64,000 nucleotides of DNA from Candidatus Eiseniibacteriota bacterium (GCA_965224245.1 OZ245046.1:1536001-1600000); one strand, 5' to 3'; shown: positions 1 through 64,000, counted from the stretch's first letter. Translations and numbers: made by a program. The notes: a model not told the origin generated them from the sequence alone.

Positions 1-2
1 AG

Positions 3-416
3 GTGCCGCTGGAGCGTGGAGCGGACCACTTCCGCCGTCGCGTCCGCATCACCCAGCAGGCGCTCGAGTCGCTCTCGACGCGACGCGACCTTCTGAACCC
101 GATCCGGCACGGCGTCTACGCGTACATCATCTTCGGCCACAAGGTGGCCCGGCGGCTCGCGTCGCCGTGCGTGCTCGCGCTGTTCCCCGTGAGCGCGCTG
201 GCGGCCCCCGAGGGCGCGCTCTACGTCCTCGCGTTCGCGCTCAACGTGCTCCTGTATGCCGCCGCGCTGGCCGGCGTCGTCCTGCGCGACCGCGTCCTGG
301 CCAGGCTCGCGGCCGCGGCCTCGTACTTCGTTCTCGGCAACGTCGCGACGACGGTCGGAATCTTCCACTTCCTCCGGGGCCAGCGGCGCGAGCTGTGGGA
401 GCCGGTGCGTTCGTGA
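3..416 (+). CDS. Glycosyltransferase family 2, C-terminal part (5' end outside window)
   Basis: 'RRRVRI...HKVARRLASP' followed by TM helices and a terminal 'W.P.R', typical of processive GT2 C-termini; stop overlaps next start (GTGA). Confidence 0.6.
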   Translation: MPLERGADHFRRRVRITQQALESLSTRRDLLNPIRHGVYAYIIFGHKVARRLASPCVLALFPVSALAAPEGALYVLAFALNVLLYAAALAGVVLRDRVLARLAAAASYFVLGNVATTVGIFHFLRGQRRELWEPVRS

Positions 417-1957
417 CCGCCGCGCCCCACGTCGAGAGCGTGCGCCTCGGCGCCGCCGTGCTCGCGGTCGCACGCGCCGGTCGATTCGCACTCGGGTTCC
501 TGGCCACGGTGCTGATCGCGCACGCGTTCGGTGCCACCGATGCCACCGATGCGTTCTTCGTGGCACGGATCCTCCCGATCACGTTCATGGACTGGGCGGG
601 CAACATCCTCAAGGTCGGCTTCATCCCGACGCATGCCGAGATCCTGGCCCGCGAGGGGGCGGAGACCGCCCGTCGGGTGTCGGGTCAGTTCGCGATCTAC
701 ACCATCGGGCTCTTCGGCCTGGTCGGACTCGCGTCTCTGGCCCTGGCGCCCTGGATCGTGAAAGGTCTGGCGCCCGGTCTCGACACGGCGGCCGCGGTGA
801 GCGCGGCCACGATGCTGCGGCAGCTCGCCCCGACGATCGTTCTCAGCGCGGCGTTCCTGGTGACCGAGACGCTTCTGAACGCGGGCCGTCACTTCTCGTC
901 CCCCGCCCGCGGCCGGATCGTGGGGCGCGTGGTCGTGGTGGTGGCGCTCGTCGTCCTGTCGCCGGTCGTGGGGGAGAGCGCGATGCCCCTGGCGTTCGTG
1001 GCCGGGATCGTCGCGCAGCTCGCCGGCGTCGGCGCGCCTCTCGGTGCGCTCCGGGGCGCCGTCGCCGGTGTGCCCTGGTCACCGCTGCTACCGGGCACGC
1101 GGCGCGTGATGGCGCTCCTCGGGCCCGCCGCGATCTGGATGCTCCTGGATCAGATGAAGTTCGTCGTGGATCAGAACTTCGCATCGCGGCTCCCGGCCGG
1201 CCAGCTCGCGGCGATCGGCTACGCGTTCCAGATCCTCCAGGTGGTGATCTCGGTCACCGCGGGCTCCTACCTGACCGCGCTCTTCCCGACGCTGTCCGAC
1301 CGCATGGCGAGCGACGCGAGCGTTCGCCCGGTGGCCGACGGCGCGCTGGCCAAGGTCGCGGTGGTCACGGGACTCCTGGCCGCGCTCCTGATGGGGGCGA
1401 CCGAGCCCAGCGTGCGCGCGCTGCTCGAGCGGGGAGCCTTCGATCGGGCGGCCGGCGCGTCGACGACGGACGCGCTCTTCTGGTACGCGCCGGGGATGCT
1501 GTTCATCGGCGCGAACATGGTGCTGAAGATCCTGATCTTCCTCGGCCGCCGGCTGGGGGCGATCGTGTGGGTGGGCGTCGGCGAGTTCGTCCTGAACGTC
1601 GCGCTCGACGCGGCCCTGGTCGGACCGATGGGGATCGGGGGGCTCGCGCTCGCGTCGAGCTTGACGACGCTGGTCGTGTTGGTGGCCGTGCCGTTCTACC
1701 TGGATCGGCAGGGCGTCCTCGGCGCCCGCGCGTGTCTGGGCGTGGTGGCGCGAGTCGGGCTCGCGGCGGCGGTCACGGTGGTGGCGATGCGTCTGGTGCT
1801 GGCCCGGGTCGACGTTCACGATCTCGGGTCGTCGCTCATGGCCCTCGCCATCGGGGGCGTGATCGGGATCGGGGTCTACGTCCCGCTGATCGGGGCGCTC
1901 GGGCTCTCGCCGCGCTCGCTCGTCACCCGACGCGCCCCGGGCTCGGCTCCGCGATGA
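413..1957 (+). CDS. MurJ/MviN-like (MOP superfamily) flippase
   Basis: GTG at 413 overlapping the upstream stop; 'AHAFGATDATDAFFVA', 'VVDQNFAS', 'LLERGAFD', 'GIGGLALASS'; many TM helices; lies between two GTs so may be a polysaccharide flippase. Confidence 0.8.
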   Translation: MTAAPHVESVRLGAAVLAVARAGRFALGFLATVLIAHAFGATDATDAFFVARILPITFMDWAGNILKVGFIPTHAEILAREGAETARRVSGQFAIYTIGLFGLVGLASLALAPWIVKGLAPGLDTAAAVSAATMLRQLAPTIVLSAAFLVTETLLNAGRHFSSPARGRIVGRVVVVVALVVLSPVVGESAMPLAFVAGIVAQLAGVGAPLGALRGAVAGVPWSPLLPGTRRVMALLGPAAIWMLLDQMKFVVDQNFASRLPAGQLAAIGYAFQILQVVISVTAGSYLTALFPTLSDRMASDASVRPVADGALAKVAVVTGLLAALLMGATEPSVRALLERGAFDRAAGASTTDALFWYAPGMLFIGANMVLKILIFLGRRLGAIVWVGVGEFVLNVALDAALVGPMGIGGLALASSLTTLVVLVAVPFYLDRQGVLGARACLGVVARVGLAAAVTVVAMRLVLARVDVHDLGSSLMALAIGGVIGIGVYVPLIGALGLSPRSLVTRRAPGSAPR

Positions 1958-3015
1958 GCCCGCGATCCGCCGAGCCGGGCGGGCCCGACCCGCACGCGGT
2001 CGCCCCGGGCACCGCGGCCGCGCCGCCGACCGTGGCGGAGCGTCCGGTCCCGGTCAGCGTGATCGTCCCCGTATTTCGCGCCGGCCGGACGCTGGGCGTC
2101 GCGCTGGAGTCGATCGCACGCACGACGCATGGCTCGATCGAGGTCATCGCCACGCTCGACGGATCACAGCCCGAGGCGGGAGCGATGCTCGAGGCACACG
2201 GCGTGCGGGTGCTGGAGATCCCGCACGCGGGACCCGCGGCCGCCCGCAATCACGCGGTGACCATGTCCACCGGCGAGATCCTCTTCTTCACCGATGCCGA
2301 CGTGGAGATCTTCGCCGACACGATCTCGCGCGGAGTGGCCGCGTTCCGGGCCGATCCCGAGCTGGATGCGCTGTTCGGCTCCTACACCGCCGGCGCCGGC
2401 GCGCCCGGCTTCTTCACGGCGTACAAGAACTACGTGCACCACCTCACCCACCAGGACGCCGGCGAGGACGCGTTCACGTTCTGGACGGGCTGTGGCTTCG
2501 TACGCCGGTCGGTGTTCGACGAGCTGGGGGGTTTCGACGACGGACAGCGCTTCCTCTCGGACGTGGAGTTCGGCTACCGCATGCACCTGGCCGGGAAACG
2601 GATCCGGATCGACAAGTCGATCCAGGTCGTCCACCACAAGCACTACGACCTTCGGGGGCTCGTCCGCTCGGACTTCTTCGGACGCGCGGTGCCGTGGAGC
2701 CGACTGATGATGCGACATCGCACCGTCGAGTCCGATCTGAACCTGAAGCCCGCGAACGTGCTCAGCGTGCCCCTGTCCTATCTGACGCTCCTGTCGCCCG
2801 CGCTGGGGTTCGTGGCCGCGCCGCTCGGGCTCGTGGCCCCGCTCGTCGGGCTCGGCGCGCTGGGCGCGCTCAACCACCGTCTGATCGGCTTCACGAAAGC
2901 GCGCGAGGGCACGACGTTTGCACTCGGCGTGCTCCTGACCCAGTGGGGGATCTACCTGATCAGCGGCGCCGGCGTGGTCGCCGCGCTCCTGGGCTATCGA
3001 TCGGGCGGTCGCTGA
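1954..3015 (+). CDS. Glycosyltransferase family 2 with C-terminal TM helices
   Basis: ATGA overlap; 'VSVIVPV', 'GPAAARNHA', 'FFTDADV' (DxD), 'LGGFD', 'SDVEFGYR'. Confidence 0.85.
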   Translation: MSPRSAEPGGPDPHAVAPGTAAAPPTVAERPVPVSVIVPVFRAGRTLGVALESIARTTHGSIEVIATLDGSQPEAGAMLEAHGVRVLEIPHAGPAAARNHAVTMSTGEILFFTDADVEIFADTISRGVAAFRADPELDALFGSYTAGAGAPGFFTAYKNYVHHLTHQDAGEDAFTFWTGCGFVRRSVFDELGGFDDGQRFLSDVEFGYRMHLAGKRIRIDKSIQVVHHKHYDLRGLVRSDFFGRAVPWSRLMMRHRTVESDLNLKPANVLSVPLSYLTLLSPALGFVAAPLGLVAPLVGLGALGALNHRLIGFTKAREGTTFALGVLLTQWGIYLISGAGVVAALLGYRSGGR

Positions 3016-3079
3016 GCGGCGTGCGTCCCACCGGGGGCATGAGCGCGCCCGAGCGCGCAGGGTGCGGCGCGATGGCGCG

Positions 3080-3108
3080 TTGAAAGCCCGCCTGGCGCCC
3101 GGTATGCT
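3080..3108 (+). promoter_or_regulatory. Putative sigma70-type promoter TTGAAA-N17-TATGCT
   Basis: Hexamers at 3080-3085 and 3103-3108 in the intergenic gap; same architecture at 49943-49971. Confidence 0.55.
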
Positions 3109-3198
3109 CCAGCCGCTCACGATCGGACGATCGGCCGAGCACCGTCGCTCCGTGGGGACGCGGCGGCTCGGGCGGGATGGCGTCGCTCACACGAGGAC

Positions 3199-4551
3199 AT
3201 GCCTCCGCCGGCATCCCAATCGCTCGGCCCGGCGCCCCGCGCGCCGGACGGGATCGAGGCGCAAGTGGCTCGTTTTCCTTGGCTGCTCGCTCTCGTGCTG
3301 GCCCTCGCGGGCTGCACGCCTGGCTATCTGGTCGACGGGGATGCCGCGATGGTGCGCGGCGACTACGGCGAGGCCGAGCGGGTGCTCCAGCGAGCCCTGA
3401 TCGTGCACCCCGACGACGCGCGCATCCTGAACCGGCTCGGCTGGGTCGCGCTGAAGGAGTCCCGGACCGACGCCGCGCTCGAGTATCTGACGCGGGCGCG
3501 TGAGCTGGATCCCACGAACGGCGAATCCATCCTCTACCTCGGCATGACCTACGAGGCGCGCGACGACGTGGACGCTGCGGTCGACACGTACCGGCACTAC
3601 GCGTCGCTGGGCGCGCTGTCTCGCGACAAGGGACGCATCCGCGATCGGCTGGAGGCGCTCTCGCGGCGACGGGCCGAGATCTGGGCCGTCGAGCGCCGAG
3701 CGGCCGAGGACAGTCTCGGGGCCGCGCCCACCGACGAGCGCTCGCTGGGCGTGGTCGCGATGTCCCTCTCGAGTGACGACGAGGACTACGCGGGTCTCGG
3801 CGCGGCGCTGGCCGGACAGCTCAGCACCGACCTGGCGAAGGTGCGTGCGCTGACGGTCGTCGAGCGTCTCCGACTCGATGCGATCCTGCGCGAGCTGGAG
3901 CTCGCCGCGTCGGGCGCGGTGGATTCGCGCACGGCCCCCCGCGTTGGACGGCTCCTCGGCGCGCGCACGATCGTGTCCGGCGACATCCTCCCGCTTCCCG
4001 ACGACGTGATCCGTGTCGACCTGGCCATCGTGGACACCGGCGCGGCCCGCGTGATGGCCCAGGTCGGTGACGAGGCGGCGGCCACGGACTTCTTCGAGCT
4101 GGAGTCGGCGCTCGCCTTCAGCATCCTGGACGTGATGGGCATCGAGATAAGCGAGCGCGAGCGGGAGGAGATCGCCCGCGCGCCGACGAGGTCCCTGGCC
4201 GCATTCCTCGCCTACGGGCGGGGCCTGGAGGCCGATCGCGCAGGGCGGCTCGCGGAGGCCGAGAGCGAATACCGGCAGGCTCTGGCCCTGGATCCCTCCT
4301 TCGCCGGCCCGAGCCAGGCGCTCGGCGACCTCGGAACGGGCGCCGTGCCCGTCAGCGATGCCATTGCCACGCTCACCCCGCCGTCCGCGGTGCCGGCAGG
4401 GGCACCCACGGTGGACGACCGGACGCTGGATCTTCTGGACGTGGTCGGTGACGGCACCTGGGGAGAGCGTCCCGACGACGGGCGCGTCGACCCGAATGCG
4501 TCCCAGGTCGAGATCCCGCGTCCGCCGACGCCACCGGAGGGGGGGAAGTAG
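3199..4551 (+). CDS. Lipoprotein with TPR repeats and CsgG/HfaB-like domain
   Basis: Lipobox 'LALAGC'; TPR-like helices; 'LTVVERLRLDAILRELEL...TAPRVGRLLGARTIVSG'; alternative GTG start at 3265. Confidence 0.7.
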   Translation: MPPPASQSLGPAPRAPDGIEAQVARFPWLLALVLALAGCTPGYLVDGDAAMVRGDYGEAERVLQRALIVHPDDARILNRLGWVALKESRTDAALEYLTRARELDPTNGESILYLGMTYEARDDVDAAVDTYRHYASLGALSRDKGRIRDRLEALSRRRAEIWAVERRAAEDSLGAAPTDERSLGVVAMSLSSDDEDYAGLGAALAGQLSTDLAKVRALTVVERLRLDAILRELELAASGAVDSRTAPRVGRLLGARTIVSGDILPLPDDVIRVDLAIVDTGAARVMAQVGDEAAATDFFELESALAFSILDVMGIEISEREREEIARAPTRSLAAFLAYGRGLEADRAGRLAEAESEYRQALALDPSFAGPSQALGDLGTGAVPVSDAIATLTPPSAVPAGAPTVDDRTLDLLDVVGDGTWGERPDDGRVDPNASQVEIPRPPTPPEGGK

Positions 4552-5658
4552 ATGCGCGCGATCAGGGTCACCGGGCTCCGAGCCGCGGTCTCCGCCGTCG
4601 TGCTCGCCGCCCTTCCATCGCTCGCGGCAGCGGGCGGTCACGTGACGGTCGGCGCGGGCGTCGATCGCTGGTCCTGGGACGAGGACGACGTCACCGAGGT
4701 CGGGACCACCGCGACGCTGGGCCTGGAGCTCACGCCGACGGTCACGCTGGAGGCCGTCACCGGATTCTCGGACGTCTCCACCGACATCGGTCCCGGGATC
4801 TCGGGGCTCACCGACACCCAGCTTCGCATCACGGCCGTTCCCCGGCCGGGGGCGATGCTGCGGCTCGGCGTGAACGGTCCCACCGGACAGAGCGAGTTCG
4901 ACGGCGAGGATCTCAGCGCGATCCTGTACCTGACCGATCGCCTGATGAGCATGCCCACGCGCGCGATCGGGCGTGGCGTCGACGTCGACCTGTCGGCCGC
5001 GTACGCCGTCCAGCTCGGATCGGCGGCGCTCGGCGGCGGCATCGGCTACCTCGTCCGCGGAACGCTCACGCCGTTCGCGGACGGAGGCGAGTACGATCCC
5101 GGGGACCGGCTGTCGCTGGCGCTGGGCCTGGATCTCGGGTCGCACGCCTGGCTCGTGCGGCAGAACCTGCGCGTGGCGACCTTCACCGAGGACGTGTACG
5201 ACGATGAGCCCCTGGTCGAGTCCGGCACGCGCGTGGAGTATGCGCTGCGCGGGGTCCGTCGGGCCGTCGGACGCGACCTCTGGGCCGCGTTCCAGTACCG
5301 GGACTTCGGTGAGGCCGAGGCCCGCTCGGACAGCCTCGACGACGCGTCGTTCAATACGGGCAGCCAGGGCGACGTCAAGGTGTCGATCGGCGCCGACCTG
5401 ACGCTCTCGCCGCGCTGGCGGCTGAACCTCTCGACCGGGCTCCGTTTCCTGTCCGAGAACGCCCAGGGCTCCGAAGGCGGAAACCGGTTCGACATCGGTG
5501 CGGACGCGTCCACGCGGCTGCGGCCCGATCTCGTCGTCTCGTTCGGCGCCGGCATCGGATCGGCGTCGGTGGACGCGGCGTCGTCGACGCTGGGCGTCGC
5601 CGACGATGCGTCGTTGACCGGCCTACGGGCCTCGCTCCGCGTGCGCCGGGAGTTCTGA
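4552..5658 (+). CDS. Outer-membrane beta-barrel protein
   Basis: Signal peptide, alternating amphipathic strands, C-terminal Phe ('SLRVRREF'). Confidence 0.65.
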   Translation: MRAIRVTGLRAAVSAVVLAALPSLAAAGGHVTVGAGVDRWSWDEDDVTEVGTTATLGLELTPTVTLEAVTGFSDVSTDIGPGISGLTDTQLRITAVPRPGAMLRLGVNGPTGQSEFDGEDLSAILYLTDRLMSMPTRAIGRGVDVDLSAAYAVQLGSAALGGGIGYLVRGTLTPFADGGEYDPGDRLSLALGLDLGSHAWLVRQNLRVATFTEDVYDDEPLVESGTRVEYALRGVRRAVGRDLWAAFQYRDFGEAEARSDSLDDASFNTGSQGDVKVSIGADLTLSPRWRLNLSTGLRFLSENAQGSEGGNRFDIGADASTRLRPDLVVSFGAGIGSASVDAASSTLGVADDASLTGLRASLRVRREF

Positions 5659-5736
5659 TGCCGCCTGAGGACCGCGCTGGACGCCCACGCCGTGCGCGTC
5701 CGGCGCGCGGGGGCTCTCACGCGAGCGGGTGAGGCC

Positions 5737-7911
5737 ATGGACGAGCTGCCTCGCTACATCCGTCACGTCGGTGAGGTGCTGGCGTCCGCGCTCGCCGACA
5801 CGCACGAGAACGTGACGTATCTCGATCGCGGCGGCATGAGCGTGTTGTTCACCGCCGACCACAAGAAGCTCCGGCAGCGTCACGCGATCAAGGTGTTCAC
5901 CCACGACAGCACGGACGTCGACGACGCGTTCCGGCGCTTCGAGCGTGAAGCGGTCCAGATCGCCAAGCTGAATCACCCGCACATCCGGCGCATCCACGAC
6001 GCCCGCGATCTGCCGGATGCCCGGCTCTCGTTCATGGTCATGGATTTCGTCGACGGCGACAGCCTGTCGGTGCGGCTGAAGCGCGAGTCGATCTCGGTGG
6101 CCGACGGCATCGCGATCGCGTCCCAGGTCACCGGCGCGCTCGGGGCCGCGCACGACCAGGGCATCATCCACCGTGACATCAAGCCCGGGAACGTGCTCCT
6201 GGATCGGGACGGGAAGGCGTATCTGGCCGACTTCGGGATTGCCCGGGATTCGGCCGATCCGGCGCTCACCCAGGCCAACGCGGTTCCGGGAACCGAGCGC
6301 TTCATGGCGCCCGAGCTGTTCGACGGGGTGCCGGCCACCGCCCGCAGCGACCTGTACGCGCTGGGCTGCCTCCTGTACCGGATGTGGCTCGGCGAGGACC
6401 CCTACGCCCGGATCGGGCTGCGGCTGAAGGCCGAGATCGACGCCGGCGTCGTGCACGAGCCCGTGGCTCCCCGGTCGCGGCGGTCCGACCTGCCGCCTCG
6501 CGTGGCGGAGCTGATGGTCGGTCTGGTCGCGATCGACCCGAACCGGCGTCCCGGCGGCTGCCGGGAAGTGCTCCGCGTGCTCGAGGGGGCGCGCGAGTCC
6601 GAGCTGTCCGATCCGACGCTGATGGATGCCACCGAGCGGACCCTGTGGCGCGCGTCCTCCGGGGGCGACGTTCCGACCGGCGGCGCCAGCGGTGGGCCCG
6701 CCGTCGGCGACCGCACCGACCCGCGGACGACCGACACCCCGGCGCCTGCCGGATCGCACGAGGCGCCGGTCGACACGCGCACGGAACGGGCGCCGGCGGA
6801 TCGGACCCGGGCGAGGCCGCGCTGGATCGCGTGGACGGCGGCCGCCGCCGGCGTCCTCGCGTGCGTGATCGCGTTCTGGGTCTGGCGCACATCGACCGGC
6901 GAGACGCCACGGGGCCCCGGCCCGGGCAGCGCGGTGTCGCTGCAGGTCGTCTCCGAGCTGGAGCTGCCGCCGGAGGGTCCCGCGTCCCTTCGCGTGCGGG
7001 TCTCCGGAGGGGAGGGCCGGGAGCTCGCGCTCACGGCGTTCCCGGAGGGGGGCGTCGCGTGCGGGACACCCGCGGACGGGTCCGGGGTTCAGAACTCGGA
7101 CGGATCGATCGTACAGGTGATCGACGCGGGTGCGCCGCGTCCGGCCACCGTGGAGGTCGCCGTGTCGGCCGCCGACGGCGCGGCCGGTCCGAACGTCGGA
7201 TCGGTTCTCGTCGAGCTGCGCGACGACGGCCGGCTGGTCGGCAGCGAGCGCGTCTCGGTTCGAGCCGTGGCGCCGGCCGGCCCGGCGGTGGTCGGCGTCA
7301 CGATCGCCCGCGAGGGGGGGCGGGGCGGCGAGCGGGTCGGGGAGCCGGCGCGCGTCCGGGTGTCGGTCACGAACGACGGTGCGGCGCGCACCGGGGAGGT
7401 CGACGTTCATCTCTTCGTCGAGTCGGTTCGAGCCGACGTCGACGACGCCGCGCACACGCTGGATCCGATCGAGCCCGGTGACACGGCCGAGGTGGTCGCG
7501 ACGGTGACGCCGCGCGACGGCGGGCGGCTCAGCATCGGGGCGCGAGTCGGGGACGGCACCGAGGTGGCCGAGGTGATCCGCACGACGTCCTGGCAGGTGG
7601 CGGCGAGACCGACTCCGCCGGCGGGGCCGCGTACGGTCCGTGTCCGGTGCCGGGTCGAGGGGCTGGCGACCACCGACGACGGACGGCAGCCGGTGGTGTT
7701 CGCGAACGGGCGTGAGGTCGGCCGGGCGCCGCTCGTCTTCGAGTTCGAGGCCCGGGACGGCGACACGATCGAGGTCACGGCCACGAGGGCCGGGTACACG
7801 TACGAGAGGCAAGGAGATCTCATCACCGTTCGTCCGGAAACCGATGAGTATCGGGTGGTCTTCACGGCCAAGCCGGCGTGGAATCTGTCCGGGGGACGCG
7901 ACGGAGGCTAG
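5737..7911 (+). CDS. Membrane-anchored Hanks-type Ser/Thr protein kinase (kinase 1) with extracytoplasmic Ig/CARDB- and PEGA-like domains
   Basis: 'RGGMSVLF', 'AIK', 'HRDIKPGN', 'DFG', 'GT..FMAPE', 'SDLYALG'; Pro/Thr-rich linker; one TM helix; beta-rich C-terminal part. Confidence 0.9.
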   Translation: MDELPRYIRHVGEVLASALADTHENVTYLDRGGMSVLFTADHKKLRQRHAIKVFTHDSTDVDDAFRRFEREAVQIAKLNHPHIRRIHDARDLPDARLSFMVMDFVDGDSLSVRLKRESISVADGIAIASQVTGALGAAHDQGIIHRDIKPGNVLLDRDGKAYLADFGIARDSADPALTQANAVPGTERFMAPELFDGVPATARSDLYALGCLLYRMWLGEDPYARIGLRLKAEIDAGVVHEPVAPRSRRSDLPPRVAELMVGLVAIDPNRRPGGCREVLRVLEGARESELSDPTLMDATERTLWRASSGGDVPTGGASGGPAVGDRTDPRTTDTPAPAGSHEAPVDTRTERAPADRTRARPRWIAWTAAAAGVLACVIAFWVWRTSTGETPRGPGPGSAVSLQVVSELELPPEGPASLRVRVSGGEGRELALTAFPEGGVACGTPADGSGVQNSDGSIVQVIDAGAPRPATVEVAVSAADGAAGPNVGSVLVELRDDGRLVGSERVSVRAVAPAGPAVVGVTIAREGGRGGERVGEPARVRVSVTNDGAARTGEVDVHLFVESVRADVDDAAHTLDPIEPGDTAEVVATVTPRDGGRLSIGARVGDGTEVAEVIRTTSWQVAARPTPPAGPRTVRVRCRVEGLATTDDGRQPVVFANGREVGRAPLVFEFEARDGDTIEVTATRAGYTYERQGDLITVRPETDEYRVVFTAKPAWNLSGGRDGG

Positions 7912-7913
7912 AC

Positions 7914-8921
7914 ATGAAACGCAGGATCGCAATGTTGACGATGGGCCTCGGGGTCGCGCTGGTCGTGACCTCGGGTACCTGGGCCGCGGAGTCGGTCGCG
8001 ACGCTCGATGATGCCCTGGCCGCCTACTACGACGCGGAGTTCGAGACGGCGACCGACGTGCTCGGGCGCTACCTCGACCGGGCCGACCTGGACTCAGAGT
8101 CGCGGGCCGAGGGGCTTCTGTATCTGGCGAAGGTTCAGTGGGCGCGCTCCTCGGAGTCGGGCGCGCGGGCCGCGCTGGAGGAGATTCGCGCGTTCATGCC
8201 CGACTATCGGCCCGAGATGCGCAAGGTGCTCGACATCAAGAACCTCTACTTCGACGTGTTCGGGGCCGCGCTGTCGCGTGAGCCCGGCATCCACACGATC
8301 GCGATCGTGGACTTCACGAACGACTCGTTCGGGAAGGACAAGGAAGAGCTCGAGGGCATGGGCCGCGGCATCGCGCACCTCCTGATCGCCGAGCTCGGAC
8401 ACGCGTTGAACGTGCGCGTCGTGGAGCGCGAACGGCTCGACTACCTGCTGAAGGAGCATGAGCTCAGCAAGTCCGATCTCGTGGACCCCGAGACGGCCGT
8501 CCAGGCCGGCAAGCTCCTCGGCGCGCAGTCGTTCCTGATGGGTGGCTACATGAAGATCGGCGATCGGATGCAGATGTATCCGCGACTCGTCGTGACCGAG
8601 ACCGGCGAGATCAAGCCGCTGAGCCGCGGTCGGATCGAGGGCGACTTCGACGACCTGGCCGAGCTGATCGACGACCTGGCCAGGGCGCTCGTGGAGGACG
8701 TCGGCGGCGTTCTGGAAGGGGAGACCGATCGTTCCGGCGCGCCGGGCATCGACGCGCTGAAGCGCTACGTCGACGGCCTGGAGCGGCTGGACCGCGGAGA
8801 CCTGGACGGAGCCGCGATGGCCTTCCAGGCGGCGCTCGACGCGCATCCGCAGTACGAGGAGGCGGAGGCCTACCTGATCGAGATCCAGCCCCTGGTCGCG
8901 ATGGCCGACACCGATCAGTAG
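7914..8921 (+). CDS. Exported TPR + CsgG/HfaB-like protein
   Basis: Signal peptide 'MKRRIAML..WA'; 'TIAIVDFTN', 'VRVVERERLDYLLKE', 'AVQAGKLLGA'; TPR-like helices at both ends. Confidence 0.7.
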   Translation: MKRRIAMLTMGLGVALVVTSGTWAAESVATLDDALAAYYDAEFETATDVLGRYLDRADLDSESRAEGLLYLAKVQWARSSESGARAALEEIRAFMPDYRPEMRKVLDIKNLYFDVFGAALSREPGIHTIAIVDFTNDSFGKDKEELEGMGRGIAHLLIAELGHALNVRVVERERLDYLLKEHELSKSDLVDPETAVQAGKLLGAQSFLMGGYMKIGDRMQMYPRLVVTETGEIKPLSRGRIEGDFDDLAELIDDLARALVEDVGGVLEGETDRSGAPGIDALKRYVDGLERLDRGDLDGAAMAFQAALDAHPQYEEAEAYLIEIQPLVAMADTDQ

Positions 8922-8954
8922 GGACCTCGACCGGATCGGCCGCGGTGCGCCGCG

Positions 8955-9482
8955 TCAGGCGCCGGTGCGCCGCGGCTCGGGCGGGGGCGCGAACAACGCC
9001 ACGCCGAGCGTGGTCTCGCCGACCACGAAACGCTGTCGCTGGACGAGCGGCTCGTACGTCATCGGAGCCGGATCGGACGGCTTGCGGCGAACGCAGAGCG
9101 TGAGCCCCCGCGGTCGCACGGCCAGCTTGGCCAGGCAGTCGGTCAGGTCCTCGCGAACGGCCCGGATGCCACCGCGCGCATCGTCCACGAAGCTGAGCGG
9201 CGTGTCGCCGTCGCGGAGCTCGAGAATCTCGACCGGCTCCTGCGCATGGGGGTCGATGCCGTAGAGTCGACCCTTCACCGGCCACGCGACCCCGCGCAGA
9301 CACGCCGGTCCGTCGTAGGGGTCGAGCTCGGGCCAGATCACGGGGCACTGCGGACACTCGGTGGCCCCGATGGGCAGGACGTGTCCCTTGGCACAGACGC
9401 GGACGGGATCGATCGACTTGCCGCACACGGCGCACACCGTCGCCCGGAGATCGTTCTCGGCGTAGCACTGCCCGCACTTCAT
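8955..9482 (-). CDS. Double Zn-ribbon protein with possible degenerate FHA-like beta domain
   Basis: 'CGQC..CAVC' and 'CAKGH..CPQC'; start overlaps the upstream stop (ATGA); C-terminus 'LVQRQRFVVGETTLGV' resembles the end of FHA domains. Confidence 0.6.
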   Translation of the reverse strand: MKCGQCYAENDLRATVCAVCGKSIDPVRVCAKGHVLPIGATECPQCPVIWPELDPYDGPACLRGVAWPVKGRLYGIDPHAQEPVEILELRDGDTPLSFVDDARGGIRAVREDLTDCLAKLAVRPRGLTLCVRRKPSDPAPMTYEPLVQRQRFVVGETTLGVALFAPPPEPRRTGA

Positions 9483-10138
9483 CGAGCGCTCCCCACCAGC
9501 TCGAGGGGCACGATCTGAATCGTCAGATGCGAGTGCGCGGCGAGATAGGCCGCGTCGTCGCCGGGGAACTCCGCGCGAAGGACGTCCCAGGACAGGTGCA
9601 CGCGCTCGTCCCCGTCGATCACGAGCTCTTCGACGCCCCCATGGGCCGGGCAGACCGACCGCTTCATGCTCTCCACGTAGAAGCCGTTCGCCGAGAAGCA
9701 GATCAGCTTCGCGCGCCCGGGCTCGACCATCTCGACCACGAGATGCGTACGTGAGACGGTCCCGAAGAGATCGGTTCGCTTTGGAAACACGTGCTGGTGC
9801 GTGATCGGGATGCTGCGCCCGTGGGCCTCGATGGACGCGCCCTGGGCGTGCCGGCCGAAGAACACGGCCTCGTGCCGGCGGAGCGGGTAGGCGCATCCCA
9901 GCATCGGGTCGACGACGCCCGGATCGGCGCGCTCGGAGTAGATGGCGACGACGCCGAGAACGGGGTCGTGCCAGGACGGGGCCTCCTCGTCGGCGCCGGG
10001 GCGCGGGACCAGCGTGATGGACGTCGTCTCGTCCACGTCGGCGTGTCGCGGCGGGACGTACTCCGCGTTGACCGCCCCGCACTCGGGGCAGTGATGGATG
10101 AGGGGCCCCAGCCCGCTCTTGCATGCCGAGCAGCTCAG
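9479..10138 (-). CDS. Zn-ribbon + FHA domain protein (GarA/OdhI-like architecture), probable CTG start
   Basis: 'CSAC..CPEC'; linker 'DETTSI'; FHA pThr-binding motifs 'FFGR', 'VSRTH', 'SANG'; SD GGAGGT 6 nt before CTG. Confidence 0.75.
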   Translation of the reverse strand: MSCSACKSGLGPLIHHCPECGAVNAEYVPPRHADVDETTSITLVPRPGADEEAPSWHDPVLGVVAIYSERADPGVVDPMLGCAYPLRRHEAVFFGRHAQGASIEAHGRSIPITHQHVFPKRTDLFGTVSRTHLVVEMVEPGRAKLICFSANGFYVESMKRSVCPAHGGVEELVIDGDERVHLSWDVLRAEFPGDDAAYLAAHSHLTIQIVPLELVGSAR

Positions 10139-10171
10139 CGTCCGACCTCCGGTTGTGGGATCCGGCTGACG

Positions 10172-10201
10172 AGTGTAGACCGCCGTTTCGGACGCACGCA
10201 A
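10172..10201 (-). promoter_or_regulatory. Putative sigma70-type promoter TTGCGT-N18-TACACT for the FHA gene pair
   Basis: Hexamers on the minus strand in the divergent intergenic region, just upstream of the GGAGGT SD. Confidence 0.45.
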
Positions 10202-10362
10202 CGTCCGCGACGACCGCCCTCGGTCGCCTTGACGCGTTGGGGGAAACGTGATGCAATCGGTCGACCGGAATCCGCTCGTCTTGCTTCGTGCTACCTCCAG
10301 CGCGGCGAACGGGGTCGTCGGCGAACGACTCGGCGCCGACGTACGAGCCGTCAGGGGTGCCC

Positions 10363-12639
10363 ATGGCGTCGGAAGATGCCGATCGTGATCGCCCGTCGTC
10401 GCGACGGTTCGTGATCGGCGACAGTCGACATCACCCGTGCTTTCGACTCGTGGTCGGGCGGACGTCCGCCGACGATCTGACCGCGCCCTTCGTTCGCTAC
10501 GACGCCGGCAACCTGCCGTACGTGGCCTACCTCGCGACGCTGGAGCAGGACGGCGTGGCCATTGCCGATCCGGTGACGGTGCTGATCGAGACCAGCGAGT
10601 ACCCTCCCGCGGCGTCCGGTACGGCGGCCGGCAGCGCGACGAACGCCCACGCCGATCGCGTCTGGGAAGAGGCCGCCGCCCGATGGCGGAGCGATGCCGC
10701 CCAGGGGGTAGCGCGCCTGGTGCCTCAGTATCGCGAGCACGTGCCGCCCGAGGGTGATCTCGTGCGGCATCCGCCACTGGCGTACTGCCGGCGCACCGGC
10801 GAGTACGTCGAGCCCGTCTGTCCCACCTGCCTCGGGCCGCTGGCGACCTGTCGCGACGAGGGCCTCCTTAGGCGCTCGGGCCTGCCGTCCTACGCGGGAA
10901 CACTGTCCCGGTTCCTGACCTGCGCGACCTGCGCCGGGCGAGATCAGACCGTCTTCTACACGTTCGAGCTGCGCGGACCGGACGCTCAGGCGGCCTCGGC
11001 GACCGTGCGCCGTCGCTCGCAGCTCTATCGGGATCTGGGGCCTCAGATCAAGGGGGGCGCCGCCGCGGTTCCCGAGACGCATGCGTGCTTCCGGTGCGCC
11101 CATCGCCACGACTGCTATCCGTCCACCGAGACGACGCAGCCGTGTCCGGCCGAGCGCTACCTCGTACCGGTCTCCTACTACGACTTCCGTTTCCTGCCCG
11201 TCGAGACGCTCCCGCTGCATGCCGACGAGGTCTGTGCGCTCCTCGGCGGCGCCGCGGTCGCCGACGGTACCGAGACGGTCACGTCGCGCAGCCTCGGAGC
11301 CGGGGCCGCCGAGGCCGAGCGGGACGATCCGGCCCGGGCGGCCACCTTCGAGGGGCTCGAGGACGCCCGCAACGCCTTCTTCTTCGCCGGCGACGGCGGC
11401 ATGCTCTACGTGGGCGAGGTCCTGTACCTGAAGCTCCGCGCATTCCGCGACGTGGTGGACGGGGTGGCGGCGCTTCATCGTGCCGGGCAGCGCCCGCATC
11501 TGGCGCTGTCGATCGACCGGGTACGCGGCCTCCGGAAGGCCGCCGGCTCGCGTGTGCCGAGTCGATGGACGCTGGGGCTCCGGATCACCGACCTCCTGAC
11601 CACGGCCCCGTTGCCCGGTCGCGCCCCGGACGACCCGATCTGGGCCACGCCGCACCCAGCCCCGTACGCGGTGCTGCCCCGGGTGATGGCCGTGCCGCAG
11701 ACCCAGATCGTCCGCATGCGCCTGCGCGTCCGGTCGCTCGAGGTCGACGGTGGCACCCAGACGAACGTCCGTGCGCCGAGACGCGTGACCCTCGTCGGCG
11801 AGCTGACCTCCGAGGACTACCGCGACGGCGGACACGGGCGCCTCGACGCGGTGGATCTCGTGGTCCACGTGCCCGGAGGGCCGGACGCCGGGGCGGCGAT
11901 CTCCGGTCGCAAGATCGACGACGCGGCCGGTGGCTTCGTCTTCCGCGGGCGCTCCGGCGAGCTGGACGCGGAGACGGCCGAACGGGTCCGTCAGGCCATC
12001 CCGTCGTCGGCCTCGGTCGAGGTCACGATCCGGCACGCACATCAGGTGACGGCCGACGTCTTCAGCCTGGGATTCATGCTGCTCCGGTTCCTGTTCAACA
12101 ACGACGACGGCCCCGATCCGAGCTGGCTCGACCGTGCGACGCTGACCCGCGTGGCCGCCCAGCTGACGCGGCGTGCCGAGCAGGCCCGCGTGTCGCAGGC
12201 GCTCTCCAACGCCGAGCAGCTGGCCGCGGTGCTCGAGGAGGAGGGGATCGACGCCGACCCCCGCGTGCTCCTCTACCGGGCCGTGGATCGCGAACGGACC
12301 GATCGGGTGACCCTGCCGAAGGGGCTCTGGGAGGACGTCCTGATCCTGGCCATCCGGATGGCCACGCACGTTCCGGGCTGGAGCATCGTGGGGCATGCCG
12401 ACGACGTCGATCCGGACGATCTGGCCGCGCCGATCCAGCTGGTGAGCGATCACCTGGAGCGGCTGATCGATCGCGTGCGGAGCGCGATCCTGGGCTCGGG
12501 CGGACGCAACGGCATCGTGCTCGAGGTGCTCGAGGACTTCTACGCCGACTACGTCGACGCCGCGCAGTCCGGCACGCTGGGGGGATCGTTCGATTCCGAC
12601 GACCCCGAGGTGACAAAGGTGGGATGGAAGCGACAATGA
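10363..12639 (+). CDS. Cys-rich pseudokinase-like protein, first gene of the T6SS operon
   Basis: About 11 Cys in the N-half including CxxC pairs and Cx2Cx5C; kinase-like segments 'GVAALHRAGQRPHLALSIDRV', 'ITDL', 'ADVFSLGFMLLRFL'; ATGA-coupled to the next gene. Confidence 0.55.
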   Translation: MASEDADRDRPSSRRFVIGDSRHHPCFRLVVGRTSADDLTAPFVRYDAGNLPYVAYLATLEQDGVAIADPVTVLIETSEYPPAASGTAAGSATNAHADRVWEEAAARWRSDAAQGVARLVPQYREHVPPEGDLVRHPPLAYCRRTGEYVEPVCPTCLGPLATCRDEGLLRRSGLPSYAGTLSRFLTCATCAGRDQTVFYTFELRGPDAQAASATVRRRSQLYRDLGPQIKGGAAAVPETHACFRCAHRHDCYPSTETTQPCPAERYLVPVSYYDFRFLPVETLPLHADEVCALLGGAAVADGTETVTSRSLGAGAAEAERDDPARAATFEGLEDARNAFFFAGDGGMLYVGEVLYLKLRAFRDVVDGVAALHRAGQRPHLALSIDRVRGLRKAAGSRVPSRWTLGLRITDLLTTAPLPGRAPDDPIWATPHPAPYAVLPRVMAVPQTQIVRMRLRVRSLEVDGGTQTNVRAPRRVTLVGELTSEDYRDGGHGRLDAVDLVVHVPGGPDAGAAISGRKIDDAAGGFVFRGRSGELDAETAERVRQAIPSSASVEVTIRHAHQVTADVFSLGFMLLRFLFNNDDGPDPSWLDRATLTRVAAQLTRRAEQARVSQALSNAEQLAAVLEEEGIDADPRVLLYRAVDRERTDRVTLPKGLWEDVLILAIRMATHVPGWSIVGHADDVDPDDLAAPIQLVSDHLERLIDRVRSAILGSGGRNGIVLEVLEDFYADYVDAAQSGTLGGSFDSDDPEVTKVGWKRQ

Positions 12640-13496
12640 CCGACCGTCCGGCAAACCCGTTCGCGGTCTCGCCCGACGGCGTGGCCACCGAGATCCGGGA
12701 GATTCTCTCTCGCGAGGACTTTCCGAGTGACGACGCACTTCGCGCGGCGGTGCGGCGGGCCGTGCACCGCGCGGCGGTCGGACTGGACGAGGCGGCGCTG
12801 TCGAAGCTCCTGGACTCGCTACGCTCGCGCTTCCCCGACCGTAACTTCGAGACCCGCACGCGCGTCGCGCAGCTCGAGCAGAGCGAGCGCACGCTCCAGC
12901 GAGAGGTGGCGGAGCTGCGCGAAGGCCGCAACCGGCTGGCCGGTCGGCAGCAGGCGCAGGCCGCGGTGCTGCACGACCTCGTCCGCACCGCGGTCGCCGA
13001 CGGCCGCGGCGTGGCCGACATCGCCGGGCAGCCCGAGCGTCTCGGGCCGCTGGTCGGCGTGTTCGCGCGCCTCCTGGCGTTCGCCGCCGAGCAGGAGGTC
13101 GTCCTCTCCCAGATCGAGGCCTCGTTCGCCGGGGCCAAGGGCGGCGAGGGCGAGCACGAGCTGGCCGAGCTGGTCGACCGGGTGGCCCGCGGCGACGACG
13201 ACGGAACTGCGAGCGCCGAGCTCGAACGGCGCCTCGGGCGGCTGGGACGCCTGCCCAAGGCGCTTCTCGTGGGAATGCAGCAGTCGTGGACCAGCGGCAC
13301 GCTCGCGCTCCTGCGACAGCTCAGCCCCGACGACATCGACGTGGGCGGGGTCGGGCCGCTGAAGGCCAGCAAGACGCTGGCCGAGGTGGAGCGCCGATTC
13401 TCCGCCGTTCGGCGTGACATCGAGAAGAATGTGTCGCATTACTACCGCGGCAGCTTCGAGCAGATCTACACGAAGAAGATGGAGGAGGCACCCTGA
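12636..13496 (+). CDS. Coiled-coil protein with TagH/Fha C-terminal-like domain, no FHA domain
   Basis: 'ALLVGMQQSW...ALLRQLSPDDI...YYRGSFEQIYTKKME' resembles the TagH C-terminus; sits directly before tssJ where fha usually lies. Confidence 0.55.
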   Translation: MTDRPANPFAVSPDGVATEIREILSREDFPSDDALRAAVRRAVHRAAVGLDEAALSKLLDSLRSRFPDRNFETRTRVAQLEQSERTLQREVAELREGRNRLAGRQQAQAAVLHDLVRTAVADGRGVADIAGQPERLGPLVGVFARLLAFAAEQEVVLSQIEASFAGAKGGEGEHELAELVDRVARGDDDGTASAELERRLGRLGRLPKALLVGMQQSWTSGTLALLRQLSPDDIDVGGVGPLKASKTLAEVERRFSAVRRDIEKNVSHYYRGSFEQIYTKKMEEAP

Positions 13497-13498
13497 TC

Positions 13499-13960
13499 AT
13501 GCTCCGGGACGACCGCGTACGCGCGCACCGCCGGCTTCGCACGGCGGCGCTCACGTTCCTCTTGGCGTCGGCCGCCATCGGCTGCGCCGGGCCGCACTAC
13601 GTGAGCCTGACGATGGAGCCGCCGGCCTCGTCACCGGTCTGGGTGGGTGCGTTCCTGATCGAGGACAAGGCACTCCTGGACGACTACGAGACGTCGGATC
13701 TCATCGACCAGAAGGACGAGATCGCCATCAAGAAGGGCGTCCTCAATCACTCGGTGTTTCCGATCTACCCCGATCGGCCCGCGGAGGAACGCCGGTTCGC
13801 CCTGGACGACGTCGTGACCGAGACGGCGTGGCTGCTCGTCTTCGCGAGCGGGCCCGGCGGATCCTGCGCGCGCGAGAAGCGTCAGATCCACGAGTCGGAC
13901 CGGCTGGACCTCCGGGTGTCCATCGTCGACGACTGCCTCAGTGTCGTGATCGTCCAGTGA
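13499..13960 (+). CDS. tssJ: T6SS outer-membrane lipoprotein TssJ (divergent)
   Basis: Lipobox 'AIGC'; 'SPVWVGAFLIED...DL'; position before tssK-tssL-tssM. Confidence 0.65.
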   Translation: MLRDDRVRAHRRLRTAALTFLLASAAIGCAGPHYVSLTMEPPASSPVWVGAFLIEDKALLDDYETSDLIDQKDEIAIKKGVLNHSVFPIYPDRPAEERRFALDDVVTETAWLLVFASGPGGSCAREKRQIHESDRLDLRVSIVDDCLSVVIVQ

Positions 13961-14026
13961 GCGGTGCGGGGGGCGCGGGTTCTCTCGCCGTACCGGCGGA
14001 GTCCCGGCAAACGGAAGTGAACGAGC

Positions 14027-15406
14027 ATGCATGAGTGTCATCGGGTGGTGTGGAGCGAAGGGCTCCTGTTGAGTCCACACCACTTCCAGCAGTCCGACCT
14101 GTATCACGAGGCGCAGCTCGCCGAGCGGATGGCCCTCGCGCACCCGTACGGCTGGGGCATCCGCGAGCTCGACATCGACTCTGACGCGCTTCGCCGCGGC
14201 GAGTTCCGGGTGCTCGCATGCCGCGGGATCCTGCCCGGCGGCACCGTGGTCCGGATTCCCGAGTTCGACCCGCCGCCCCCGATCGTCAGCTTCCAGGACA
14301 CGTTCGACGTCCGTGACGAGACGCTCGACTTCTTTCTCGGAGTGCCGTCCCGGCGGACGGGATGGCCCAATCATGTGCGCCGTGGCGACGCGGGGGAGGG
14401 CACCGGCGAGGCCCGGTTCACGATCGCCGAGGTCACCGTGGCCGACGAGACCAGCGGCCGGAACGATCGTTCCATCGAGCGCGCCCAGCAGAACTTCAAG
14501 GTGCTGTTGCCACAGGACCAGCGCGAGCACTACGAGCACATCCCGCTGGCCCGGGTCACCCAGCAGGCCACCGGCGACTTCCGGCTGGTCGAGGAGTTCG
14601 TGCCGCCGGCGATCGCGCTCCAAGCCTCTCCGTATCTCGTGCGCGTCACGCGGGGGCTCCTGGAGCGGCTGAGTGCGCTCTCGACCAAGTTCGGCTCCCG
14701 CTTCGGGGACGGCGGGATCGACGCGCGCGACATCACGCCGGCCAACCTCCGGTTCTTTCTCCACTTCGCGGCCGTGAACACGGCGATCCCGGCGCTCGCG
14801 CATCTCCGGGAGCACCCCAGCGCGCACCCCGAGGTGGCGTACCGCGCGCTCTCGGCGCTGGCCGGGCAGCTGACGGCGTTCAAGGCCAGCCGCTTCCATC
14901 CCCGCGACGTCCCGCTGTACCGGCACGACGCGCTGGGGAAGACCTTCGCCGACCTCGAGCGGATCCTCATCGAGCTGCTCGACATCCGCGACGAGGACCA
15001 GGGCTACGGCGTGCTCCAGCTCGACTCGGACGGGCACGGGCGCTACGCGGTCGTCGTGGACGACCGCTACCTGAGCGGGTCCGCGGCCCTGATCCTGTCG
15101 GTGGCCAGCGAGGGGCTCAGCGAGGATCAGATCCAGGACGTCGTGCGGCGGGGGCGCTTGATCGTGGCCTCGGCCGACGCGATCGACGCGAAGATCGCGC
15201 GCAACATCCCGGGCCTGCCCCTGGCCCACCTGAGTCGGCCGCCGTCGGTCATCCCGCCGCGCGGCGGCACCCTCTACTTCGAGCTGGACCGTCGCGATCG
15301 CGAATGGGAGGCCATCTCGGCCACGAAGAAGATCGCCGTGCAGATCCCGGCCGAGCTGCGTGACGGCTCGACGATCGAGCTGCTGGGCGTGGAGGCACGC
15401 CGATGA
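14027..15406 (+). CDS. tssK: T6SS baseplate subunit TssK
   Basis: 'VVWSEGLLLSPHHFQQSDLY', 'PYGWGI', 'YRHDALGKTF', 'GLPLAHL..PP..IP...YFEL'. Confidence 0.95.
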   Translation: MHECHRVVWSEGLLLSPHHFQQSDLYHEAQLAERMALAHPYGWGIRELDIDSDALRRGEFRVLACRGILPGGTVVRIPEFDPPPPIVSFQDTFDVRDETLDFFLGVPSRRTGWPNHVRRGDAGEGTGEARFTIAEVTVADETSGRNDRSIERAQQNFKVLLPQDQREHYEHIPLARVTQQATGDFRLVEEFVPPAIALQASPYLVRVTRGLLERLSALSTKFGSRFGDGGIDARDITPANLRFFLHFAAVNTAIPALAHLREHPSAHPEVAYRALSALAGQLTAFKASRFHPRDVPLYRHDALGKTFADLERILIELLDIRDEDQGYGVLQLDSDGHGRYAVVVDDRYLSGSAALILSVASEGLSEDQIQDVVRRGRLIVASADAIDAKIARNIPGLPLAHLSRPPSVIPPRGGTLYFELDRRDREWEAISATKKIAVQIPAELRDGSTIELLGVEARR

Positions 15407-16071
15407 CGACCGCGTCGCATGCGACGTCGGCCGCATCCGACGCCGGCGCGGCGGGAGCGCTCGTGGCGGCGTCGGGTCCCTTGCTCTCGCTGATCATCGT
15501 GCTCCGCCGCGCGAAGGACCTGGACGCATTCGGTGACATCCGGGGGACGGTGGCGCGCCTCGTCGAGGATCTCCGGACGAGGGCGCGCATGGAGCGGATG
15601 AACCCGCGCGACGTCGACGACGTGATCTACGCCCTGGCGGCCACGATCGACGAGACGCTCCTGATGGCCGACTGGTCCGGTCGTAGTCCCTGGGCGCAGG
15701 AGCCCCTGGCGCGACGCTACTGCAACGACGAGTTCGTCGGCGTGGGGTTCTTCGACAAGCTCGAAGCCCTGCGTCTGGACTTCGCCGCGCGACGCGACGT
15801 GGTCGAGGTGTTCTACTACTGCCTCGTCGCCGGCTTCCGGGGCCGAATGGCCGAGGATCCGGCTGCGTTCGATCGGCTGATGAGCGCCCTCTCGGCCGAT
15901 CTGCAGCCGGGTTCCCGGGAGCTCTCTCCGGATCTCGGCGCGGCGCGCGGGGGGCGGCTGCGCGCGACGGTCAACCGCTTCCCGTTCATCTGGATCTTCG
16001 TCGTGCTCGGCGCGACCGTCTTCATCTTCTACCTGGTTGCGTCACTCTACCTGGCGAGCGTCGCGACGTGA
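15403..16071 (+). CDS. tssL: T6SS inner-membrane protein TssL (DotU family)
   Basis: 'YALAATIDE', 'W...PL', 'GVGFFDKL', 'EVFYYCLVAGFRG'; C-terminal TM; no OmpA extension. Confidence 0.92.
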   Translation: MTTASHATSAASDAGAAGALVAASGPLLSLIIVLRRAKDLDAFGDIRGTVARLVEDLRTRARMERMNPRDVDDVIYALAATIDETLLMADWSGRSPWAQEPLARRYCNDEFVGVGFFDKLEALRLDFAARRDVVEVFYYCLVAGFRGRMAEDPAAFDRLMSALSADLQPGSRELSPDLGAARGGRLRATVNRFPFIWIFVVLGATVFIFYLVASLYLASVAT

Positions 16072-16143
16072 GCACGTTGGGAGCCGGCGAGGTCCGGCAC
16101 ATGGGGTCGGTGACGCCCTCGGTGTCACCCGAGGAGAGCTGAC

Positions 16144-19100
16144 GTGGCCATGCTGTTGCCGATGTTGCTGCCGATCGGGCTGCCGGTCGCGTTGCTGATA
16201 CTCGTTCTGTTCCTGGCCCGGGCGAAGTTCGCGTTCCTGGCCGCGCTCCCGCTGTGGGTGTTTCTGGGGATCGTGGCGCTTCTCCTCGTCGTGGCGGCTC
16301 TGATCATCGTCATCCGCATCCGCAAGCAGAAGGCGGACGCCGCCGCGCTCGAGGCGGGGATCCTCGACGCGAAGGGTGGAGAGGGCGTCTCCCAGGCCGA
16401 CCTGGACCAGATGCAGGAGAAGCTCCGCGACGCGGTGGCGCGCCTGAAGGCCGGCCCCGAGGGGGCCAAGGCGCTGTACTCGATCCCGTGGTACCTGGTC
16501 ATGGGGCCGCCGGCCATCGGAAAGACGACGCTGATCCGGAACTCGGGTCTCGACTTCCCGAACCTCACCACCGCCGAGAAGATGCGCGGCACCGGCGGCA
16601 CGCGCGACTGCGACTGGTGGTTCAGCTCCGATGCGATCCTGCTGGATACCGCGGGACGGTACGCGCAGAGCCGAGAACGCACGGACTCCGAGGAGTGGAA
16701 CGCGTTCCTGGACCTTCTGAAGAAGCACCGCCGGCAGGGCCCCATCAACGGTCTCATCCTGGGCTACAGCATCGAGACCCTGATCGACAAGGACGACAGC
16801 CACCTCGTGGACTCGGCGCGCGAGCTGCGCCAGCTCCTGGACGACGTGCTGGAGCGCCTGGGCTGGACCTTCCCCACGTACGTGCTGTTCACGAAGTGCG
16901 ACCTGATCGCGGGGTTCGTCGAGTTCTTCTCGTCGCTCTCACCGCTCGAGCGCCAGGCCGCCTGGGGCTTTCCCGTGGAGGTCGCCGAGGGACCCGAGCA
17001 GCACGCGGCGGAACGCTTCTCCGAGCGCTTCCGGCGTCTCGTCGAGCGGACGCGTGCGCTCCGGGCCGGCCGCATCCGGCCCAGCGCCGGCGTGGACGAC
17101 TGGTCGCGTGCGATCACGTTCCCCGAAGCGTTCGAGAGCCTCGAGCGCAAGCTGCACCTGTTCATCGAGACGCTGTTCGCACCCAACCCGTACAAGCGGG
17201 ACTATCCGCTGCTCCGTGGCGTGTACTTCTCGAGCGGCTGTCAGGACGGGGCGCCGTTCGACCTCGTGGTCAAGGAGATCGAGCGGGTGCTCGGCGGCGC
17301 CTCTCACGATCGAGGCGACGCGCTGGTGCCGACCGAGGATGCGTACTTCGTCCAGGAGCTCTTCTCCAAGGTGCTCGCGACCGACCGGCAGCTCGTCCAG
17401 CGCACCCACCGGGAGGGGAAGCGCCGGTTCCGGATGCGCGCGATCCTCAGCGCCTGCATGGGCGTGGTGACGGTGCTGTCGTGCCTGTGGTTCGCCACCT
17501 CGTGCACGCTGGTCAAGAACAAGATCGATGCGTCCCAGGGGCTGGAGGAGAAGCTACAGCGCGACGACGGCTCGAACATGGTCTACACGTTGAATCTCCT
17601 CGATCAGCTGTATGGAGAGGTGTCCGGCTCGTTCCGGGTCCTCCCGTTCGTCGTGGCCAGGGCCCCGCGTGAGGACCTCCGAGAGGCCTACCGGCGCGCG
17701 TCCCGCGAGAAGGTGCTCGGTCCCCTCGAGAAGGAGCTGCTCGAGAAGGGCCGGGACGCGTCGCTTCCCGCGTTCGAGGTGCGCGATCTCCTGACCACCG
17801 AGGTGCTGCTCCTGTCGCCCGAGAATCAATCGGCCGTCCCGGACACCGCGCGCTTCCAGCGTACGCTGCGAGAGCTCGCCCGGTTCGACGGCGACACGCC
17901 GGTCCGCACCGTCGACCAGCTGCGCGAGGTGGGGAGGCGGTTCCTGGAGAGCGGCGAGCCGCTGCGGCCGACGACGGAGGACGATCGCCAGCAGATGCGG
18001 CGGTGGGCGCGAAGGCTCAACGCCAGCCACCATCCCGAGGCCATCGTGGCCGCCATCGTGGCCGAGGCGGCCGACGCTCTGGACGATCTCGAGCTGTCCG
18101 ATCTCCTGGGCTCCACCGACGACGACCTTCTCCGCGGCAGCCGGGAGATTCCGGCGGCGTACGCGCGCGACGGCTGGGAGCGCGTGGTGTATCCCCGACT
18201 CTCGTCGCTCGACGACTGGATCGAGGGCGATCGCACCCTCATTCGACTGGTCGGCGAGACGCCACGCGACGACCCCACGCTCCGCGAAGACGTCGTGACC
18301 TACTACGCCGAGGAGCTGGCCGACGCGTGGAGCGACTTCCTCCGGTCCGTCTCCCTGCGCACCGGAAGCAGCTGTGACGAGGCGTCGTCGGCCTATCGCA
18401 CGCTCAAGAGCGGCACCCGCTCGCCGCTTCTGGCTCTTCTGAAGAACGCGGCCGCCCAGGTGAGCTTCGAAGGGGGACCGGCCGATGCGATCGGGGTGGG
18501 CTCGGGGCTCCTGGTGCCCATCCGGCGACAGACCGCCCCGTTGACGGACATGGTCGCCGAGCCCGAGGACGGCGCCGCGCCGATCGAGATGTACGAGGAG
18601 ATCCTGGGGGACCTCTACCACGAGGTCGGCGAGTGCGCCGACGAGCCCGGACGCGACCCCGAGGGGCTGGAGGACATCGAGGACTTCGCATCGGACTATC
18701 GTGACGACCACGCGGGCTCCGACATCTCGAGGTCTCTGGAGCTGCTGCTGCAGGCGCCGGGCGAGGACGTGAAGACGCTCCACGCCTCGGCGAAGATCGG
18801 CGAGACGATCGGTCGCTGGCAGCGGGGTGTAGTTGACGAGTGGAGGACGGTCGCGTCCAGCTACCCGTTCGATGGCCGCTCGTCGTCCGGCGCGGACGTG
18901 AAGGCCGTTTGTGACGTTCTCCGGCGTGACGGCGCCATCGATGCGTTCGTGGAGACGCTCGGCGAGCGGGGCCGACAGCCGGGCGCGGCGCTCGAGCGTG
19001 CGCGAACCCGACTGACGCAGGTGCGGCGTGGCATCGAGATCGGCGACGGGACACTCGAGACGAGCTTCCGGATCACGTTCCGGTCCAGCTCGGACTGGAT

Positions 19101-19500
19101 CTCGGCGTCGACACCCGAGGGGGAGGAGAACAGACGGAGGATCGACACCGTTCGCTTCTTCGTAAACGGCGACGAGAAGGTCGTCCGCGGCAACACCGAC
19201 GAGCACGTGTTCACGTGGTCGAGCGGCGACGACGATCTCACGTGCGGGATCGAGCTGGTGTACGGCGGTCGCACCATCGGCGAGCTGCGCCGATCGGGGC
19301 CCTGGGGCGCCTTCCAGCTGTTCGATGCGGCCCGGATGACGCCGACCGGTGCCTCCGGCACGTATCGCGTCACGTGGTCGTTCCCCGACGCGGGCGTGAC
19401 GCTCGAGGTGCTCCTGCGCACGGAGAGCGGGGAGCCGTCGCCGTTCGCCCGGGACTCCGCGTTCCGCGGCTTCGCTCTCCCCGACTCTCCGATCGAGTAG
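16144..19500 (+). CDS. tssM: T6SS membrane subunit TssM (IcmF)
   Basis: 'PWYLVMGPPAIGKTT', 'GTRDCDWWF', 'LLDTAGRY', 'PINGLI', 'FTKCDLIAGF', 'LRGVYFSS', 'GPWGAFQL'. Confidence 0.95.
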   Translation: MAMLLPMLLPIGLPVALLILVLFLARAKFAFLAALPLWVFLGIVALLLVVAALIIVIRIRKQKADAAALEAGILDAKGGEGVSQADLDQMQEKLRDAVARLKAGPEGAKALYSIPWYLVMGPPAIGKTTLIRNSGLDFPNLTTAEKMRGTGGTRDCDWWFSSDAILLDTAGRYAQSRERTDSEEWNAFLDLLKKHRRQGPINGLILGYSIETLIDKDDSHLVDSARELRQLLDDVLERLGWTFPTYVLFTKCDLIAGFVEFFSSLSPLERQAAWGFPVEVAEGPEQHAAERFSERFRRLVERTRALRAGRIRPSAGVDDWSRAITFPEAFESLERKLHLFIETLFAPNPYKRDYPLLRGVYFSSGCQDGAPFDLVVKEIERVLGGASHDRGDALVPTEDAYFVQELFSKVLATDRQLVQRTHREGKRRFRMRAILSACMGVVTVLSCLWFATSCTLVKNKIDASQGLEEKLQRDDGSNMVYTLNLLDQLYGEVSGSFRVLPFVVARAPREDLREAYRRASREKVLGPLEKELLEKGRDASLPAFEVRDLLTTEVLLLSPENQSAVPDTARFQRTLRELARFDGDTPVRTVDQLREVGRRFLESGEPLRPTTEDDRQQMRRWARRLNASHHPEAIVAAIVAEAADALDDLELSDLLGSTDDDLLRGSREIPAAYARDGWERVVYPRLSSLDDWIEGDRTLIRLVGETPRDDPTLREDVVTYYAEELADAWSDFLRSVSLRTGSSCDEASSAYRTLKSGTRSPLLALLKNAAAQVSFEGGPADAIGVGSGLLVPIRRQTAPLTDMVAEPEDGAAPIEMYEEILGDLYHEVGECADEPGRDPEGLEDIEDFASDYRDDHAGSDISRSLELLLQAPGEDVKTLHASAKIGETIGRWQRGVVDEWRTVASSYPFDGRSSSGADVKAVCDVLRRDGAIDAFVETLGERGRQPGAALERARTRLTQVRRGIEIGDGTLETSFRITFRSSSDWISASTPEGEENRRRIDTVRFFVNGDEKVVRGNTDEHVFTWSSGDDDLTCGIELVYGGRTIGELRRSGPWGAFQLFDAARMTPTGASGTYRVTWSFPDAGVTLEVLLRTESGEPSPFARDSAFRGFALPDSPIE

Positions 19501-19509
19501 CGAGGCGTC

Positions 19510-20394
19510 ATGGCTCAGTACGGATGCTTCGGCAAGCTTCCGGTCAGCTACGAGTTCATCCGCTCGCGTCTCGCCGAGCTGGCGCCCACCGGCATGGATC
19601 GCTGGATCGGGGACGGGCTCGGCATGGCCCGGGCCGAGGTCGGTCCCGGCTACGCCAACGCGGTCCGGGAGATGCCGACCTATCACTTCGTGTGGTCGAT
19701 GGGCGGTCCCGCCGTCGCCGGGGCACTGCGTGCCGGCCGGGACGAGGCGGGGCGCGCGCACCCGTTCGTGGTCTTCGCCTCGGTCGGCGATCCGGTCGGG
19801 GGTGGAGGCGGCTGGACACCGGCGGAGGTCGGCGCCGTCGTGCGAGCCGCCGAGCGAGCCGGGGCGGCCGCCGCCGAGGCGCGCACCGAGGACGACGTGA
19901 AGGCATGCGTCGCGGCGGCGCGCGAGCTCGACGACGCACTGACCGACAGTGAACGCGTGCTCGACGTCGCCGGTGCGGCACCACTCGCGCGAGCTCTGGG
20001 TATCGCCGGCGGACGCGACGGGTTCCGGGCCGCGCTCACCTGGCCGGATGCGGCCGCACGCACCGGCTTCGAATGTCCGATCGGGGCCCGTGACGGGATC
20101 GATGCGTTCGGCGACGTCGCATTCTGGGAGCGGCTCACGTGCGCACGGGCCGGGCTGAGGCCTGGGACCGGCGTATGGTTCTGGACCGCGCCCGGCGGCG
20201 GTGTCGCGGGGCGCTGGATCCGGTTTTCGGACTCGCCGGGCCCGCGAGCATTCGTGACGCTCCTTCGGCGCCGTGACGACGACCCCGAGGTCCACCACGT
20301 GGCGCGCCCCGCCGATGCGGCCGCCGATCCCCTTGCAGGTGGTGATGCCGAGGGCGGGGAGGAGACGCTGGCCCGCCTTCTCTCGGGGCTCTGA
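19510..20394 (+). CDS. tagF: T6SS-associated regulator TagF
   Basis: 'GCFGKLP..EFI', 'DRWI', 'RDEAGRAHPF'; follows tssM. Confidence 0.8.
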   Translation: MAQYGCFGKLPVSYEFIRSRLAELAPTGMDRWIGDGLGMARAEVGPGYANAVREMPTYHFVWSMGGPAVAGALRAGRDEAGRAHPFVVFASVGDPVGGGGGWTPAEVGAVVRAAERAGAAAAEARTEDDVKACVAAARELDDALTDSERVLDVAGAAPLARALGIAGGRDGFRAALTWPDAAARTGFECPIGARDGIDAFGDVAFWERLTCARAGLRPGTGVWFWTAPGGGVAGRWIRFSDSPGPRAFVTLLRRRDDDPEVHHVARPADAAADPLAGGDAEGGEETLARLLSGL

Positions 20395-20546
20395 TCGGCT
20401 CGGTGGCCCGGTGAGCGCGTTTGCGCTTTACTTGCTCCGGACGTGCCTTACACTGTTCCGGTTATCAATTCTCGACATGCGCGTCGACACTCGTCGGGCT
20501 CCCGTCGAGGGACCGGCGCGCCGCCCGGGAGGTCGGAGGGAACAAC

Positions 20547-21644
20547 GTGCCCAGTGCGGAACGCCTCGATTTTGCCGCTCTCCTCGCACCCATCTCGGAC
20601 GACGCTCCCGCGGGACCCGATCTCCGCGAAGATCCGTCGCCCACGGCCCCGTATCGTCAGATCAAGGACGCCCGACAGGCGGCGCTTCGCGCCGAGCGGG
20701 AGATCGTCGATGAGGACGCACCGAGCGTCACCGCGCTCTGGCGCCCCGTCATCGATCTGGCCCCGTCGACGCTGGCCACGGGTTCGAAGAACCTGGACGT
20801 CACGGCGTGGCTCATCCAGGCACTGGTGCGCGTTCACGGCTTCGCGGGTATCCGCGACGGCTATCGCCTCGTGCGCGAGCTCTGCGAGACGTTCTGGGAC
20901 ACGGTCTATCCCCTTCCCGACGAGGACGGCTTCGAGGGACGCGTCGCGCAGCTCGCCGGGCTCAACGGGCTGGAGACCGATGGGCCGCTCGTGAAGGCGA
21001 TCAACCAGATCGTGATCACCGAGGGACAATCCGTCGGTCCGTTCGCGTTGTGGGAGTATCGCCAGGCCCAGGAGATCGAGCGCATCACGGACCCCGAGGC
21101 GAAGGAACGTCGCGTGTCCGGTGGTGGCATCTCGATGGAGAAGTTCAAGATCGCCGTCTCGGAGAGCTCGCTGGAGTTCTTCGTGACGCTCCGGGACGAC
21201 GCCCGTGCCGCCCTCGAGTCCTTCGAGACGTGCACCGCCGTGCTCGACGAGCGATGCGGCGGCGAGTCACCCCCGTCGTCGTACATCCGCAACGCGCTTC
21301 GCGACGCGCTCGGCGTGGTGGAAGCGATCTGCGCCGAGGTGATCCCCGAGCCCGTCGAGGACGAGGTCGAGGCGATCGGTGACGGGGCATCCGGTGACGG
21401 AGAGGGTGGGGGCGGTGGCACGCCCGGCGCGCTCAAGTCCCGCGAGGACGCGTTCCGGATGCTGGCCAAGGTGGCCGAGTACTTCCGCCGTGCCGAGCCG
21501 CACTCGCCGGTGTCGTACGCGCTGGAGCAGGCCGTTCGCTGGGGACGGATGCCGCTGCCGGATCTCTGGGCCGAGCTGATACCGGACTCCAGCGCTCGCG
21601 AGGAGCTGTTCAAGGTCACCGGAATCCGGAGCGAGGATACGTAA
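20547..21644 (+). CDS. tssA: T6SS protein TssA (ImpA N-terminal domain)
   Basis: 'LLAPISDDAPAGPDLR', 'SKNLDVTAWL', 'FWDTVYP', 'SREDAF...YFRRAEPHSPV...AVRWG'; GTG start after GGAGGG. Confidence 0.93.
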   Translation: MPSAERLDFAALLAPISDDAPAGPDLREDPSPTAPYRQIKDARQAALRAEREIVDEDAPSVTALWRPVIDLAPSTLATGSKNLDVTAWLIQALVRVHGFAGIRDGYRLVRELCETFWDTVYPLPDEDGFEGRVAQLAGLNGLETDGPLVKAINQIVITEGQSVGPFALWEYRQAQEIERITDPEAKERRVSGGGISMEKFKIAVSESSLEFFVTLRDDARAALESFETCTAVLDERCGGESPPSSYIRNALRDALGVVEAICAEVIPEPVEDEVEAIGDGASGDGEGGGGGTPGALKSREDAFRMLAKVAEYFRRAEPHSPVSYALEQAVRWGRMPLPDLWAELIPDSSAREELFKVTGIRSEDT

Positions 21645-21662
21645 GCCGCCGCCCCGCGGCGC

Positions 21663-21694
21663 CCGACCCCATCCGCCCCGGGCGGACGGGTCGG
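21663..21694 (+). terminator. GC-rich stem-loop between tssA and tssB (terminator or RNA-stability element)
   Basis: CCGACCC..TCCGCCC / GGGCGGA..GGGTCGG inverted repeat; no U-tract. Confidence 0.4.
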
Positions 21695-21751
21695 TGAAAC
21701 CGAGTCACGAACGTCGCAAGCACGCTTGGACCGCCAGAACGGAGGAACACG

Positions 21752-22276
21752 ATGGGGAGCGTTCACGACAAGCTCAAGCGCGTGCGAAAACCACGCGTGC
21801 ACATCACGTACGAGGTCGAGACCGGCAACGCCATGGTCAAGAAGGAGCTGCCGTTCGTCGTGGGTGTGATGGGTGACTTTTCCGGCGATCCGACCTCGCC
21901 GTTGAAATCGATGAAGGATCGCAACTTCGTCCAGATCGACCGCGACAACTTCAACGACGTGATGACCAAGATGACCCCGGGAGTCAACCTCAAGGTCGCC
22001 AACACGATCAAGGGCGACGGCAGCGAGATGGCGGTCAATCTTCAGTTCAAGTCGATCGAGGACTTCGAGCCCGGCCGCATCGTGGACCAGGTCGAGCCGC
22101 TGAAGAAGCTGCTCGAGACCCGCAACAAGCTCCGCGATCTCATGTCCAAGGTGGATCGCTCGGAGGACCTCGAGGCCGTCCTCGAGAAGGTGCTGCAGAA
22201 CAGCGAGGACATCAAGGCAATCGCCAGCCAGCTCGGCGTCGAGGCGCCGTCGGGCGACGAAGGAGGTGACGCGTGA
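21752..22276 (+). CDS. tssB: T6SS contractile sheath small subunit TssB
   Basis: '[10 protein letters not shown]', '[15 protein letters not shown]', 'IDRDNF', 'DFEP'. Confidence 0.97.
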
Positions 22277-23760
22277 GCGCCGAAGAGGAAAAGGTAGAAG
22301 GCCAGGCCGCGGAAGCCACCACCGAGGAGGCGTCTCTACTCGATCAGGCCATCGCCGCGACCAAGAAGACCGAGCGTTCCGAAGCCGAGAGCCTGCTCAA
22401 GACGCTCACCGAAGAGGCCATGAAGGGAACGGTCACGTGGGACAAGAACCTCACCGTGACCTTCAACAAGGCCGTGGCCGGAATCGACGAGATCATCTCC
22501 AAGCAGCTCGCCGAGATCATGCACGCCGACAAGCTCCAGAAGCTCGAGGGCACCTGGCGCGGCCTGCATCATCTCGTCATGAACAGCGAGACCGGCGCGG
22601 GGCTCAAGATCAAGGTCTTCAACGCGACCAAGAGGGAGGTCCAGAAGGACCTAGAGAAGGCCGTGGAGTTCGATCAGAGCAACTGCTTCAAGAAGCTCTA
22701 CGAGAACGAGTTCGGACAGCCCGGAGGCGAGCCGTACGGCGCGCTGATCGGGGACTATGCGTTCTCGAGCCACCCCGACGACATCGACATGCTCACGAAC
22801 ATGTCGAACGTCGCCGCGGCGGCATTCTGTCCGTTCATCAGCGCCGCGGCCCCGGAGCTCTTCGGGTTCGACAGCTGGGAGGAGCTCTCCAAGCCGCGTG
22901 ACCTGGAGAAGGTCTTCGAGTCCGCCGAGTTCGCCAAGTGGCGCTCGTTCCGTGAGTCCGACGACTCGCGCTTCGTGAGCCTGGCCATGCCGCGGGTGCT
23001 CTCGCGCCTGCCATACGGCTCGGCGACCAAGCAAATCGACGAGTTCGAATACGAGGAGTTCGAGACCGACTCCAAGGGACGGCACGTCAACGTGAAGCAC
23101 GACAACTACACGTGGATGAACGCCGCCTACGTCATGGGAACGCGGCTGACGGACGCCTACTCGCAGTACGGATGGTGCACCGCGATCCGCGGCGCCGAGG
23201 GCGGCGGCAAGGTGGAGGGCCTTCCGGCACACACCTTCACCACCGACGACGGCGACACCGACCTCAAGTGTCCGACCGAGATCGCCGTCACCGATCGCCG
23301 CGAGGCGGAGCTCTCGAAGCTCGGGTTCCTGCCCCTCAGCCACTACAAGAACACCGACTACGCGGTGTTCATGGGCGGCCAGACCTGCCAGAAGCCGAAG
23401 GTGTACGACGACGCCGACGCGACCGCGAACGCGGCCATCTCGGCGCGGCTGCCGTACATCATGGCCACGTCGCGCTTCGCCCACTACCTGAAGGTGATGG
23501 GGCGCGACAAGATCGGGTCGTTCATGGAGGCATCCGACGCCGAGGCGTGGCTGAATCGCTGGATCATGAACTACGTGAACTCCAACGCCTCGTCCGGACA
23601 GGAGATGAAGGCGAAGTTCCCGCTTCGTGACGCGAAGGTGGAGGTCAAGGAGATCCCGGGCGCGCCGGGCAGCTACAACGCCGTGGCCTGGCTGCAGCCG
23701 TGGCTTCAGATGGAGGAGCTGACGACCTCACTCCGCATGGTCGCGCGCATTCCGGGCTGA
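22273..23760 (+). CDS. tssC: T6SS contractile sheath large subunit TssC (canonical copy)
   Basis: 'LEGTWRGL', '[11 protein letters not shown]', 'RLPYG', '[17 protein letters not shown]', '[12 protein letters not shown]', 'SRFAHYLK'. Confidence 0.97.
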
Positions 23761-23771
23761 TCTCGCCATCG

Positions 23772-23800
23772 GGGCGGGCTCTTCGCGGGCCCGCCCGTTT
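23772..23800 (+). terminator. Stem-loop after first tssC
   Basis: GGGCGGGCTC-TTCGC-GGGCCCGCCC then GTTT; further hairpins up to ~23905. Confidence 0.5.
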
Positions 23801-23922
23801 CGATCACCGTCTTCATCGCGCCGGACGGGCCTCGGTGCAAGACGTCCGGCGCCGGCTCGGGGGGCGCGATCCCCGCTCCGGGGGTGCGCCCTCCTTCAGT
23901 TTCTTCGAGGTGAACGTCGAGC

Positions 23923-25449
23923 ATGCCTCATGAGGCGACATCTGAACGGCTTTCGCTGGAGACGCTCGTCGACGTGACGCTGGCGACGGCCCGCGAGCCG
24001 GGCCGGCTGGACGCGTTCCTGACCGCAGCCAGCCCCTGGGTGTCGCTCGCCGTGTGGGCCGGCGGAGCCGAGGCCCTCCGGACGTTCGACTCCCGCGAGG
24101 CGCTCTCCTTTGCGCTCCACCGGGACATGGCCCGCCTCGACGCGATGCTCGAGCGTCAGATGAACGCCATCCTGCACCATCCGCGCTTTCAGGGTCTAGA
24201 GGCTTCCTGGCGCGGGCTCCGGTACCTCGTCGACGTGGTGACGGCGCTGGACGATACCCGCTCGGTCGAGGTACGCGCCCTCAATGCGTCGTGGAAGGAG
24301 GTCACGCGCGACGTGGAGCGCGCGATCGAGTTCGATCAGATGTCGCTGTTCCGGAAGGTCTACAGCGACGAGTTCGGACGGCCCGGCGGAAAGCCTTTCG
24401 GGGTGCTCCTGGCCGACTACGAGATTCGTCACCGGCCGGATCGAGATCATCCGTACGTGGATCTCGACACGCTGGAGGGCCTGATGCAGGTGTCGGCGGC
24501 CGCACTGGCGCCGTTGATCCTCGGTGCGCATCCGGCGCTGTTCGGCGTGGATCGGTTCGACGAGCTGGTCACGATCCGTGATCTTCCCGAGACGTTCCGG
24601 TCGGTCGACTACGTGAAGTGGCGCGCGCTGCGCGAAACGCCGGACAGCCGCTACGTCGCGATCACGGTTCCCCGCGTCCTCATGCGCCCGATCTACGGTG
24701 ACGATCCGATGCGCAGGGACCGCTTCCGGTTCACCGAAGCGCTGGAGACCGAGGACGGTCGAGACGCGCATCTCTTCGGGACCGCGGTCTACGCCTACGG
24801 CGCGGTGCTCGTGCGCAGCTTCACCGACTCGGGGTGGTTCGGAGACATCCGTGGCATCCGGCGCGACGACGAGGGTGGGGGGCTCGTGCCGCTGATGGAC
24901 GTGGAATGGTTCGACACCGATCGTCGGGGCCTCGTGCCCAAGCCGGTGACCGACGTCGTCCTGCCCTCCGACGTCGAGGAGACGCTCAGCGAGCTGGGCT
25001 TCCTGACGCTCTGTCGCTGCTGGCAGACCGAGCGGTGCGCGTTCACGAACAGCCAGACGTTTCAGAAGCCGGCGGTGTACGACACGCTCGACGCGACGAC
25101 GAACGCACGTCTCTCTGCGCTTCTGCAGTACGTGCTGTGCGCGTCACGTTTCGGCCACTACATCAAGGTCCTGATGCGCGAGAAGGTCGGGTCGTTGCTG
25201 ACGGCCGCCGAGATCGAGCGCTACCTCGCCCGGTGGCTTCACGCCTACACGGCCGCCACCGACGACCTCGAGGTCGAGCTCCGCGCCAAGCACCCGCTTC
25301 GAGACGCACGGGTCGCGGTCAGCGAGAAGCCCGGGCTGCCGGGCACCTACGACTGCGTCGCTCACCTTCAACCCCATTTCCAGGTCGACCAGATGGTCTC
25401 CGCGCTCAAGCTCGTCACCGAGCTGTCGGGCGGCGCGAGATCCGGTTGA
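23923..25449 (+). CDS. tssC: Second, divergent TssC (ImpD-like paralog)
   Basis: 'ILHHPRFQGLEASWRGL', 'EFGRPGGKPFG', 'SRFGHYIKV', 'HPLRDARV', 'HLQPHFQ'. Confidence 0.9.
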   Translation: MPHEATSERLSLETLVDVTLATAREPGRLDAFLTAASPWVSLAVWAGGAEALRTFDSREALSFALHRDMARLDAMLERQMNAILHHPRFQGLEASWRGLRYLVDVVTALDDTRSVEVRALNASWKEVTRDVERAIEFDQMSLFRKVYSDEFGRPGGKPFGVLLADYEIRHRPDRDHPYVDLDTLEGLMQVSAAALAPLILGAHPALFGVDRFDELVTIRDLPETFRSVDYVKWRALRETPDSRYVAITVPRVLMRPIYGDDPMRRDRFRFTEALETEDGRDAHLFGTAVYAYGAVLVRSFTDSGWFGDIRGIRRDDEGGGLVPLMDVEWFDTDRRGLVPKPVTDVVLPSDVEETLSELGFLTLCRCWQTERCAFTNSQTFQKPAVYDTLDATTNARLSALLQYVLCASRFGHYIKVLMREKVGSLLTAAEIERYLARWLHAYTAATDDLEVELRAKHPLRDARVAVSEKPGLPGTYDCVAHLQPHFQVDQMVSALKLVTELSGGARSG

Positions 25450-25465
25450 GGAGCCGAGGTCCAGT

Positions 25466-26269
25466 ATGAAGAAGGCGATCGAGCACTACGAGAGAGGCGA
25501 GCTGGACGAGGCGATCTCGGCCATGAACGATGAGGTGCGGTCCGATCCCACCGATCACGCTCGGCGGAGTTTCCTGTGCGAGCTCCTGTGCTTCGCGCGC
25601 AACTTCGAGCGCGCCGACAAGCAGCTGGAGATCATGCTCAACCAGCTTCCCGACGATGCGCCGGGGGTCGCGGTGTTGCGGCAGCTGGTGCGAGCCGAGC
25701 TGGATCGCCAGGAGTTTTTCTCCCAGGGGCGTGTTCCCGAGTTCCTGGCCGAGCCCGACGAGGCGCTGCAGCGGTACCTCAGGGCGTCGATCGCGATCCG
25801 AGAGGGCGACGCCGTCGCCGCGGCCACGCTCCTGGCCGAGGCCGAGGAGGCCAGGAGCCCGCGAGCCGGCACGTGTGACGGCGAGCGGATCGACGACTTC
25901 CGAGACCTCGACGATCTCACCGCCGGTGTGGTCGAGACGCTCACCAGCACCGGCAAGTACTACTGGGTGCCGGTGAGTCGCATTCGATCGATGACGTTCC
26001 ATCCGCCCGAGCGCCCGTTCGATCTGATCTGGCGCCGAACGATGATGGACGTGGAGGACGGGCCCGAGGGCGAGGTCTACGTTCCGACGCGCTACGCGCC
26101 CGGACCCGACGAGGACGACGCGGCGCGTCTCGTCCGGCGAACCGACTGGATCGGGAGCGACGGCGAGGCGGTGCGGGGAGTGGGACAGCGCATGTTCCTG
26201 TGCGGCGCGGAGCCGCGACCGATTCTGGAGATCGGCTCGATCACGCTCGACGAGTCGGGGGAGGGCTAG
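25466..26269 (+). CDS. tagJ: T6SS accessory protein TagJ (ImpE/SciE)
   Basis: 'R.FLCELLCF...ERADKQL', 'FRDLDD', 'GKYYWVP', 'DLIWR', 'VPTRY', 'R.TDW', 'GVGQR'. Confidence 0.9.
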   Translation: MKKAIEHYERGELDEAISAMNDEVRSDPTDHARRSFLCELLCFARNFERADKQLEIMLNQLPDDAPGVAVLRQLVRAELDRQEFFSQGRVPEFLAEPDEALQRYLRASIAIREGDAVAAATLLAEAEEARSPRAGTCDGERIDDFRDLDDLTAGVVETLTSTGKYYWVPVSRIRSMTFHPPERPFDLIWRRTMMDVEDGPEGEVYVPTRYAPGPDEDDAARLVRRTDWIGSDGEAVRGVGQRMFLCGAEPRPILEIGSITLDESGEG

Positions 26270-26275
26270 GCGCGC

Positions 26276-26773
26276 ATGGCGCACATCCCCGTCGATCAGC
26301 CGGTCGTCCCATCCGTCCTGGATCGCCTGATCCTCGACGATCCGTCGAGCACCCGCGATCCGGACAAGAGCTGGGGCGTCGTGCTGCGCGAGCTGCGTGA
26401 GTCCGTCCGGCGGGATCTCGAGAACTTTCTGAACACGCGCCAGCGCTGCCGCTCCTGGCCCGCGGCGCTCGGCGAGCTCAATCGCTCGCTCATCAACTAC
26501 GGGGTACCCGACTTCACCGGCGCGGGGCTGGGCTCCGACGAGAGCCGATCCCGGTTTCGGCGCTCGCTCGAGGTCCTGATCCGCTCGTTCGAGCCGCGTT
26601 TCAAGACCGTGAGGGTGACGGTGCTCGAGAACGCGAACCCCGCCGACCGGACGCTGCGGCTGCGCATCGACGCGCTCCTTCACGCCGAGCCGGCACCCGA
26701 GCCGCTCTCCTTCGACACGACCGTCGAGCCGGTGAGCCGTACGTTCGAGGTCAGAGGAGCCGACGATGTCTGA
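26276..26773 (+). CDS. tssE: T6SS baseplate subunit TssE
   Basis: 'SVLDRL', 'SVRRDLENFLNTR', 'SLINYGVPD', 'FEPR'. Confidence 0.95.
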   Translation: MAHIPVDQPVVPSVLDRLILDDPSSTRDPDKSWGVVLRELRESVRRDLENFLNTRQRCRSWPAALGELNRSLINYGVPDFTGAGLGSDESRSRFRRSLEVLIRSFEPRFKTVRVTVLENANPADRTLRLRIDALLHAEPAPEPLSFDTTVEPVSRTFEVRGADDV

Positions 26774-28589
26774 GCCGCTCCTCGATCACTACAACCGGGA
26801 GCTCGACTACATCCGCCGTCTGGGCGCCGAGTTCGCCCGGGAGAACCCGCTCATCGCGGGACGCCTGGGGCTCGGACCGAGCGGCACCGTCGAGGACCCC
26901 CACGTCGCGCGCCTGATCGAGTCGTTTGCGTTCATCTCGGCCCGCACGCGACAGAAGCTCGAGGACGACTTCCCCGAGCTGACCAGCGCACTGCTGGGCG
27001 TGTTGTACCCGCACTACCTGGCGCCCCTGCCGTCGATGGCGATCGCGCGTTTCGACGCGCAGCCGGAGCTGACCAGCGGTCACACGCTGCCGCGCCACAC
27101 GCTCGTCGAGACCGACCCCGTGGACGGAGAGCCGTGCCTGTTCCGGACGGGGTATCCGGTGACGCTCTGGCCCATCGGCATCTCCGACGCGGCGCTCGTG
27201 CGCAGGCCGTTCTCGATCACGGTACCGCCGGGGGCCCAGGACGCGGTCGCCGTGCTGAGGCTCGTTCTCGATGGTCTCTCGAAGGACGTCAGCTTCGCCG
27301 AGCTCCAGCCCGAGTCGTTGCGGCTGTTCATCTCGGCTCCGGTGCCGGCATGCCACCACCTGTACGAGCTTCTGGTCAACAACGTGCTCGAGGTCGCGGT
27401 GGCCACCGGTCCCGACGACAAGAAGCCGATACCGCTGGGGGCCGACGCCATCCAGCCCGTCGGCTTCGGGCGCGACGAGCTGCTGCTGCCGGTACCGGCG
27501 CGGTCGTTCAGCGGCTACTCGATCCTGACCGAGTTCTTCGTGTTCCGCGAGAAGTTCCTGTTCGTGGATATCGCCGGGATCGACCGGCGCGCGCTGCGTC
27601 AGATCGGCAACCACCTCGAGCTGTACCTGTACCTGCGCGGGACCGCGCAGGTGGCCGAGCAGGACGTGACCCCGACCGCGTTCTCGCTGGGCTGCACGCC
27701 CATCGTGAACCTGTTCGAGCACCGCGCCGATCCGATCCAGCTCGACGACGAACGACACGAGTATCGTGTCGTACCCGATTCACGGCGGCAGCAGGCCACC
27801 GAGGTGTACGCGATCCAGGCGGTGCACGCCACGCGCGCCGACGGGTCGGCACGCGCCTTTCATCCCCTCTACGGATTCACGCACGGGGTGCGCGACCATC
27901 TGGCCGCGGGACACTGGGTGTCGGTGCGACGTCCGGCGCCCGGTGCCGACCCGGGGACCGACGTGTTCATCCAGCTCGTGGATTCCGAGAGCGAGCCCAT
28001 GTCCCTCGACGAGCCCGTGCTGTCGGTGGAGACGCTCTGTACGAATCGCGATCTGCCGTCGCACCTGCCGTTCGGAGGAGGGCAGCCGCGGCTGGCGCTG
28101 GCGGAGGGAGGGGCGCCGATCGCGGGGATCGCGTGTCTGACCAAGCCGACCCGGACCGTCCGGCCGAGTCTCGGCCACGGCACGATGTGGCGACTGATCT
28201 CTCACCTGTCGCTCAATCATCTGTCCATCACCGGGGCGGACGATGGGGCCGCGGCGCTGCGGGAGATCATGGCCCTCTACGACTTTCGCGACTCCGACGA
28301 GACGCGGGCGTGGATCGACGGCATCTCGTCGGTCACCTCGTCCCGCGTGCTCAGGCGCGTGCGCTCGGAGGGACGTACCGGAATGGCCAACGGGCTCGAG
28401 GTGCGCGTCACGCTCCGGCCCGAACGGTTCGCGGCGGGCGGACTGTTCGTCTTCGCGTCCGTGCTCGAGCGGTTCCTCGGGCTGTACGCGCACGTCAACG
28501 GGTTCACGCAGATGGTGCTCTCGGTCGAGGGCCAGGAAGGGGAGGTTCGCCGATGGGCGCCACGAGCGGGCGATCGTCCGCTTCTGTAG
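26766..28589 (+). CDS. tssF: T6SS baseplate subunit TssF
   Basis: 'YNRELDYIR', 'DPHVARLIESFAF', 'YPHYLAPLPS', 'LGCTPIVNLF', 'CTNRDLP', 'WRLISHLSLNHLS'. Confidence 0.97.
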   Translation: MSEPLLDHYNRELDYIRRLGAEFARENPLIAGRLGLGPSGTVEDPHVARLIESFAFISARTRQKLEDDFPELTSALLGVLYPHYLAPLPSMAIARFDAQPELTSGHTLPRHTLVETDPVDGEPCLFRTGYPVTLWPIGISDAALVRRPFSITVPPGAQDAVAVLRLVLDGLSKDVSFAELQPESLRLFISAPVPACHHLYELLVNNVLEVAVATGPDDKKPIPLGADAIQPVGFGRDELLLPVPARSFSGYSILTEFFVFREKFLFVDIAGIDRRALRQIGNHLELYLYLRGTAQVAEQDVTPTAFSLGCTPIVNLFEHRADPIQLDDERHEYRVVPDSRRQQATEVYAIQAVHATRADGSARAFHPLYGFTHGVRDHLAAGHWVSVRRPAPGADPGTDVFIQLVDSESEPMSLDEPVLSVETLCTNRDLPSHLPFGGGQPRLALAEGGAPIAGIACLTKPTRTVRPSLGHGTMWRLISHLSLNHLSITGADDGAAALREIMALYDFRDSDETRAWIDGISSVTSSRVLRRVRSEGRTGMANGLEVRVTLRPERFAAGGLFVFASVLERFLGLYAHVNGFTQMVLSVEGQEGEVRRWAPRAGDRPLL

Positions 28590-29683
28590 TCGAGCGCCTT
28601 CGGGCGCGACCCACACGCTTCGGCTTCTTCCAGGCGGTTCGCATCCTGGAGCGCGCCGCGGCGCGCGCCGAGCCCGCGCCGGCCCGGGCCAGACGGACGT
28701 TCGTCGGATCGGACGACCCGGCGGCGGAGGCGGTTCGGTTCCGGGTCACTCCCTCGTTGGGGTTCCCGGCGCACGCGATCGATCGGATTCGACGCCGGGA
28801 GGGCCAGACGCACGACGAGGTGACGATCACGTTCACCGGACTGACCGGCCCGGCAGGCGTCCTCCCCGATCACTACACCGAGCTCGTCCTCCGGCGCTCC
28901 CGCCGCCGGGACAACGGGCTACGCGACTTCCTCGATCTGTTCAACCACCGGCTGGTCGCGTTCTTCTATCGCGCGTGGGTCAAGTACCGGCCGCCGGTCG
29001 CGTACGAGCGCGCGCAGATGCGAGGCGACACCGACGCGTTCTCGTCCGCCGTGCGCGCGCTGGTGGGGCTCGCCGCCCCGAGCCTGAGCGATCGGCTCGG
29101 GCTCTCGGACGAGTCGTTCATGTACTACGCGGGGCATCTCTCGCGTGCGCCCCGATCGGCCGCCGTGATCGAGCAGCTCGTGGCCGAGCGCTTCGGCCTG
29201 CCCGCGCGTCTGGATCAGTTTGCCGGGGAGTGGCGGTATCTGCCCGAGAACGATCGCACGCGGCTTCCCAGTGCGAGGCGCCCCGACGGCTCGTACGCCG
29301 TCCTCGGGCGCGATGCGATGCTGGGCGAGCGCTGCTGGGACGTGACGGGTCGGGTTCGCCTGTGGCTGGGTCCGATGCCGTACGCGGCCTATCGCGAGCT
29401 GCTCCCGGGGGGAGACCAGGCGCACGCGCTCGGCGACTTCACGAAGATGGTGCTGGGGCCCTCGCTCGGTGCGGAGGTCCAGCTCGTCCTGTCCCAGGAC
29501 GACGTGCCGCCGCTCCGACTGGCGGGACACGCGACGGGCGACGCGCCCGCGGAAGGCGAGATGCCGGACGACCCGGACGCGCGCCGACTGGGCTGGGACA
29601 CCTGGCTGGCCGCGTCCTCAGGGGAGACCGTGCTGCTGGGTGCGACGTTGAACGTGGATGATGAACGAGCGGCGGTGGCCTGA
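28553..29683 (+). CDS. tssG: T6SS baseplate subunit TssG
   Basis: 'FGFFQAVRILE', 'GLTGPAGVLPDHYTE', 'DFLDLFNHR', 'YRAWVKYR', 'LGWDTWL'; start overlaps tssF end. Confidence 0.95.
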   Translation: MGATSGRSSASVVERLRARPTRFGFFQAVRILERAAARAEPAPARARRTFVGSDDPAAEAVRFRVTPSLGFPAHAIDRIRRREGQTHDEVTITFTGLTGPAGVLPDHYTELVLRRSRRRDNGLRDFLDLFNHRLVAFFYRAWVKYRPPVAYERAQMRGDTDAFSSAVRALVGLAAPSLSDRLGLSDESFMYYAGHLSRAPRSAAVIEQLVAERFGLPARLDQFAGEWRYLPENDRTRLPSARRPDGSYAVLGRDAMLGERCWDVTGRVRLWLGPMPYAAYRELLPGGDQAHALGDFTKMVLGPSLGAEVQLVLSQDDVPPLRLAGHATGDAPAEGEMPDDPDARRLGWDTWLAASSGETVLLGATLNVDDERAAVA

Positions 29684-29761
29684 CGGCACCGTCGTCGCGC
29701 GACTGCACGAGGAGACGCCGCACGGCACGGGCCGACGCGGCGATAGAGGCTGGAGAGACGC

Positions 29762-32497
29762 ATGGCGATCAACCTGAAGTCCCTGGTCCAACGACTCGAT
29801 CCGGTCTGCCGGCGGACGTTGGAAGGCGCGGCCGGGCTCTGCCTGTCCCGCACGCATTACAACGTCGAGGTCGAGCACTGGCTGACCAAGCTGTGCGAGA
29901 CGACCGATACCGATCTGGCGCTGATCCTGAACCAGCTCGACGTGGACATCTCGCGCCTGAACGCGGATCTCACGCGCACGCTGGACGGGTTCAAGACCGG
30001 CAACTCCCGGCCGCCGGCGCTCTCGCCGAACGTGGTCGAGCTGGCGCGCGAGGCGTGGCTGGTCGCGTCGCTGGAGTACGGTGCAGCCCACACGCGATCG
30101 GGGCACGTGCTGATCGCGCTGGTCACCGATTCCAGCCTCTCGCGACTCGCCCGGGACGTGTCCCGCGAGTTCGAGAAGCTCGGCCCGGAGGCGGTAGCCG
30201 GCGCGTTCGCGACCGTCGGCGGTGACTCCGGCGAGAACGACGGGTCGGCCACGGTGGCCGGGGCCGCCGCGCCGGCCGGAGCCGGAGGCATGCCGGCGGC
30301 GGGCGGCGGAACCGCGCTCGCCCAGTACACGATCGACCTCACCGCCCGCGCCGCGGGGGGGCACATCGACCCGGTGCTGGGTCGCGACGGCGAGATCCGT
30401 CAGATGATCGACATCCTGAGCCGGCGGCGTCAGAACAACCCGATCCTCACCGGTGAGGCCGGCGTGGGCAAGACGGCCGTCGTCGAGGGCTTCGCCCAGC
30501 GAATCGCCGACGGTGACGTGCCTCCGTCGCTCCAGGGCGTCGCGGTGCACACGCTCGATCTGGGTCTGCTCCAGGCCGGCGCGGGGATGAAGGGCGAGTT
30601 CGAGAACCGGCTGAAGTCCGTGATCGACGAGGTCAAGGCGTCCGCCAAGCCCATCATCATGTTCATCGACGAGGCGCACACGCTGATCGGCGCAGGTGGC
30701 CAGGCGGGGCAGAACGACGCCGCGAACCTCCTGAAGCCCGCCCTGGCCCGCGGCGAGCTGCGCACCGTGGCCGCCACCACGTGGGCGGAGTACAAGAAGT
30801 ACTTCGAGCGCGACGCCGCGCTGGCCCGTCGCTTCCAGGTGGTCAAGGTGGAGGAGCCGAGCGAGGAGTCGGCGATCGAGATGATGCGGGGCCTCAGCAA
30901 GACGATGCAGTCGCATCACGGCGTTCGCGTCCTCGACGAGGCGATTCAGGCGTCGGTGCGCCTGTCCAGCCGGTACATCACCGGTCGCCAGCTCCCGGAC
31001 AAGTCCGTGAGCCTCATCGACACGGCCTGTGCGCGCGTGGCCATCAGTCACACGGCGACACCGGCGGTCATCGAGGACGGCCGGCGCGGCATCGAGCAGC
31101 TCGGCGTGGCCATCGAGTCCCTCGAGCGCGAGCAGGACGCGGGCGCGGACCATGCCGAACGCATCGGTGAGATGAAGACGAAGCGCGATGGGGCGCAGAC
31201 CGCGCTGACGCAGCACGAGGAGCGCTGGAAGCGGGAGCTGGAGCTGGCTCGCGAGATCCGCACGCTTCAGGACAAGCTCGCCGGACCGCTGACCCCGTCC
31301 GGTGGCGCCAGGTCCGCTCCGGCGACCGAGGCGGCCGGGGAGGCACCGGCCGGCGACACCTCCGAGACGCCGGCTCCCGCGGGGCCGGTCACCGATCCCG
31401 GCGAGCGGACCGCCATCGCGGGAGAGCTCGAGACCAAGCGAGCCGAGCTGCGGGAGCTCCAGGGCGAGGAGCCGCTGGTCCAGGTGTCCGTCGACGAGCA
31501 GGCCATCGCCGACGTGGTGTCCGCATGGACCGGGATTCCGGTCGGCCGCATGGTGGCCGACGAGATCGGCACCGTCCTCTCGCTCCGGGAGCGAATGGAG
31601 GAGCGAATCGTCGGCCAGTCGCACGCGCTGGAGGAGATCGCGCAGACGATCCGGACCGGCCGCGCGAACCTGACCGACCCGGGCCGTCCGATCGGCGTGT
31701 TCATGATGGCGGGGCCGTCGGGCGTCGGGAAGACCGAGACCGCGATCACGCTGGCCGAGCTCCTGTACGGCGGTGACCAGAACATGACCGTGATCAACAT
31801 GTCCGAGTTCAAGGAGGAGCACAAGGTCTCGCTCCTGATGGGCTCTCCGCCGGGGTACGTGGGCTACGGCGAGGGCGGTGTGCTCACCGAAGCCGTCCGT
31901 CGCAAGCCGTACAGCGTCGTTCTCCTGGACGAGATGGAGAAGGCGCACCCGGGCGTGCAGGACGTCTTCTATCAGGTGTTCGACAAGGGCATGATGAAGG
32001 ACGGCGAGGGCCGGGACATCGACTTCAAGAACACGGTGATCATCATCACGTCCAACCTCGGAACCGACACGATCGTCTCGATGTGCGAGGACCCCGAGAC
32101 GACCCCGGATCCGGAAGGCCTGGCCAAGGCGATCCGGAACGACCTCCTCGGATACTTCAAGCCGGCATTCCTCGGACGCCTGTCGGTGGTTCCGTACTTC
32201 CCGCTCAGCGACGAGGTGATGCGCAAGATCATCCGGCTCAAGCTCGGAAAGGTCGAGCGACGGGTCCGCGACAACTACAAGGCCACGTTCGGCTACACGC
32301 CGGCCGTGGTCGAGGCGATCGCCGAGCGATGCCAGGAGGTGCACACGGGAGCCCGAAACGTCGACCACATCCTGTCCCGAACGCTGCTGCCCGAGCTGGC
32401 GGCCGAGTTCCTGGGTCGGATGGCCGAGGGAGGCGTGATCGCCCAGGTGCAGGTGGACGTTGAGAGCGGAGGCGGCTTCGATTACGCGCTGAGCTGA
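29762..32497 (+). CDS. tssH: T6SS AAA+ ATPase ClpV (TssH)
   Basis: 'AAGLCLSRTHYNVEVEH', 'RRRQNNPILTGEAGVGKT', 'FIDEAHTL', second Walker A 'GPSGVGKT'. Confidence 0.97.
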   Translation: MAINLKSLVQRLDPVCRRTLEGAAGLCLSRTHYNVEVEHWLTKLCETTDTDLALILNQLDVDISRLNADLTRTLDGFKTGNSRPPALSPNVVELAREAWLVASLEYGAAHTRSGHVLIALVTDSSLSRLARDVSREFEKLGPEAVAGAFATVGGDSGENDGSATVAGAAAPAGAGGMPAAGGGTALAQYTIDLTARAAGGHIDPVLGRDGEIRQMIDILSRRRQNNPILTGEAGVGKTAVVEGFAQRIADGDVPPSLQGVAVHTLDLGLLQAGAGMKGEFENRLKSVIDEVKASAKPIIMFIDEAHTLIGAGGQAGQNDAANLLKPALARGELRTVAATTWAEYKKYFERDAALARRFQVVKVEEPSEESAIEMMRGLSKTMQSHHGVRVLDEAIQASVRLSSRYITGRQLPDKSVSLIDTACARVAISHTATPAVIEDGRRGIEQLGVAIESLEREQDAGADHAERIGEMKTKRDGAQTALTQHEERWKRELELAREIRTLQDKLAGPLTPSGGARSAPATEAAGEAPAGDTSETPAPAGPVTDPGERTAIAGELETKRAELRELQGEEPLVQVSVDEQAIADVVSAWTGIPVGRMVADEIGTVLSLRERMEERIVGQSHALEEIAQTIRTGRANLTDPGRPIGVFMMAGPSGVGKTETAITLAELLYGGDQNMTVINMSEFKEEHKVSLLMGSPPGYVGYGEGGVLTEAVRRKPYSVVLLDEMEKAHPGVQDVFYQVFDKGMMKDGEGRDIDFKNTVIIITSNLGTDTIVSMCEDPETTPDPEGLAKAIRNDLLGYFKPAFLGRLSVVPYFPLSDEVMRKIIRLKLGKVERRVRDNYKATFGYTPAVVEAIAERCQEVHTGARNVDHILSRTLLPELAAEFLGRMAEGGVIAQVQVDVESGGGFDYALS

Positions 32498-32506
32498 GTT
32501 TTCTCG

Positions 32507-32543
32507 CTCTACCGGACAGAACTCCGCGTCGGGGCCGGTAGAG
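32507..32543 (+). terminator. Inverted repeat after clpV
   Basis: CTCTACCGG (32507-32515) / CCGGTAGAG (32535-32543). Confidence 0.35.
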
Positions 32544-32709
32544 GCGACGTCGATGAGGACGGGGTCGGCACCGGAAGGAGCCGGCAACGCCTCGAAGGAT
32601 CGAGTTAAACTGGTCTTCCGTAAGGAGTTAGGTCAAGGCGACCTCTCGGCGCGGGGGACAGCTTCCACGAGCGACACTGTCGCGAGCGGGCCAAAGGAGC
32701 AAGGGAATC

Positions 32710-33183
32710 ATGGCGATCTATCTGAAGTACGAAGGCATGACCGGCGAGGTGACGGCGGCCGGGCACGAGGGCTGGATCGAGTGCAGCTCGCTCCAGTGGG
32801 GCGTCGGACGCGGCATCATCATGCAGACCGGCGCCAGCAAGGACCGCGAGGCCTCCTCGCCCTCGATCAGCGAGGTCACCGTGACCAAGCTGATGGACGA
32901 GACCACGCCGTATTTCTTCACCGAGGCCTGCGTGGGCAAGAGCAAGAAGGTGGAGATCCATCTCGTCAAGACCGGTGACACGCTCGAGAGCTACATGGAG
33001 TACACGCTGTCGGACTGCATGGTCTCGGGCTACTCGGTCTCGACCGGTGGCGATCGTCCGTCGGAGTCGATCTCGCTGAACTTCACCAAGGTCGAGATGA
33101 AGTACATCCCGTTCGACGACAAGCACGCGGCGATGGCTCCGATCCCGGCCGGCTACGACCTCAAGACGGCGAAGATGGTCTAG
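32710..33183 (+). CDS. hcp: T6SS tube protein Hcp (TssD)
   Basis: 'IYLKY..GE....HEGWIE', 'SEVTVTKLMD', 'PSESISLNFTK', 'GYDL'. Confidence 0.95.
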   Translation: MAIYLKYEGMTGEVTAAGHEGWIECSSLQWGVGRGIIMQTGASKDREASSPSISEVTVTKLMDETTPYFFTEACVGKSKKVEIHLVKTGDTLESYMEYTLSDCMVSGYSVSTGGDRPSESISLNFTKVEMKYIPFDDKHAAMAPIPAGYDLKTAKMV

Positions 33184-33185
33184 GT

Positions 33186-33223
33186 GTCGATCCCGGGGCG
33201 GCGCTCGCGCCGCCCCGGTCGAC
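33186..33223 (+). terminator. Strong stem-loop between hcp and vgrG
   Basis: 11-bp perfect stem CCGGGGCGGCG / CGCCGCCCCGG, extended by GTCGA/TCGAC; no U-tract. Confidence 0.5.
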
Positions 33224-33283
33224 CCGGTCGCCCCCGGGCGCGCCGGCGACCAACCGTCACTCTCTAACCCGGTAGTCACAATC

Positions 33284-35332
33284 ATGCCGACGTACACACA
33301 AGACAACCGATTCCTTCAGCTCGAGACGCCGCTCGGTCCCGATCTCCTGGTGACCGATCTCCACGGCGTGGAAGAGATGTCTCGGCTCTTCCGATACGAG
33401 ATGACGCTGATCTCCGACCGAGACGACGTCACCGCTTCGGATCTGGTCGGCTCGAACGTCAGCGTGTCGTGGCATCGGGACGGCGGTCCCAGCTGGGTCA
33501 ATGCGTACGTGAGCGAGTTCACGCGGACCACCGTCGGCGAGTCGCCCGGCTATCGGGCCGTGCTCGTGCCGTGGCTCTGGTTCCTGGGGCAGCGGTCCAG
33601 CTGCCGGATCTTCCAGCAGAAGAGCATCGTGGACATCGTCGAGGCGGTGTTCTCGGACGCGGGCTTCTCGGACTTCGAGATGCGTCTCGGCAGCTATCCG
33701 CCGCGCGAGTACGTGGTTCAGTACAACGAGACCGACCTCGAGTTCGTGTCGCGGCTGCTCGAAGAGGCCGGCATCTTCTACTTCTTCACGCACGCACAGG
33801 GCAAGCACACCCTCGTGCTCGCGGATGCGACGTCGGCGTATCTGGACGCGGACGAGTCCGAGGTCCCGTTTCACACCGAGCTGGCCGACACCGATCACAT
33901 CACGAGCTGGGAACGCTCGAGCCGCTTCCGCACCGGCAAGGTCGCCCTGTCCGACTACGACTTCCTGAAGCCGACGAACTCGCTGATGGCCAGCGTCAAC
34001 ACCGTCGTCGAGCTGCCCGACGTCGGCAAGCACGAGCGCTACGAGTACCCGGGCGCTTATCTGACCTCCAGCGCCGGCAAGGACGTGGCCAAGACGCGCA
34101 TCGAGGCGATCGAGGCCGCGGTCGAGGTGACCACGGGCGACAGCAGCTGCCGCTCGTTCGCCGTCGGACACAAGTTCACCCTCTCCCGGCACGATCAGAT
34201 GCCGCCGGAGGAGGGGCTGTCGTACGTGATCACGTCCATCCGCCACGCGGTGTCGGATCACTCGTACGCGGGCGGGGACCAGGACTATCGCAACAGCTTC
34301 ACCTGCATCCCGAGCACGACGGTCTTCCGCCCCGAGCGGATCACGCCCGCTCCGCGGGTGGCCGGCCTCCAGTCGGCCCGGGTCGTGGGACCGTCCGGGG
34401 AAGAGATCTACGTGGACGAGCACGGTCGCATCAAGGTGCAGTTCCACTGGGATCGCGAGGGCAAGAAGAACGAGGACAGCTCGTGCTGGATCCGCGTGGC
34501 GCAGACGAGCGCCGGCGGGGGGTTCGGGGCGGTGTTCATTCCCCGGATCGGCCACGAGGTCATCGTGGACTTCCTGGACGGGGACGTGGATCGCCCGATC
34601 GTCATCGGGACCCTCTACAACGGCGACAACAAGCCGCCGTACAAGCTCCCCGACAACAAGACCGTGTCCACGATCAAGACGAACTCGTCCAAGGGCGGTG
34701 GCGGCTTCAACGAGATCCGGTTCGAGGACAAGAAGGACTCCGAGGAGCTGTTCTTCCACGCGCAGAAGGACCAGACGATCGTCGTCGAGAACGACCGCAA
34801 CGAGTCCACCGGCCACGACCGCTCACTCGAGGTGGGCAACGACAAGTCCGAGTCCGTGGGCCGCAACAAGTCGATCGAGGTGGGGAAGAACCACCAGGAG
34901 ACCATCGGCGCCGACGCCAGCATCGAGGTGGGCGGATCGCGCACCGAGAGCATCGGCAAGGATCAGACCGAGACCATCGGCGGCGGCCTCACCGTCAGCG
35001 TGGGCAAGGGCGGCTCGCTGTCCATCGGCAAGGGCTACACGGTCAGCGTGTCCGATGCGCAGAGCGTGTCCGTCGGCAAGAACGCCTCGCTCTCGATCGG
35101 CAAGGACTCGAGCACGGACGTCGGCGGCAAGTCGTCCACGTCCGTGGGCAAGGAGTACACGCTGGAGGCCAAGGCCGTGGAGATCAAGGCCAGTGACTCG
35201 ATCACGCTCAAGGCGGGGAGCGCCGTCCTCGAGCTCAAGAAGAACGGCGACATCACGCTCAAGGGCAAGAACATCAACGTCAAGGGCTCGGGCAAGGTCG
35301 TCGTCAAGGGCCAGCAGATCGGAATGAACTGA
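33284..35332 (+). CDS. vgrG: T6SS spike protein VgrG (TssI), no toxin extension
   Basis: 'RIFQ', 'VQYNETDLEFVSRLLEEAGIFY', 'DEHGRIKVQFHWDR', 'PRIGHEV', 'NEIRFED', 'HAQKD'; C-terminal gp5-like beta repeats. Confidence 0.97.
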   Translation: MPTYTQDNRFLQLETPLGPDLLVTDLHGVEEMSRLFRYEMTLISDRDDVTASDLVGSNVSVSWHRDGGPSWVNAYVSEFTRTTVGESPGYRAVLVPWLWFLGQRSSCRIFQQKSIVDIVEAVFSDAGFSDFEMRLGSYPPREYVVQYNETDLEFVSRLLEEAGIFYFFTHAQGKHTLVLADATSAYLDADESEVPFHTELADTDHITSWERSSRFRTGKVALSDYDFLKPTNSLMASVNTVVELPDVGKHERYEYPGAYLTSSAGKDVAKTRIEAIEAAVEVTTGDSSCRSFAVGHKFTLSRHDQMPPEEGLSYVITSIRHAVSDHSYAGGDQDYRNSFTCIPSTTVFRPERITPAPRVAGLQSARVVGPSGEEIYVDEHGRIKVQFHWDREGKKNEDSSCWIRVAQTSAGGGFGAVFIPRIGHEVIVDFLDGDVDRPIVIGTLYNGDNKPPYKLPDNKTVSTIKTNSSKGGGGFNEIRFEDKKDSEELFFHAQKDQTIVVENDRNESTGHDRSLEVGNDKSESVGRNKSIEVGKNHQETIGADASIEVGGSRTESIGKDQTETIGGGLTVSVGKGGSLSIGKGYTVSVSDAQSVSVGKNASLSIGKDSSTDVGGKSSTSVGKEYTLEAKAVEIKASDSITLKAGSAVLELKKNGDITLKGKNINVKGSGKVVVKGQQIGMN

Positions 35333-35901
35333 TGATCACCCGGGAGACTGTCATGCCGACCGAACTCCAGAATGGCGCACGTCACGAGGCGCCGCCGCTC
35401 GACGCGGTGGAGCGCGACGGGTCGTCCGGGCTCGACGACGTGCTCGAAGCCACCGTGGACGACGCGTTGCCGGCGCCGGAGGCCCGCGTCGAGGGCGTCG
35501 TGATCGGACGTCTCGACGAGGTGTCCGACGGGGCCGTGGTCACGTTCGACTGGTGCCGCCGCGAGTGGCGCGAGCGCGCCCGGATCACCGGCACGCTCGG
35601 AGCCGCGGACGTCGGACGCGCGGTCGCGCTCGTGTTCGAGAGCGGGGATCCCCGCCGTCCCATCGTGGTGGGACCGATCGACGCCGCGTCCGAGCCGCGG
35701 CTCGACCGGGCGACGTCGAGCGCCGCCGGGACGTCCGGACGGCGCGTTCGCATCGAGGCCGACGAGGAGCTCGTGCTGGCCTGCGGAGACTCGAGCCTCA
35801 CGCTCACCCGGGCCGGCAAGGTGCTCCTGAAGGGGCGCTACGTCTCCAACCGTTCGACCGGGGTGATGCGCCTGAAGGGCGCATCGGTCCAGATCAACTA
35901 G
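35332..35901 (+). CDS. DUF6484-like protein (OB-fold plus short spike-like tail)
   Basis: 'VALVFESGDPRRPIVVG', 'IEADEELVLACGDSSLTL...GKVLLKG....R.KGASVQIN'. Confidence 0.8.
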   Translation: MITRETVMPTELQNGARHEAPPLDAVERDGSSGLDDVLEATVDDALPAPEARVEGVVIGRLDEVSDGAVVTFDWCRREWRERARITGTLGAADVGRAVALVFESGDPRRPIVVGPIDAASEPRLDRATSSAAGTSGRRVRIEADEELVLACGDSSLTLTRAGKVLLKGRYVSNRSTGVMRLKGASVQIN

Positions 35902-35911
35902 GAGAGTCGTC

Positions 35912-37144
35912 GTGTGGCTGGAAACGCTGCCGTCGATCGTCGATGAACACGTCGAGGAGTGCGCGGTGCTGCATCTTGCCCGTCGCGGCGCGGTGGTCTC
36001 GCCGGCCTTCACGCTGCCCGAGCTGACCGAGCTGGATCTCCGACTCGACGCGCACGCCGACGGGCTGCGCCTGGCGGGACGGCCGGCGGTCGACGCGCTG
36101 ATCTCGGCCCTCGACGGCGGCGAGGTCTCCGAGGTGTTCGCCGCGGCCGTCATCGCGTTCACCGAGTCGCCCGACCTCGAGGCGGCCGTGCTCGACGCGG
36201 TCGCGGCGGATCCGACTCTGGCCTCGGGACTGGCCGACGCCCTCGTGTGGACCGAGCCGGTGCGCGCCCGTGAGCGCGTCGCCACATACGTCCGGCACGA
36301 GGCGGCGGGTGTCCGCGCCGCCGCGTTCGACGCCGCGTCGACACTCCTGACGGGGGATCTCGTCCGGGCGGGGCTCACCGACGCCGACCCCGTCGTGCGC
36401 CGGGCCGCGCTCCGCGCCGCGGTCGGCCTCGGCGACCGCGACCTGACTCGCGACGTCGACCGGTTGCGTGACGATGCCGCCTGCCGGACCTGGGCCCTCG
36501 TGGCGGCCTGCCGCTACGGGGATCGCCGGGCCGCCGACGCACTGGCGGACGGCGTCGATCCGGCCACTCCATCGGAGGCCGACCCGACGCCGGAGACGGT
36601 GCTGGCCGCGTGGGTACGCGCGTCGACTCCCGCGGCCGTCGATGCGCGCCTCGCCGAGCTGACCCGATCCTCGGCCGCTCGCCTCGCCGCCTGGGGGTAT
36701 GCGGTGTCCGGCCGGGCCGAGACCCTCGATCGTGTACTCGCGCTCCTGGACGACACGGACGCGGCACGCCGGGCCGGCTTCGCGTTCGCCACCATCACCG
36801 GGACCGACCTCGCGGCCGCCGGCCTCGAGGGGGCGGCCCCCGGCGACGCGCCCGAGGGGCCTACCGACGATCCCGACGACGACGACGTGGGCCTCGATCC
36901 CGACGACGACTTCCCGTGGCCCGACGCCGACCTCGTGCGCGCGTTCTGGCGCGGGTCGGACGCGTCACTGCCGAGCGGGGTCGTCCTGCGCCGAGGTCAC
37001 CCGAGCGCTCACGCCCTTCTCGCCGATCGCGATCTCAGTCAGCTCGAGCGATGCCTCGTGCGGGACGACCTCCTCTGGGGCGACCCGTCCGCGCGCCGGG
37101 CCGCCGTCGACGAGCCCGGTTTCCGACAGGCCATGGGAGGTTGA
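35912..37144 (+). CDS. TIGR02270 family HEAT-repeat protein
   Basis: 'IVDEHVEE', 'RLDAHADGL', 'AGFAFATITGTDL', 'GPTDDP..DV..DPDDDFPWPD'. Confidence 0.8.
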   Translation: MWLETLPSIVDEHVEECAVLHLARRGAVVSPAFTLPELTELDLRLDAHADGLRLAGRPAVDALISALDGGEVSEVFAAAVIAFTESPDLEAAVLDAVAADPTLASGLADALVWTEPVRARERVATYVRHEAAGVRAAAFDAASTLLTGDLVRAGLTDADPVVRRAALRAAVGLGDRDLTRDVDRLRDDAACRTWALVAACRYGDRRAADALADGVDPATPSEADPTPETVLAAWVRASTPAAVDARLAELTRSSAARLAAWGYAVSGRAETLDRVLALLDDTDAARRAGFAFATITGTDLAAAGLEGAAPGDAPEGPTDDPDDDDVGLDPDDDFPWPDADLVRAFWRGSDASLPSGVVLRRGHPSAHALLADRDLSQLERCLVRDDLLWGDPSARRAAVDEPGFRQAMGG

Positions 37145-37145
37145 G

Positions 37146-37601
37146 ATGCCCGTCACCGTAGGTGTGAACTTCCTGAGCGTCGTGCACAAGGCGTCGAACG
37201 GGGTCACGATCGCGTTTCCCGACGTCTGCAAGACGCCGACCCCCGCGGGTCCCGTTCCGATCCCGTACCCGAACATCGCGATGTCCAGCGACACGTCCAA
37301 GGGCACCAAGAAGGTCAAGGCGGACGGACAGCCGTTCTGCGTCAAGGACTCGAACTTCATGATGAGCACCGGGGACGAGGCGGGCTCCGCCGGTGGCGTC
37401 GCGTCCAGCAAGATCAAGGGCAAAGCCGAGTTCGTGAACTTCTCGTTCGACGTGAAGGCGGAGGGCAAGAACGTGTCTCGCGCGTTCGACCTGATGCTGC
37501 ACAACGACAAGAACACGCCGCCGTTTCCGGTCTTGCAGCCGCCGATCATCGCCATTCTCGTGTCCAATCCGACCTGCATCGTCTGTTCGAAGCCGCTGTA
37601 G
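37146..37601 (+). CDS. Stand-alone PAAR-like spike tip protein (DUF4150, PIPY motif)
   Basis: 'FPDVCKTP..GPVPIPYPN', 'STGDEAG', 'SFDVKAEGKNV.R..D'; ends in 'CIVCSKPL'. Confidence 0.9.
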   Translation: MPVTVGVNFLSVVHKASNGVTIAFPDVCKTPTPAGPVPIPYPNIAMSSDTSKGTKKVKADGQPFCVKDSNFMMSTGDEAGSAGGVASSKIKGKAEFVNFSFDVKAEGKNVSRAFDLMLHNDKNTPPFPVLQPPIIAILVSNPTCIVCSKPL

Positions 37602-37625
37602 CGTTCGCCGCCGAAGGAACCTCCG

Positions 37626-38669
37626 ATGATCGCGCCCGACATCACGACCGACACCGGCTTCGCCATCGCCCCGCTCTTCGTGGCGGACGAGGACGCGCGT
37701 CCGTGCTTCGTGCCGGTGCTCAAGGCGACGTACGACCTGTCGGGCGGTGCGCCGGTCCTCGCCGACGAGCAGGCGCCGGTCGACACGTCCGGGTCGTACT
37801 GGGGCGAGCCGGGCCAGTCCAGCGTCCGGATCGAGCCCGAGCACGCGCCGATCAAGCTGACGACCGACGTCGTGCTGATCGGGCACGCGGTCGCCCCCGG
37901 TGGGTCGGCGACCCACGTGGACGTCGGGCTTCGGGTGGGGCCGGTGCAACGGGTGGCGCGGGTGTTCGGGCCCCGGACCTGGTCCCGGGGGCGGTTTCGC
38001 ACCGGCATCAGCGATCCCGAGCCGTTCGACCGGATCGCACTCACCTACGAGAACGCGTTCGGCGGCTGGGATCGCCGTCACGACGACGAGTCGAAGCACG
38101 ACCGCGAGCCCCGCAACCCCATCGGACGGGGCTTCCTGGCCAAGGGATCCAAGGTCGAGGACGGCGAGCCGCTCCCCAGCGTGGAGGACCCGCGACAGCT
38201 CATCGGCAGCCCCGGCGATCGCCCGTCGCCGGTGGGCTTCGGCTTCGTCTACGGGGCCTGGGAGCCCAGAGCGAGCCTGGCCGGGACCTATGACGCCGCT
38301 TGGAATGACAGTCGCAAGCCACTGCTTCCAAAGGACTTCGACAGGCGATACTTCAATGCCGCGTTCCCGGACCTCGTGACCCCGTCGTTCCTGGAAGGGG
38401 GGGAGCCCGTGCGCGTCGTCGGCACGTCCACGCGCGGCGCGCTGGAGTTTCGCCTGCCCGCGCCGGGCCGGCCGGTGTGCCGCGTCGCGCGGCGGCGGGA
38501 CCGCGACGCCGCCCTGACGCTGGTGCTGGACACCATCGTCTTGGACACCGACGCCGAGCGCTTGTACATGACCTGGCGGGGGCACCTGCCGCTCCGAGAG
38601 GGCCCGCTCGACGTGCAGTCGGGCGAGGTCGTGCTCGCCGGCGACCGAGCGCCCGTGGAGGCCCGATGA
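37626..38669 (+). CDS. DUF2169 T6SS chaperone/adaptor
   Basis: 'VLKATYD', 'KLTTDVVLIGHA', 'VFGPRTW', 'YENAFGG', 'NPIGRGF', 'GTYDAAW', 'LPKDFDRRYFNAA', 'LDTI', 'WR'. Confidence 0.92.
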   Translation: MIAPDITTDTGFAIAPLFVADEDARPCFVPVLKATYDLSGGAPVLADEQAPVDTSGSYWGEPGQSSVRIEPEHAPIKLTTDVVLIGHAVAPGGSATHVDVGLRVGPVQRVARVFGPRTWSRGRFRTGISDPEPFDRIALTYENAFGGWDRRHDDESKHDREPRNPIGRGFLAKGSKVEDGEPLPSVEDPRQLIGSPGDRPSPVGFGFVYGAWEPRASLAGTYDAAWNDSRKPLLPKDFDRRYFNAAFPDLVTPSFLEGGEPVRVVGTSTRGALEFRLPAPGRPVCRVARRRDRDAALTLVLDTIVLDTDAERLYMTWRGHLPLREGPLDVQSGEVVLAGDRAPVEAR

Positions 38670-39760
38670 CGATCACTCTGACATCGCTGGCCGTGACCGG
38701 CATCGGGGTGGCTTCGAGCCTCGGCGTCGGCCATCGCGGGGCCTGCGCCGCCGCCCGCGCCGGTCTCAGCCGCGCGGTGGAGCTGGGCATCGTGGTCCGG
38801 AGCGAGGTGGACGGGGACGACGACGTCGTCGTGGGGAGCCCCGTGGGCTCCTTCACGGTGGGGTTCACGAGGAACGCGCGCCTGGTGCGACTGGCCACGC
38901 TGGCGCTCGAGGATCTCGGAGCCGGCGGGCTGGCCGAGCGCGTGCGCGATCGTCGCGTCGGCCTGTGCGTGGTCCTGCCGCACGACTGGACCCCGGGCCC
39001 GGATCCCGACGAGGACGCCGACGAGGAGCCCCCGGTACCGGTCACCTACGACCCCGGCTGGATCGCCGAGCGGGTGACCGGGGCGCTGGCGTCTCGGCCG
39101 GTCGCGACGACCCCGATCCGGGACGGGCGGGTCGGCCTCGCGTCCGCGCTCGATCTGGCGCATCGCGAGATCGCGGCCTCGCGCTGGGACGCGGCGATCG
39201 TGGTTGCCTCGGACAGCCTCGTCGAGGAAGAGGTGGTCGAGCACCTCCATGCGAGGGGACGTCTCAAGTGTGCGGGGTTTCCCACCGGACTCCAGCCGGG
39301 AGAGGCCGCGGTCGCGCTTCTCCTGGAGGCCGAGGGCGCCCCGACGGAGATGGGTCGTGTCTCCGCGATCGCGCGCGGCGACGCCCCGTACGCGTTCGGA
39401 AGCGGCGACGTGCCCGATGGCCGCGCGTGTGCCGAGCTCGTCGAGATGCTCGCGGGGTCGCTGGGGTCGGGTCTCGGCCGGCCGCAGCTGTATCCCGACC
39501 TGAACGGCGAGATCGGGCGCGCCACCGAGTGGGGGTACCTCCTGTGCCACCTGGCCCATCGACATCCCTGGCTGGGAGACGCGCTTCATCTTCCGATCGC
39601 GTCCTTCGGAGACGCCGGCGTGGCGGCCGGCGCGCTGGCCGTGGCGACGTGCCTCCGCGAGCTGGATCGCGCTCCCCGGTCACCGGAGACGGGACTGATC
39701 ATGCTGAACGACGACGAAGGACCGCGGGCGCTCGTTGCGGTCAGTCATACACGAAGGTAG
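38666..39760 (+). CDS. PRK06147-like (thiolase/ketoacyl-synthase fold) T6SS accessory protein
   Basis: 'ACAAARAGLSR', 'DSL', 'PGEAAVALLL', 'DLNGE..RATEWG', 'FGDAGVAAG'; follows DUF2169. Confidence 0.8.
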   Translation: MTITLTSLAVTGIGVASSLGVGHRGACAAARAGLSRAVELGIVVRSEVDGDDDVVVGSPVGSFTVGFTRNARLVRLATLALEDLGAGGLAERVRDRRVGLCVVLPHDWTPGPDPDEDADEEPPVPVTYDPGWIAERVTGALASRPVATTPIRDGRVGLASALDLAHREIAASRWDAAIVVASDSLVEEEVVEHLHARGRLKCAGFPTGLQPGEAAVALLLEAEGAPTEMGRVSAIARGDAPYAFGSGDVPDGRACAELVEMLAGSLGSGLGRPQLYPDLNGEIGRATEWGYLLCHLAHRHPWLGDALHLPIASFGDAGVAAGALAVATCLRELDRAPRSPETGLIMLNDDEGPRALVAVSHTRR

Positions 39761-39767
39761 GTTCCGC

Positions 39768-40421
39768 ATGGGATGCACCAAGAAGAAGAAGAAGAAGAAG
39801 GGCTACTACCGGCGCGGTCAGAGCTACAAGACCAAGTGCAAGTCGGGCTGGCGCGGTGACGGCTGTCAGATTCACCACATACTGCCCTGCGCCTCGATGA
39901 ACGCGCTCGAGAACGGAACCGCGTGCCCGGACATCACGCCGGACGAGCTCCAGATCCTGCAGAACGCGCTGTGGAACAGCGACTGGAGCATCAACGACAA
40001 GCACAATCTGATCGGAATGCCCACGAACGCGGTCCACAAGAAGAAGGACGGAAAGGGCACCCAGAGTCTCCCGTCGCACAACCTGGACCACTGGGGCGGC
40101 GGCAGCTACAACGATGACGTGACCGAGTGGCTCAACAAGAACATCATCGGGAAGTACCGTGCGAACGAGGACAAGCACGCCATCACGGTCACGAGCATCG
40201 AGGGGAACCTGAAGACCGGCAGCGACACGTACCGGCAGCGAATCATCGATTTCGGCAAGCGGGGCGACGGGTACACGGGAACCGCCGACTGCTTCGAGCA
40301 CCGTCACGAGCAAGACGTGAAGCCGTACTGGTTCAAGCCGTTCTCGATGGCCGTGAAGCCGAGCCCGCGGAACCCGGGGATGCCCTCATCGGCGATGACG
40401 GGCATCTTCAAGAAGATCTGA
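39768..40421 (+). CDS. AHH-family (HNH/EndoVII fold) nuclease, putative T6SS effector
   Basis: 'QIHHILP', 'WSINDKHNLIGMP', 'LPSHNLDH...SYN..V'; basic N-terminus; followed by immunity-like genes. Confidence 0.8.
   Translation: MGCTKKKKKKKGYYRRGQSYKTKCKSGWRGDGCQIHHILPCASMNALENGTACPDITPDELQILQNALWNSDWSINDKHNLIGMPTNAVHKKKDGKGTQSLPSHNLDHWGGGSYNDDVTEWLNKNIIGKYRANEDKHAITVTSIEGNLKTGSDTYRQRIIDFGKRGDGYTGTADCFEHRHEQDVKPYWFKPFSMAVKPSPRNPGMPSSAMTGIFKKI
39780..39800 (+). repeat. (AAG)7 trinucleotide repeat encoding K7
   Basis: aagaagaagaagaagaagaag read directly at the start of the AHH gene. Confidence 0.95.
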
Positions 40422-40448
40422 GCCGTCGACAGTCATGGAGGATGGGCG

Positions 40449-41015
40449 ATGTTTGTGGTGTGGCAGGTCGTGGTGGCGCGCGGAGACTGCACGGTGACCA
40501 CGCTCCAGAACTTCCCCGAGGCCTTCGCGATCCGCGACGCGGTGTCGGTGGCCGATCGGTTCCCCGATGACGCGTTCTTCGCGATGAACCCACAGAACCC
40601 CAAGGACATCCGCCTGCCCGACCAGGTGCGCACCTACGAGGGGCTGGTGGTGGTGTCGTCGGCGATCCGGGACGTGGTTCTGGAGATCGGCGGTGACGTC
40701 GAGCTCTTGCCGGTGGCGATCCACGACCACCGCGGCCGGGTCGCCAGCTCGGACTACTGGATCGTCAACCCGCTCACCAGGATCGACTGTCTGGACGTGG
40801 CCAACAGCCGTCTGACCGTCAACGCGATCGACAACTCGTACTCGGGATGCGACTCCCTCGCGATCCTGCCCGATCGCGTTCCGGAGGACGCGACGTTCTT
40901 CCGTCCCTCGGTATTCCCGGAGCCGATCGTGTGCCGAAGGGACGTCGCCGACCGGATCGTGTCCGGGGGTTTCTCGGGCATCGACTTCGTGGGAGCTCGG
41001 GAATGCATCATCTGA
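40449..41015 (+). CDS. Imm11/DUF1629-like immunity protein
   Basis: 'VVSSAIRDVV', 'VELLPVAI', 'YWIVNPLTRIDCLD..S'; directly after the AHH nuclease. Confidence 0.75.
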   Translation: MFVVWQVVVARGDCTVTTLQNFPEAFAIRDAVSVADRFPDDAFFAMNPQNPKDIRLPDQVRTYEGLVVVSSAIRDVVLEIGGDVELLPVAIHDHRGRVASSDYWIVNPLTRIDCLDVANSRLTVNAIDNSYSGCDSLAILPDRVPEDATFFRPSVFPEPIVCRRDVADRIVSGGFSGIDFVGARECII

Positions 41016-41040
41016 CCGACGACCGGCCCGGGGCGACGCG

Positions 41041-41832
41041 ATGCCGCTGAGCGCGCTCGAGGTCCGCGAGGCGGTCGAGGACGGGCTGGCCGTGCTGGCG
41101 GCCGGTCATCCGATCACCGACACGTGGTCCGACGTCCTGGAGCTGGAGTCGGCGTTCGCGGCGCTCGGCATCACCGTGCTGCTGGAGGATCTCGACGTCG
41201 CCCGCTTCCGGCGACACCTCTGTCAGGCGGCGCAGGCCCGATGCTTCTTTCTCGAGCGCGCGAACCGGGCGCCGGAGACGATTCTCGGCGAGGCGATCAG
41301 CCGGAGCGAGGCGGTCCTGGCCGCCCTGGCCGCCGGGAGCTGGACGCTGGCCCGGCGGATCGAGTCGCTGTCCCGGGCTGACTGGTTCCCGGACGCCGAG
41401 TACGAGGAGGACTTCGCGTTCACCGCGGCGGTGCACGCGCTCGTGGAAGCGCATGGCCGGGTGGACGCGGCCGTCCTGACCCCGGTCCTCGAGCGGATCG
41501 CGGCGGCCGTGGACGGAGCGGAGTATGCCCGGCTGGCCGTCCTGGAGAGCCTCGTGTCCGGCGATCCCGGTGCGTTCGAACGGGCCCTCGAAGATCGCAT
41601 CGAAGAGCGTCGTGCGACGTTCGACATCGCGTATCCTGAGGGCCGCAGCCGGATCTTCGACGCACACCGTTGCGTGTTCGTCGAGGGACTTGCGCTCATC
41701 GAGCTGGCAAGGGTGCGCGGATACGATCTCGAGCCCGAGCACGCGTTGTGTCCCTCGATGGGGCGCGCCTCCGGCGAGCCCGAGCCACCGGAAGACCTGT
41801 TCGAGGATCTCGCCAGACAGTTCGGCGTCTAG
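41041..41832 (+). CDS. Imm49-like helical immunity protein
   Basis: 'YEEDF', 'D..AFERALEDRI', 'VFVEGLALIELAR.RG......LCP'. Confidence 0.65.
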   Translation: MPLSALEVREAVEDGLAVLAAGHPITDTWSDVLELESAFAALGITVLLEDLDVARFRRHLCQAAQARCFFLERANRAPETILGEAISRSEAVLAALAAGSWTLARRIESLSRADWFPDAEYEEDFAFTAAVHALVEAHGRVDAAVLTPVLERIAAAVDGAEYARLAVLESLVSGDPGAFERALEDRIEERRATFDIAYPEGRSRIFDAHRCVFVEGLALIELARVRGYDLEPEHALCPSMGRASGEPEPPEDLFEDLARQFGV

Positions 41833-41851
41833 CCTCAACCCGAGGACCTCC

Positions 41852-43390
41852 ATGAACGGCGGCAGCTGGATTCAGATCGGCGGTCACGACCGCCTGGCGC
41901 ACACGGCTCCGGCGGCGCGGGAGCGGACCGAGCGCTCGCGCTTCCGCGTGCTCGTGATCGGCGAGTTCGGGGGGGAGTCCAAAGACGCCGGCGCGCTCGG
42001 CGAGCGCCGCCCCGTGCGCGTGGATCGCGACACGCTCGACGAGTGCTTCGCCCGCATCGCACCGAGCGTCGTGGTCCCCGCGTCGGCCTCGGGGGAGTCG
42101 ACGTCACTCGCGCTCTCGGACCTGGACGACCTCGAGCCCGATGCATGGGTGGAGACGCTACCGCTCACGCGCGACCTTCTGGATCTGCGCCGCCGGGTCG
42201 GGTCCACCTCGGGGCCGGTGTCGTCGGCCGCGCTCGACGAGGCACGGGCGCTCCTGGGTCGGCGAGCTCCCGAGCCGCCGCGTTCGGGCGAAGCGGAGGG
42301 CTCCACCGGCGCCGCTCCGGTCACCGAGTCCTCCACCGGCGACGCCGGTGGAGAGTCGCTTCTGGACCAGGCCGTGCGCGCCACCGACGTCGACGCGGGC
42401 CGACCGGACGATCTCCTCCGACGGCTCGTGCGCGAGGTGACCGCGCCGTACGACACCGATGCGCCCGCGGCCGACGAGGCCGACATCCGCGCGGCACTCG
42501 ACCGGCTGATCGGCGAGGCGCTGGGGGCCGTCCTGCATCGGCCCGAGGTCCGGACGCTGGAGTCGAGCTGGCGGGCGCTCCGCTGGCTCGTGCTGGGCCT
42601 CGAGTCCGATCGCGACGTCGAGGTGCGCATGGTGGACGCGCGTGCCGAGGAGCTGCGCCGCGACGCGACGGACGCGGAGTCGCTGGAGACCATGGAATCC
42701 TATCGCGCGTGGCTGGACCCGGCCTCCGGCGGCGCCGACCCGTTCACGCTCCTCGTGACCACGTTCGAGCTCGGCCCGTCGGCGGAGGACGCGACGCTCG
42801 CGTTCGTCGTGGCCAGCCTCGCCCGATCGATCGGGGCGCTCGCGCTGGCCACGTGTACGCCCGGCTTCTTCGGCGCCGAGACCGCGCCCGGGCTGGCCTC
42901 ACCCGACGAGTGGACCGCCTCTCCCAGGGATCCCGCGTGGGATGCTCTCCGGTCGCATCCGGTGTCGGCCCATCTCGCACTGGTTGCGCCGCGCATTCTC
43001 TGGCGCGTGCCGTTCGGATCGGCGACACGCCCCGTCGAGGCATTCCCGTTCGAGGAGCTCGCCGAGGGAGCGGGCCTGGATCGGCTTCTCTGGGGGGCGT
43101 CGGCGTTTCTGCCGGCGCTCGTGATGGCGAACGCGCACGCCACCGGGGTCTCCGGCGCCGCATCCCGGCGCGCGACGCTCACGGGGCTTCCGTACTTCGT
43201 GCACACGTCCCCCGACGGGGAGCGCGAGGCCGTGCCCGTGACCGAGGTGGCGCTGCCGGTCTTCGCCGCGCGCCGGATGGAGGAGTCCGGCGTCACCCCG
43301 ATCCTGATCGTACGCAACACCGATGGGGTCGAGATCGGTCCGATCCGGTCGTTCTCGAAGAGCGGCGAGCTGGCAGCGGGGCTCTCGTGA
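41852..43390 (+). CDS. TssB-TssC fusion-like sheath protein
   Basis: N-part TssB-like ('FRVLVIGEFGG', 'VDRDTLD', 'LDDLEPD'); C-part truncated TssC-like ('VLHRPEVRTLESSWRAL', 'PRILWRVPFG', 'LPYFV', 'TEV'). Confidence 0.8.
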   Translation: MNGGSWIQIGGHDRLAHTAPAARERTERSRFRVLVIGEFGGESKDAGALGERRPVRVDRDTLDECFARIAPSVVVPASASGESTSLALSDLDDLEPDAWVETLPLTRDLLDLRRRVGSTSGPVSSAALDEARALLGRRAPEPPRSGEAEGSTGAAPVTESSTGDAGGESLLDQAVRATDVDAGRPDDLLRRLVREVTAPYDTDAPAADEADIRAALDRLIGEALGAVLHRPEVRTLESSWRALRWLVLGLESDRDVEVRMVDARAEELRRDATDAESLETMESYRAWLDPASGGADPFTLLVTTFELGPSAEDATLAFVVASLARSIGALALATCTPGFFGAETAPGLASPDEWTASPRDPAWDALRSHPVSAHLALVAPRILWRVPFGSATRPVEAFPFEELAEGAGLDRLLWGASAFLPALVMANAHATGVSGAASRRATLTGLPYFVHTSPDGEREAVPVTEVALPVFAARRMEESGVTPILIVRNTDGVEIGPIRSFSKSGELAAGLS

Positions 43391-45816
43391 GCGGCACCGA
43401 CGATCGCACGCCCGCCGGATTCCGCGGCGTCTCCCGCGCGCTGTTTCCGGGAACGGTGGTGTTCGATCGGTACCGGCTGGTGCGCCCGCTGGGCCGCGGC
43501 GGCTTCAGCATCGTCTGGCTCGCACACGACCTCCAGCTCGAGATGGACATCGCGCTGAAGTTCCTGTCGGACGACATCGTCGCCAACCCCGAGGCGCTCT
43601 TCGATCTGAAGCGCGAGACGAAGATGTGCCTGTCGCTGACCCATGCGAACATCGTGCGCATCCATGGCTTCTTCGAGTCGCCAGACCTGGCCGCCATCGC
43701 GATGGAGTACGTGGACGGCGGGACGATGTCGTCGTTGAAGATTCGCCAGCCCTCACGGTGCTTCGAGCCCGAGGTCCTCAGCCCGTATCTGCCGCCGGTC
43801 GCGAGCGCACTCACCTACGCGCACGAACGGGTGCGGGTGGTGCATCGCGATCTGAAGCCGGGGAACCTGATGGTGGACCGGCGCGGAGACATCCGGATCG
43901 CCGACTTCGGAATCTCGCGGAGCATCAGCGACACCCAGACCCGGCTCTCGCGGCAGGCCTCCAGCTCGGGAACGCCCGCGTACATGGGGCCGCAGCAGAT
44001 GATGGGACAGCCGGCCAGCGTGCTCGACGACGTCTACTCGCTCGGCGCCACGCTCTTCGATCTGGTGGCGGGGAAGCCCCCGTTCTACACCGGTGCGGTC
44101 TCCGAGCAGGTGCTGAACGTGCCGCCACCGACCCTGGCAGCGCGGCGCCGTGAGCTGGGGCTCGAGGGTGCGCCCATCCCGCCGGCCTGGGAGGAGACGG
44201 TCGCCGCCTGCCTGGCCAAGAAGCCCCAGGATCGACCGTCCTCGATCAACGCGGTCCTCATGGGGCTCGGGCTGGTACCGGCCGACCCGGACCTCGCGAG
44301 TGCACCGCCGGCGGACGCGACACGACTGGTCTCCACGCCGCGCCCCAGAACCCCGAGTGCCGACGTCCCGCCCGCCGAGGAGGACGCCACGCAGACCGGC
44401 TCGGGCCCGTCGGCGTCGGGGCGGGTCGACGCGGCGGGAGCGACCGCGCCGACCGACGTGCCGGGGTCGGCCGACCCCACAGACGATCCCGCGAGCGCCG
44501 ACCCCGGAGTCGTCACGGGGGAGGAGGACGCCGCCCCGACCGGCTCGCGACCGGCCCCGCCGGCCGCCTCACGGCCGGACGAGGCACCGGCCGCATCCTC
44601 GAGCACCGCTCCACCACCGGCGGCCTCGACGCGCCCGCGCTCCACCGGCGTCGGGGTCTCCGGGACGCGGGGAGGCCGTCCGCGCTGGCTGATACCCGTC
44701 GTACTGATCGTGGTCGTGGTCGGTGCGCTGGCCACCGCGGTCGCCCTTCGAGGGGGTGGCGACGCCCCGACGGCACGGGATGACGGGACGGACCCCGGCT
44801 CGGTGGCGAGCGGCGTGACCGGGGGCGGAGAGGCCCCATCCGGCTCGGAGCTCGCGTCGACCGAAACGGACGGAAACGCGGGCGTGGACGGTTCCGGCTT
44901 GACGCCCGAGGACACCGCGGAGCTCGATCGGCTTCTGAGAGCGGGCGCGTGGTGGGATGCGCGCAATCGACTCCAGGCGCTGGCCGGCGAGGCTCGAGAT
45001 CCCGATCAGGTCGCACAGTGGGAGCGGCGCGTCGACGAGGCGCGCGAGTCGGACCTGACCGACCGGCGGCGCGCCATCGAGTCGGCGATCGCCGCGGGCA
45101 ACCTGGACGACGCCATGGCGGACATCGCCGACGCCGAGCGGATCGTCCAGCCCGGAGACCTGCCGCTCGCGACGTGGCGCTCCCGGGTGGACTCGACGCG
45201 CACCGCGGACGCGGCCCGGCGTCGCCTCGAGGACGGCATACCCGGTCTCCTGGCCGCTCGCGAGTGGGAATCCGCCGAGCGTGACATCGATCGATACGTC
45301 GGCTCCGGAGGAGACGTCGCGCGCGCGGAGACCTGGCGACGCGCGATCCGCACCGGACGCGAAGCCGACCGCCGCGCCGAGGAGGCCGCGGCGAAGGCCG
45401 AGCGGGAGCGTGACTCGCTCCTGGCACACGAGGCCGCACCCCCGGGGCCTCCGCCGCCCGATGCGCAGGTCGTCGACGAGCCGTCGCCGACCGAACGGAT
45501 CGAGGCGCTCTTGTCGGCGTACGAGCGTGCCAAGGAGACGCTCGACGTCGAGAGCTTCGTCGCGCTGTGGCGAGCGCCACCGGCGTCGCTCGCCGATCAG
45601 CTGCGCCGGGCCTACCGGGAGTATCGCAGCCAGCGCGTGGAGCTGAACGTGAAGTCGATCGCCGTGGCGGCGGACGGTCAAAGTGCCCGGGTGCGATTCC
45701 ACGAGGTGGACGACATCTCGCTGGCCGCCGGCTCGGTCGATCCCGTCTCGCGCGATCTCGAGATGCACGTCGTCTTGACCCCCGAGGGCGACTGGAAGAT
45801 TTCGTCGATCGAGTAG
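43387..45816 (+). CDS. Membrane-anchored Hanks-type Ser/Thr kinase (kinase 2, PpkA-like by context)
   Basis: GTGA overlap; 'LGRGGFSIVW', 'ALK', 'HRDLKPGN', 'DFG', 'GTPAYMGPQ', 'DVYSLG'; Pro/Ala/Thr linker, TM, helical region, NTF2-like C-terminus ('GDWKISSIE'). Confidence 0.9.
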   Translation: MSGTDDRTPAGFRGVSRALFPGTVVFDRYRLVRPLGRGGFSIVWLAHDLQLEMDIALKFLSDDIVANPEALFDLKRETKMCLSLTHANIVRIHGFFESPDLAAIAMEYVDGGTMSSLKIRQPSRCFEPEVLSPYLPPVASALTYAHERVRVVHRDLKPGNLMVDRRGDIRIADFGISRSISDTQTRLSRQASSSGTPAYMGPQQMMGQPASVLDDVYSLGATLFDLVAGKPPFYTGAVSEQVLNVPPPTLAARRRELGLEGAPIPPAWEETVAACLAKKPQDRPSSINAVLMGLGLVPADPDLASAPPADATRLVSTPRPRTPSADVPPAEEDATQTGSGPSASGRVDAAGATAPTDVPGSADPTDDPASADPGVVTGEEDAAPTGSRPAPPAASRPDEAPAASSSTAPPPAASTRPRSTGVGVSGTRGGRPRWLIPVVLIVVVVGALATAVALRGGGDAPTARDDGTDPGSVASGVTGGGEAPSGSELASTETDGNAGVDGSGLTPEDTAELDRLLRAGAWWDARNRLQALAGEARDPDQVAQWERRVDEARESDLTDRRRAIESAIAAGNLDDAMADIADAERIVQPGDLPLATWRSRVDSTRTADAARRRLEDGIPGLLAAREWESAERDIDRYVGSGGDVARAETWRRAIRTGREADRRAEEAAAKAERERDSLLAHEAAPPGPPPPDAQVVDEPSPTERIEALLSAYERAKETLDVESFVALWRAPPASLADQLRRAYREYRSQRVELNVKSIAVAADGQSARVRFHEVDDISLAAGSVDPVSRDLEMHVVLTPEGDWKISSIE

Positions 45817-45853
45817 CACCGTAACCCGTCTCGAAAGAGGAGCCCGACCCAAC

Positions 45854-47185
45854 ATGACGTTCACTCGCCCATTCGTCAGCGGCGTGCTCGGATGCGTCGC
45901 CGGTCTCGCTGCGACCGGGATCGCAACCAGTGCGTCCGCGCAGAGCCTCAACCTGCGCGACCTGATGACCGACCTCCTGCGCGCGGGGATCACGCTCGCT
46001 CCGCCGGAGGCCGGCCAGGATCACTCCGCGCACTTCAACGGCGAGAGCACGCGGCAGTTCACGGCGATCCGCGAGCTGCAGAACGAGATCGCCCGGCAGA
46101 TCTCGTCGTTTCCGGTCAGCTCGTCGGCCGGCGGGTTCGCCTATCGGCTCGATCCGGTGGCGGGCGTCCTGACGCGGCCGACCCGGAGCTTCGGACCGGT
46201 CTACAGCGAGCGGCCGTACACCGTGGGCGAGGGCAAGTACAACGTCGGACTCAGCTACAGCCGCTTCACGTTCGATCGCTTCGACGGACTGAGCCTGCGC
46301 GACGGAGACATGCAGCTTCTGTTCACGCACGAGGACGTGAACGGGGACGGCTCGCCGCTCGAGTCGCCGGTGGAGGGCGACGTGGTCGCCGCCCGCATGT
46401 ACGTCGACATCGACACCGAGGTGACCACGTTCGTGGCCAACTACGGCGTCAACGACCGACTCGACGTCGGAATCGCCATTCCGCTGATCGACGTGAGCCT
46501 CCAGGTGCTGGTCGATGCCGAGGTCGTCCGGCTCTCGACCGCCGATCAGCCGGAGATCCACCAGTTCCCGAACGGGACGGGCGAGGCGGTGTTCTCGACG
46601 ACCGGCAGCGCGTCGGGTGTCGGCGACGTTCTCCTGCGCTCGAAGTACGTGCTGCCGAACACCCGGGGACTTCTCTGGGCCTTCACCGGCGACGTGCGTC
46701 TGCCGACCGGGGAGGAGCGCAATCTGCTCGGCCTCGGCGAGTACCAGGTGAAGGCCACGGTTCTCGCGTCGCTCGACGACGCCGTGTTCGCCCCGCACGG
46801 GTCGCTCGGCTACACGCTGTCGGGGGGGAGCGTGTCGGACGAGCTCCTGTACTCGGCCGGGGTCGACTGGGCGGTCGATCCCAAGCTCACGCTGGCGGCG
46901 GACGTGCTGGGCCGGTCGTTCACCGAGCTCGACGAGGTCACGGTCGGGACGTCGCTCTGGGAGTACAACTCGGCGCTCACCGGCCCGCCGGTCATCGAGA
47001 CGACCGAGGTCACGTCCATGAGCGTCGCGTCCGGCGAGCGCCGGAACACCGCGTCCCTCGCGGTGGGATTCAAGCTCAACGTACACAGTAACTTCCTCGT
47101 GACGGCGAACGGGCTGGTGCCGCTCGTCGAGACGGGCCTTCGAGACGACTTCGCGTCGCTCATCGGTCTCGACTACAGCTTCTAG
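45854..47185 (+). CDS. Outer-membrane beta-barrel (MetA-pathway/transporter-like)
   Basis: Signal peptide; 'SFGPVYSERPYTVG', 'YGVNDRLDVGIAIP', 'SGVGDVLLRSKY', 'LPTGEE..LLGLG'; terminal 'LDYSF'. Confidence 0.75.
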   Translation: MTFTRPFVSGVLGCVAGLAATGIATSASAQSLNLRDLMTDLLRAGITLAPPEAGQDHSAHFNGESTRQFTAIRELQNEIARQISSFPVSSSAGGFAYRLDPVAGVLTRPTRSFGPVYSERPYTVGEGKYNVGLSYSRFTFDRFDGLSLRDGDMQLLFTHEDVNGDGSPLESPVEGDVVAARMYVDIDTEVTTFVANYGVNDRLDVGIAIPLIDVSLQVLVDAEVVRLSTADQPEIHQFPNGTGEAVFSTTGSASGVGDVLLRSKYVLPNTRGLLWAFTGDVRLPTGEERNLLGLGEYQVKATVLASLDDAVFAPHGSLGYTLSGGSVSDELLYSAGVDWAVDPKLTLAADVLGRSFTELDEVTVGTSLWEYNSALTGPPVIETTEVTSMSVASGERRNTASLAVGFKLNVHSNFLVTANGLVPLVETGLRDDFASLIGLDYSF

Positions 47186-47197
47186 GCGGTCACGGCG

Positions 47198-48511
47198 ATG
47201 ACATGGCGACGACAGAGCCCGGGCCCTCTGATCGGTGGCCCGGGGCGCTCGGCCCTGGTGGCGGTCGCGCTCGTGACGGCCGCGCTGGGGTGCGAGAACG
47301 GTGTGCGCATCCAGCGGGGTGACGGGACCGACGGAACCCCGCTCTGCTCGGTGGGCGTCTCGCGTCTCGACTTCGGGACGGTCACGCTGGACGAAACCGA
47401 GACGCGCTCGTTCGCGCTCCGGAACCTCGGCGACGGCGATCTGGCCATGCGGGTGGTGCTCGAGGACTCCACCGGCACGTTCGCGCTGACGCGCGGGGGC
47501 GGAACGTACCTTCTCGGACCCGGGCAGCTGCGCCGGGTGGAGCTCGAGTTCCGGCCCTCCGATCAGACCGAGTACGGGGCGACGCTGGACCTGGGGCTGA
47601 GCTGTGACGACGTGGAGCTGGTCGGCGTCGGCGACTTCGCACCGGCGTGCTCGGTCACGCCGACCACGGTCGCGCTGGGCACGATCCCGGTGGGACGGGT
47701 GACCGAGCTCACGGTCACCCTGGGAAGCACCGGCGGCGGGTTCGTTTCGGGATCGGTGACCGAGTCCTGTGACGCGGTCGCGGTGCTCTCGGGCGGCGCC
47801 TATTCGGTGCCCAGCGGCGAGACCCACGAGGTGCGCGTCGGCGTGGGGCCGTCCGCCGCCGGCGTGATCTCCTGCGAGCTGGACTTCGCCGCCGGCTGCG
47901 CGACGACGACCGTCACCGCGACCGCCGCCGCCGTGGCGGGCTGCGTGGTGTCGGATCCGATCGTCGAGTTCGACGACGTTCTGGCCGGAAGCGGTGCCGG
48001 CGACGAGCGGACGCTGACGATCGAGAACACCGGGTCCACGACCTTCTCCGGGTCGATCTCGCTGGACTGCGTCGGGGGACCGTTCTCGCTCGTGGCCGGT
48101 GCGGGCGCGTTCACGCTGGGTCCGACCCAGTCGCACCCGGTCACCGTCCGCTTCGCGCCGACCGCGGCCGACTGCGGGAACCAGTCGTGTCGAATCCTGA
48201 CCGGCGTCGTCGCCTGCCCGGAGATCCCGATGACGGGCCTCGGACGAGTGACGTTCACCGAGCAGATCACGAGCATCTTCGCGGATCGCGGCTGCTTCAC
48301 CTGTCATGGGGCGGGAGCGCCCACGCGAAACTGGACCGACTACGACCAGGTGCGGGAAAAGCTGAACTTCGCCAATCCGCCGGACAGCCGGATGCTGCTC
48401 CGTGCCGCCGAAGAGAGTCACACCGGCGGTCGCGACGAGTGCTTCGCGCCCGGCGGCGACTGCCAGCGGACGTTCGTGTGCTGGATCCAGGACGACGCGC
48501 CCCGGAACTGA
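47198..48511 (+). CDS. Lipoprotein with three Ig-like (choice-of-anchor D/ASH-like) repeats and a C-terminal monoheme c domain
   Basis: Lipobox 'ALGC'; three repeats starting 'C.V....DFG.V' and containing 'N.G'; heme motif 'CFTCH'; 'HTGG'. Confidence 0.7.
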   Translation: MTWRRQSPGPLIGGPGRSALVAVALVTAALGCENGVRIQRGDGTDGTPLCSVGVSRLDFGTVTLDETETRSFALRNLGDGDLAMRVVLEDSTGTFALTRGGGTYLLGPGQLRRVELEFRPSDQTEYGATLDLGLSCDDVELVGVGDFAPACSVTPTTVALGTIPVGRVTELTVTLGSTGGGFVSGSVTESCDAVAVLSGGAYSVPSGETHEVRVGVGPSAAGVISCELDFAAGCATTTVTATAAAVAGCVVSDPIVEFDDVLAGSGAGDERTLTIENTGSTTFSGSISLDCVGGPFSLVAGAGAFTLGPTQSHPVTVRFAPTAADCGNQSCRILTGVVACPEIPMTGLGRVTFTEQITSIFADRGCFTCHGAGAPTRNWTDYDQVREKLNFANPPDSRMLLRAAEESHTGGRDECFAPGGDCQRTFVCWIQDDAPRN

Positions 48512-48579
48512 TCGGGTCGGTCCTCTGCCGGGTCACGGTCCGGCGCGGGCCGTCCTGGGCCACGTGGGGTCGAGAACGG

Positions 48580-49917
48580 TCAGCGGGTTCGGGGCTCGGC
48601 CCGGCGCGGCAGCTCCAGTCGCTGGCCGGCGAAGATCTCGTGGGGGTTCGAGAGCGCGTTCAGGCGCAGGAGATCGCTCACGGTGATCGAGTACGCCGCG
48701 GCGATGCCCGAGAGCGTGTCGCCGCGCTGGATCCGGTGGTACGTGGGAAGCCGCTGCATGTCGTAGCAGGCCGCGGCCGGCAGGCCGGCCACGAGCGAGT
48801 CGGCGTCCGAGGGGGCGCATCCCGGCACGTGGACCACGAAGCCCTCGGGGATCCAGCGCTCCCCGGCCCAGACGTTGGCCGACAACGACGGATTCGCGGC
48901 CCGGAGCGCCTCCAGCGGCACGCCGGCGTGCTCGGCGAGGGCCTCCGCCTCGACGTAGGCCGGCATGCGGATCCCGGCGCTCACCAGGGCCACGGCGGGG
49001 GCCGCGTCGGGGTAGAATCGCTCCGGCTGGGACATGACCTCGACCACGGCCAGGAACGACGCGTAGAAGTTCCGCGTCGCGAAGCCCATCGGAGACGCGT
49101 CGTACTCGTCGAGCACGGTGGCGAGGTCGTGGCCGTGTCGCTCGACGGCCCGGCGCATGCCGTTGACGCCGTAGTTGTAGGCCGTGAGCGCGAGCGGCCA
49201 GGTCCCGAGGATCTCGTAGGCGGACACGAGATACCGGGCGGCGGCCCGGGTCGACACGATCGGATCGAGCCGCTCGTCGACGACGTCGTCGATCCGCAGG
49301 TACTGCCGGCCCGTCGCCCGGGTGAACTGCCAGAGCCCGCGCGCTCCGGCTCGACTTCCCGCCAGCGGGTCGAAGCCGGACTCGAGGTGGGGCAGCAGCA
49401 CGATCTGGTCGGGAATCCTGAATTCCGCGAACACCTCGCGAATGTGATCGATGTAGAGCGCCGATCGCGAGTGGCTGGCCGCGAAGACCTCCCGGAGGCC
49501 CTGCTGGAGCCGGACGTTCTCGCTCCAGGCGTCGAGCGCGTCAGCATCCAGGGGCGCTGCCGGGGAACGCTCCGCCAGACGGACGGGGAGACCGGCGCGA
49601 AGGCTGTCGGCGGCGGCCCGGCACCAGAGCCGAAAGTCGCGGGCCCGGTCGTCGATCCAGCGCCTGGCCCGCGGAGAGCGCGGCTCCAGCGCGTCGGGAA
49701 TCTGGACGACGGTGAGGATCCGCTCCGGATGGGCGCGATCGTGGACCAGGACGTCGCGCACGGTGTAAGACGTCAGCACGTCGCGCCAGAAGGCGACCCG
49801 GGGCGCGAGCGCCTCGGGGACGGGTAGAGCCTCTCGCTCGACCCACTCCGGCGGCTCGGAGGCCGGCGCGGCCGACACGAGCGCGGCGGCGGCGACCGCG
49901 ATCGCGACGTGACGCAC
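48580..49917 (-). CDS. Lytic transglycosylase (MltD-like) with C-terminal LysM
   Basis: 'PHLESGF', 'AGARGLWQF', 'VDERLDP', 'WPLALTAYNYG'; LysM 'HRIQRGDTLSGIA...LLRLN'; start approximate (GTG before signal peptide). Confidence 0.9.
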   Translation of the reverse strand: MRHVAIAVAAAALVSAAPASEPPEWVEREALPVPEALAPRVAFWRDVLTSYTVRDVLVHDRAHPERILTVVQIPDALEPRSPRARRWIDDRARDFRLWCRAAADSLRAGLPVRLAERSPAAPLDADALDAWSENVRLQQGLREVFAASHSRSALYIDHIREVFAEFRIPDQIVLLPHLESGFDPLAGSRAGARGLWQFTRATGRQYLRIDDVVDERLDPIVSTRAAARYLVSAYEILGTWPLALTAYNYGVNGMRRAVERHGHDLATVLDEYDASPMGFATRNFYASFLAVVEVMSQPERFYPDAAPAVALVSAGIRMPAYVEAEALAEHAGVPLEALRAANPSLSANVWAGERWIPEGFVVHVPGCAPSDADSLVAGLPAAACYDMQRLPTYHRIQRGDTLSGIAAAYSITVSDLLRLNALSNPHEIFAGQRLELPRRAEPRTR

Positions 49918-49942
49918 GAGGGGCGGAGCCGCCCGCCCGAGA

Positions 49943-49971
49943 TTGAACTCCCGTCGAGGCCGGGGTATGCT
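49943..49971 (+). promoter_or_regulatory. Putative sigma70-type promoter TTGAAC-N17-TATGCT
   Basis: Hexamers at 49943-49948 and 49966-49971, upstream of SD GGAGGT and ATG 50012. Confidence 0.6.
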
Positions 49972-50011
49972 CACTCGCTTCGTTTTCTCCGTTCCCGCAG
50001 GGGAGGTGTTC

Positions 50012-50416
50012 ATGATCACGGTGACACGCCGGATGACGTTCTCGGCCGCGCATCGCCTCTTCAATCCCGAGTTCAGCGACGCCGAGAACGAGCGCGTGTT
50101 CGGCCTGTGCAACAATCCGGCCGGCCACGGGCACAACTACACGCTCGAGGTGACCGTGGCGGGGGAGCCCGATCCGAAGACCGGCATGGTCATCAACCTG
50201 TCCGATCTGAAGGCGATCCTGCAGACCGAGGTCATTTCTAAGGTCGACCACAAGAACCTCAACGTTGACGTCGAATTCATGCAGGGCTGCGTTCCGACGG
50301 CCGAGATGCTCGCGATCCGGATCTGGGACCAGCTGACCGGGAAGCTCCCCTCGGTCGAGCTCCGGGAAGTGACGGTCTACGAGTCCCCTAACAACGTCGC
50401 CTCGCGCACGGCATGA
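50012..50416 (+). CDS. 6-pyruvoyl-tetrahydropterin synthase (COG0720, PTPS-II-type motif)
   Basis: 'FSAAHRL', '[11 protein letters not shown]' (Cx5HGH), 'TGMVINL', 'DHKNLN', 'PTAE', 'YES'. Confidence 0.9.
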
Positions 50417-51012
50417 CGGGGCGTCACGTGGACGATCGCACCCCCCGCGAGACGCGAATCGCGGAGCTGACCGCCGAGCTGCTCGAGTGCCTCGGCGAGG
50501 ATCCCGCCCGGGAGGGGCTCCGGGCCACCCCGACGCGGGTTGCCCGTGCATGGCGCGATCTCACAAAAGGTTACGATCAGAACCTCGAGGATGTCGTGAA
50601 CGGAGCCCTGTTCGAGGCCGTGGGCTCGGAGATGGTCATCGTGCGCGACATCGAGGTCATGAGCCTCTGCGAGCACCACCTCCTGCCGTTCTACGGCCGG
50701 GCGCACATCGCGTACCTTCCGAAGGAGCGCGTCATCGGGCTGTCCAAGACCGCCCGCGTCCTCGACATGTACGCGCGGCGGCTTCAGGTGCAGGAGCGAC
50801 TGACGACCCAGACGGCCGACGCGCTGGACCGCGTGCTCGAACCGCACGGGGTCGCGGTCGTGATCGAGGCTCGCCACATGTGCATGATGATGCGGGGCGT
50901 CGAGAAGGCCCACTCGCTGACGACCACGTCGTCGCTCGTCGGGAAGTTCAAGGACGACCCGGCCACGCGTGCCGAGTTCCTGTCGCTGATCTCGAATCGC
51001 GTGTCGTCCTGA
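50413..51012 (+). CDS. folE: GTP cyclohydrolase I
   Basis: '[13 protein letters not shown]', '[10 protein letters not shown]', 'GLSK', '[10 protein letters not shown]', 'HMCMMMRGV'. Confidence 0.97.
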
Positions 51013-51040
51013 GCGGTCGGCACGAGAGGAGTTTGCGGAC

Positions 51041-51757
51041 GTGAGCGCAACCCTGACCGCGGCGACCGCCGTGGTGACCGGCGCCAGCTCGGGCATCGGC
51101 CGCGCGTTCTGCTTGGCGCTGGCCCGGGCCGGGGTCCGCCTGATCCTGGTCGGCCGCGACGTGGCTCGTCTGGACGCGGTCCGGGACGAGACGTCGCGGA
51201 TCGACACGTCGTCGGGGGCCACGATCCTCGCCTGCGACCTGACCGACAAGGTGGCGGTCGAACGCCTGACCGCGTCGCTCGGTCCGGTGGACGTGCTCGT
51301 GAACGCCGCCGGGACGATGGCGGCCGCCGGCGTGCACGAGCTCGATCTCACCCGCTTCGACGCCGTCCTCGACACGAACCTGCGCGGCGCCTTCCTGATG
51401 TCCAGAGCCGTACTTCCCGGCATGCGCGAGCGGCGCCGCGGCATCATCGTGAACGTGCTCAGCATCGCGGTTCGGCGGAGCTTTCCGGGCATGGGAGCGT
51501 ACGCGGCGTCGAAGGCGGGGCTGGCCGCGCTCAGCGGCGTCATCCGAGAGGAGAACCGCGGGTACGGCATCCGCGTTCTCGACGTCGTTCCCGGCGCCAC
51601 CCGAACCCCGATGTGGGACGACTTCTGGCCCGACGCGCCGCGCGAGCGCATGATGGCCGCCGAGGAGGTCGCCGACGCGGCGGTGGCCATGCTCTCGTTC
51701 GACGGAGACGCGATGGTCGAGGAGCTGGTCGTCCGGCCTCAGGAAGGTGATCTGTAG
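51041..51757 (+). CDS. SDR oxidoreductase, sepiapterin-reductase-like
   Basis: 'TGASSGIG', 'YAASK'; 'DVVPGATRTPMW' and terminal 'VEELVVRPQEGDL'; adjacent to PTPS and folE. Confidence 0.75.
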   Translation: MSATLTAATAVVTGASSGIGRAFCLALARAGVRLILVGRDVARLDAVRDETSRIDTSSGATILACDLTDKVAVERLTASLGPVDVLVNAAGTMAAAGVHELDLTRFDAVLDTNLRGAFLMSRAVLPGMRERRRGIIVNVLSIAVRRSFPGMGAYAASKAGLAALSGVIREENRGYGIRVLDVVPGATRTPMWDDFWPDAPRERMMAAEEVADAAVAMLSFDGDAMVEELVVRPQEGDL

Positions 51758-51759
51758 CC

Positions 51760-52869
51760 GTGAGCCGCGGGACCGGCCGGCTGCGCGTGACCACCGTCGT
51801 CGGCGCGCGTCCGCAGTTCGTGAAGCTGGCGCCGGTGTCCCGAGCGCTCAGGAAGGTGGCCGACGAGCGGATCGTCCACACCGGCCAGCACTACGACGCC
51901 GACATGAGCCGCCGCTTCTTCGACGAGCTCGAGATCCCCGAGCCCGACGCCCACCTCGGGGTGGGATCGGGCACCCACGCCGAGCAGCTGGGACGGACCA
52001 TGACCGCGCTCGAGGCGGATCTCCGCGCGCGTCCGCCGGACGCGGTGCTCGTGTTCGGCGACACGAACTCCACGCTGGGGGCCGCGATCGCGGTCGCGAA
52101 GGCCGGCATCCCGCTCGCGCACGTCGAGGCGGGAGTGCGTGGCTACGATCCGCGCGAGCCCGAGGAGATCAACCGCGTCCTGACCGATCGGCTGGCCACG
52201 TGGCTCTTCGTCCCGACCCGGTCCGCGGTCGAGAACCTCGCCCGCGAAGGGATCGAGGCCGGTGTCCACGACGTGGGCGACGTCATGGTGGACGTGCTCC
52301 TCGAGACCCGATCCCGGGTCGCCGGCCGGGCCGACCGGGCGCTCGCCCCGCATGGGCTGGAGGGTGCAGCGTTCATCCTGGCCACGTTCCACCGCCCGTT
52401 CAACGTCGACGATCCCGGATCGTTGGAGGCGATCGGGGAGGCGCTGGGCCGGCTCGACCATCCGGTCGTGTGGCCGGTTCATCCACGGGCGCGGGCACGG
52501 CTCGAGGCGTTCGCGCTCTGGGACGCGCTCGCCGCTCACCCGCGCGTCCATCTCGTCGATCCCGCCGGGTACCCGGACATGGTGGCGCTGACGGACCGCG
52601 CGTCGCTGGTCGTGACCGACTCCGGTGGGCTCCAGAAGGAGGCGTTCGTCCTCGGCGTGCCCTGCGTGACCGTCTCGGCCCAGACCGCGTGGGTGGAGAC
52701 GGTGGACACCGGGTGGAACAGGCTGGTTGCCGCCGAGACGACGGCGATCGTGACGGCCGCGCACGACCACCAGGGTGGGAGCTCCCACCCCGACTGCTAC
52801 GGCACCGGCGACGCCGCACCCGAGATCGCCCGCATCCTCGCCGAGAGCGCCGGACGCCGCCCGTCATGA
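51760..52869 (+). CDS. wecB: UDP-N-acetylglucosamine 2-epimerase (non-hydrolysing)
   Basis: 'VGARPQFVK', 'HTGQHYD', 'GDTNST', 'HVEAG.R', 'PEEINR', 'TDSGGLQKEA'. Confidence 0.95.
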   Translation: MSRGTGRLRVTTVVGARPQFVKLAPVSRALRKVADERIVHTGQHYDADMSRRFFDELEIPEPDAHLGVGSGTHAEQLGRTMTALEADLRARPPDAVLVFGDTNSTLGAAIAVAKAGIPLAHVEAGVRGYDPREPEEINRVLTDRLATWLFVPTRSAVENLAREGIEAGVHDVGDVMVDVLLETRSRVAGRADRALAPHGLEGAAFILATFHRPFNVDDPGSLEAIGEALGRLDHPVVWPVHPRARARLEAFALWDALAAHPRVHLVDPAGYPDMVALTDRASLVVTDSGGLQKEAFVLGVPCVTVSAQTAWVETVDTGWNRLVAAETTAIVTAAHDHQGGSSHPDCYGTGDAAPEIARILAESAGRRPS

Positions 52870-53987
52870 CGACGCCACTTCGGATCGACCGCGTGCGACT
52901 GCACCACCTCGAGATTCCACTGCGGGCGCCGTTTCGTACCAGCGCCGGCGAGTGGACGCACAAGCGTGCGGTCATCGTCGAGCTCTCGGCCGGCGGACTG
53001 ACCGGATACGGGGAGCTGGTCGCGCCGGAAGCGCCGTTCTACACATACGAGACCCAGGAGATCTCGGCCGACGTGATCCGGCGCTACCTCGCCCCGGCGC
53101 TGATGGACACGAAGATCGGCGAGCCGGCCGACGTCTCGCGGGCGTGTTCCCGCGTCTCCGGGTACCCGATGGCCAAGGCCGCGCTGGAGACCGCCGTCTG
53201 GGATCTCGTGGGCAGACGCGACGGGCGATCGCTGGCCGAAATGATCGGGGGCACGCGCGATCGGGTGGCGGGCGGGGTCGCGCTGGGCATCGAGCCCGAC
53301 CTCGACGCCAGCCTCCGGCGCCTGGCCCCGTTCGTCGAGGCGGGGTACCGGCGGGTGAAGCTGAAGGTGAAGCCCGGCTGGGACGAGACGCTCGTGACCG
53401 CTGTGGCGGAGGCGTTTCCCGATCTCGTGATCACCGTGGACGGCAACGGCGCGTACCGGCGCGAGCACGCCGATCGCCTGGTGGCCCTGTCCGAGGGTGC
53501 GGCATCGATGATCGAGCAGCCGTACCCGGCGGACGATCTCGTCGGCCACGCCGAGCTGGCCGCGAGAGCGAGCGGGCTCGTGGCGCTGGACGAGTCCCTG
53601 ACCAGCGCGGCGGTGGGCGAGAGCGCCGCCCGTCTGAGCGAGCGACTCATGTTCAACGTGAAGGTGGGTCGCGTGGGCGGGCTCGACGAGGCCCTCCGCA
53701 TCTACCGGCGCGCGCACGCCGACGGACGGCCCCTCTGGGTGGGAGGCATGTTCGAGACGTGCATCGGCCGCCTGGTCAACCTCGCGCTCGGCAGCCTGGC
53801 CGGATTCACCCGGGGTGGGGACGTCTCGGGGAGCGATCGGTACCATGACGCGGATCTCGTGGATCCGCCCATTCGCCTCGAGCCCGACGGTCGGCTGAGG
53901 GTTCCCCGGGGGCCCGGTATCGGTGCTACAGTACGGGCCGACGAGATTCGACGGTTCACGATCCGCGACGAGGTTCTCGAGCCGTGA
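52866..53987 (+). CDS. o-succinylbenzoate synthase / N-succinylamino acid racemase family enolase
   Basis: 'KLKVKPG', 'DGN', 'IEQP', 'LDES', 'NVKVGRVGG', 'GGMFE', 'GDVSGSDRY'. Confidence 0.85.
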   Translation: MTTPLRIDRVRLHHLEIPLRAPFRTSAGEWTHKRAVIVELSAGGLTGYGELVAPEAPFYTYETQEISADVIRRYLAPALMDTKIGEPADVSRACSRVSGYPMAKAALETAVWDLVGRRDGRSLAEMIGGTRDRVAGGVALGIEPDLDASLRRLAPFVEAGYRRVKLKVKPGWDETLVTAVAEAFPDLVITVDGNGAYRREHADRLVALSEGAASMIEQPYPADDLVGHAELAARASGLVALDESLTSAAVGESAARLSERLMFNVKVGRVGGLDEALRIYRRAHADGRPLWVGGMFETCIGRLVNLALGSLAGFTRGGDVSGSDRYHDADLVDPPIRLEPDGRLRVPRGPGIGATVRADEIRRFTIRDEVLEP

Positions 53988-54069
53988 GCGGTGGGGACGG
54001 CGCGCCGGCCGGCGGTCGCCACGAGCCGACGCCGCGTTCGGGCGGTGGGGTGGTGAAGGTGACGGGGAC

Positions 54070-55068
54070 ATGATTCGAGTCGAGAGCCTGACGAAACGCT
54101 TCGGCCACGTGGTCGCCGTCGACGATCTCAGCTTCGAGGTCAGTCGCGGCGAGGTGGTCGGCTTCCTCGGACCCAACGGGGCCGGGAAGACGACGACGAT
54201 GCGGATCCTCACCGGGTTCGTTCCCGCGACGTCGGGGAAGGTCTCGGTGGCCGGGTACGACATCCTCGACGAGCCGCTCGCCTGCAAGCGGCACATCGGC
54301 TATCTCCCCGAGAGCGTCCCCGTCTATCCCGACATGGACGTCGCACGATACCTCCACTTCGTCTGCGATCTGAAGGCGATCCCGCGCGCGCGACAGACCG
54401 ACGAGGTCGAGCGGGCGATGGCGCTGACCGACATCACCGATCGTCGCTCGCGCATCATCGGTCACCTGTCGAAGGGCCTCCGAAAGCGCGTGGGAATCGC
54501 CCAGGCGCTCCTCGGCGACGCGGATCTTCTCATCCTCGACGAGCCCACCGAGGGGCTGGATCCGAACCAGGTGCTCAGCATCCGCGAGCTCGTGGCCTCG
54601 CTGTCCCGAGAGCGCACCGTGATCCTGTCCACGCACGTCCTGACCGAGGTCGAGCAGACCTGTAGCCGCGTCCTGATCATCGACCGCGGGCGCCTGATCG
54701 CGTCGGACTCGGTCGAGCATCTCCGCGCCGACGCGCGCGGTGACGGTGTGGGGCTGACGCTCCGGATCGCGGGCGCGCGCTCGGTCCTCGACGAGGCGGT
54801 GGCCCGGGTGCCGGGCTCGACGCTCTTCGAGTGCCGTCGCGACGACGCGGACGACGACACGGTCCTCCGGGCGAGGCTCCGGGTTCCCACCGCCGGGGAC
54901 GCCGCGGAGGTCGCGCGGGCCGTGGTCGCGTCGGGGGCGGGACTGCTCGAGATGACCCGGGAGCGCCAGTCGCTCGAGGACGTGTTCGTGCGTCTGACGT
55001 CGGCCACCGGTGGGCGCCGGCCCGAGATCGCCGAGACGGACCCCGGCGGGGAAGGAGCGGCGCCGTGA
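54070..55068 (+). CDS. ABC transporter ATP-binding protein (GldA-like)
   Basis: 'GPNGAGKTT', 'LSKG', 'LILDEPT', 'STH'. Confidence 0.92.
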   Translation: MIRVESLTKRFGHVVAVDDLSFEVSRGEVVGFLGPNGAGKTTTMRILTGFVPATSGKVSVAGYDILDEPLACKRHIGYLPESVPVYPDMDVARYLHFVCDLKAIPRARQTDEVERAMALTDITDRRSRIIGHLSKGLRKRVGIAQALLGDADLLILDEPTEGLDPNQVLSIRELVASLSRERTVILSTHVLTEVEQTCSRVLIIDRGRLIASDSVEHLRADARGDGVGLTLRIAGARSVLDEAVARVPGSTLFECRRDDADDDTVLRARLRVPTAGDAAEVARAVVASGAGLLEMTRERQSLEDVFVRLTSATGGRRPEIAETDPGGEGAAP

Positions 55069-55847
55069 CCGCCACCTTCGCCATCTTCAAGCGCGAGCTC
55101 CGGGCGTACTTCGCCTCGCCGATCGCCTACGCGGTGCTCGCGTTCTTCCTGCTCTTGACCGGCATCTACTTCGACAGCCTGGTCGGGCTGACGATCCGGC
55201 GCGAGTTCGAGGCCGTCGCGGCCGCACAGATGGGACGCCAGGCGCCGCCGGTGAACGTGAACCAGCTGGTCGTGCGCGAGTACTTCGGCTTCATCGGCTT
55301 CTTCCTGCCGCTGCTCCTGGCGCCGGCCCTGACGATGCGGCTGTTCTCGGAGGAGAAGAAGCAGGGGACGATCGAGCTTCTCCTGACCACGCCGATCACC
55401 GATCTCCAGATCGTTCTCGGCAAGTACCTGGCCGCGTTCGGCATGTACGCGATCATGTTGCTCGCCACGTTCCTGCACGTGATGTTCCTGTACATCTGGG
55501 GAGAGCCCGACACCGGGCCGATCCTGGCCGGATACCTGGGGCTGTTCCTCCTGGGCGGTGCCTACATGGCGCTGGGGATGTTCATCTCGTCGCTGACCGA
55601 GAACCAGATCGTCGCCGCGGTCACCACGCTGTCGGTGAGTCTGATCCTGTACATGATCAACGGGTCGACGCAGCTCGTGGGGGAGACGGCCGGGGCGGTG
55701 CTCGACTACCTCTCGGCCGCGAAGCACCTGGGCGCGTTCCAGAAGGGCGTCGTCGACTCGCGTGATGCCGTGTACTTCGCGAGCTTCGTGGTGCTCGGCG
55801 TGTTCCTGACGTTGCGCTCGGTCGAGTCCATGCGGTGGAGGGGCTGA
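55065..55847 (+). CDS. ABC-2 permease (GldF-like)
   Basis: 'RELRAYFASPIAY', 'TMRLFSEEKKQGTIELLLT.P', 'SSLTENQIVA'. Confidence 0.9.
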   Translation: MTATFAIFKRELRAYFASPIAYAVLAFFLLLTGIYFDSLVGLTIRREFEAVAAAQMGRQAPPVNVNQLVVREYFGFIGFFLPLLLAPALTMRLFSEEKKQGTIELLLTTPITDLQIVLGKYLAAFGMYAIMLLATFLHVMFLYIWGEPDTGPILAGYLGLFLLGGAYMALGMFISSLTENQIVAAVTTLSVSLILYMINGSTQLVGETAGAVLDYLSAAKHLGAFQKGVVDSRDAVYFASFVVLGVFLTLRSVESMRWRG

Positions 55848-55849
55848 CG

Positions 55850-57463
55850 ATGGGAGGCGGCCAGATCCGGATCGTGTCGGCGCTGGGGGCGCTTCTGTTC
55901 GTGGTCGGGCTCCTGGTGACGTCGGTCCAGGGGACCGGCTTCACGACGGTCACCAAGATCGTCACCCTGTCGGGGCTCGGTCTGCTCCTCGTGTCGGGGA
56001 TCCTGGCCATCAGCTCGATCGTGGCCATGCTGCGCACGCGACAGGGACGCTACGGCGTGAACGTGCTGACGGGGACCCTGGCGCTGCTCGGCATCCTCGT
56101 CATCGTGAACTTCCTCGGGACCCGCTACTTCAAGCGTGCCGACGTGACCTCGAGCGCCCAGTTCAGCCTCGCGTCGCAGACCGAGCGCATCCTGGCCCGG
56201 GTCGATCGAGACGTGACGCTCTACAACCTCGTGCCGTCCGAGCAATCGGGGGTGATGGTCTACGTCGAGGACCTCGTGACCGAGTACGACGTCGCCTCGA
56301 CCAGAGTCCGCGTCAAGCGGGTCGACCCGTCGCGCGATCCGGGCGCGGTGGAGCGCCTGGGCGTTCGTCGCAACCAGTGGCTGGTCGTGGAGTGCGGCGA
56401 GCGGATGGAGCGTCTCGCCTACGACGACATCACCGAGGAGTCCATCACCAACGCGATCCTGCGCGCGCTGGACCCCGATCGCAAGACGCTCTACGTGCTC
56501 ACCGGCCACGGCGAGCGATCGATCACCGACGAGGAGAGCGCCGGGTACGCGCAGGCGGCGGCGCAGCTCACCGAGCAGAACTTCGCGCTCGCGACGTTGC
56601 GTCTGACCGAGGTGGCCGGCATTCCGGAGGACGCGACCGTGCTCCTGATGCTCTCGCCCCAGACGCCGTACTTCCCCGAAGAGGTCGCGATGCTCGCGGA
56701 CTATCTGGATCGGGGCCGAAACCTCCTCGTGTGCGTGGATCCGGTCGCCTCGGACGGTCGCGCGGTGGATCTGGGTCTCGACGAGCTCCTGGCCACGTAC
56801 GGGGTCCGGCTGGGGACGGGCGCGGTGTACGACGACACGCCGTTCGCCCGGCAGCGGGGCGTCGGCTACTACAAGCCCGTCGCGGTCTCGCCCAACACCG
56901 ACTCCCCGATCACCGAGGGATTCTCGACGCTGTTCACCGTGTTTCCGACGGTTCGTCCCGTCTGGCGAGAAGGCGGCCTCGGGGACGCGGTCGTCCTCGC
57001 CCACACGGCCAAGGGCACGTGGGAAGAGCGCGACTACCTCGTGGCCGAGGGCCCGCCCGTGTTCGACGAGGCGCGCGACCGCCACGGCCCCGTCCCGGTG
57101 GCGTACGCGATCGAGGCGGCCGCCCGCACGCGCGCGCCGCTGGATCCCCTCTCGGATCCCGATGCGAAGCTCGTCGTCCCCGATACGCGCCTGGTCGTGA
57201 TCGGCGACAGCGACTTCGCCGCCAACGCGAACATCGCGATCACCCAGGTCGCCAACCGCGACCTCTTCCTGAACACGATCGCCTGGCTCGCCGAGGAGGA
57301 CGACATCATCGCCGTGCGCCCACGCAGCGTCAAGGAACGGCGGCTGCGGCTGACCGCGGTCACGCGAAACGTCATCCGGATGACCTCGCTGGTGGGGCTG
57401 CCGGTGGGGGTCGTCATCGCGGGCGTGCTCGTCTGGATCGGCCGGCGGAAGCGAGACGTCTGA
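55850..57463 (+). CDS. GldG-like ABC auxiliary protein
   Basis: 'D.T...FSL..QT', 'E..ITNAI', 'LTGHGE', 'RLVVIGDSDF', 'NRDLFLN..AWL'; C-terminal TM. Confidence 0.88.
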   Translation: MGGGQIRIVSALGALLFVVGLLVTSVQGTGFTTVTKIVTLSGLGLLLVSGILAISSIVAMLRTRQGRYGVNVLTGTLALLGILVIVNFLGTRYFKRADVTSSAQFSLASQTERILARVDRDVTLYNLVPSEQSGVMVYVEDLVTEYDVASTRVRVKRVDPSRDPGAVERLGVRRNQWLVVECGERMERLAYDDITEESITNAILRALDPDRKTLYVLTGHGERSITDEESAGYAQAAAQLTEQNFALATLRLTEVAGIPEDATVLLMLSPQTPYFPEEVAMLADYLDRGRNLLVCVDPVASDGRAVDLGLDELLATYGVRLGTGAVYDDTPFARQRGVGYYKPVAVSPNTDSPITEGFSTLFTVFPTVRPVWREGGLGDAVVLAHTAKGTWEERDYLVAEGPPVFDEARDRHGPVPVAYAIEAAARTRAPLDPLSDPDAKLVVPDTRLVVIGDSDFAANANIAITQVANRDLFLNTIAWLAEEDDIIAVRPRSVKERRLRLTAVTRNVIRMTSLVGLPVGVVIAGVLVWIGRRKRDV

Positions 57464-58830
57464 TGCGGGGACGAAGCGCGCTCCTGTTGTGTGTCGTGCT
57501 GGCGGCGCTGGTGGTGTATGTGCTGCGATTCGAGCGCGGCAAGCCCTCCGACGCCGAGGAGGCGGCCCGCTCGCTCGAGCTCTTCCGACTCACGCCCGCG
57601 TTCATCACCCAGATCGCCATCGCGGCCGGCCCCGACTCGGTCCTGTTGCGACGAACCGACGAGGGGCAGTGGATGATGCTCCGGCCGGTCTCCGATCGGG
57701 CGGACAACGACCGGGTCCGGAGCTTCCTCGAGCTCTTCGCTCCTCTCAGCGCGACCGAGCGGGTGGCCGGCGGTCGGGGGCAGGCGATCAAGTACCGCCT
57801 GGACCGTCCCATCGCGGTCGTGTCGTTCACCGAGCCGAGGGGTCACGCTTTCGAGACGAGAACGCTCCGGGTCGGCCGCGAGAACCCCGCGCTCGACGGG
57901 TACTACTGCGAGGCCGCCGGTGACTCGTCCCGGATCGGGCTGGTCGACGCCCGTCTGGTCGAGACCTACCTGCTGCGCGGCATGGACGAGTTCCGCCAGC
58001 GTCACCTCCTGACCTTCCGGGCCGAGGACGTCGTGGAGCTGAGCGTTCAGCACGGCGGCGAGCCCATCGTGATCCGCCGGGACGCCCGGCGCGAGTGGGT
58101 CGTGGTCTCGCCCGAGTGGGCGTGGCCGCGCCAGGGCGTGGTCAACGTCCTCCTGACGCGGTTTCGCGAGCTTCGCAAGGACGCGTTCGTCGACGACCGG
58201 CCGGCGGCGCTGTCCGACTACGGGCTGGACCCGCCGGCGCTGCGCCTGACCGCCGTGCTCGAGGATCAGACCCGGCGCAACGTCCGGGTGGGCCGGCCCA
58301 CTCCCGACGGCGGCTACTTCGCCAACCGGGATCGAGATCCGCGCGTGTTCCAGGTCTCCGACGCCAGCGTCGACGCGCTCGACGTCACGCTCGCCGAGCT
58401 CCGGGCGCCGACCCTGATCGACGCCGCCGCCGATCACGTGACCGGGCTTCGCATCGAGGCGGCGGGCGAGGCCCTCGAGGCCGTCCGCGGACCGGACGGG
58501 GGCTGGACGACGGTGGACGGCGCGGCGCTCGAACGCGCGCCGATGGACGAGGTCCTGGTTGCCTGTCGCGCGCTGCCGATCGAGCGCTACGACGACTCGG
58601 CGGACGCCGCGACGGGCTGGGATCGCCCGGACGCCCGGCTGAACATCCGGCTCGTGGACGGCGACACCCACCAGCTCGTATTCCGGGCCGGACCGCCCGC
58701 CCGGGCGAGGGTCGTCCCGGTCGCGAACGTGGGACAGGCGAGAGCGCCGATGAGCGCCGTGGCCGTGGTGAACGGCGACGTCGTCGAGCGACTGGTCTCG
58801 GTCGCGTCGAGCCCGCCGGAGGCCCCGTGA
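57463..58830 (+). CDS. DUF4340 domain protein
   Basis: N-terminal TM; repeats 'W.M..P....AD', 'YGLDPP'; usual partner of GldAFG-like genes. Confidence 0.8.
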   Translation: MRGRSALLLCVVLAALVVYVLRFERGKPSDAEEAARSLELFRLTPAFITQIAIAAGPDSVLLRRTDEGQWMMLRPVSDRADNDRVRSFLELFAPLSATERVAGGRGQAIKYRLDRPIAVVSFTEPRGHAFETRTLRVGRENPALDGYYCEAAGDSSRIGLVDARLVETYLLRGMDEFRQRHLLTFRAEDVVELSVQHGGEPIVIRRDARREWVVVSPEWAWPRQGVVNVLLTRFRELRKDAFVDDRPAALSDYGLDPPALRLTAVLEDQTRRNVRVGRPTPDGGYFANRDRDPRVFQVSDASVDALDVTLAELRAPTLIDAAADHVTGLRIEAAGEALEAVRGPDGGWTTVDGAALERAPMDEVLVACRALPIERYDDSADAATGWDRPDARLNIRLVDGDTHQLVFRAGPPARARVVPVANVGQARAPMSAVAVVNGDVVERLVSVASSPPEAP

Positions 58831-59189
58831 GCGAGATCCGGGTGATTCTGGTGACCGCTCCCACGAGCGACGACGCGGCGGGACGGCTCGCCCGCGAGAT
58901 CGTCTCTCGACGGCTGGCCGCGTGCGTCAACGTGATTCCCGGAGTACGATCCATCTATCGCTGGCAGGGGGCGGTGTGCGACGACGCCGAGGATCTGCTC
59001 GTCATCAAGACCCGGGCCGAGAACGTCGCCGCCGTCAGCGCACTCATGGACGAGCACCATCCGTACGAGGTCCCGGAGGTGATCGCGTTGCCGGTCGCCG
59101 AAGGGGCGCGAACGTATCTCGACTGGGTGCTGGCGGAGACCGCCGGCGGGGACGACGGCGGAGAAGACGACGGCGTCGAGGACGGATAG
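58827..59189 (+). CDS. cutA: Divalent-cation tolerance protein CutA
   Basis: 'RLAACVN', 'SIYRWQG', 'IKT', 'HPYEVPEVI', 'YLDW'. Confidence 0.95.
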   Translation: MSEIRVILVTAPTSDDAAGRLAREIVSRRLAACVNVIPGVRSIYRWQGAVCDDAEDLLVIKTRAENVAAVSALMDEHHPYEVPEVIALPVAEGARTYLDWVLAETAGGDDGGEDDGVEDG

Positions 59190-59261
59190 GGCAACGGGCC
59201 GCGCACGCGCGCGCATCCAGCCGGCGCCGGACGGCGACCGGAACGCGACGGAGGCATCGCC

Positions 59262-60044
59262 ATGGCCGTGATCACGCTGACCACCGACTTCGGAACGCGT
59301 GACTACTACGTCGGTACGATGAAGGGCGTCATCTACTCGATCACCTCCGAGGCTCGCGTCGTGGACCTCACGCACGAGGTCGACAAGCACGACATCGCCG
59401 AGGCCGCCATCGTCGTCAAGAGCAGCCACAAGTTCTTCCCGGACGGCACCGTGCACGTGGCGGTGGTGGATCCGGGAGTGGGCGGACAGCGCCGACCGAT
59501 CCTGGCCCGGGCCCGGGGCCAGTACTTCATCGGCCCCGACAACGGCATCTTCTCGTACGTGCTCGGGAGCGACTACGAGGCGTGGCTGCTGGAGAACCCG
59601 GCGTACCGACTCGAGGTGGTCAGCGACACGTTCCACGGACGCGACATCTTCGCGCCGGCGGCGGCCCACCTGAGTCTCGGGGTGTCGCCCGATGCGTTCG
59701 GACCCCGGATCGACACGCTCATCGCGCACACGACGCGCCCGCCGTCGGTCTTCACCGACCACATCCACGGCGAGGTCATCCACGTCGACTCGTTCGGCAA
59801 CCTGATCACGAACGTCCCCCGGGAGATCGTCTCGAGCACCGCCGGAGACTACCCGTGCGAGGTGCACCTGAGCGGGCGCGTGATACGCGGCGTGTCCCGC
59901 TCGTACTCCTCGGTCGACCGGGGCACGCTCCTGGCGCTGATCGGAAGCACGGGGTTGCTGGAGATCGCGCTGCGGGACGGCAGCGCGCAGCGAAAGCTGG
60001 GCGTCGGTCGAGGCGATCCGGTCCTCGTGCGTTTCGGGGACTGA
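59262..60044 (+). CDS. DUF62 SAM hydroxide adenosyltransferase (chlorinase/fluorinase superfamily)
   Basis: 'TLTTDFG..D.YV', 'VVDPGVG..RR', 'GPDNG', 'TFHGRDIFAP', 'D.FGNLITN'. Confidence 0.9.
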   Translation: MAVITLTTDFGTRDYYVGTMKGVIYSITSEARVVDLTHEVDKHDIAEAAIVVKSSHKFFPDGTVHVAVVDPGVGGQRRPILARARGQYFIGPDNGIFSYVLGSDYEAWLLENPAYRLEVVSDTFHGRDIFAPAAAHLSLGVSPDAFGPRIDTLIAHTTRPPSVFTDHIHGEVIHVDSFGNLITNVPREIVSSTAGDYPCEVHLSGRVIRGVSRSYSSVDRGTLLALIGSTGLLEIALRDGSAQRKLGVGRGDPVLVRFGD

Positions 60045-60046
60045 CC

Positions 60047-60799
60047 ATGGAACTGACCATCCTCGGATCGGGTTCGGCCCATGCGAGAGCCGATCGCGGC
60101 CAGGCCGGGTACGTCATCCGTGAGGGGGACACCCAGCTCGTGGTCGACCTGGGCTCGGGAACGCTCGGACGTCTCTGTCGCGCCGGCCTGCGAGCCGCCG
60201 ACACCGACGCCATCTGCCTCACGCATGCGCATCCCGACCACGTCTCGGATCTGGTCGCGTTTCTGTTCGAGATGAAGCACACGTCGGATCGGCGGCGGGA
60301 GACGCTCGTCATCCATGCGCCGCCGACGTTCCGCTTCGTCTTCGATGCGCTGATGCAGGGGTTCGGGCAGTACTGCATCGGCGAACGATACGACGTGGAC
60401 GTGAACGAGATCGAGACCGACTCGTTCACGGTGGGAGCGCTCGCGTTGCGGGCGTTTCCGGTCCAGCACCCGGTGCCCGCGATCGGGCTCTCGGTGACGG
60501 GTCCGGACGGACGGACGCTGGCATTGACCGGGGACACGGGTCCTTTCCCCGAGCTCGCGGACGAGATCCGCGGGGCCGACGTCCTCGTCGCGGACTGCAC
60601 GCTCGGTGGGGACCGAGATGAGCTCGGACACCTGAACGCGTACCAGGCCGGTCGCCTGGCCGCCGGCGCGGAGGTCCGGACGCTCGTCCTCTCGCATCTC
60701 TCGCCCGAGGCCGATGCGTCGGATGTGACCTCCGCCGCCCGGAGCGTGTTCGGGGGACAGGTGGCCAAGGCCGCCGATCTCATGTCGCTGACGATCTGA
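60047..60799 (+). CDS. MBL-fold metallo-hydrolase (RNase Z-like)
   Basis: 'ILGSG', 'VDLG.G', 'THAHPDH', 'TGDT', 'HL', 'LSH'. Confidence 0.88.
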   Translation: MELTILGSGSAHARADRGQAGYVIREGDTQLVVDLGSGTLGRLCRAGLRAADTDAICLTHAHPDHVSDLVAFLFEMKHTSDRRRETLVIHAPPTFRFVFDALMQGFGQYCIGERYDVDVNEIETDSFTVGALALRAFPVQHPVPAIGLSVTGPDGRTLALTGDTGPFPELADEIRGADVLVADCTLGGDRDELGHLNAYQAGRLAAGAEVRTLVLSHLSPEADASDVTSAARSVFGGQVAKAADLMSLTI

Positions 60800-60807
60800 G
60801 TCGGTGG

Positions 60808-60837
60808 TTGGCCCACATCAGGAGGCGGGTCTATGCT
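60808..60837 (+). promoter_or_regulatory. Possible promoter TTGGCC-N18-TATGCT
   Basis: Intergenic; same -10 hexamer as at 3103 and 49966. Confidence 0.35.
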
Positions 60838-60888
60838 TCCGGTCCGGTCGCGGGCCGCGATCGGATCGACGAGACCTCAGGAGCCAAC

Positions 60889-61533
60889 GTGAACCGTTCG
60901 ACGTTCGTCCCGCTCGCGCCGGTCGCCTTGCTGGCCGCCGCGCTCTCGCTCGTGGCCCTGACCACGGCGGGTGCGGTGAGCTCCGCCGCGCGCGAGGTCG
61001 CCCTGGTCGACGGCGACGCGCGGTCGGTGCCGTTCGGCGAGCTGCTGGACTCGGCCGCGGACGGCGGAGCGCGGGTTCAGATCGTGCTGTTCTGGTCCCT
61101 GTACGAGCCCCTGTCGCGCCGATCACTCCGATCGCTCGACCTGTACCTGGAGGATGCCGACGACGGGGTCGTCGCGATCGGCGTGGCCATCCCCGAGTAC
61201 CGGGAAGGTCCCGACGCGATCGCGGAGTTCGCCCGGAAGGCCCGCGTGACGTTGCCGATCTACCTCGACCCCGACGGGCGCCTCCTCAGAGCCCTCACAC
61301 GCGAGGCGAGCCCGGAGGAGCGGCCCGCCCCGAGCCCGGCGACCCGATCCGCCGACGCGCGCCCGGAGCTTCCGACCACGGTCGTGCTCGGTCCGGACGG
61401 CGCCGTCGGCGCGCTCCTGACCGGCGAGCACGCGGCCACCCCCGAGGCGCTCGGGGCCGCGATATCGCGTGCGGCGTCACGCACGCGCTCTCACGGAGAC
61501 TCTCGCGTGCGAGAGGACGGAGATCGCCGGTGA
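60889..61533 (+). CDS. Exported thioredoxin-fold (TlpA/redoxin-like) protein lacking cysteines
   Basis: Signal/TM; 'VLFWSLYEPLS' in place of FWAxWCxxC; 'PIYLDPDG', 'LPTTVVLGPDG'. Confidence 0.65.
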   Translation: MNRSTFVPLAPVALLAAALSLVALTTAGAVSSAAREVALVDGDARSVPFGELLDSAADGGARVQIVLFWSLYEPLSRRSLRSLDLYLEDADDGVVAIGVAIPEYREGPDAIAEFARKARVTLPIYLDPDGRLLRALTREASPEERPAPSPATRSADARPELPTTVVLGPDGAVGALLTGEHAATPEALGAAISRAASRTRSHGDSRVREDGDRR

Positions 61534-62042
61534 GTCCTCTGGACGTCGCGCTCCTGGCGGTGATCGGCCTGTCCACGCTGATCGGTGCGTTCCGGGGGCT
61601 CTTGAAGGAGGTCATCGGGGTGGCGGGCATCGTCCTGGCCGCTGTCGCGGCGCGAACCCTGGCTCCTGCGATCGTGAGCGTGCTCGGATACGAGAACTCC
61701 CCCGGCGGTGACGTCGTGGTCATGGTCATCATCTTCGTCGCGGTGCTGGTGGCGGTGGCCGTTCTCGGGTGGGTGCTTCGCCGCGTCTTCGACGCCCTTC
61801 AGCTCGGACCCGTGGATCGCTTCTTCGGAGGGGTGCTGGGGCTCGTCCGGGGCGTCGCCATCACGACCGTCGGGCTCACGCTGCTCGTGCTCTCGGTCGA
61901 TCCCCGCAGCCGCGTGTTCGACGAGTCCGTCGGGCTGCGCTGGCACGCGCCGGGCGTGGAGTGGCTGGGCACGCACCTTCCGCTCGACGGCGCGCGCCGC
62001 TCGTTCGTGGATCGCTGGGAGGTCGTCTCTCCGCGTCGCTGA
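61530..62042 (+). CDS. cvpA: CvpA family membrane protein
   Basis: 'LD.......S..GAFRGLLKEV', 'LGPVDRFFGGVLGLVRG'. Confidence 0.85.
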   Translation: MSPLDVALLAVIGLSTLIGAFRGLLKEVIGVAGIVLAAVAARTLAPAIVSVLGYENSPGGDVVVMVIIFVAVLVAVAVLGWVLRRVFDALQLGPVDRFFGGVLGLVRGVAITTVGLTLLVLSVDPRSRVFDESVGLRWHAPGVEWLGTHLPLDGARRSFVDRWEVVSPRR

Positions 62043-62104
62043 ACCGGGCACGCCCGATCGCGCGAGGGACTCCGCCGTCTCACACGCACCGGAAGGTGCC
62101 CGGG

Positions 62105-63334
62105 TCACGCTCCATCCGAGTCCACGGCCGTGGGGGCGCGGTACAGGCGGCTCTCCCGGTAGCGGTCCGCGATCCGGGTCCACGCCATCTTCGAGATGGC
62201 GGTGAGCGGCACCGCCAGAAGAACGCCCACGAAGCCGAACAGGCTCCCGAACACGATCAGGCCCATCAGGATCGCCACCGGGTGCAGCCCGACCTCGCGC
62301 CCCACGACGCGCGGCGAGATCAGATGTCCCTCCAGCTGCTGGACGAGCACGTAGATCCCGGCGACCCAGCCCAGTGTCGGCCATGCGGGTGCACCGCTGA
62401 ACAGGGTGGTGGCGACGGCCAGGACGAGACTGATCCAGAACCCGATCACCGGGACGAGGTTCAGTGCACCGGTCGCGATGCCCAGCGCGATGGCGTGCGG
62501 GACGTGCGCCACGAACAGGAGCCCGCCGGTCAGGACGCCCGTCACCGCGGACACGGTCAGCTGTCCGCGCACGTAGGCGGCCGTCAGGCCGTCGAGCTCG
62601 GCCAGGAACTCCGAGACGCCGTCGCGCATCGCGATCGGGACGAGCCCGAGCGCGCCCGCGCGCACGCGATCGATGTCGATCAGGAGATACAGCAGCAGCA
62701 CCGGCGTGATGATCAGAAAGCTCACCACGTCGGCGACGGCGCTGACGCCGGTTCCGATCGACGAGGCCCCTTTCAGGAGCGTGTTGCCGAGCGACTCCAG
62801 CCAGCCGGCGAGCTCGGGGATGAAGCCCTCCAGTCGGGACTGGATCTCGCCCGACGGCAGGCGGTCGAGCCACGGCCGGAGCGCGTCGACGCCCTCGGTG
62901 GCCAGGCGTGAGGCGCTGGTGGCCAGCGCGCGGGCGCCATCGAGGGCCGGCCCCACGGCGGCGAGGATCCCCAGCGCGACGACCGCCAGCACCGCGCAGA
63001 GGAGGAGCGTGGCCGTCAGGGGGCGCGGGATCCGGGCGCGCTCGAACCGATCCACGACCGGATCCAGGACGTAGGCGAGGACCAGCGCGACCAGGAAGGG
63101 CCGGAGCACCAGGTAGAGACGGTCCAGCGCCCAGAACGCGACGAGGACGCAGGCCGCGGTCAAGAGCACGAACGCCCAGCGATGGTGGCGGACCGGATAG
63201 GCCACGATGAAGAGTCCCCCGAGCGCAGCGAGCGGTCCGAGGCCCGGGAGAACCGCCGTGACCAGGAACGCGAACAGCACGATCGCGGCGAGCGTCTCGG
63301 CGGGAAACGCGCGCGGCGGCGTCGGGTCGGTCAC
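62105..63334 (-). CDS. AI-2E family transporter
   Basis: 'PFLVALVLAYVLDPVV', 'YVRGQ', 'NLVPVIG', 'QQLEGHLISPRVVG..VGLHP', 'GVLLAVP'; GTG start with AGGAG SD. Confidence 0.92.
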   Translation of the reverse strand: MTDPTPPRAFPAETLAAIVLFAFLVTAVLPGLGPLAALGGLFIVAYPVRHHRWAFVLLTAACVLVAFWALDRLYLVLRPFLVALVLAYVLDPVVDRFERARIPRPLTATLLLCAVLAVVALGILAAVGPALDGARALATSASRLATEGVDALRPWLDRLPSGEIQSRLEGFIPELAGWLESLGNTLLKGASSIGTGVSAVADVVSFLIITPVLLLYLLIDIDRVRAGALGLVPIAMRDGVSEFLAELDGLTAAYVRGQLTVSAVTGVLTGGLLFVAHVPHAIALGIATGALNLVPVIGFWISLVLAVATTLFSGAPAWPTLGWVAGIYVLVQQLEGHLISPRVVGREVGLHPVAILMGLIVFGSLFGFVGVLLAVPLTAISKMAWTRIADRYRESRLYRAPTAVDSDGA

Positions 63335-64000
63335 GGGCTGGCTCCTCTCTGGCTGAGCATCAGGACTTGAACGATGCGAAACACCAGCGATACACCCACC
63401 GGCACGAACAGCGCATCTCGAAACCGGCAGCGATAGAAGACCGAGCCACCGAGCGCCAGGACTCCCAGCCACCAGAAGTTGATCGGCGACACCCACGCCG
63501 CGAGGAGCCCGGCGGTGCCCGAGGGCGGCAGGTCGAGAAGCGTGGCCAGGCTGGGGCCCGCCTCGCCCCAGCCCATGAGGCCGCTGACCAGGAGACCCGC
63601 GACGTTCACCAGATCGCGTGCGCCACGAGGCTCATGTGATGCTCGAAGCGCACCGGCGGATCGGCGGCGCCGTGATGCTGCTGTGCGCTCACGTGGAGTA
63701 GCCCGGCCCACCCCACGAGGGCCACGATCCATCCGATCGAGACGATCCCGTGGATGGCCGCGCGGGTGAGCCCCGGATGGCGCTCGACCCACTCGGTGGC
63801 CGCCTGTCGCTCCCCGCCGACCCCGCGCGCCCCGTCGGAAAGCTCTTCCAGTGATGTCTGAAAGCGATCGCGGAACATGAAGACGGCAATCAGGTTCCAG
63901 GCCATAAGAGATGCCACGATCGGGACCCGGACGGTCGGACGCGCCCGAATCTCCCGCACGAGTGTGTGCGGGTGCAGGAACACCGCGATCAGGCGCGCGA
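63331..64000 (-). pseudogene. Yip1-like membrane protein interrupted by a frameshift near 63606-63620 (5' end outside window)
   Basis: N-half frame (63606-63983) stops at 'VAHAIW*'; C-half ('LVNVAG...PINFWWLGVLALG') continues in another frame and ends in a GTGA overlap with the AI-2E gene. Confidence 0.6.

Follow-up and report, generated by a model that had tools for sequence, protein, structure and literature searches.

A type VI secretion cluster in Candidatus Eisenbacteria with a candidate split TagH/Fha scaffold and two flanking membrane kinases

The single type VI secretion system (T6SS) of a soil-type bacterium with 70% G+C, Ca. Eisenbacteria (phylum label Candidatus Eisenbacteria), may well be governed by a variant threonine phosphorylation pathway whose TagH/Fha scaffold is split over several proteins, which is the reading that we lean toward. 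Four conserved genes, here called X, Y, ZnA, and ZnB, head the tssJKLM-tagF operon, and two membrane kinases (STK1 and STK2) lie at either end of the cluster. Throughout, "the window" denotes the whole 64,000-nucleotide stretch of DNA that was analyzed, located at 1.536-1.600 Mb of the genome.

RESULTS

The window encodes a complete T6SS

Genes in the window were called by GC3 frame analysis and then scanned with Pfam and NCBIfam (Table 1). The T6SS is complete and includes tagF, as the initial annotation had proposed; it comprises the 13 core genes tssA-M plus tagF and tagJ, and TssA, B, C, E, F, G, H, K, L, and M, Hcp, and VgrG all score well above the Pfam cut-off, consistent with a T6SS of type i. 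The lipoprotein gene in the TssJ position has no Pfam match, so that this assignment rests on position and lipobox. All three VipB matches in the genome fall inside the window, identifying this as the sole T6SS. Homologues of the TssB-TssC fusion-like protein in relatives are located either after tagF or before X.

Table 1. Features of the T6SS cluster and its flanks (window coordinates)
Feature	Coordinates	Strand	Evidence or remarks
TPR and CsgG-like lipoprotein, putative STK1 envelope partner	3199-4551	+	Pfam TPR families; CsgG 1.2e-9; signal/lipobox-like N terminus ending LALAGC
Outer-membrane beta-barrel-like protein	4552-5658	+	Weak OMP_b-brl 1.2e-4, below Pfam cut-off; signal-peptide-like N terminus
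STK1, Hanks-type Ser/Thr kinase, periplasmic CARDB-like domain	5692-7911	+	Pkinase 6.6e-40
CsgG-like and TPR protein	7878-8921	+	CsgG 4.5e-11
ZnB, double zinc ribbon, conserved C-terminal domain of unknown fold	8955-9482	-
ZnA, N-terminal zinc ribbon and divergent FHA domain	9479-10138	-
X, Cys-rich, kinase-derived (pseudokinase-like), unnamed family	10363-12639	+	758 aa
Y, TagH without FHA domain (TagH_C only)	12636-13496	+	286 aa; start overlaps X stop
TssJ-position lipoprotein	13499-13960	+	Lipobox AAIGC; kept between Y and TssK in relatives
tssK, tssL, tssM, tagF block	14027-20394	+	Pfam, TIGR03373
TssK	14027-15406	+	Pfam T6SS_VasE 2e-101
TssL	15403-16071	+	Pfam DotU 1.5e-40
TssM	16144-19500	+	Pfam IcmF-related_N 2e-69
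TagF	19510-20394	+	Pfam TagF_N 1.3e-16; TIGR03373 TagF
tssA, tssB, tssC, tssC2, tagJ/impE, tssE, tssF, tssG, clpV, hcp, vgrG block	20421-35332	+	Pfam
TssA	20421-21644	+	Pfam
TssB	21752-22276	+	Pfam
TssC	22273-23760	+	Pfam
Second TssC (tssC2)	23923-25449	+	Pfam
ImpE/TagJ	25466-26269	+	Pfam
TssE, TssF, TssG	Between TagJ and ClpV, inside 20421-35332	+	Pfam
ClpV	29762-32497	+	Pfam
Hcp	32710-33183	+	Pfam
VgrG	33284-35332	+	Pfam
Spike/effector region	35332-41832	+	DUF6484, TIGR02270-like, DUF2169, AHH nuclease, Imm11, Imm49 (Pfam/NCBIfam)
PAAR-like protein in spike/effector region	37146-37601	+
Ketosynthase-like protein in spike/effector region	38666-39760	+
TssB-TssC fusion-like protein without TssC C-terminal domain	41852-43390	+	VipA 1.4e-9 and VipB 6e-38, single ORF
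STK2, Hanks-type Ser/Thr kinase, helical periplasmic domain	43387-45816	+	Pkinase 1.1e-42
MetA-type outer-membrane barrel	45854-47185	+	Phenol_MetA_deg 1.1e-5
Ig-like-repeat lipoprotein	47198-48511	+	HYDIN/VesB-like Ig 4.9e-13; lipobox ALGC

Among the called window ORFs, Pfam and NCBIfam scans returned no PP2C, FHA (E<=0.01), T6SS_FHA_C, FGE-sulfatase, or FtsX-type match, and the Pfam scan returned no families corresponding to TagQRST (the TagR periplasmic protein, the TagS/T ABC-type pair, and the TagQ lipoprotein). The claims of the initial annotation that the window has no intact Fha/TagH, no PppA/TagG-type phosphatase, and no TagQRST are borne out within this scope. An ABC-2 transporter at 53923-58830 is of a type other than TagS/T. 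A search for a canonical fha gene elsewhere in the genome also came back empty, with 0 matches above cut-off for TIGR03354 (canonical TagH) and 0 for PF20232. All five genome-wide Pfam FHA matches are outside the window, and the three PP2C_2 matches map to C1:770 kb, 4.54 Mb, and 6.08 Mb.

Two membrane kinases bracket the cluster

STK1 (AIK Lys, HRDIK, DFG, and APE motifs; single transmembrane segment at 377-398; alternative ATG start at 5737) and STK2 (ALK Lys, HRDLK, and DFG; single transmembrane segment at 429-457) each carry a Hanks kinase domain with intact catalytic motifs within a T6SS cluster, as PpkA/TagE does. The two membrane kinases described earlier as bracketing the cluster, each beside a barrel and a lipoprotein, were found again. 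In PpkA/TagE, a periplasmic vWA domain takes the TagR signal; the Pfam matches of STK1 and STK2 include no vWA family.

Parts of both modules recur in relatives. In G007 and G008, a homologue of the CsgG-like and TPR protein encoded after STK1 is found behind an STK that is itself downstream of tagF; the MetA-type barrel has homologues of 49-54% identity in the T6SS loci of G054 and G055, and the Ig-like-repeat lipoprotein has homologues in G054, G055, and L022. Kinase modules homologous to the STK1/STK2 neighbors are found in the T6SS loci of G007, G008, G054, and G055. Of the 15 T6SS-linked X places, 6 have an STK in the flanking sequence retrieved, and none was seen there in the other 9, for many of which the flanks were truncated; in G055, an STK is on the contig that carries ZnA-ZnB. 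Since STKs are frequent in these genomes, STK1 and STK2 could flank the T6SS by coincidence.

TagH_C-like and FHA domains are on different proteins

TagH/Fha1 is defined by an N-terminal FHA domain and a C-terminal TagH domain in one protein, a combination not found in the window. Residues 16-236 of Y align with residues 126-344 of TagH from a planctomycete locus (L024), the part that follows the FHA domain (hhalign, 89%, E 2e-6). T6SS_FHA_C (PF20232) is matched by 4/6 members of the Y family (best 5.4e-4) and not by window Y at E<=10; nor does window Y have a Pfam FHA match. Judged by these alignments, Y corresponds to TagH minus its FHA domain, in agreement with its first description as an FHA-less TagH-C-like protein.

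The divergent gene pair had been annotated as zinc ribbon/FHA, and this description also stands. Pfam FHA is matched by five of the six ZnA-family members (best 5.8e-6), the window copy being the exception. The AlphaFold2 (AF2) model of the window copy (pLDDT 73) returned only FHA domains as its top Foldseek PDB matches (best E 4e-4), and by alignment the phosphothreonine-binding residues G95-R96, S129-R130-x-H132, and N151-G152 are retained, so that ZnA is predicted to have the FHA fold with its Gly-Arg, Ser-x-x-His, and Asn-Gly residues. The other five homologues have Lys in place of the canonical FHA Arg. The ZnA FHA domain is not specifically closest to those of TagH, since its best match is the FHA of a cyclase-linked protein encoded at another site in this genome; we therefore rejected the idea that ZnA is simply an excised TagH domain. 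DZR/Zn_Ribbon_1 is found in 6/6 ZnB-family members, and the ZnB start directly follows the ZnA stop.

X, ZnA, and ZnB travel with the T6SS and with each other

In the neighborhood survey that the initial annotation had called for, X headed a T6SS operon in 15/17 places examined, an outcome that, like the genome-wide search for a canonical fha, favors that annotation. The order ZnB<-ZnA / X->Y->lipoprotein->TssK->TssL->TssM->TagF is shared by the window and seven other loci (G054, G007, G008, G009, L018, L021, and L022), and G013 has the same ZnB/ZnA/X order until its contig ends inside X. In 9/10 genomes, the ZnA-ZnB pair sits next to X in divergent orientation; in G055, the pair is on a different contig from X. 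Within the phylum, 53/206 genomes have a T6SS and 7/206 have X, all seven with a T6SS; full-length ZnB is present in exactly these seven. These co-occurrence counts are not independent, as the genomes are related (3 families). Three further phylum genomes match ZnB by the zinc ribbon only (E 2e-6 to 8e-4).

Outside this group, X is found with FHA in other arrangements. The X relatives above 810 aa in length number 34; a Pfam FHA domain is present in 18 of them and T6SS_FHA_C in 10, and two proteins (P0011 and P0012) unite X, FHA, and T6SS_FHA_C. In all five T6SS-linked planctomycete loci, a full TagH directly follows X, and the flanks of the planctomycete X loci gave no match to ZnA or ZnB. 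Wherever context or domain content could be seen, then, X is accompanied by FHA, whether on the same protein, encoded by the neighboring gene, or supplied as ZnA.

The C terminus of X differs between these settings. Window X ends in a tail containing Thr751-Lys-Val, and T-x-[VI] occurs within the last 12-15 residues in 9/9 full-length X proteins from ZnA/ZnB-type loci versus 0/5 planctomycete X proteins. A stricter tail pattern is found in 16/93 stand-alone X representatives versus 1.3 +/- 1.1 in shuffles.

These distributions bear on the most serious alternative, which we consider unlikely but worth weighing: that X-Y serves as a TagH-like scaffold independently of phosphorylation, in the manner of T6SSs with TagH but no PpkA, that ZnA/ZnB is a separate regulator sharing the divergent promoter (e.g., a transcriptional or anti-sigma-type switch), and that the kinases are unrelated envelope-stress modules. 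Thirteen other T6SS-bearing genomes of the phylum encode FHA-less TagH_C proteins, all without X and ZnB, and thus FHA loss alone does not demand an FHA domain in trans. The relation of the ZnA FHA to cyclase-linked rather than TagH domains and the separation of ZnA-ZnB from X in G055 fit this alternative as well, as does Vibrio cholerae TagH, which works without canonical TagE according to the review PMC13584744. It does not, however, account readily for the strict pairing of full-length ZnB with X, the divergent placement of ZnA-ZnB beside X in 9 of the 10 genomes, the presence of FHA with X wherever this could be seen, or a Thr tail that tracks with ZnA/ZnB, and homologues of the STK1/STK2 neighbors in four other T6SS loci argue against unrelated kinases.

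X carries weak but collinear signals of kinase ancestry

X belongs to a family of 1210 representative clusters, mostly from Planctomycetota metagenome-assembled genomes (MAGs). It matches no Pfam or NCBIfam model, Pfam Pkinase included even at E<=10. Its AF2 model has a pLDDT of 88.8; a Foldseek search of the whole model against the PDB yielded nothing at E<=0.001, and the matches listed included no kinase. X could on these grounds be a novel zinc-binding structural part (e.g., a baseplate or membrane-complex adaptor) whose kinase-like motifs are convergent or due to chance, an explanation to which we give little credence. Although the PDB profile matches of X are individually nonsignificant (E 0.12-1.8), 10/10 are to kinases, with the catalytic loop, DFG, and alpha-F matched in the right order, and hhalign of X against kinase gave 78.5% (E 1.7e-5). 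Of 155 X-family members, 18 were matched by a kinase HMM derived from the STKs of the T6SS loci themselves, at full-sequence E values between 3.7e-6 and 1.9e-3; in 16 of the 18, the match consisted of two or three kinase segments in collinear order. Pfam Pkinase (E<=0.001) is reached by 3/34 of the long relatives, and the ESM-Atlas neighbors of X residues 335-740 are kinase clusters.

Given the Foldseek result, the case for kinase ancestry depends on signals from sequences and profiles that are weak yet collinear and that point to X as a kinase-derived protein without the catalytic Asp, much as the initial label of a Cys-rich pseudokinase-like gene implied. Profile alignment places Ala381, Ser383, and Arg386 at the catalytic Asp, Lys, and Asn positions, and a DFG-like Asp410 is the only catalytic residue kept. 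An active kinase would also have the VAIK Lys, and in X the N-lobe region has given way to the Cys-rich part; X does not qualify as an active protein kinase.

It is highly improbable that X, ZnA, and ZnB are relics of a decaying module, with the FHA domain gone from TagH and the T6SS under constitutive control by TagF or by transcription only. In G009, two ORFs together make up X, and the cluster has no phosphatase gene, but the four window genes are intact with a strong GC3 coding signal, ZnA has its phosphothreonine-binding residues, and in three families and additional MAGs X, Y, ZnA, and ZnB are 33-44% identical, with many positions invariant.

DISCUSSION

A close known counterpart is the threonine phosphorylation pathway of the Pseudomonas aeruginosa H1-T6SS, TagQRST-PpkA/TagE-Fha1/TagH-PppA/TagG, opposed by TagF (PMC13584744). 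The window resembles it in having a T6SS cluster with tagF, a protein with an FHA domain, a TagH_C-like domain heading the membrane-complex operon, and Hanks-type membrane kinases with periplasmic domains whose gene neighbors encode outer-membrane proteins and lipoproteins. It differs in placing FHA and the TagH_C-like part on different proteins, in adding the kinase-derived X and the zinc-ribbon ZnB, in having no PP2C or TagQRST-type genes by the Pfam scan of called ORFs, and in having two kinase modules rather than one, the kinases carrying CARDB-like or helical periplasmic parts instead of vWA.

Agrobacterium tumefaciens provides a precedent for an FHA ligand that is a T6SS component other than TagH: PpkA phosphorylates TssL (pThr14), and Fha binding to phosphothreonine in the terminal tail licenses secretion (PMC3953482). 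There, Fha is a canonical single protein, the phospho-acceptor is TssL, and a TagF-PppA fusion is present, whereas the predicted acceptor in the window is the X C-terminal tail.

Related proteins form an unnamed X-TagH family, mostly in Planctomycetota MAGs, in which X stands alone before TagH or is fused as X-FHA-TagH_C. Window X shares its fold family (28-31% identity over about 700 residues) and its placement ahead of tssJ/K/L/M-tagF. In contrast to that family, the window subfamily has a TagH from which the FHA domain is gone, an X extended by an acidic tail that contains Thr-x-Val/Ile, and an added pair of ZnA (FHA) and ZnB. The initial interpretation that separate parts together make up the Fha function draws comparative support from the X-FHA-TagH_C fusions, the X-TagH order of the planctomycete loci, and the strict association of ZnB with X. 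The circuit is less unique than was implied, because the X family is large and FHA-less TagH_C is common in the T6SS loci of the phylum.

Under the split-scaffold reading that we favor, X, Y, ZnA, and ZnB would jointly do the job of TagH, nucleating or licensing assembly of the membrane complex and baseplate, with TagF in opposition. By analogy with P. aeruginosa, the flanking kinases may act as a trans-envelope trigger: an envelope cue would activate STK1, STK2, or both, the former perhaps through its CsgG/TPR and barrel partners and the latter through the MetA-type barrel and Ig-lipoprotein, leading to phosphorylation of a threonine. With no dedicated phosphatase in the cluster, reversal might proceed via TagF or one of the three distant PP2C genes. 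As for phosphorylation and binding within the circuit, we infer that the Thr-x-Val/Ile tail at the X C terminus is a candidate phospho-target and that the ZnA FHA domain would read the phosphothreonine there, giving a phospho-dependent link in place of the covalent X-FHA connection. This tail is present in loci of the ZnA/ZnB type and absent from the planctomycete loci.

Canonical regulators are absent from the only T6SS locus of the genome

The source genome is 6.9 Mb long and 97% complete, and the window covers 1536001 to 1600000 of its contig C1; genes were called from GC3 and frame periodicity because many spurious open reading frames (ORFs) arise at its G+C content of about 70%, and the called ORFs were annotated with Pfam and NCBIfam. 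The window holds a full T6SS (see table), and given that all of the genome's VipB matches (3/3) fall inside the window, this T6SS is the only one it has. The initial annotation had reported no intact Fha/TagH, PppA-type phosphatase, or TagQRST here, and this was borne out: called window ORFs had no Pfam match to PP2C, T6SS_FHA_C, FHA (E ≤ 0.01), or TagR/S/T-like families, the absence of TagQRST being that seen in general Pfam scans. When a canonical fha was sought elsewhere, the TagH model TIGR03354 had no genome-wide match over its cut-off (three partial matches covered FHA domains alone), and T6SS_FHA_C (PF20232) matched nowhere in the source genome. The genome's five Pfam FHA and three PP2C_2 matches all lie far from the window.

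Features of the window and of related loci
Feature	Location	Strand	Description
STK1	5692-7911		Membrane Ser/Thr kinase
ZnB	8955-9482	-	Double zinc ribbon; starts directly after the ZnA stop
ZnA	9479-10138	-	Zinc ribbon and beta-rich domain
X	10363-12639	+	Cys-rich protein, 758 aa
Y	12636-13496	+	FHA-less TagH, 286 aa; start overlaps the X stop
Full T6SS	14027-35332		TssK, L, M, TagF, TssA, B, C, second TssC, ImpE/TagJ, TssE, F, G, ClpV, Hcp, VgrG
Second full-length TssC paralogue	23923-25449	+	Directly 3' of tssC; VipB (5.6 × 10−96) and VipB_2
Spike/effector region			3' of VgrG: DUF6484, TIGR02270-like, PAAR-like, DUF2169, ketosynthase-like, AHH nuclease, Imm11, Imm49
VgrG-proximal cargo region	35912-39760	+	TIGR02270-like (below family cut-off), PAAR-like, DUF2169, ketosynthase-like
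TssB-TssC-like ORF	41852-43390	+	TssB-like (VipA) and TssC N-terminal (VipB) regions joined (Pfam)
STK2	43387-45816		Membrane Ser/Thr kinase
ABC-2 type transporter	53923-58830	+	With ABC_transp_aux and DUF4340 genes; downstream of the T6SS cluster; not of TagS/T type
Cyclase-FHA protein, source genome	C1:6288233-6289462		Best match of the ZnA HMM
Cyclase-FHA protein, planctomycete T6SS locus	L026 3104-4078	+	Adenylate/guanylate-cyclase-like region and FHA; directly upstream of X
Split X of G009	L015 (G009:C14) 9618-11964		Two adjacent ORFs, broken at about residue 446 of X

The sheath genes differ from those of the relatives fetched, in which canonical tssC is single at the place where the window has two. 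The TssB-TssC-like ORF lacks the TssC C-terminal domain in Pfam. Many of the phylum's T6SS-bearing genomes have similar divergent VipB-like genes at a distance of 10 to 20 kb from the main tssC, a VipB-like gene lies directly 3' of tagF in loci L018, L021, and L022, and planctomycete loci have two VipB-like copies, divergent, upstream of X. Such ORFs may encode an additional, conserved part of the sheath-like apparatus in this T6SS subtype. In the cargo region, the ketosynthase-like gene (NF004798, 1 × 10−30, far under cut-off) is an unusual neighbor for a T6SS spike; an AHH nuclease gene with Imm11 and Imm49 genes follows 3' of that region.

X belongs to a large family and is probably derived from a kinase

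The Cys-rich protein X had no match in NCBIfam or in Pfam, the latter even at E ≤ 10, and its relatives bear only the source name "hypothetical protein" or FHA-derived names. A word-indexed search, which returned seven relatives, had suggested that X is rare; this was overturned by a full profile scan with HMMER, in which 1210 representative clusters reached E ≤ 0.001 and 497 of them reached ≤1 × 10−30. Among 155 family sequences analyzed, 93 were 600 to 810 aa long and 23 were at least 1000 aa. Among the 34 that exceed 810 aa, 18 matched Pfam FHA, 10 matched T6SS_FHA_C, and 3 matched Pkinase, and two fused proteins, P0011 and P0012, have the domain order X-FHA-T6SS_FHA_C.

The AlphaFold2 model of X, built on a 68-sequence alignment, was confident, with a pLDDT of 88.8 and a pTM of 0.89. 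A Foldseek search of the PDB with this model had no match at E ≤ 0.001, and the matches listed included no kinase; the nonsignificant ones (gyrase, BIRC6) had TM scores below 0.1, and no fold was assigned. The X profile searched against PDB sequences gave 10 matches, all weak (E = 0.12 to 1.8) and all to protein kinases (10/10), with the X motif PHLaLsPenV ... LiDLG aligned to kinase HxDxKPENV ... DFG and cDlySLG aligned to the alpha-F motif DxWSxG. Comparison of the X family with the loci's own Ser/Thr kinases by hhalign (78.5%; E = 1.7 × 10−5) placed X residues 562 to 668 at alpha-F to alpha-I. An HMM of these kinases matched 18/155 family members (full-sequence E = 3.7 × 10−6 to 1.9 × 10−3). 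In 16 of the 18, the match was broken into two or three collinear segments with ∼170 residues inserted between them; this insert is the beta-sandwich at 447 to 557 of the X model. ESM-Atlas neighbors of residues 335 to 740 were kinase clusters at 0.92, with shared-feature counts (144 to 158) at the level of a distant relative or chance; residues 1 to 335, the Cys-rich half, gave no family-bearing neighbors. In the kinase register, Ala381 stands at the catalytic Asp, Ser383 at the Lys, and Arg386 at the Asn, and the DFG-like Asp410 is retained. Conserved Cys residues of the N-terminal half are at 142, 153, 156, 163, 187, 190, 242, 245, and 251. Together, these sequence comparisons suggest that X is probably derived from a kinase, much remodeled and without catalytic activity, its N-terminal half being Cys-rich; we grade its kinase ancestry as moderately supported, since the fold search gave no confirmation.

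Y resembles TagH without its FHA domain, and ZnA resembles an FHA domain without TagH

By hhalign, the Y family aligned with the region of a planctomycete TagH that lies C-terminal to FHA, residues 126 to 344 (89%; E = 2 × 10−6; 197 columns). PF20232 matched 4/6 Y-family members, the window copy having no match. Likewise, Pfam FHA matched 5/6 ZnA-family members (best, 5.8 × 10−6), again with no match for the window copy. The AlphaFold2 model of ZnA (pLDDT of 73 overall, >80 over most of the beta-rich domain) had only FHA domains as its top PDB matches, and Gly95-Arg96, Ser129-Arg130-x-His132, and Asn151-Gly152 occupy the canonical phosphothreonine-binding positions; in the five other aligned sequences, Lys replaces the canonical Arg. 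The idea that the ZnA FHA domain was excised from TagH was set aside as unsupported, since the ZnA HMM gave its highest score to a cyclase-linked FHA protein of the same genome. A protein with a cyclase-like region and FHA also lies beside X in one planctomycete locus (see table). BLASTP found nothing significant between P0011, one of the fused proteins, and either Y or ZnA, nor between ZnA and ZnB. The double zinc ribbon is present in 6/6 ZnB-family members, and ZnB also has a conserved C-terminal domain with no fold assigned to it.

Most X homologs examined reside in T6SS loci and are accompanied by an FHA domain

Among 206 genomes of the phylum, T6SS (VipB) was found in 53 and X in 7, all with T6SS. 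Full-length ZnB occurred in those same 7 genomes and in no others of the 206, with a ribbon-only match in three more. Because the genomes surveyed are related, such co-occurrence counts overstate independence. A species-genome scan gave 13 further loci, less 3 duplicates (G054, G055, G013), so that 7 in-phylum genomes and 10 collection loci made up 17 distinct X places. In this neighborhood survey, which the initial annotation had proposed, X homologs lay inside a T6SS locus in 15/17 places and directly headed tss(J)K-L(-M-tagF) in 14 of these 15; in the 15th (G013), tssA/B/C lie upstream and the contig breaks off within X. In the other two (L029, L030), the flanks of X had no core T6SS gene that could be detected.

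Two arrangements recurred. The split type, defined as X followed by FHA-less Y, plus ZnA and ZnB, was found in the window, G054, G007, G008, G009, L018, L021, and L022; in G013, ZnA, ZnB, and X were seen and the contig ends before any Y. In all nine loci (9/9), the ZnB-ZnA pair is adjacent to X and divergent from it. In G055, the pair lies at the end of a separate contig, 12 kb from a kinase gene. The X of G009 is split (see table), which a frameshift or a misassembly could explain. In planctomycete T6SS-linked loci (L024 to L028), the gene after X (711 to 735 aa) encodes a complete TagH, FHA domain included (5/5), and their flanks had no match to ZnA or ZnB. Since FHA is fused, in the adjacent TagH, or present as ZnA, it accompanies X wherever context or domain content was seen.

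PF20232 matched 13/206 phylum genomes, all of which lack X. In other Eisenbacteria, tssJ-tssK is preceded by a gene for an FHA-less TagH C-terminal protein of ∼240 aa, and TagH without FHA may be the usual form in this phylum. In six such loci (L034 to L039, from G001, G014, G053, G002, G047, and G046), the gene is immediately 5' of tssJ-tssK and is itself preceded by a divergent membrane protein gene, without X.

The X tail and two membrane kinases suggest a possible phosphorylation circuit

In ZnA/ZnB-type loci, X ends in an acidic stretch, Thr-x-Val/Ile, and then basic or Pro-rich residues (9/9 full-length proteins; triplets TKV, TMV, TLV, TMI, TLV, TMV, TYV, TMI, and TVV), and Thr751 is invariant in an alignment of X proteins. 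The Thr-x-Val/Ile tail was found in 0/5 planctomycete T6SS-linked X proteins. A stricter pattern in the last 25 residues matched 16/93 stand-alone representatives, including several more distant X subfamilies, versus 1.3 ± 1.1 (maximum, 6) in 500 shuffles. Because the tail tracks ZnA/ZnB-type loci, we propose it as a candidate phospho-acceptor that ZnA may read. Prediction of an X-ZnA complex, run without controls, gave scores of 0.07 and 0.00 (mark, 0.32) and was counted neither for nor against binding.

The Lys, HRD, and DFG motifs are intact in STK1 and STK2, each of which has one transmembrane segment. STK1 is flanked by a TPR and CsgG-like lipoprotein, a weakly barrel-like outer membrane protein, and a CsgG-like/TPR protein. 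The genes 3' of STK2 encode a MetA-type barrel and an Ig-repeat lipoprotein. Homologs of the kinase and CsgG/TPR pair occur 3' of tagF in G007 and G008, those of the barrel and Ig-lipoprotein in T6SS loci of G054 and G055, and an STK2-like kinase in the G054 locus. The two module types are carried singly by relatives, and the window therefore combines both. A Ser/Thr kinase gene was found in the fetched flanks of 6/15 T6SS-linked places, many flanks ending early.

In the circuit that we envisage, an assembly switched by phosphorylation would have taken the place of the covalent X-FHA-TagH C-terminal scaffold of other lineages. The Thr-x-Val/Ile tail of X, a putative pseudokinase, would be phosphorylated by a membrane kinase; ZnA, an FHA protein on its own, would dock on the phosphorylated tail together with ZnB, its zinc-ribbon partner; and only then would Y license T6SS assembly. 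Two envelope sensor modules (STK1 with CsgG/TPR and barrel; STK2 with MetA-type barrel and Ig-lipoprotein) would converge on this switch. Two observations weigh against so simple an account: FHA-less TagH C-terminal proteins also occur in genomes that lack X, and the FHA domain of ZnA is not most similar to those of TagH. Taken whole, from X tail through ZnA/ZnB and Y to both sensor modules, this reading is speculative and we consider it unlikely to hold in every part. The earlier proposal that Fha function is built from separate parts has good comparative support, while the signaling mechanism of this T6SS, that is, phosphorylation and binding, is one we only infer.

Comparison with known systems and implications

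TagE/TagH/TagG/TagF form a T6SS threonine-phosphorylation pathway (PMC13584744), and in an Agrobacterium variant Fha reads phosphothreonine on TssL (PMC3953482). The window system probably works like the former and also resembles the latter. It differs from the canonical set in that its TagH (Y) has no FHA domain, that Pfam scans of called ORFs found no PP2C, vWA-bearing kinase, or TagQRST, and that X and ZnB have no described counterpart. The 2026 review of T6SS accessory factors (PMC13584744) has 0 occurrences each of "pseudokinase" and "zinc." Among the literature matches listed, titles and abstract openings described no T6SS-associated pseudokinase, and those on Eisenbacteria type VI secretion described no such protein. 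We conclude that the locus is probably a variant threonine-phosphorylation set built around a widespread, so far undescribed protein family, X.

To our knowledge, how T6SS firing is controlled posttranslationally has been worked out almost entirely in Pseudomonas, Serratia, and Agrobacterium. The present locus and its relatives tie a large unnamed, probably kinase-derived family to TagH in Planctomycetota, Eisenbacteria, and other uncultured lineages. The TagH scaffold takes at least three forms: fused, adjacent, or split, the last with FHA in trans. They make up a natural series for testing the FHA ligand of TagH and the contribution of a pseudokinase. If true, the phospho-switch would be a natural case in which domain fusion is replaced by a kinase-gated noncovalent link.
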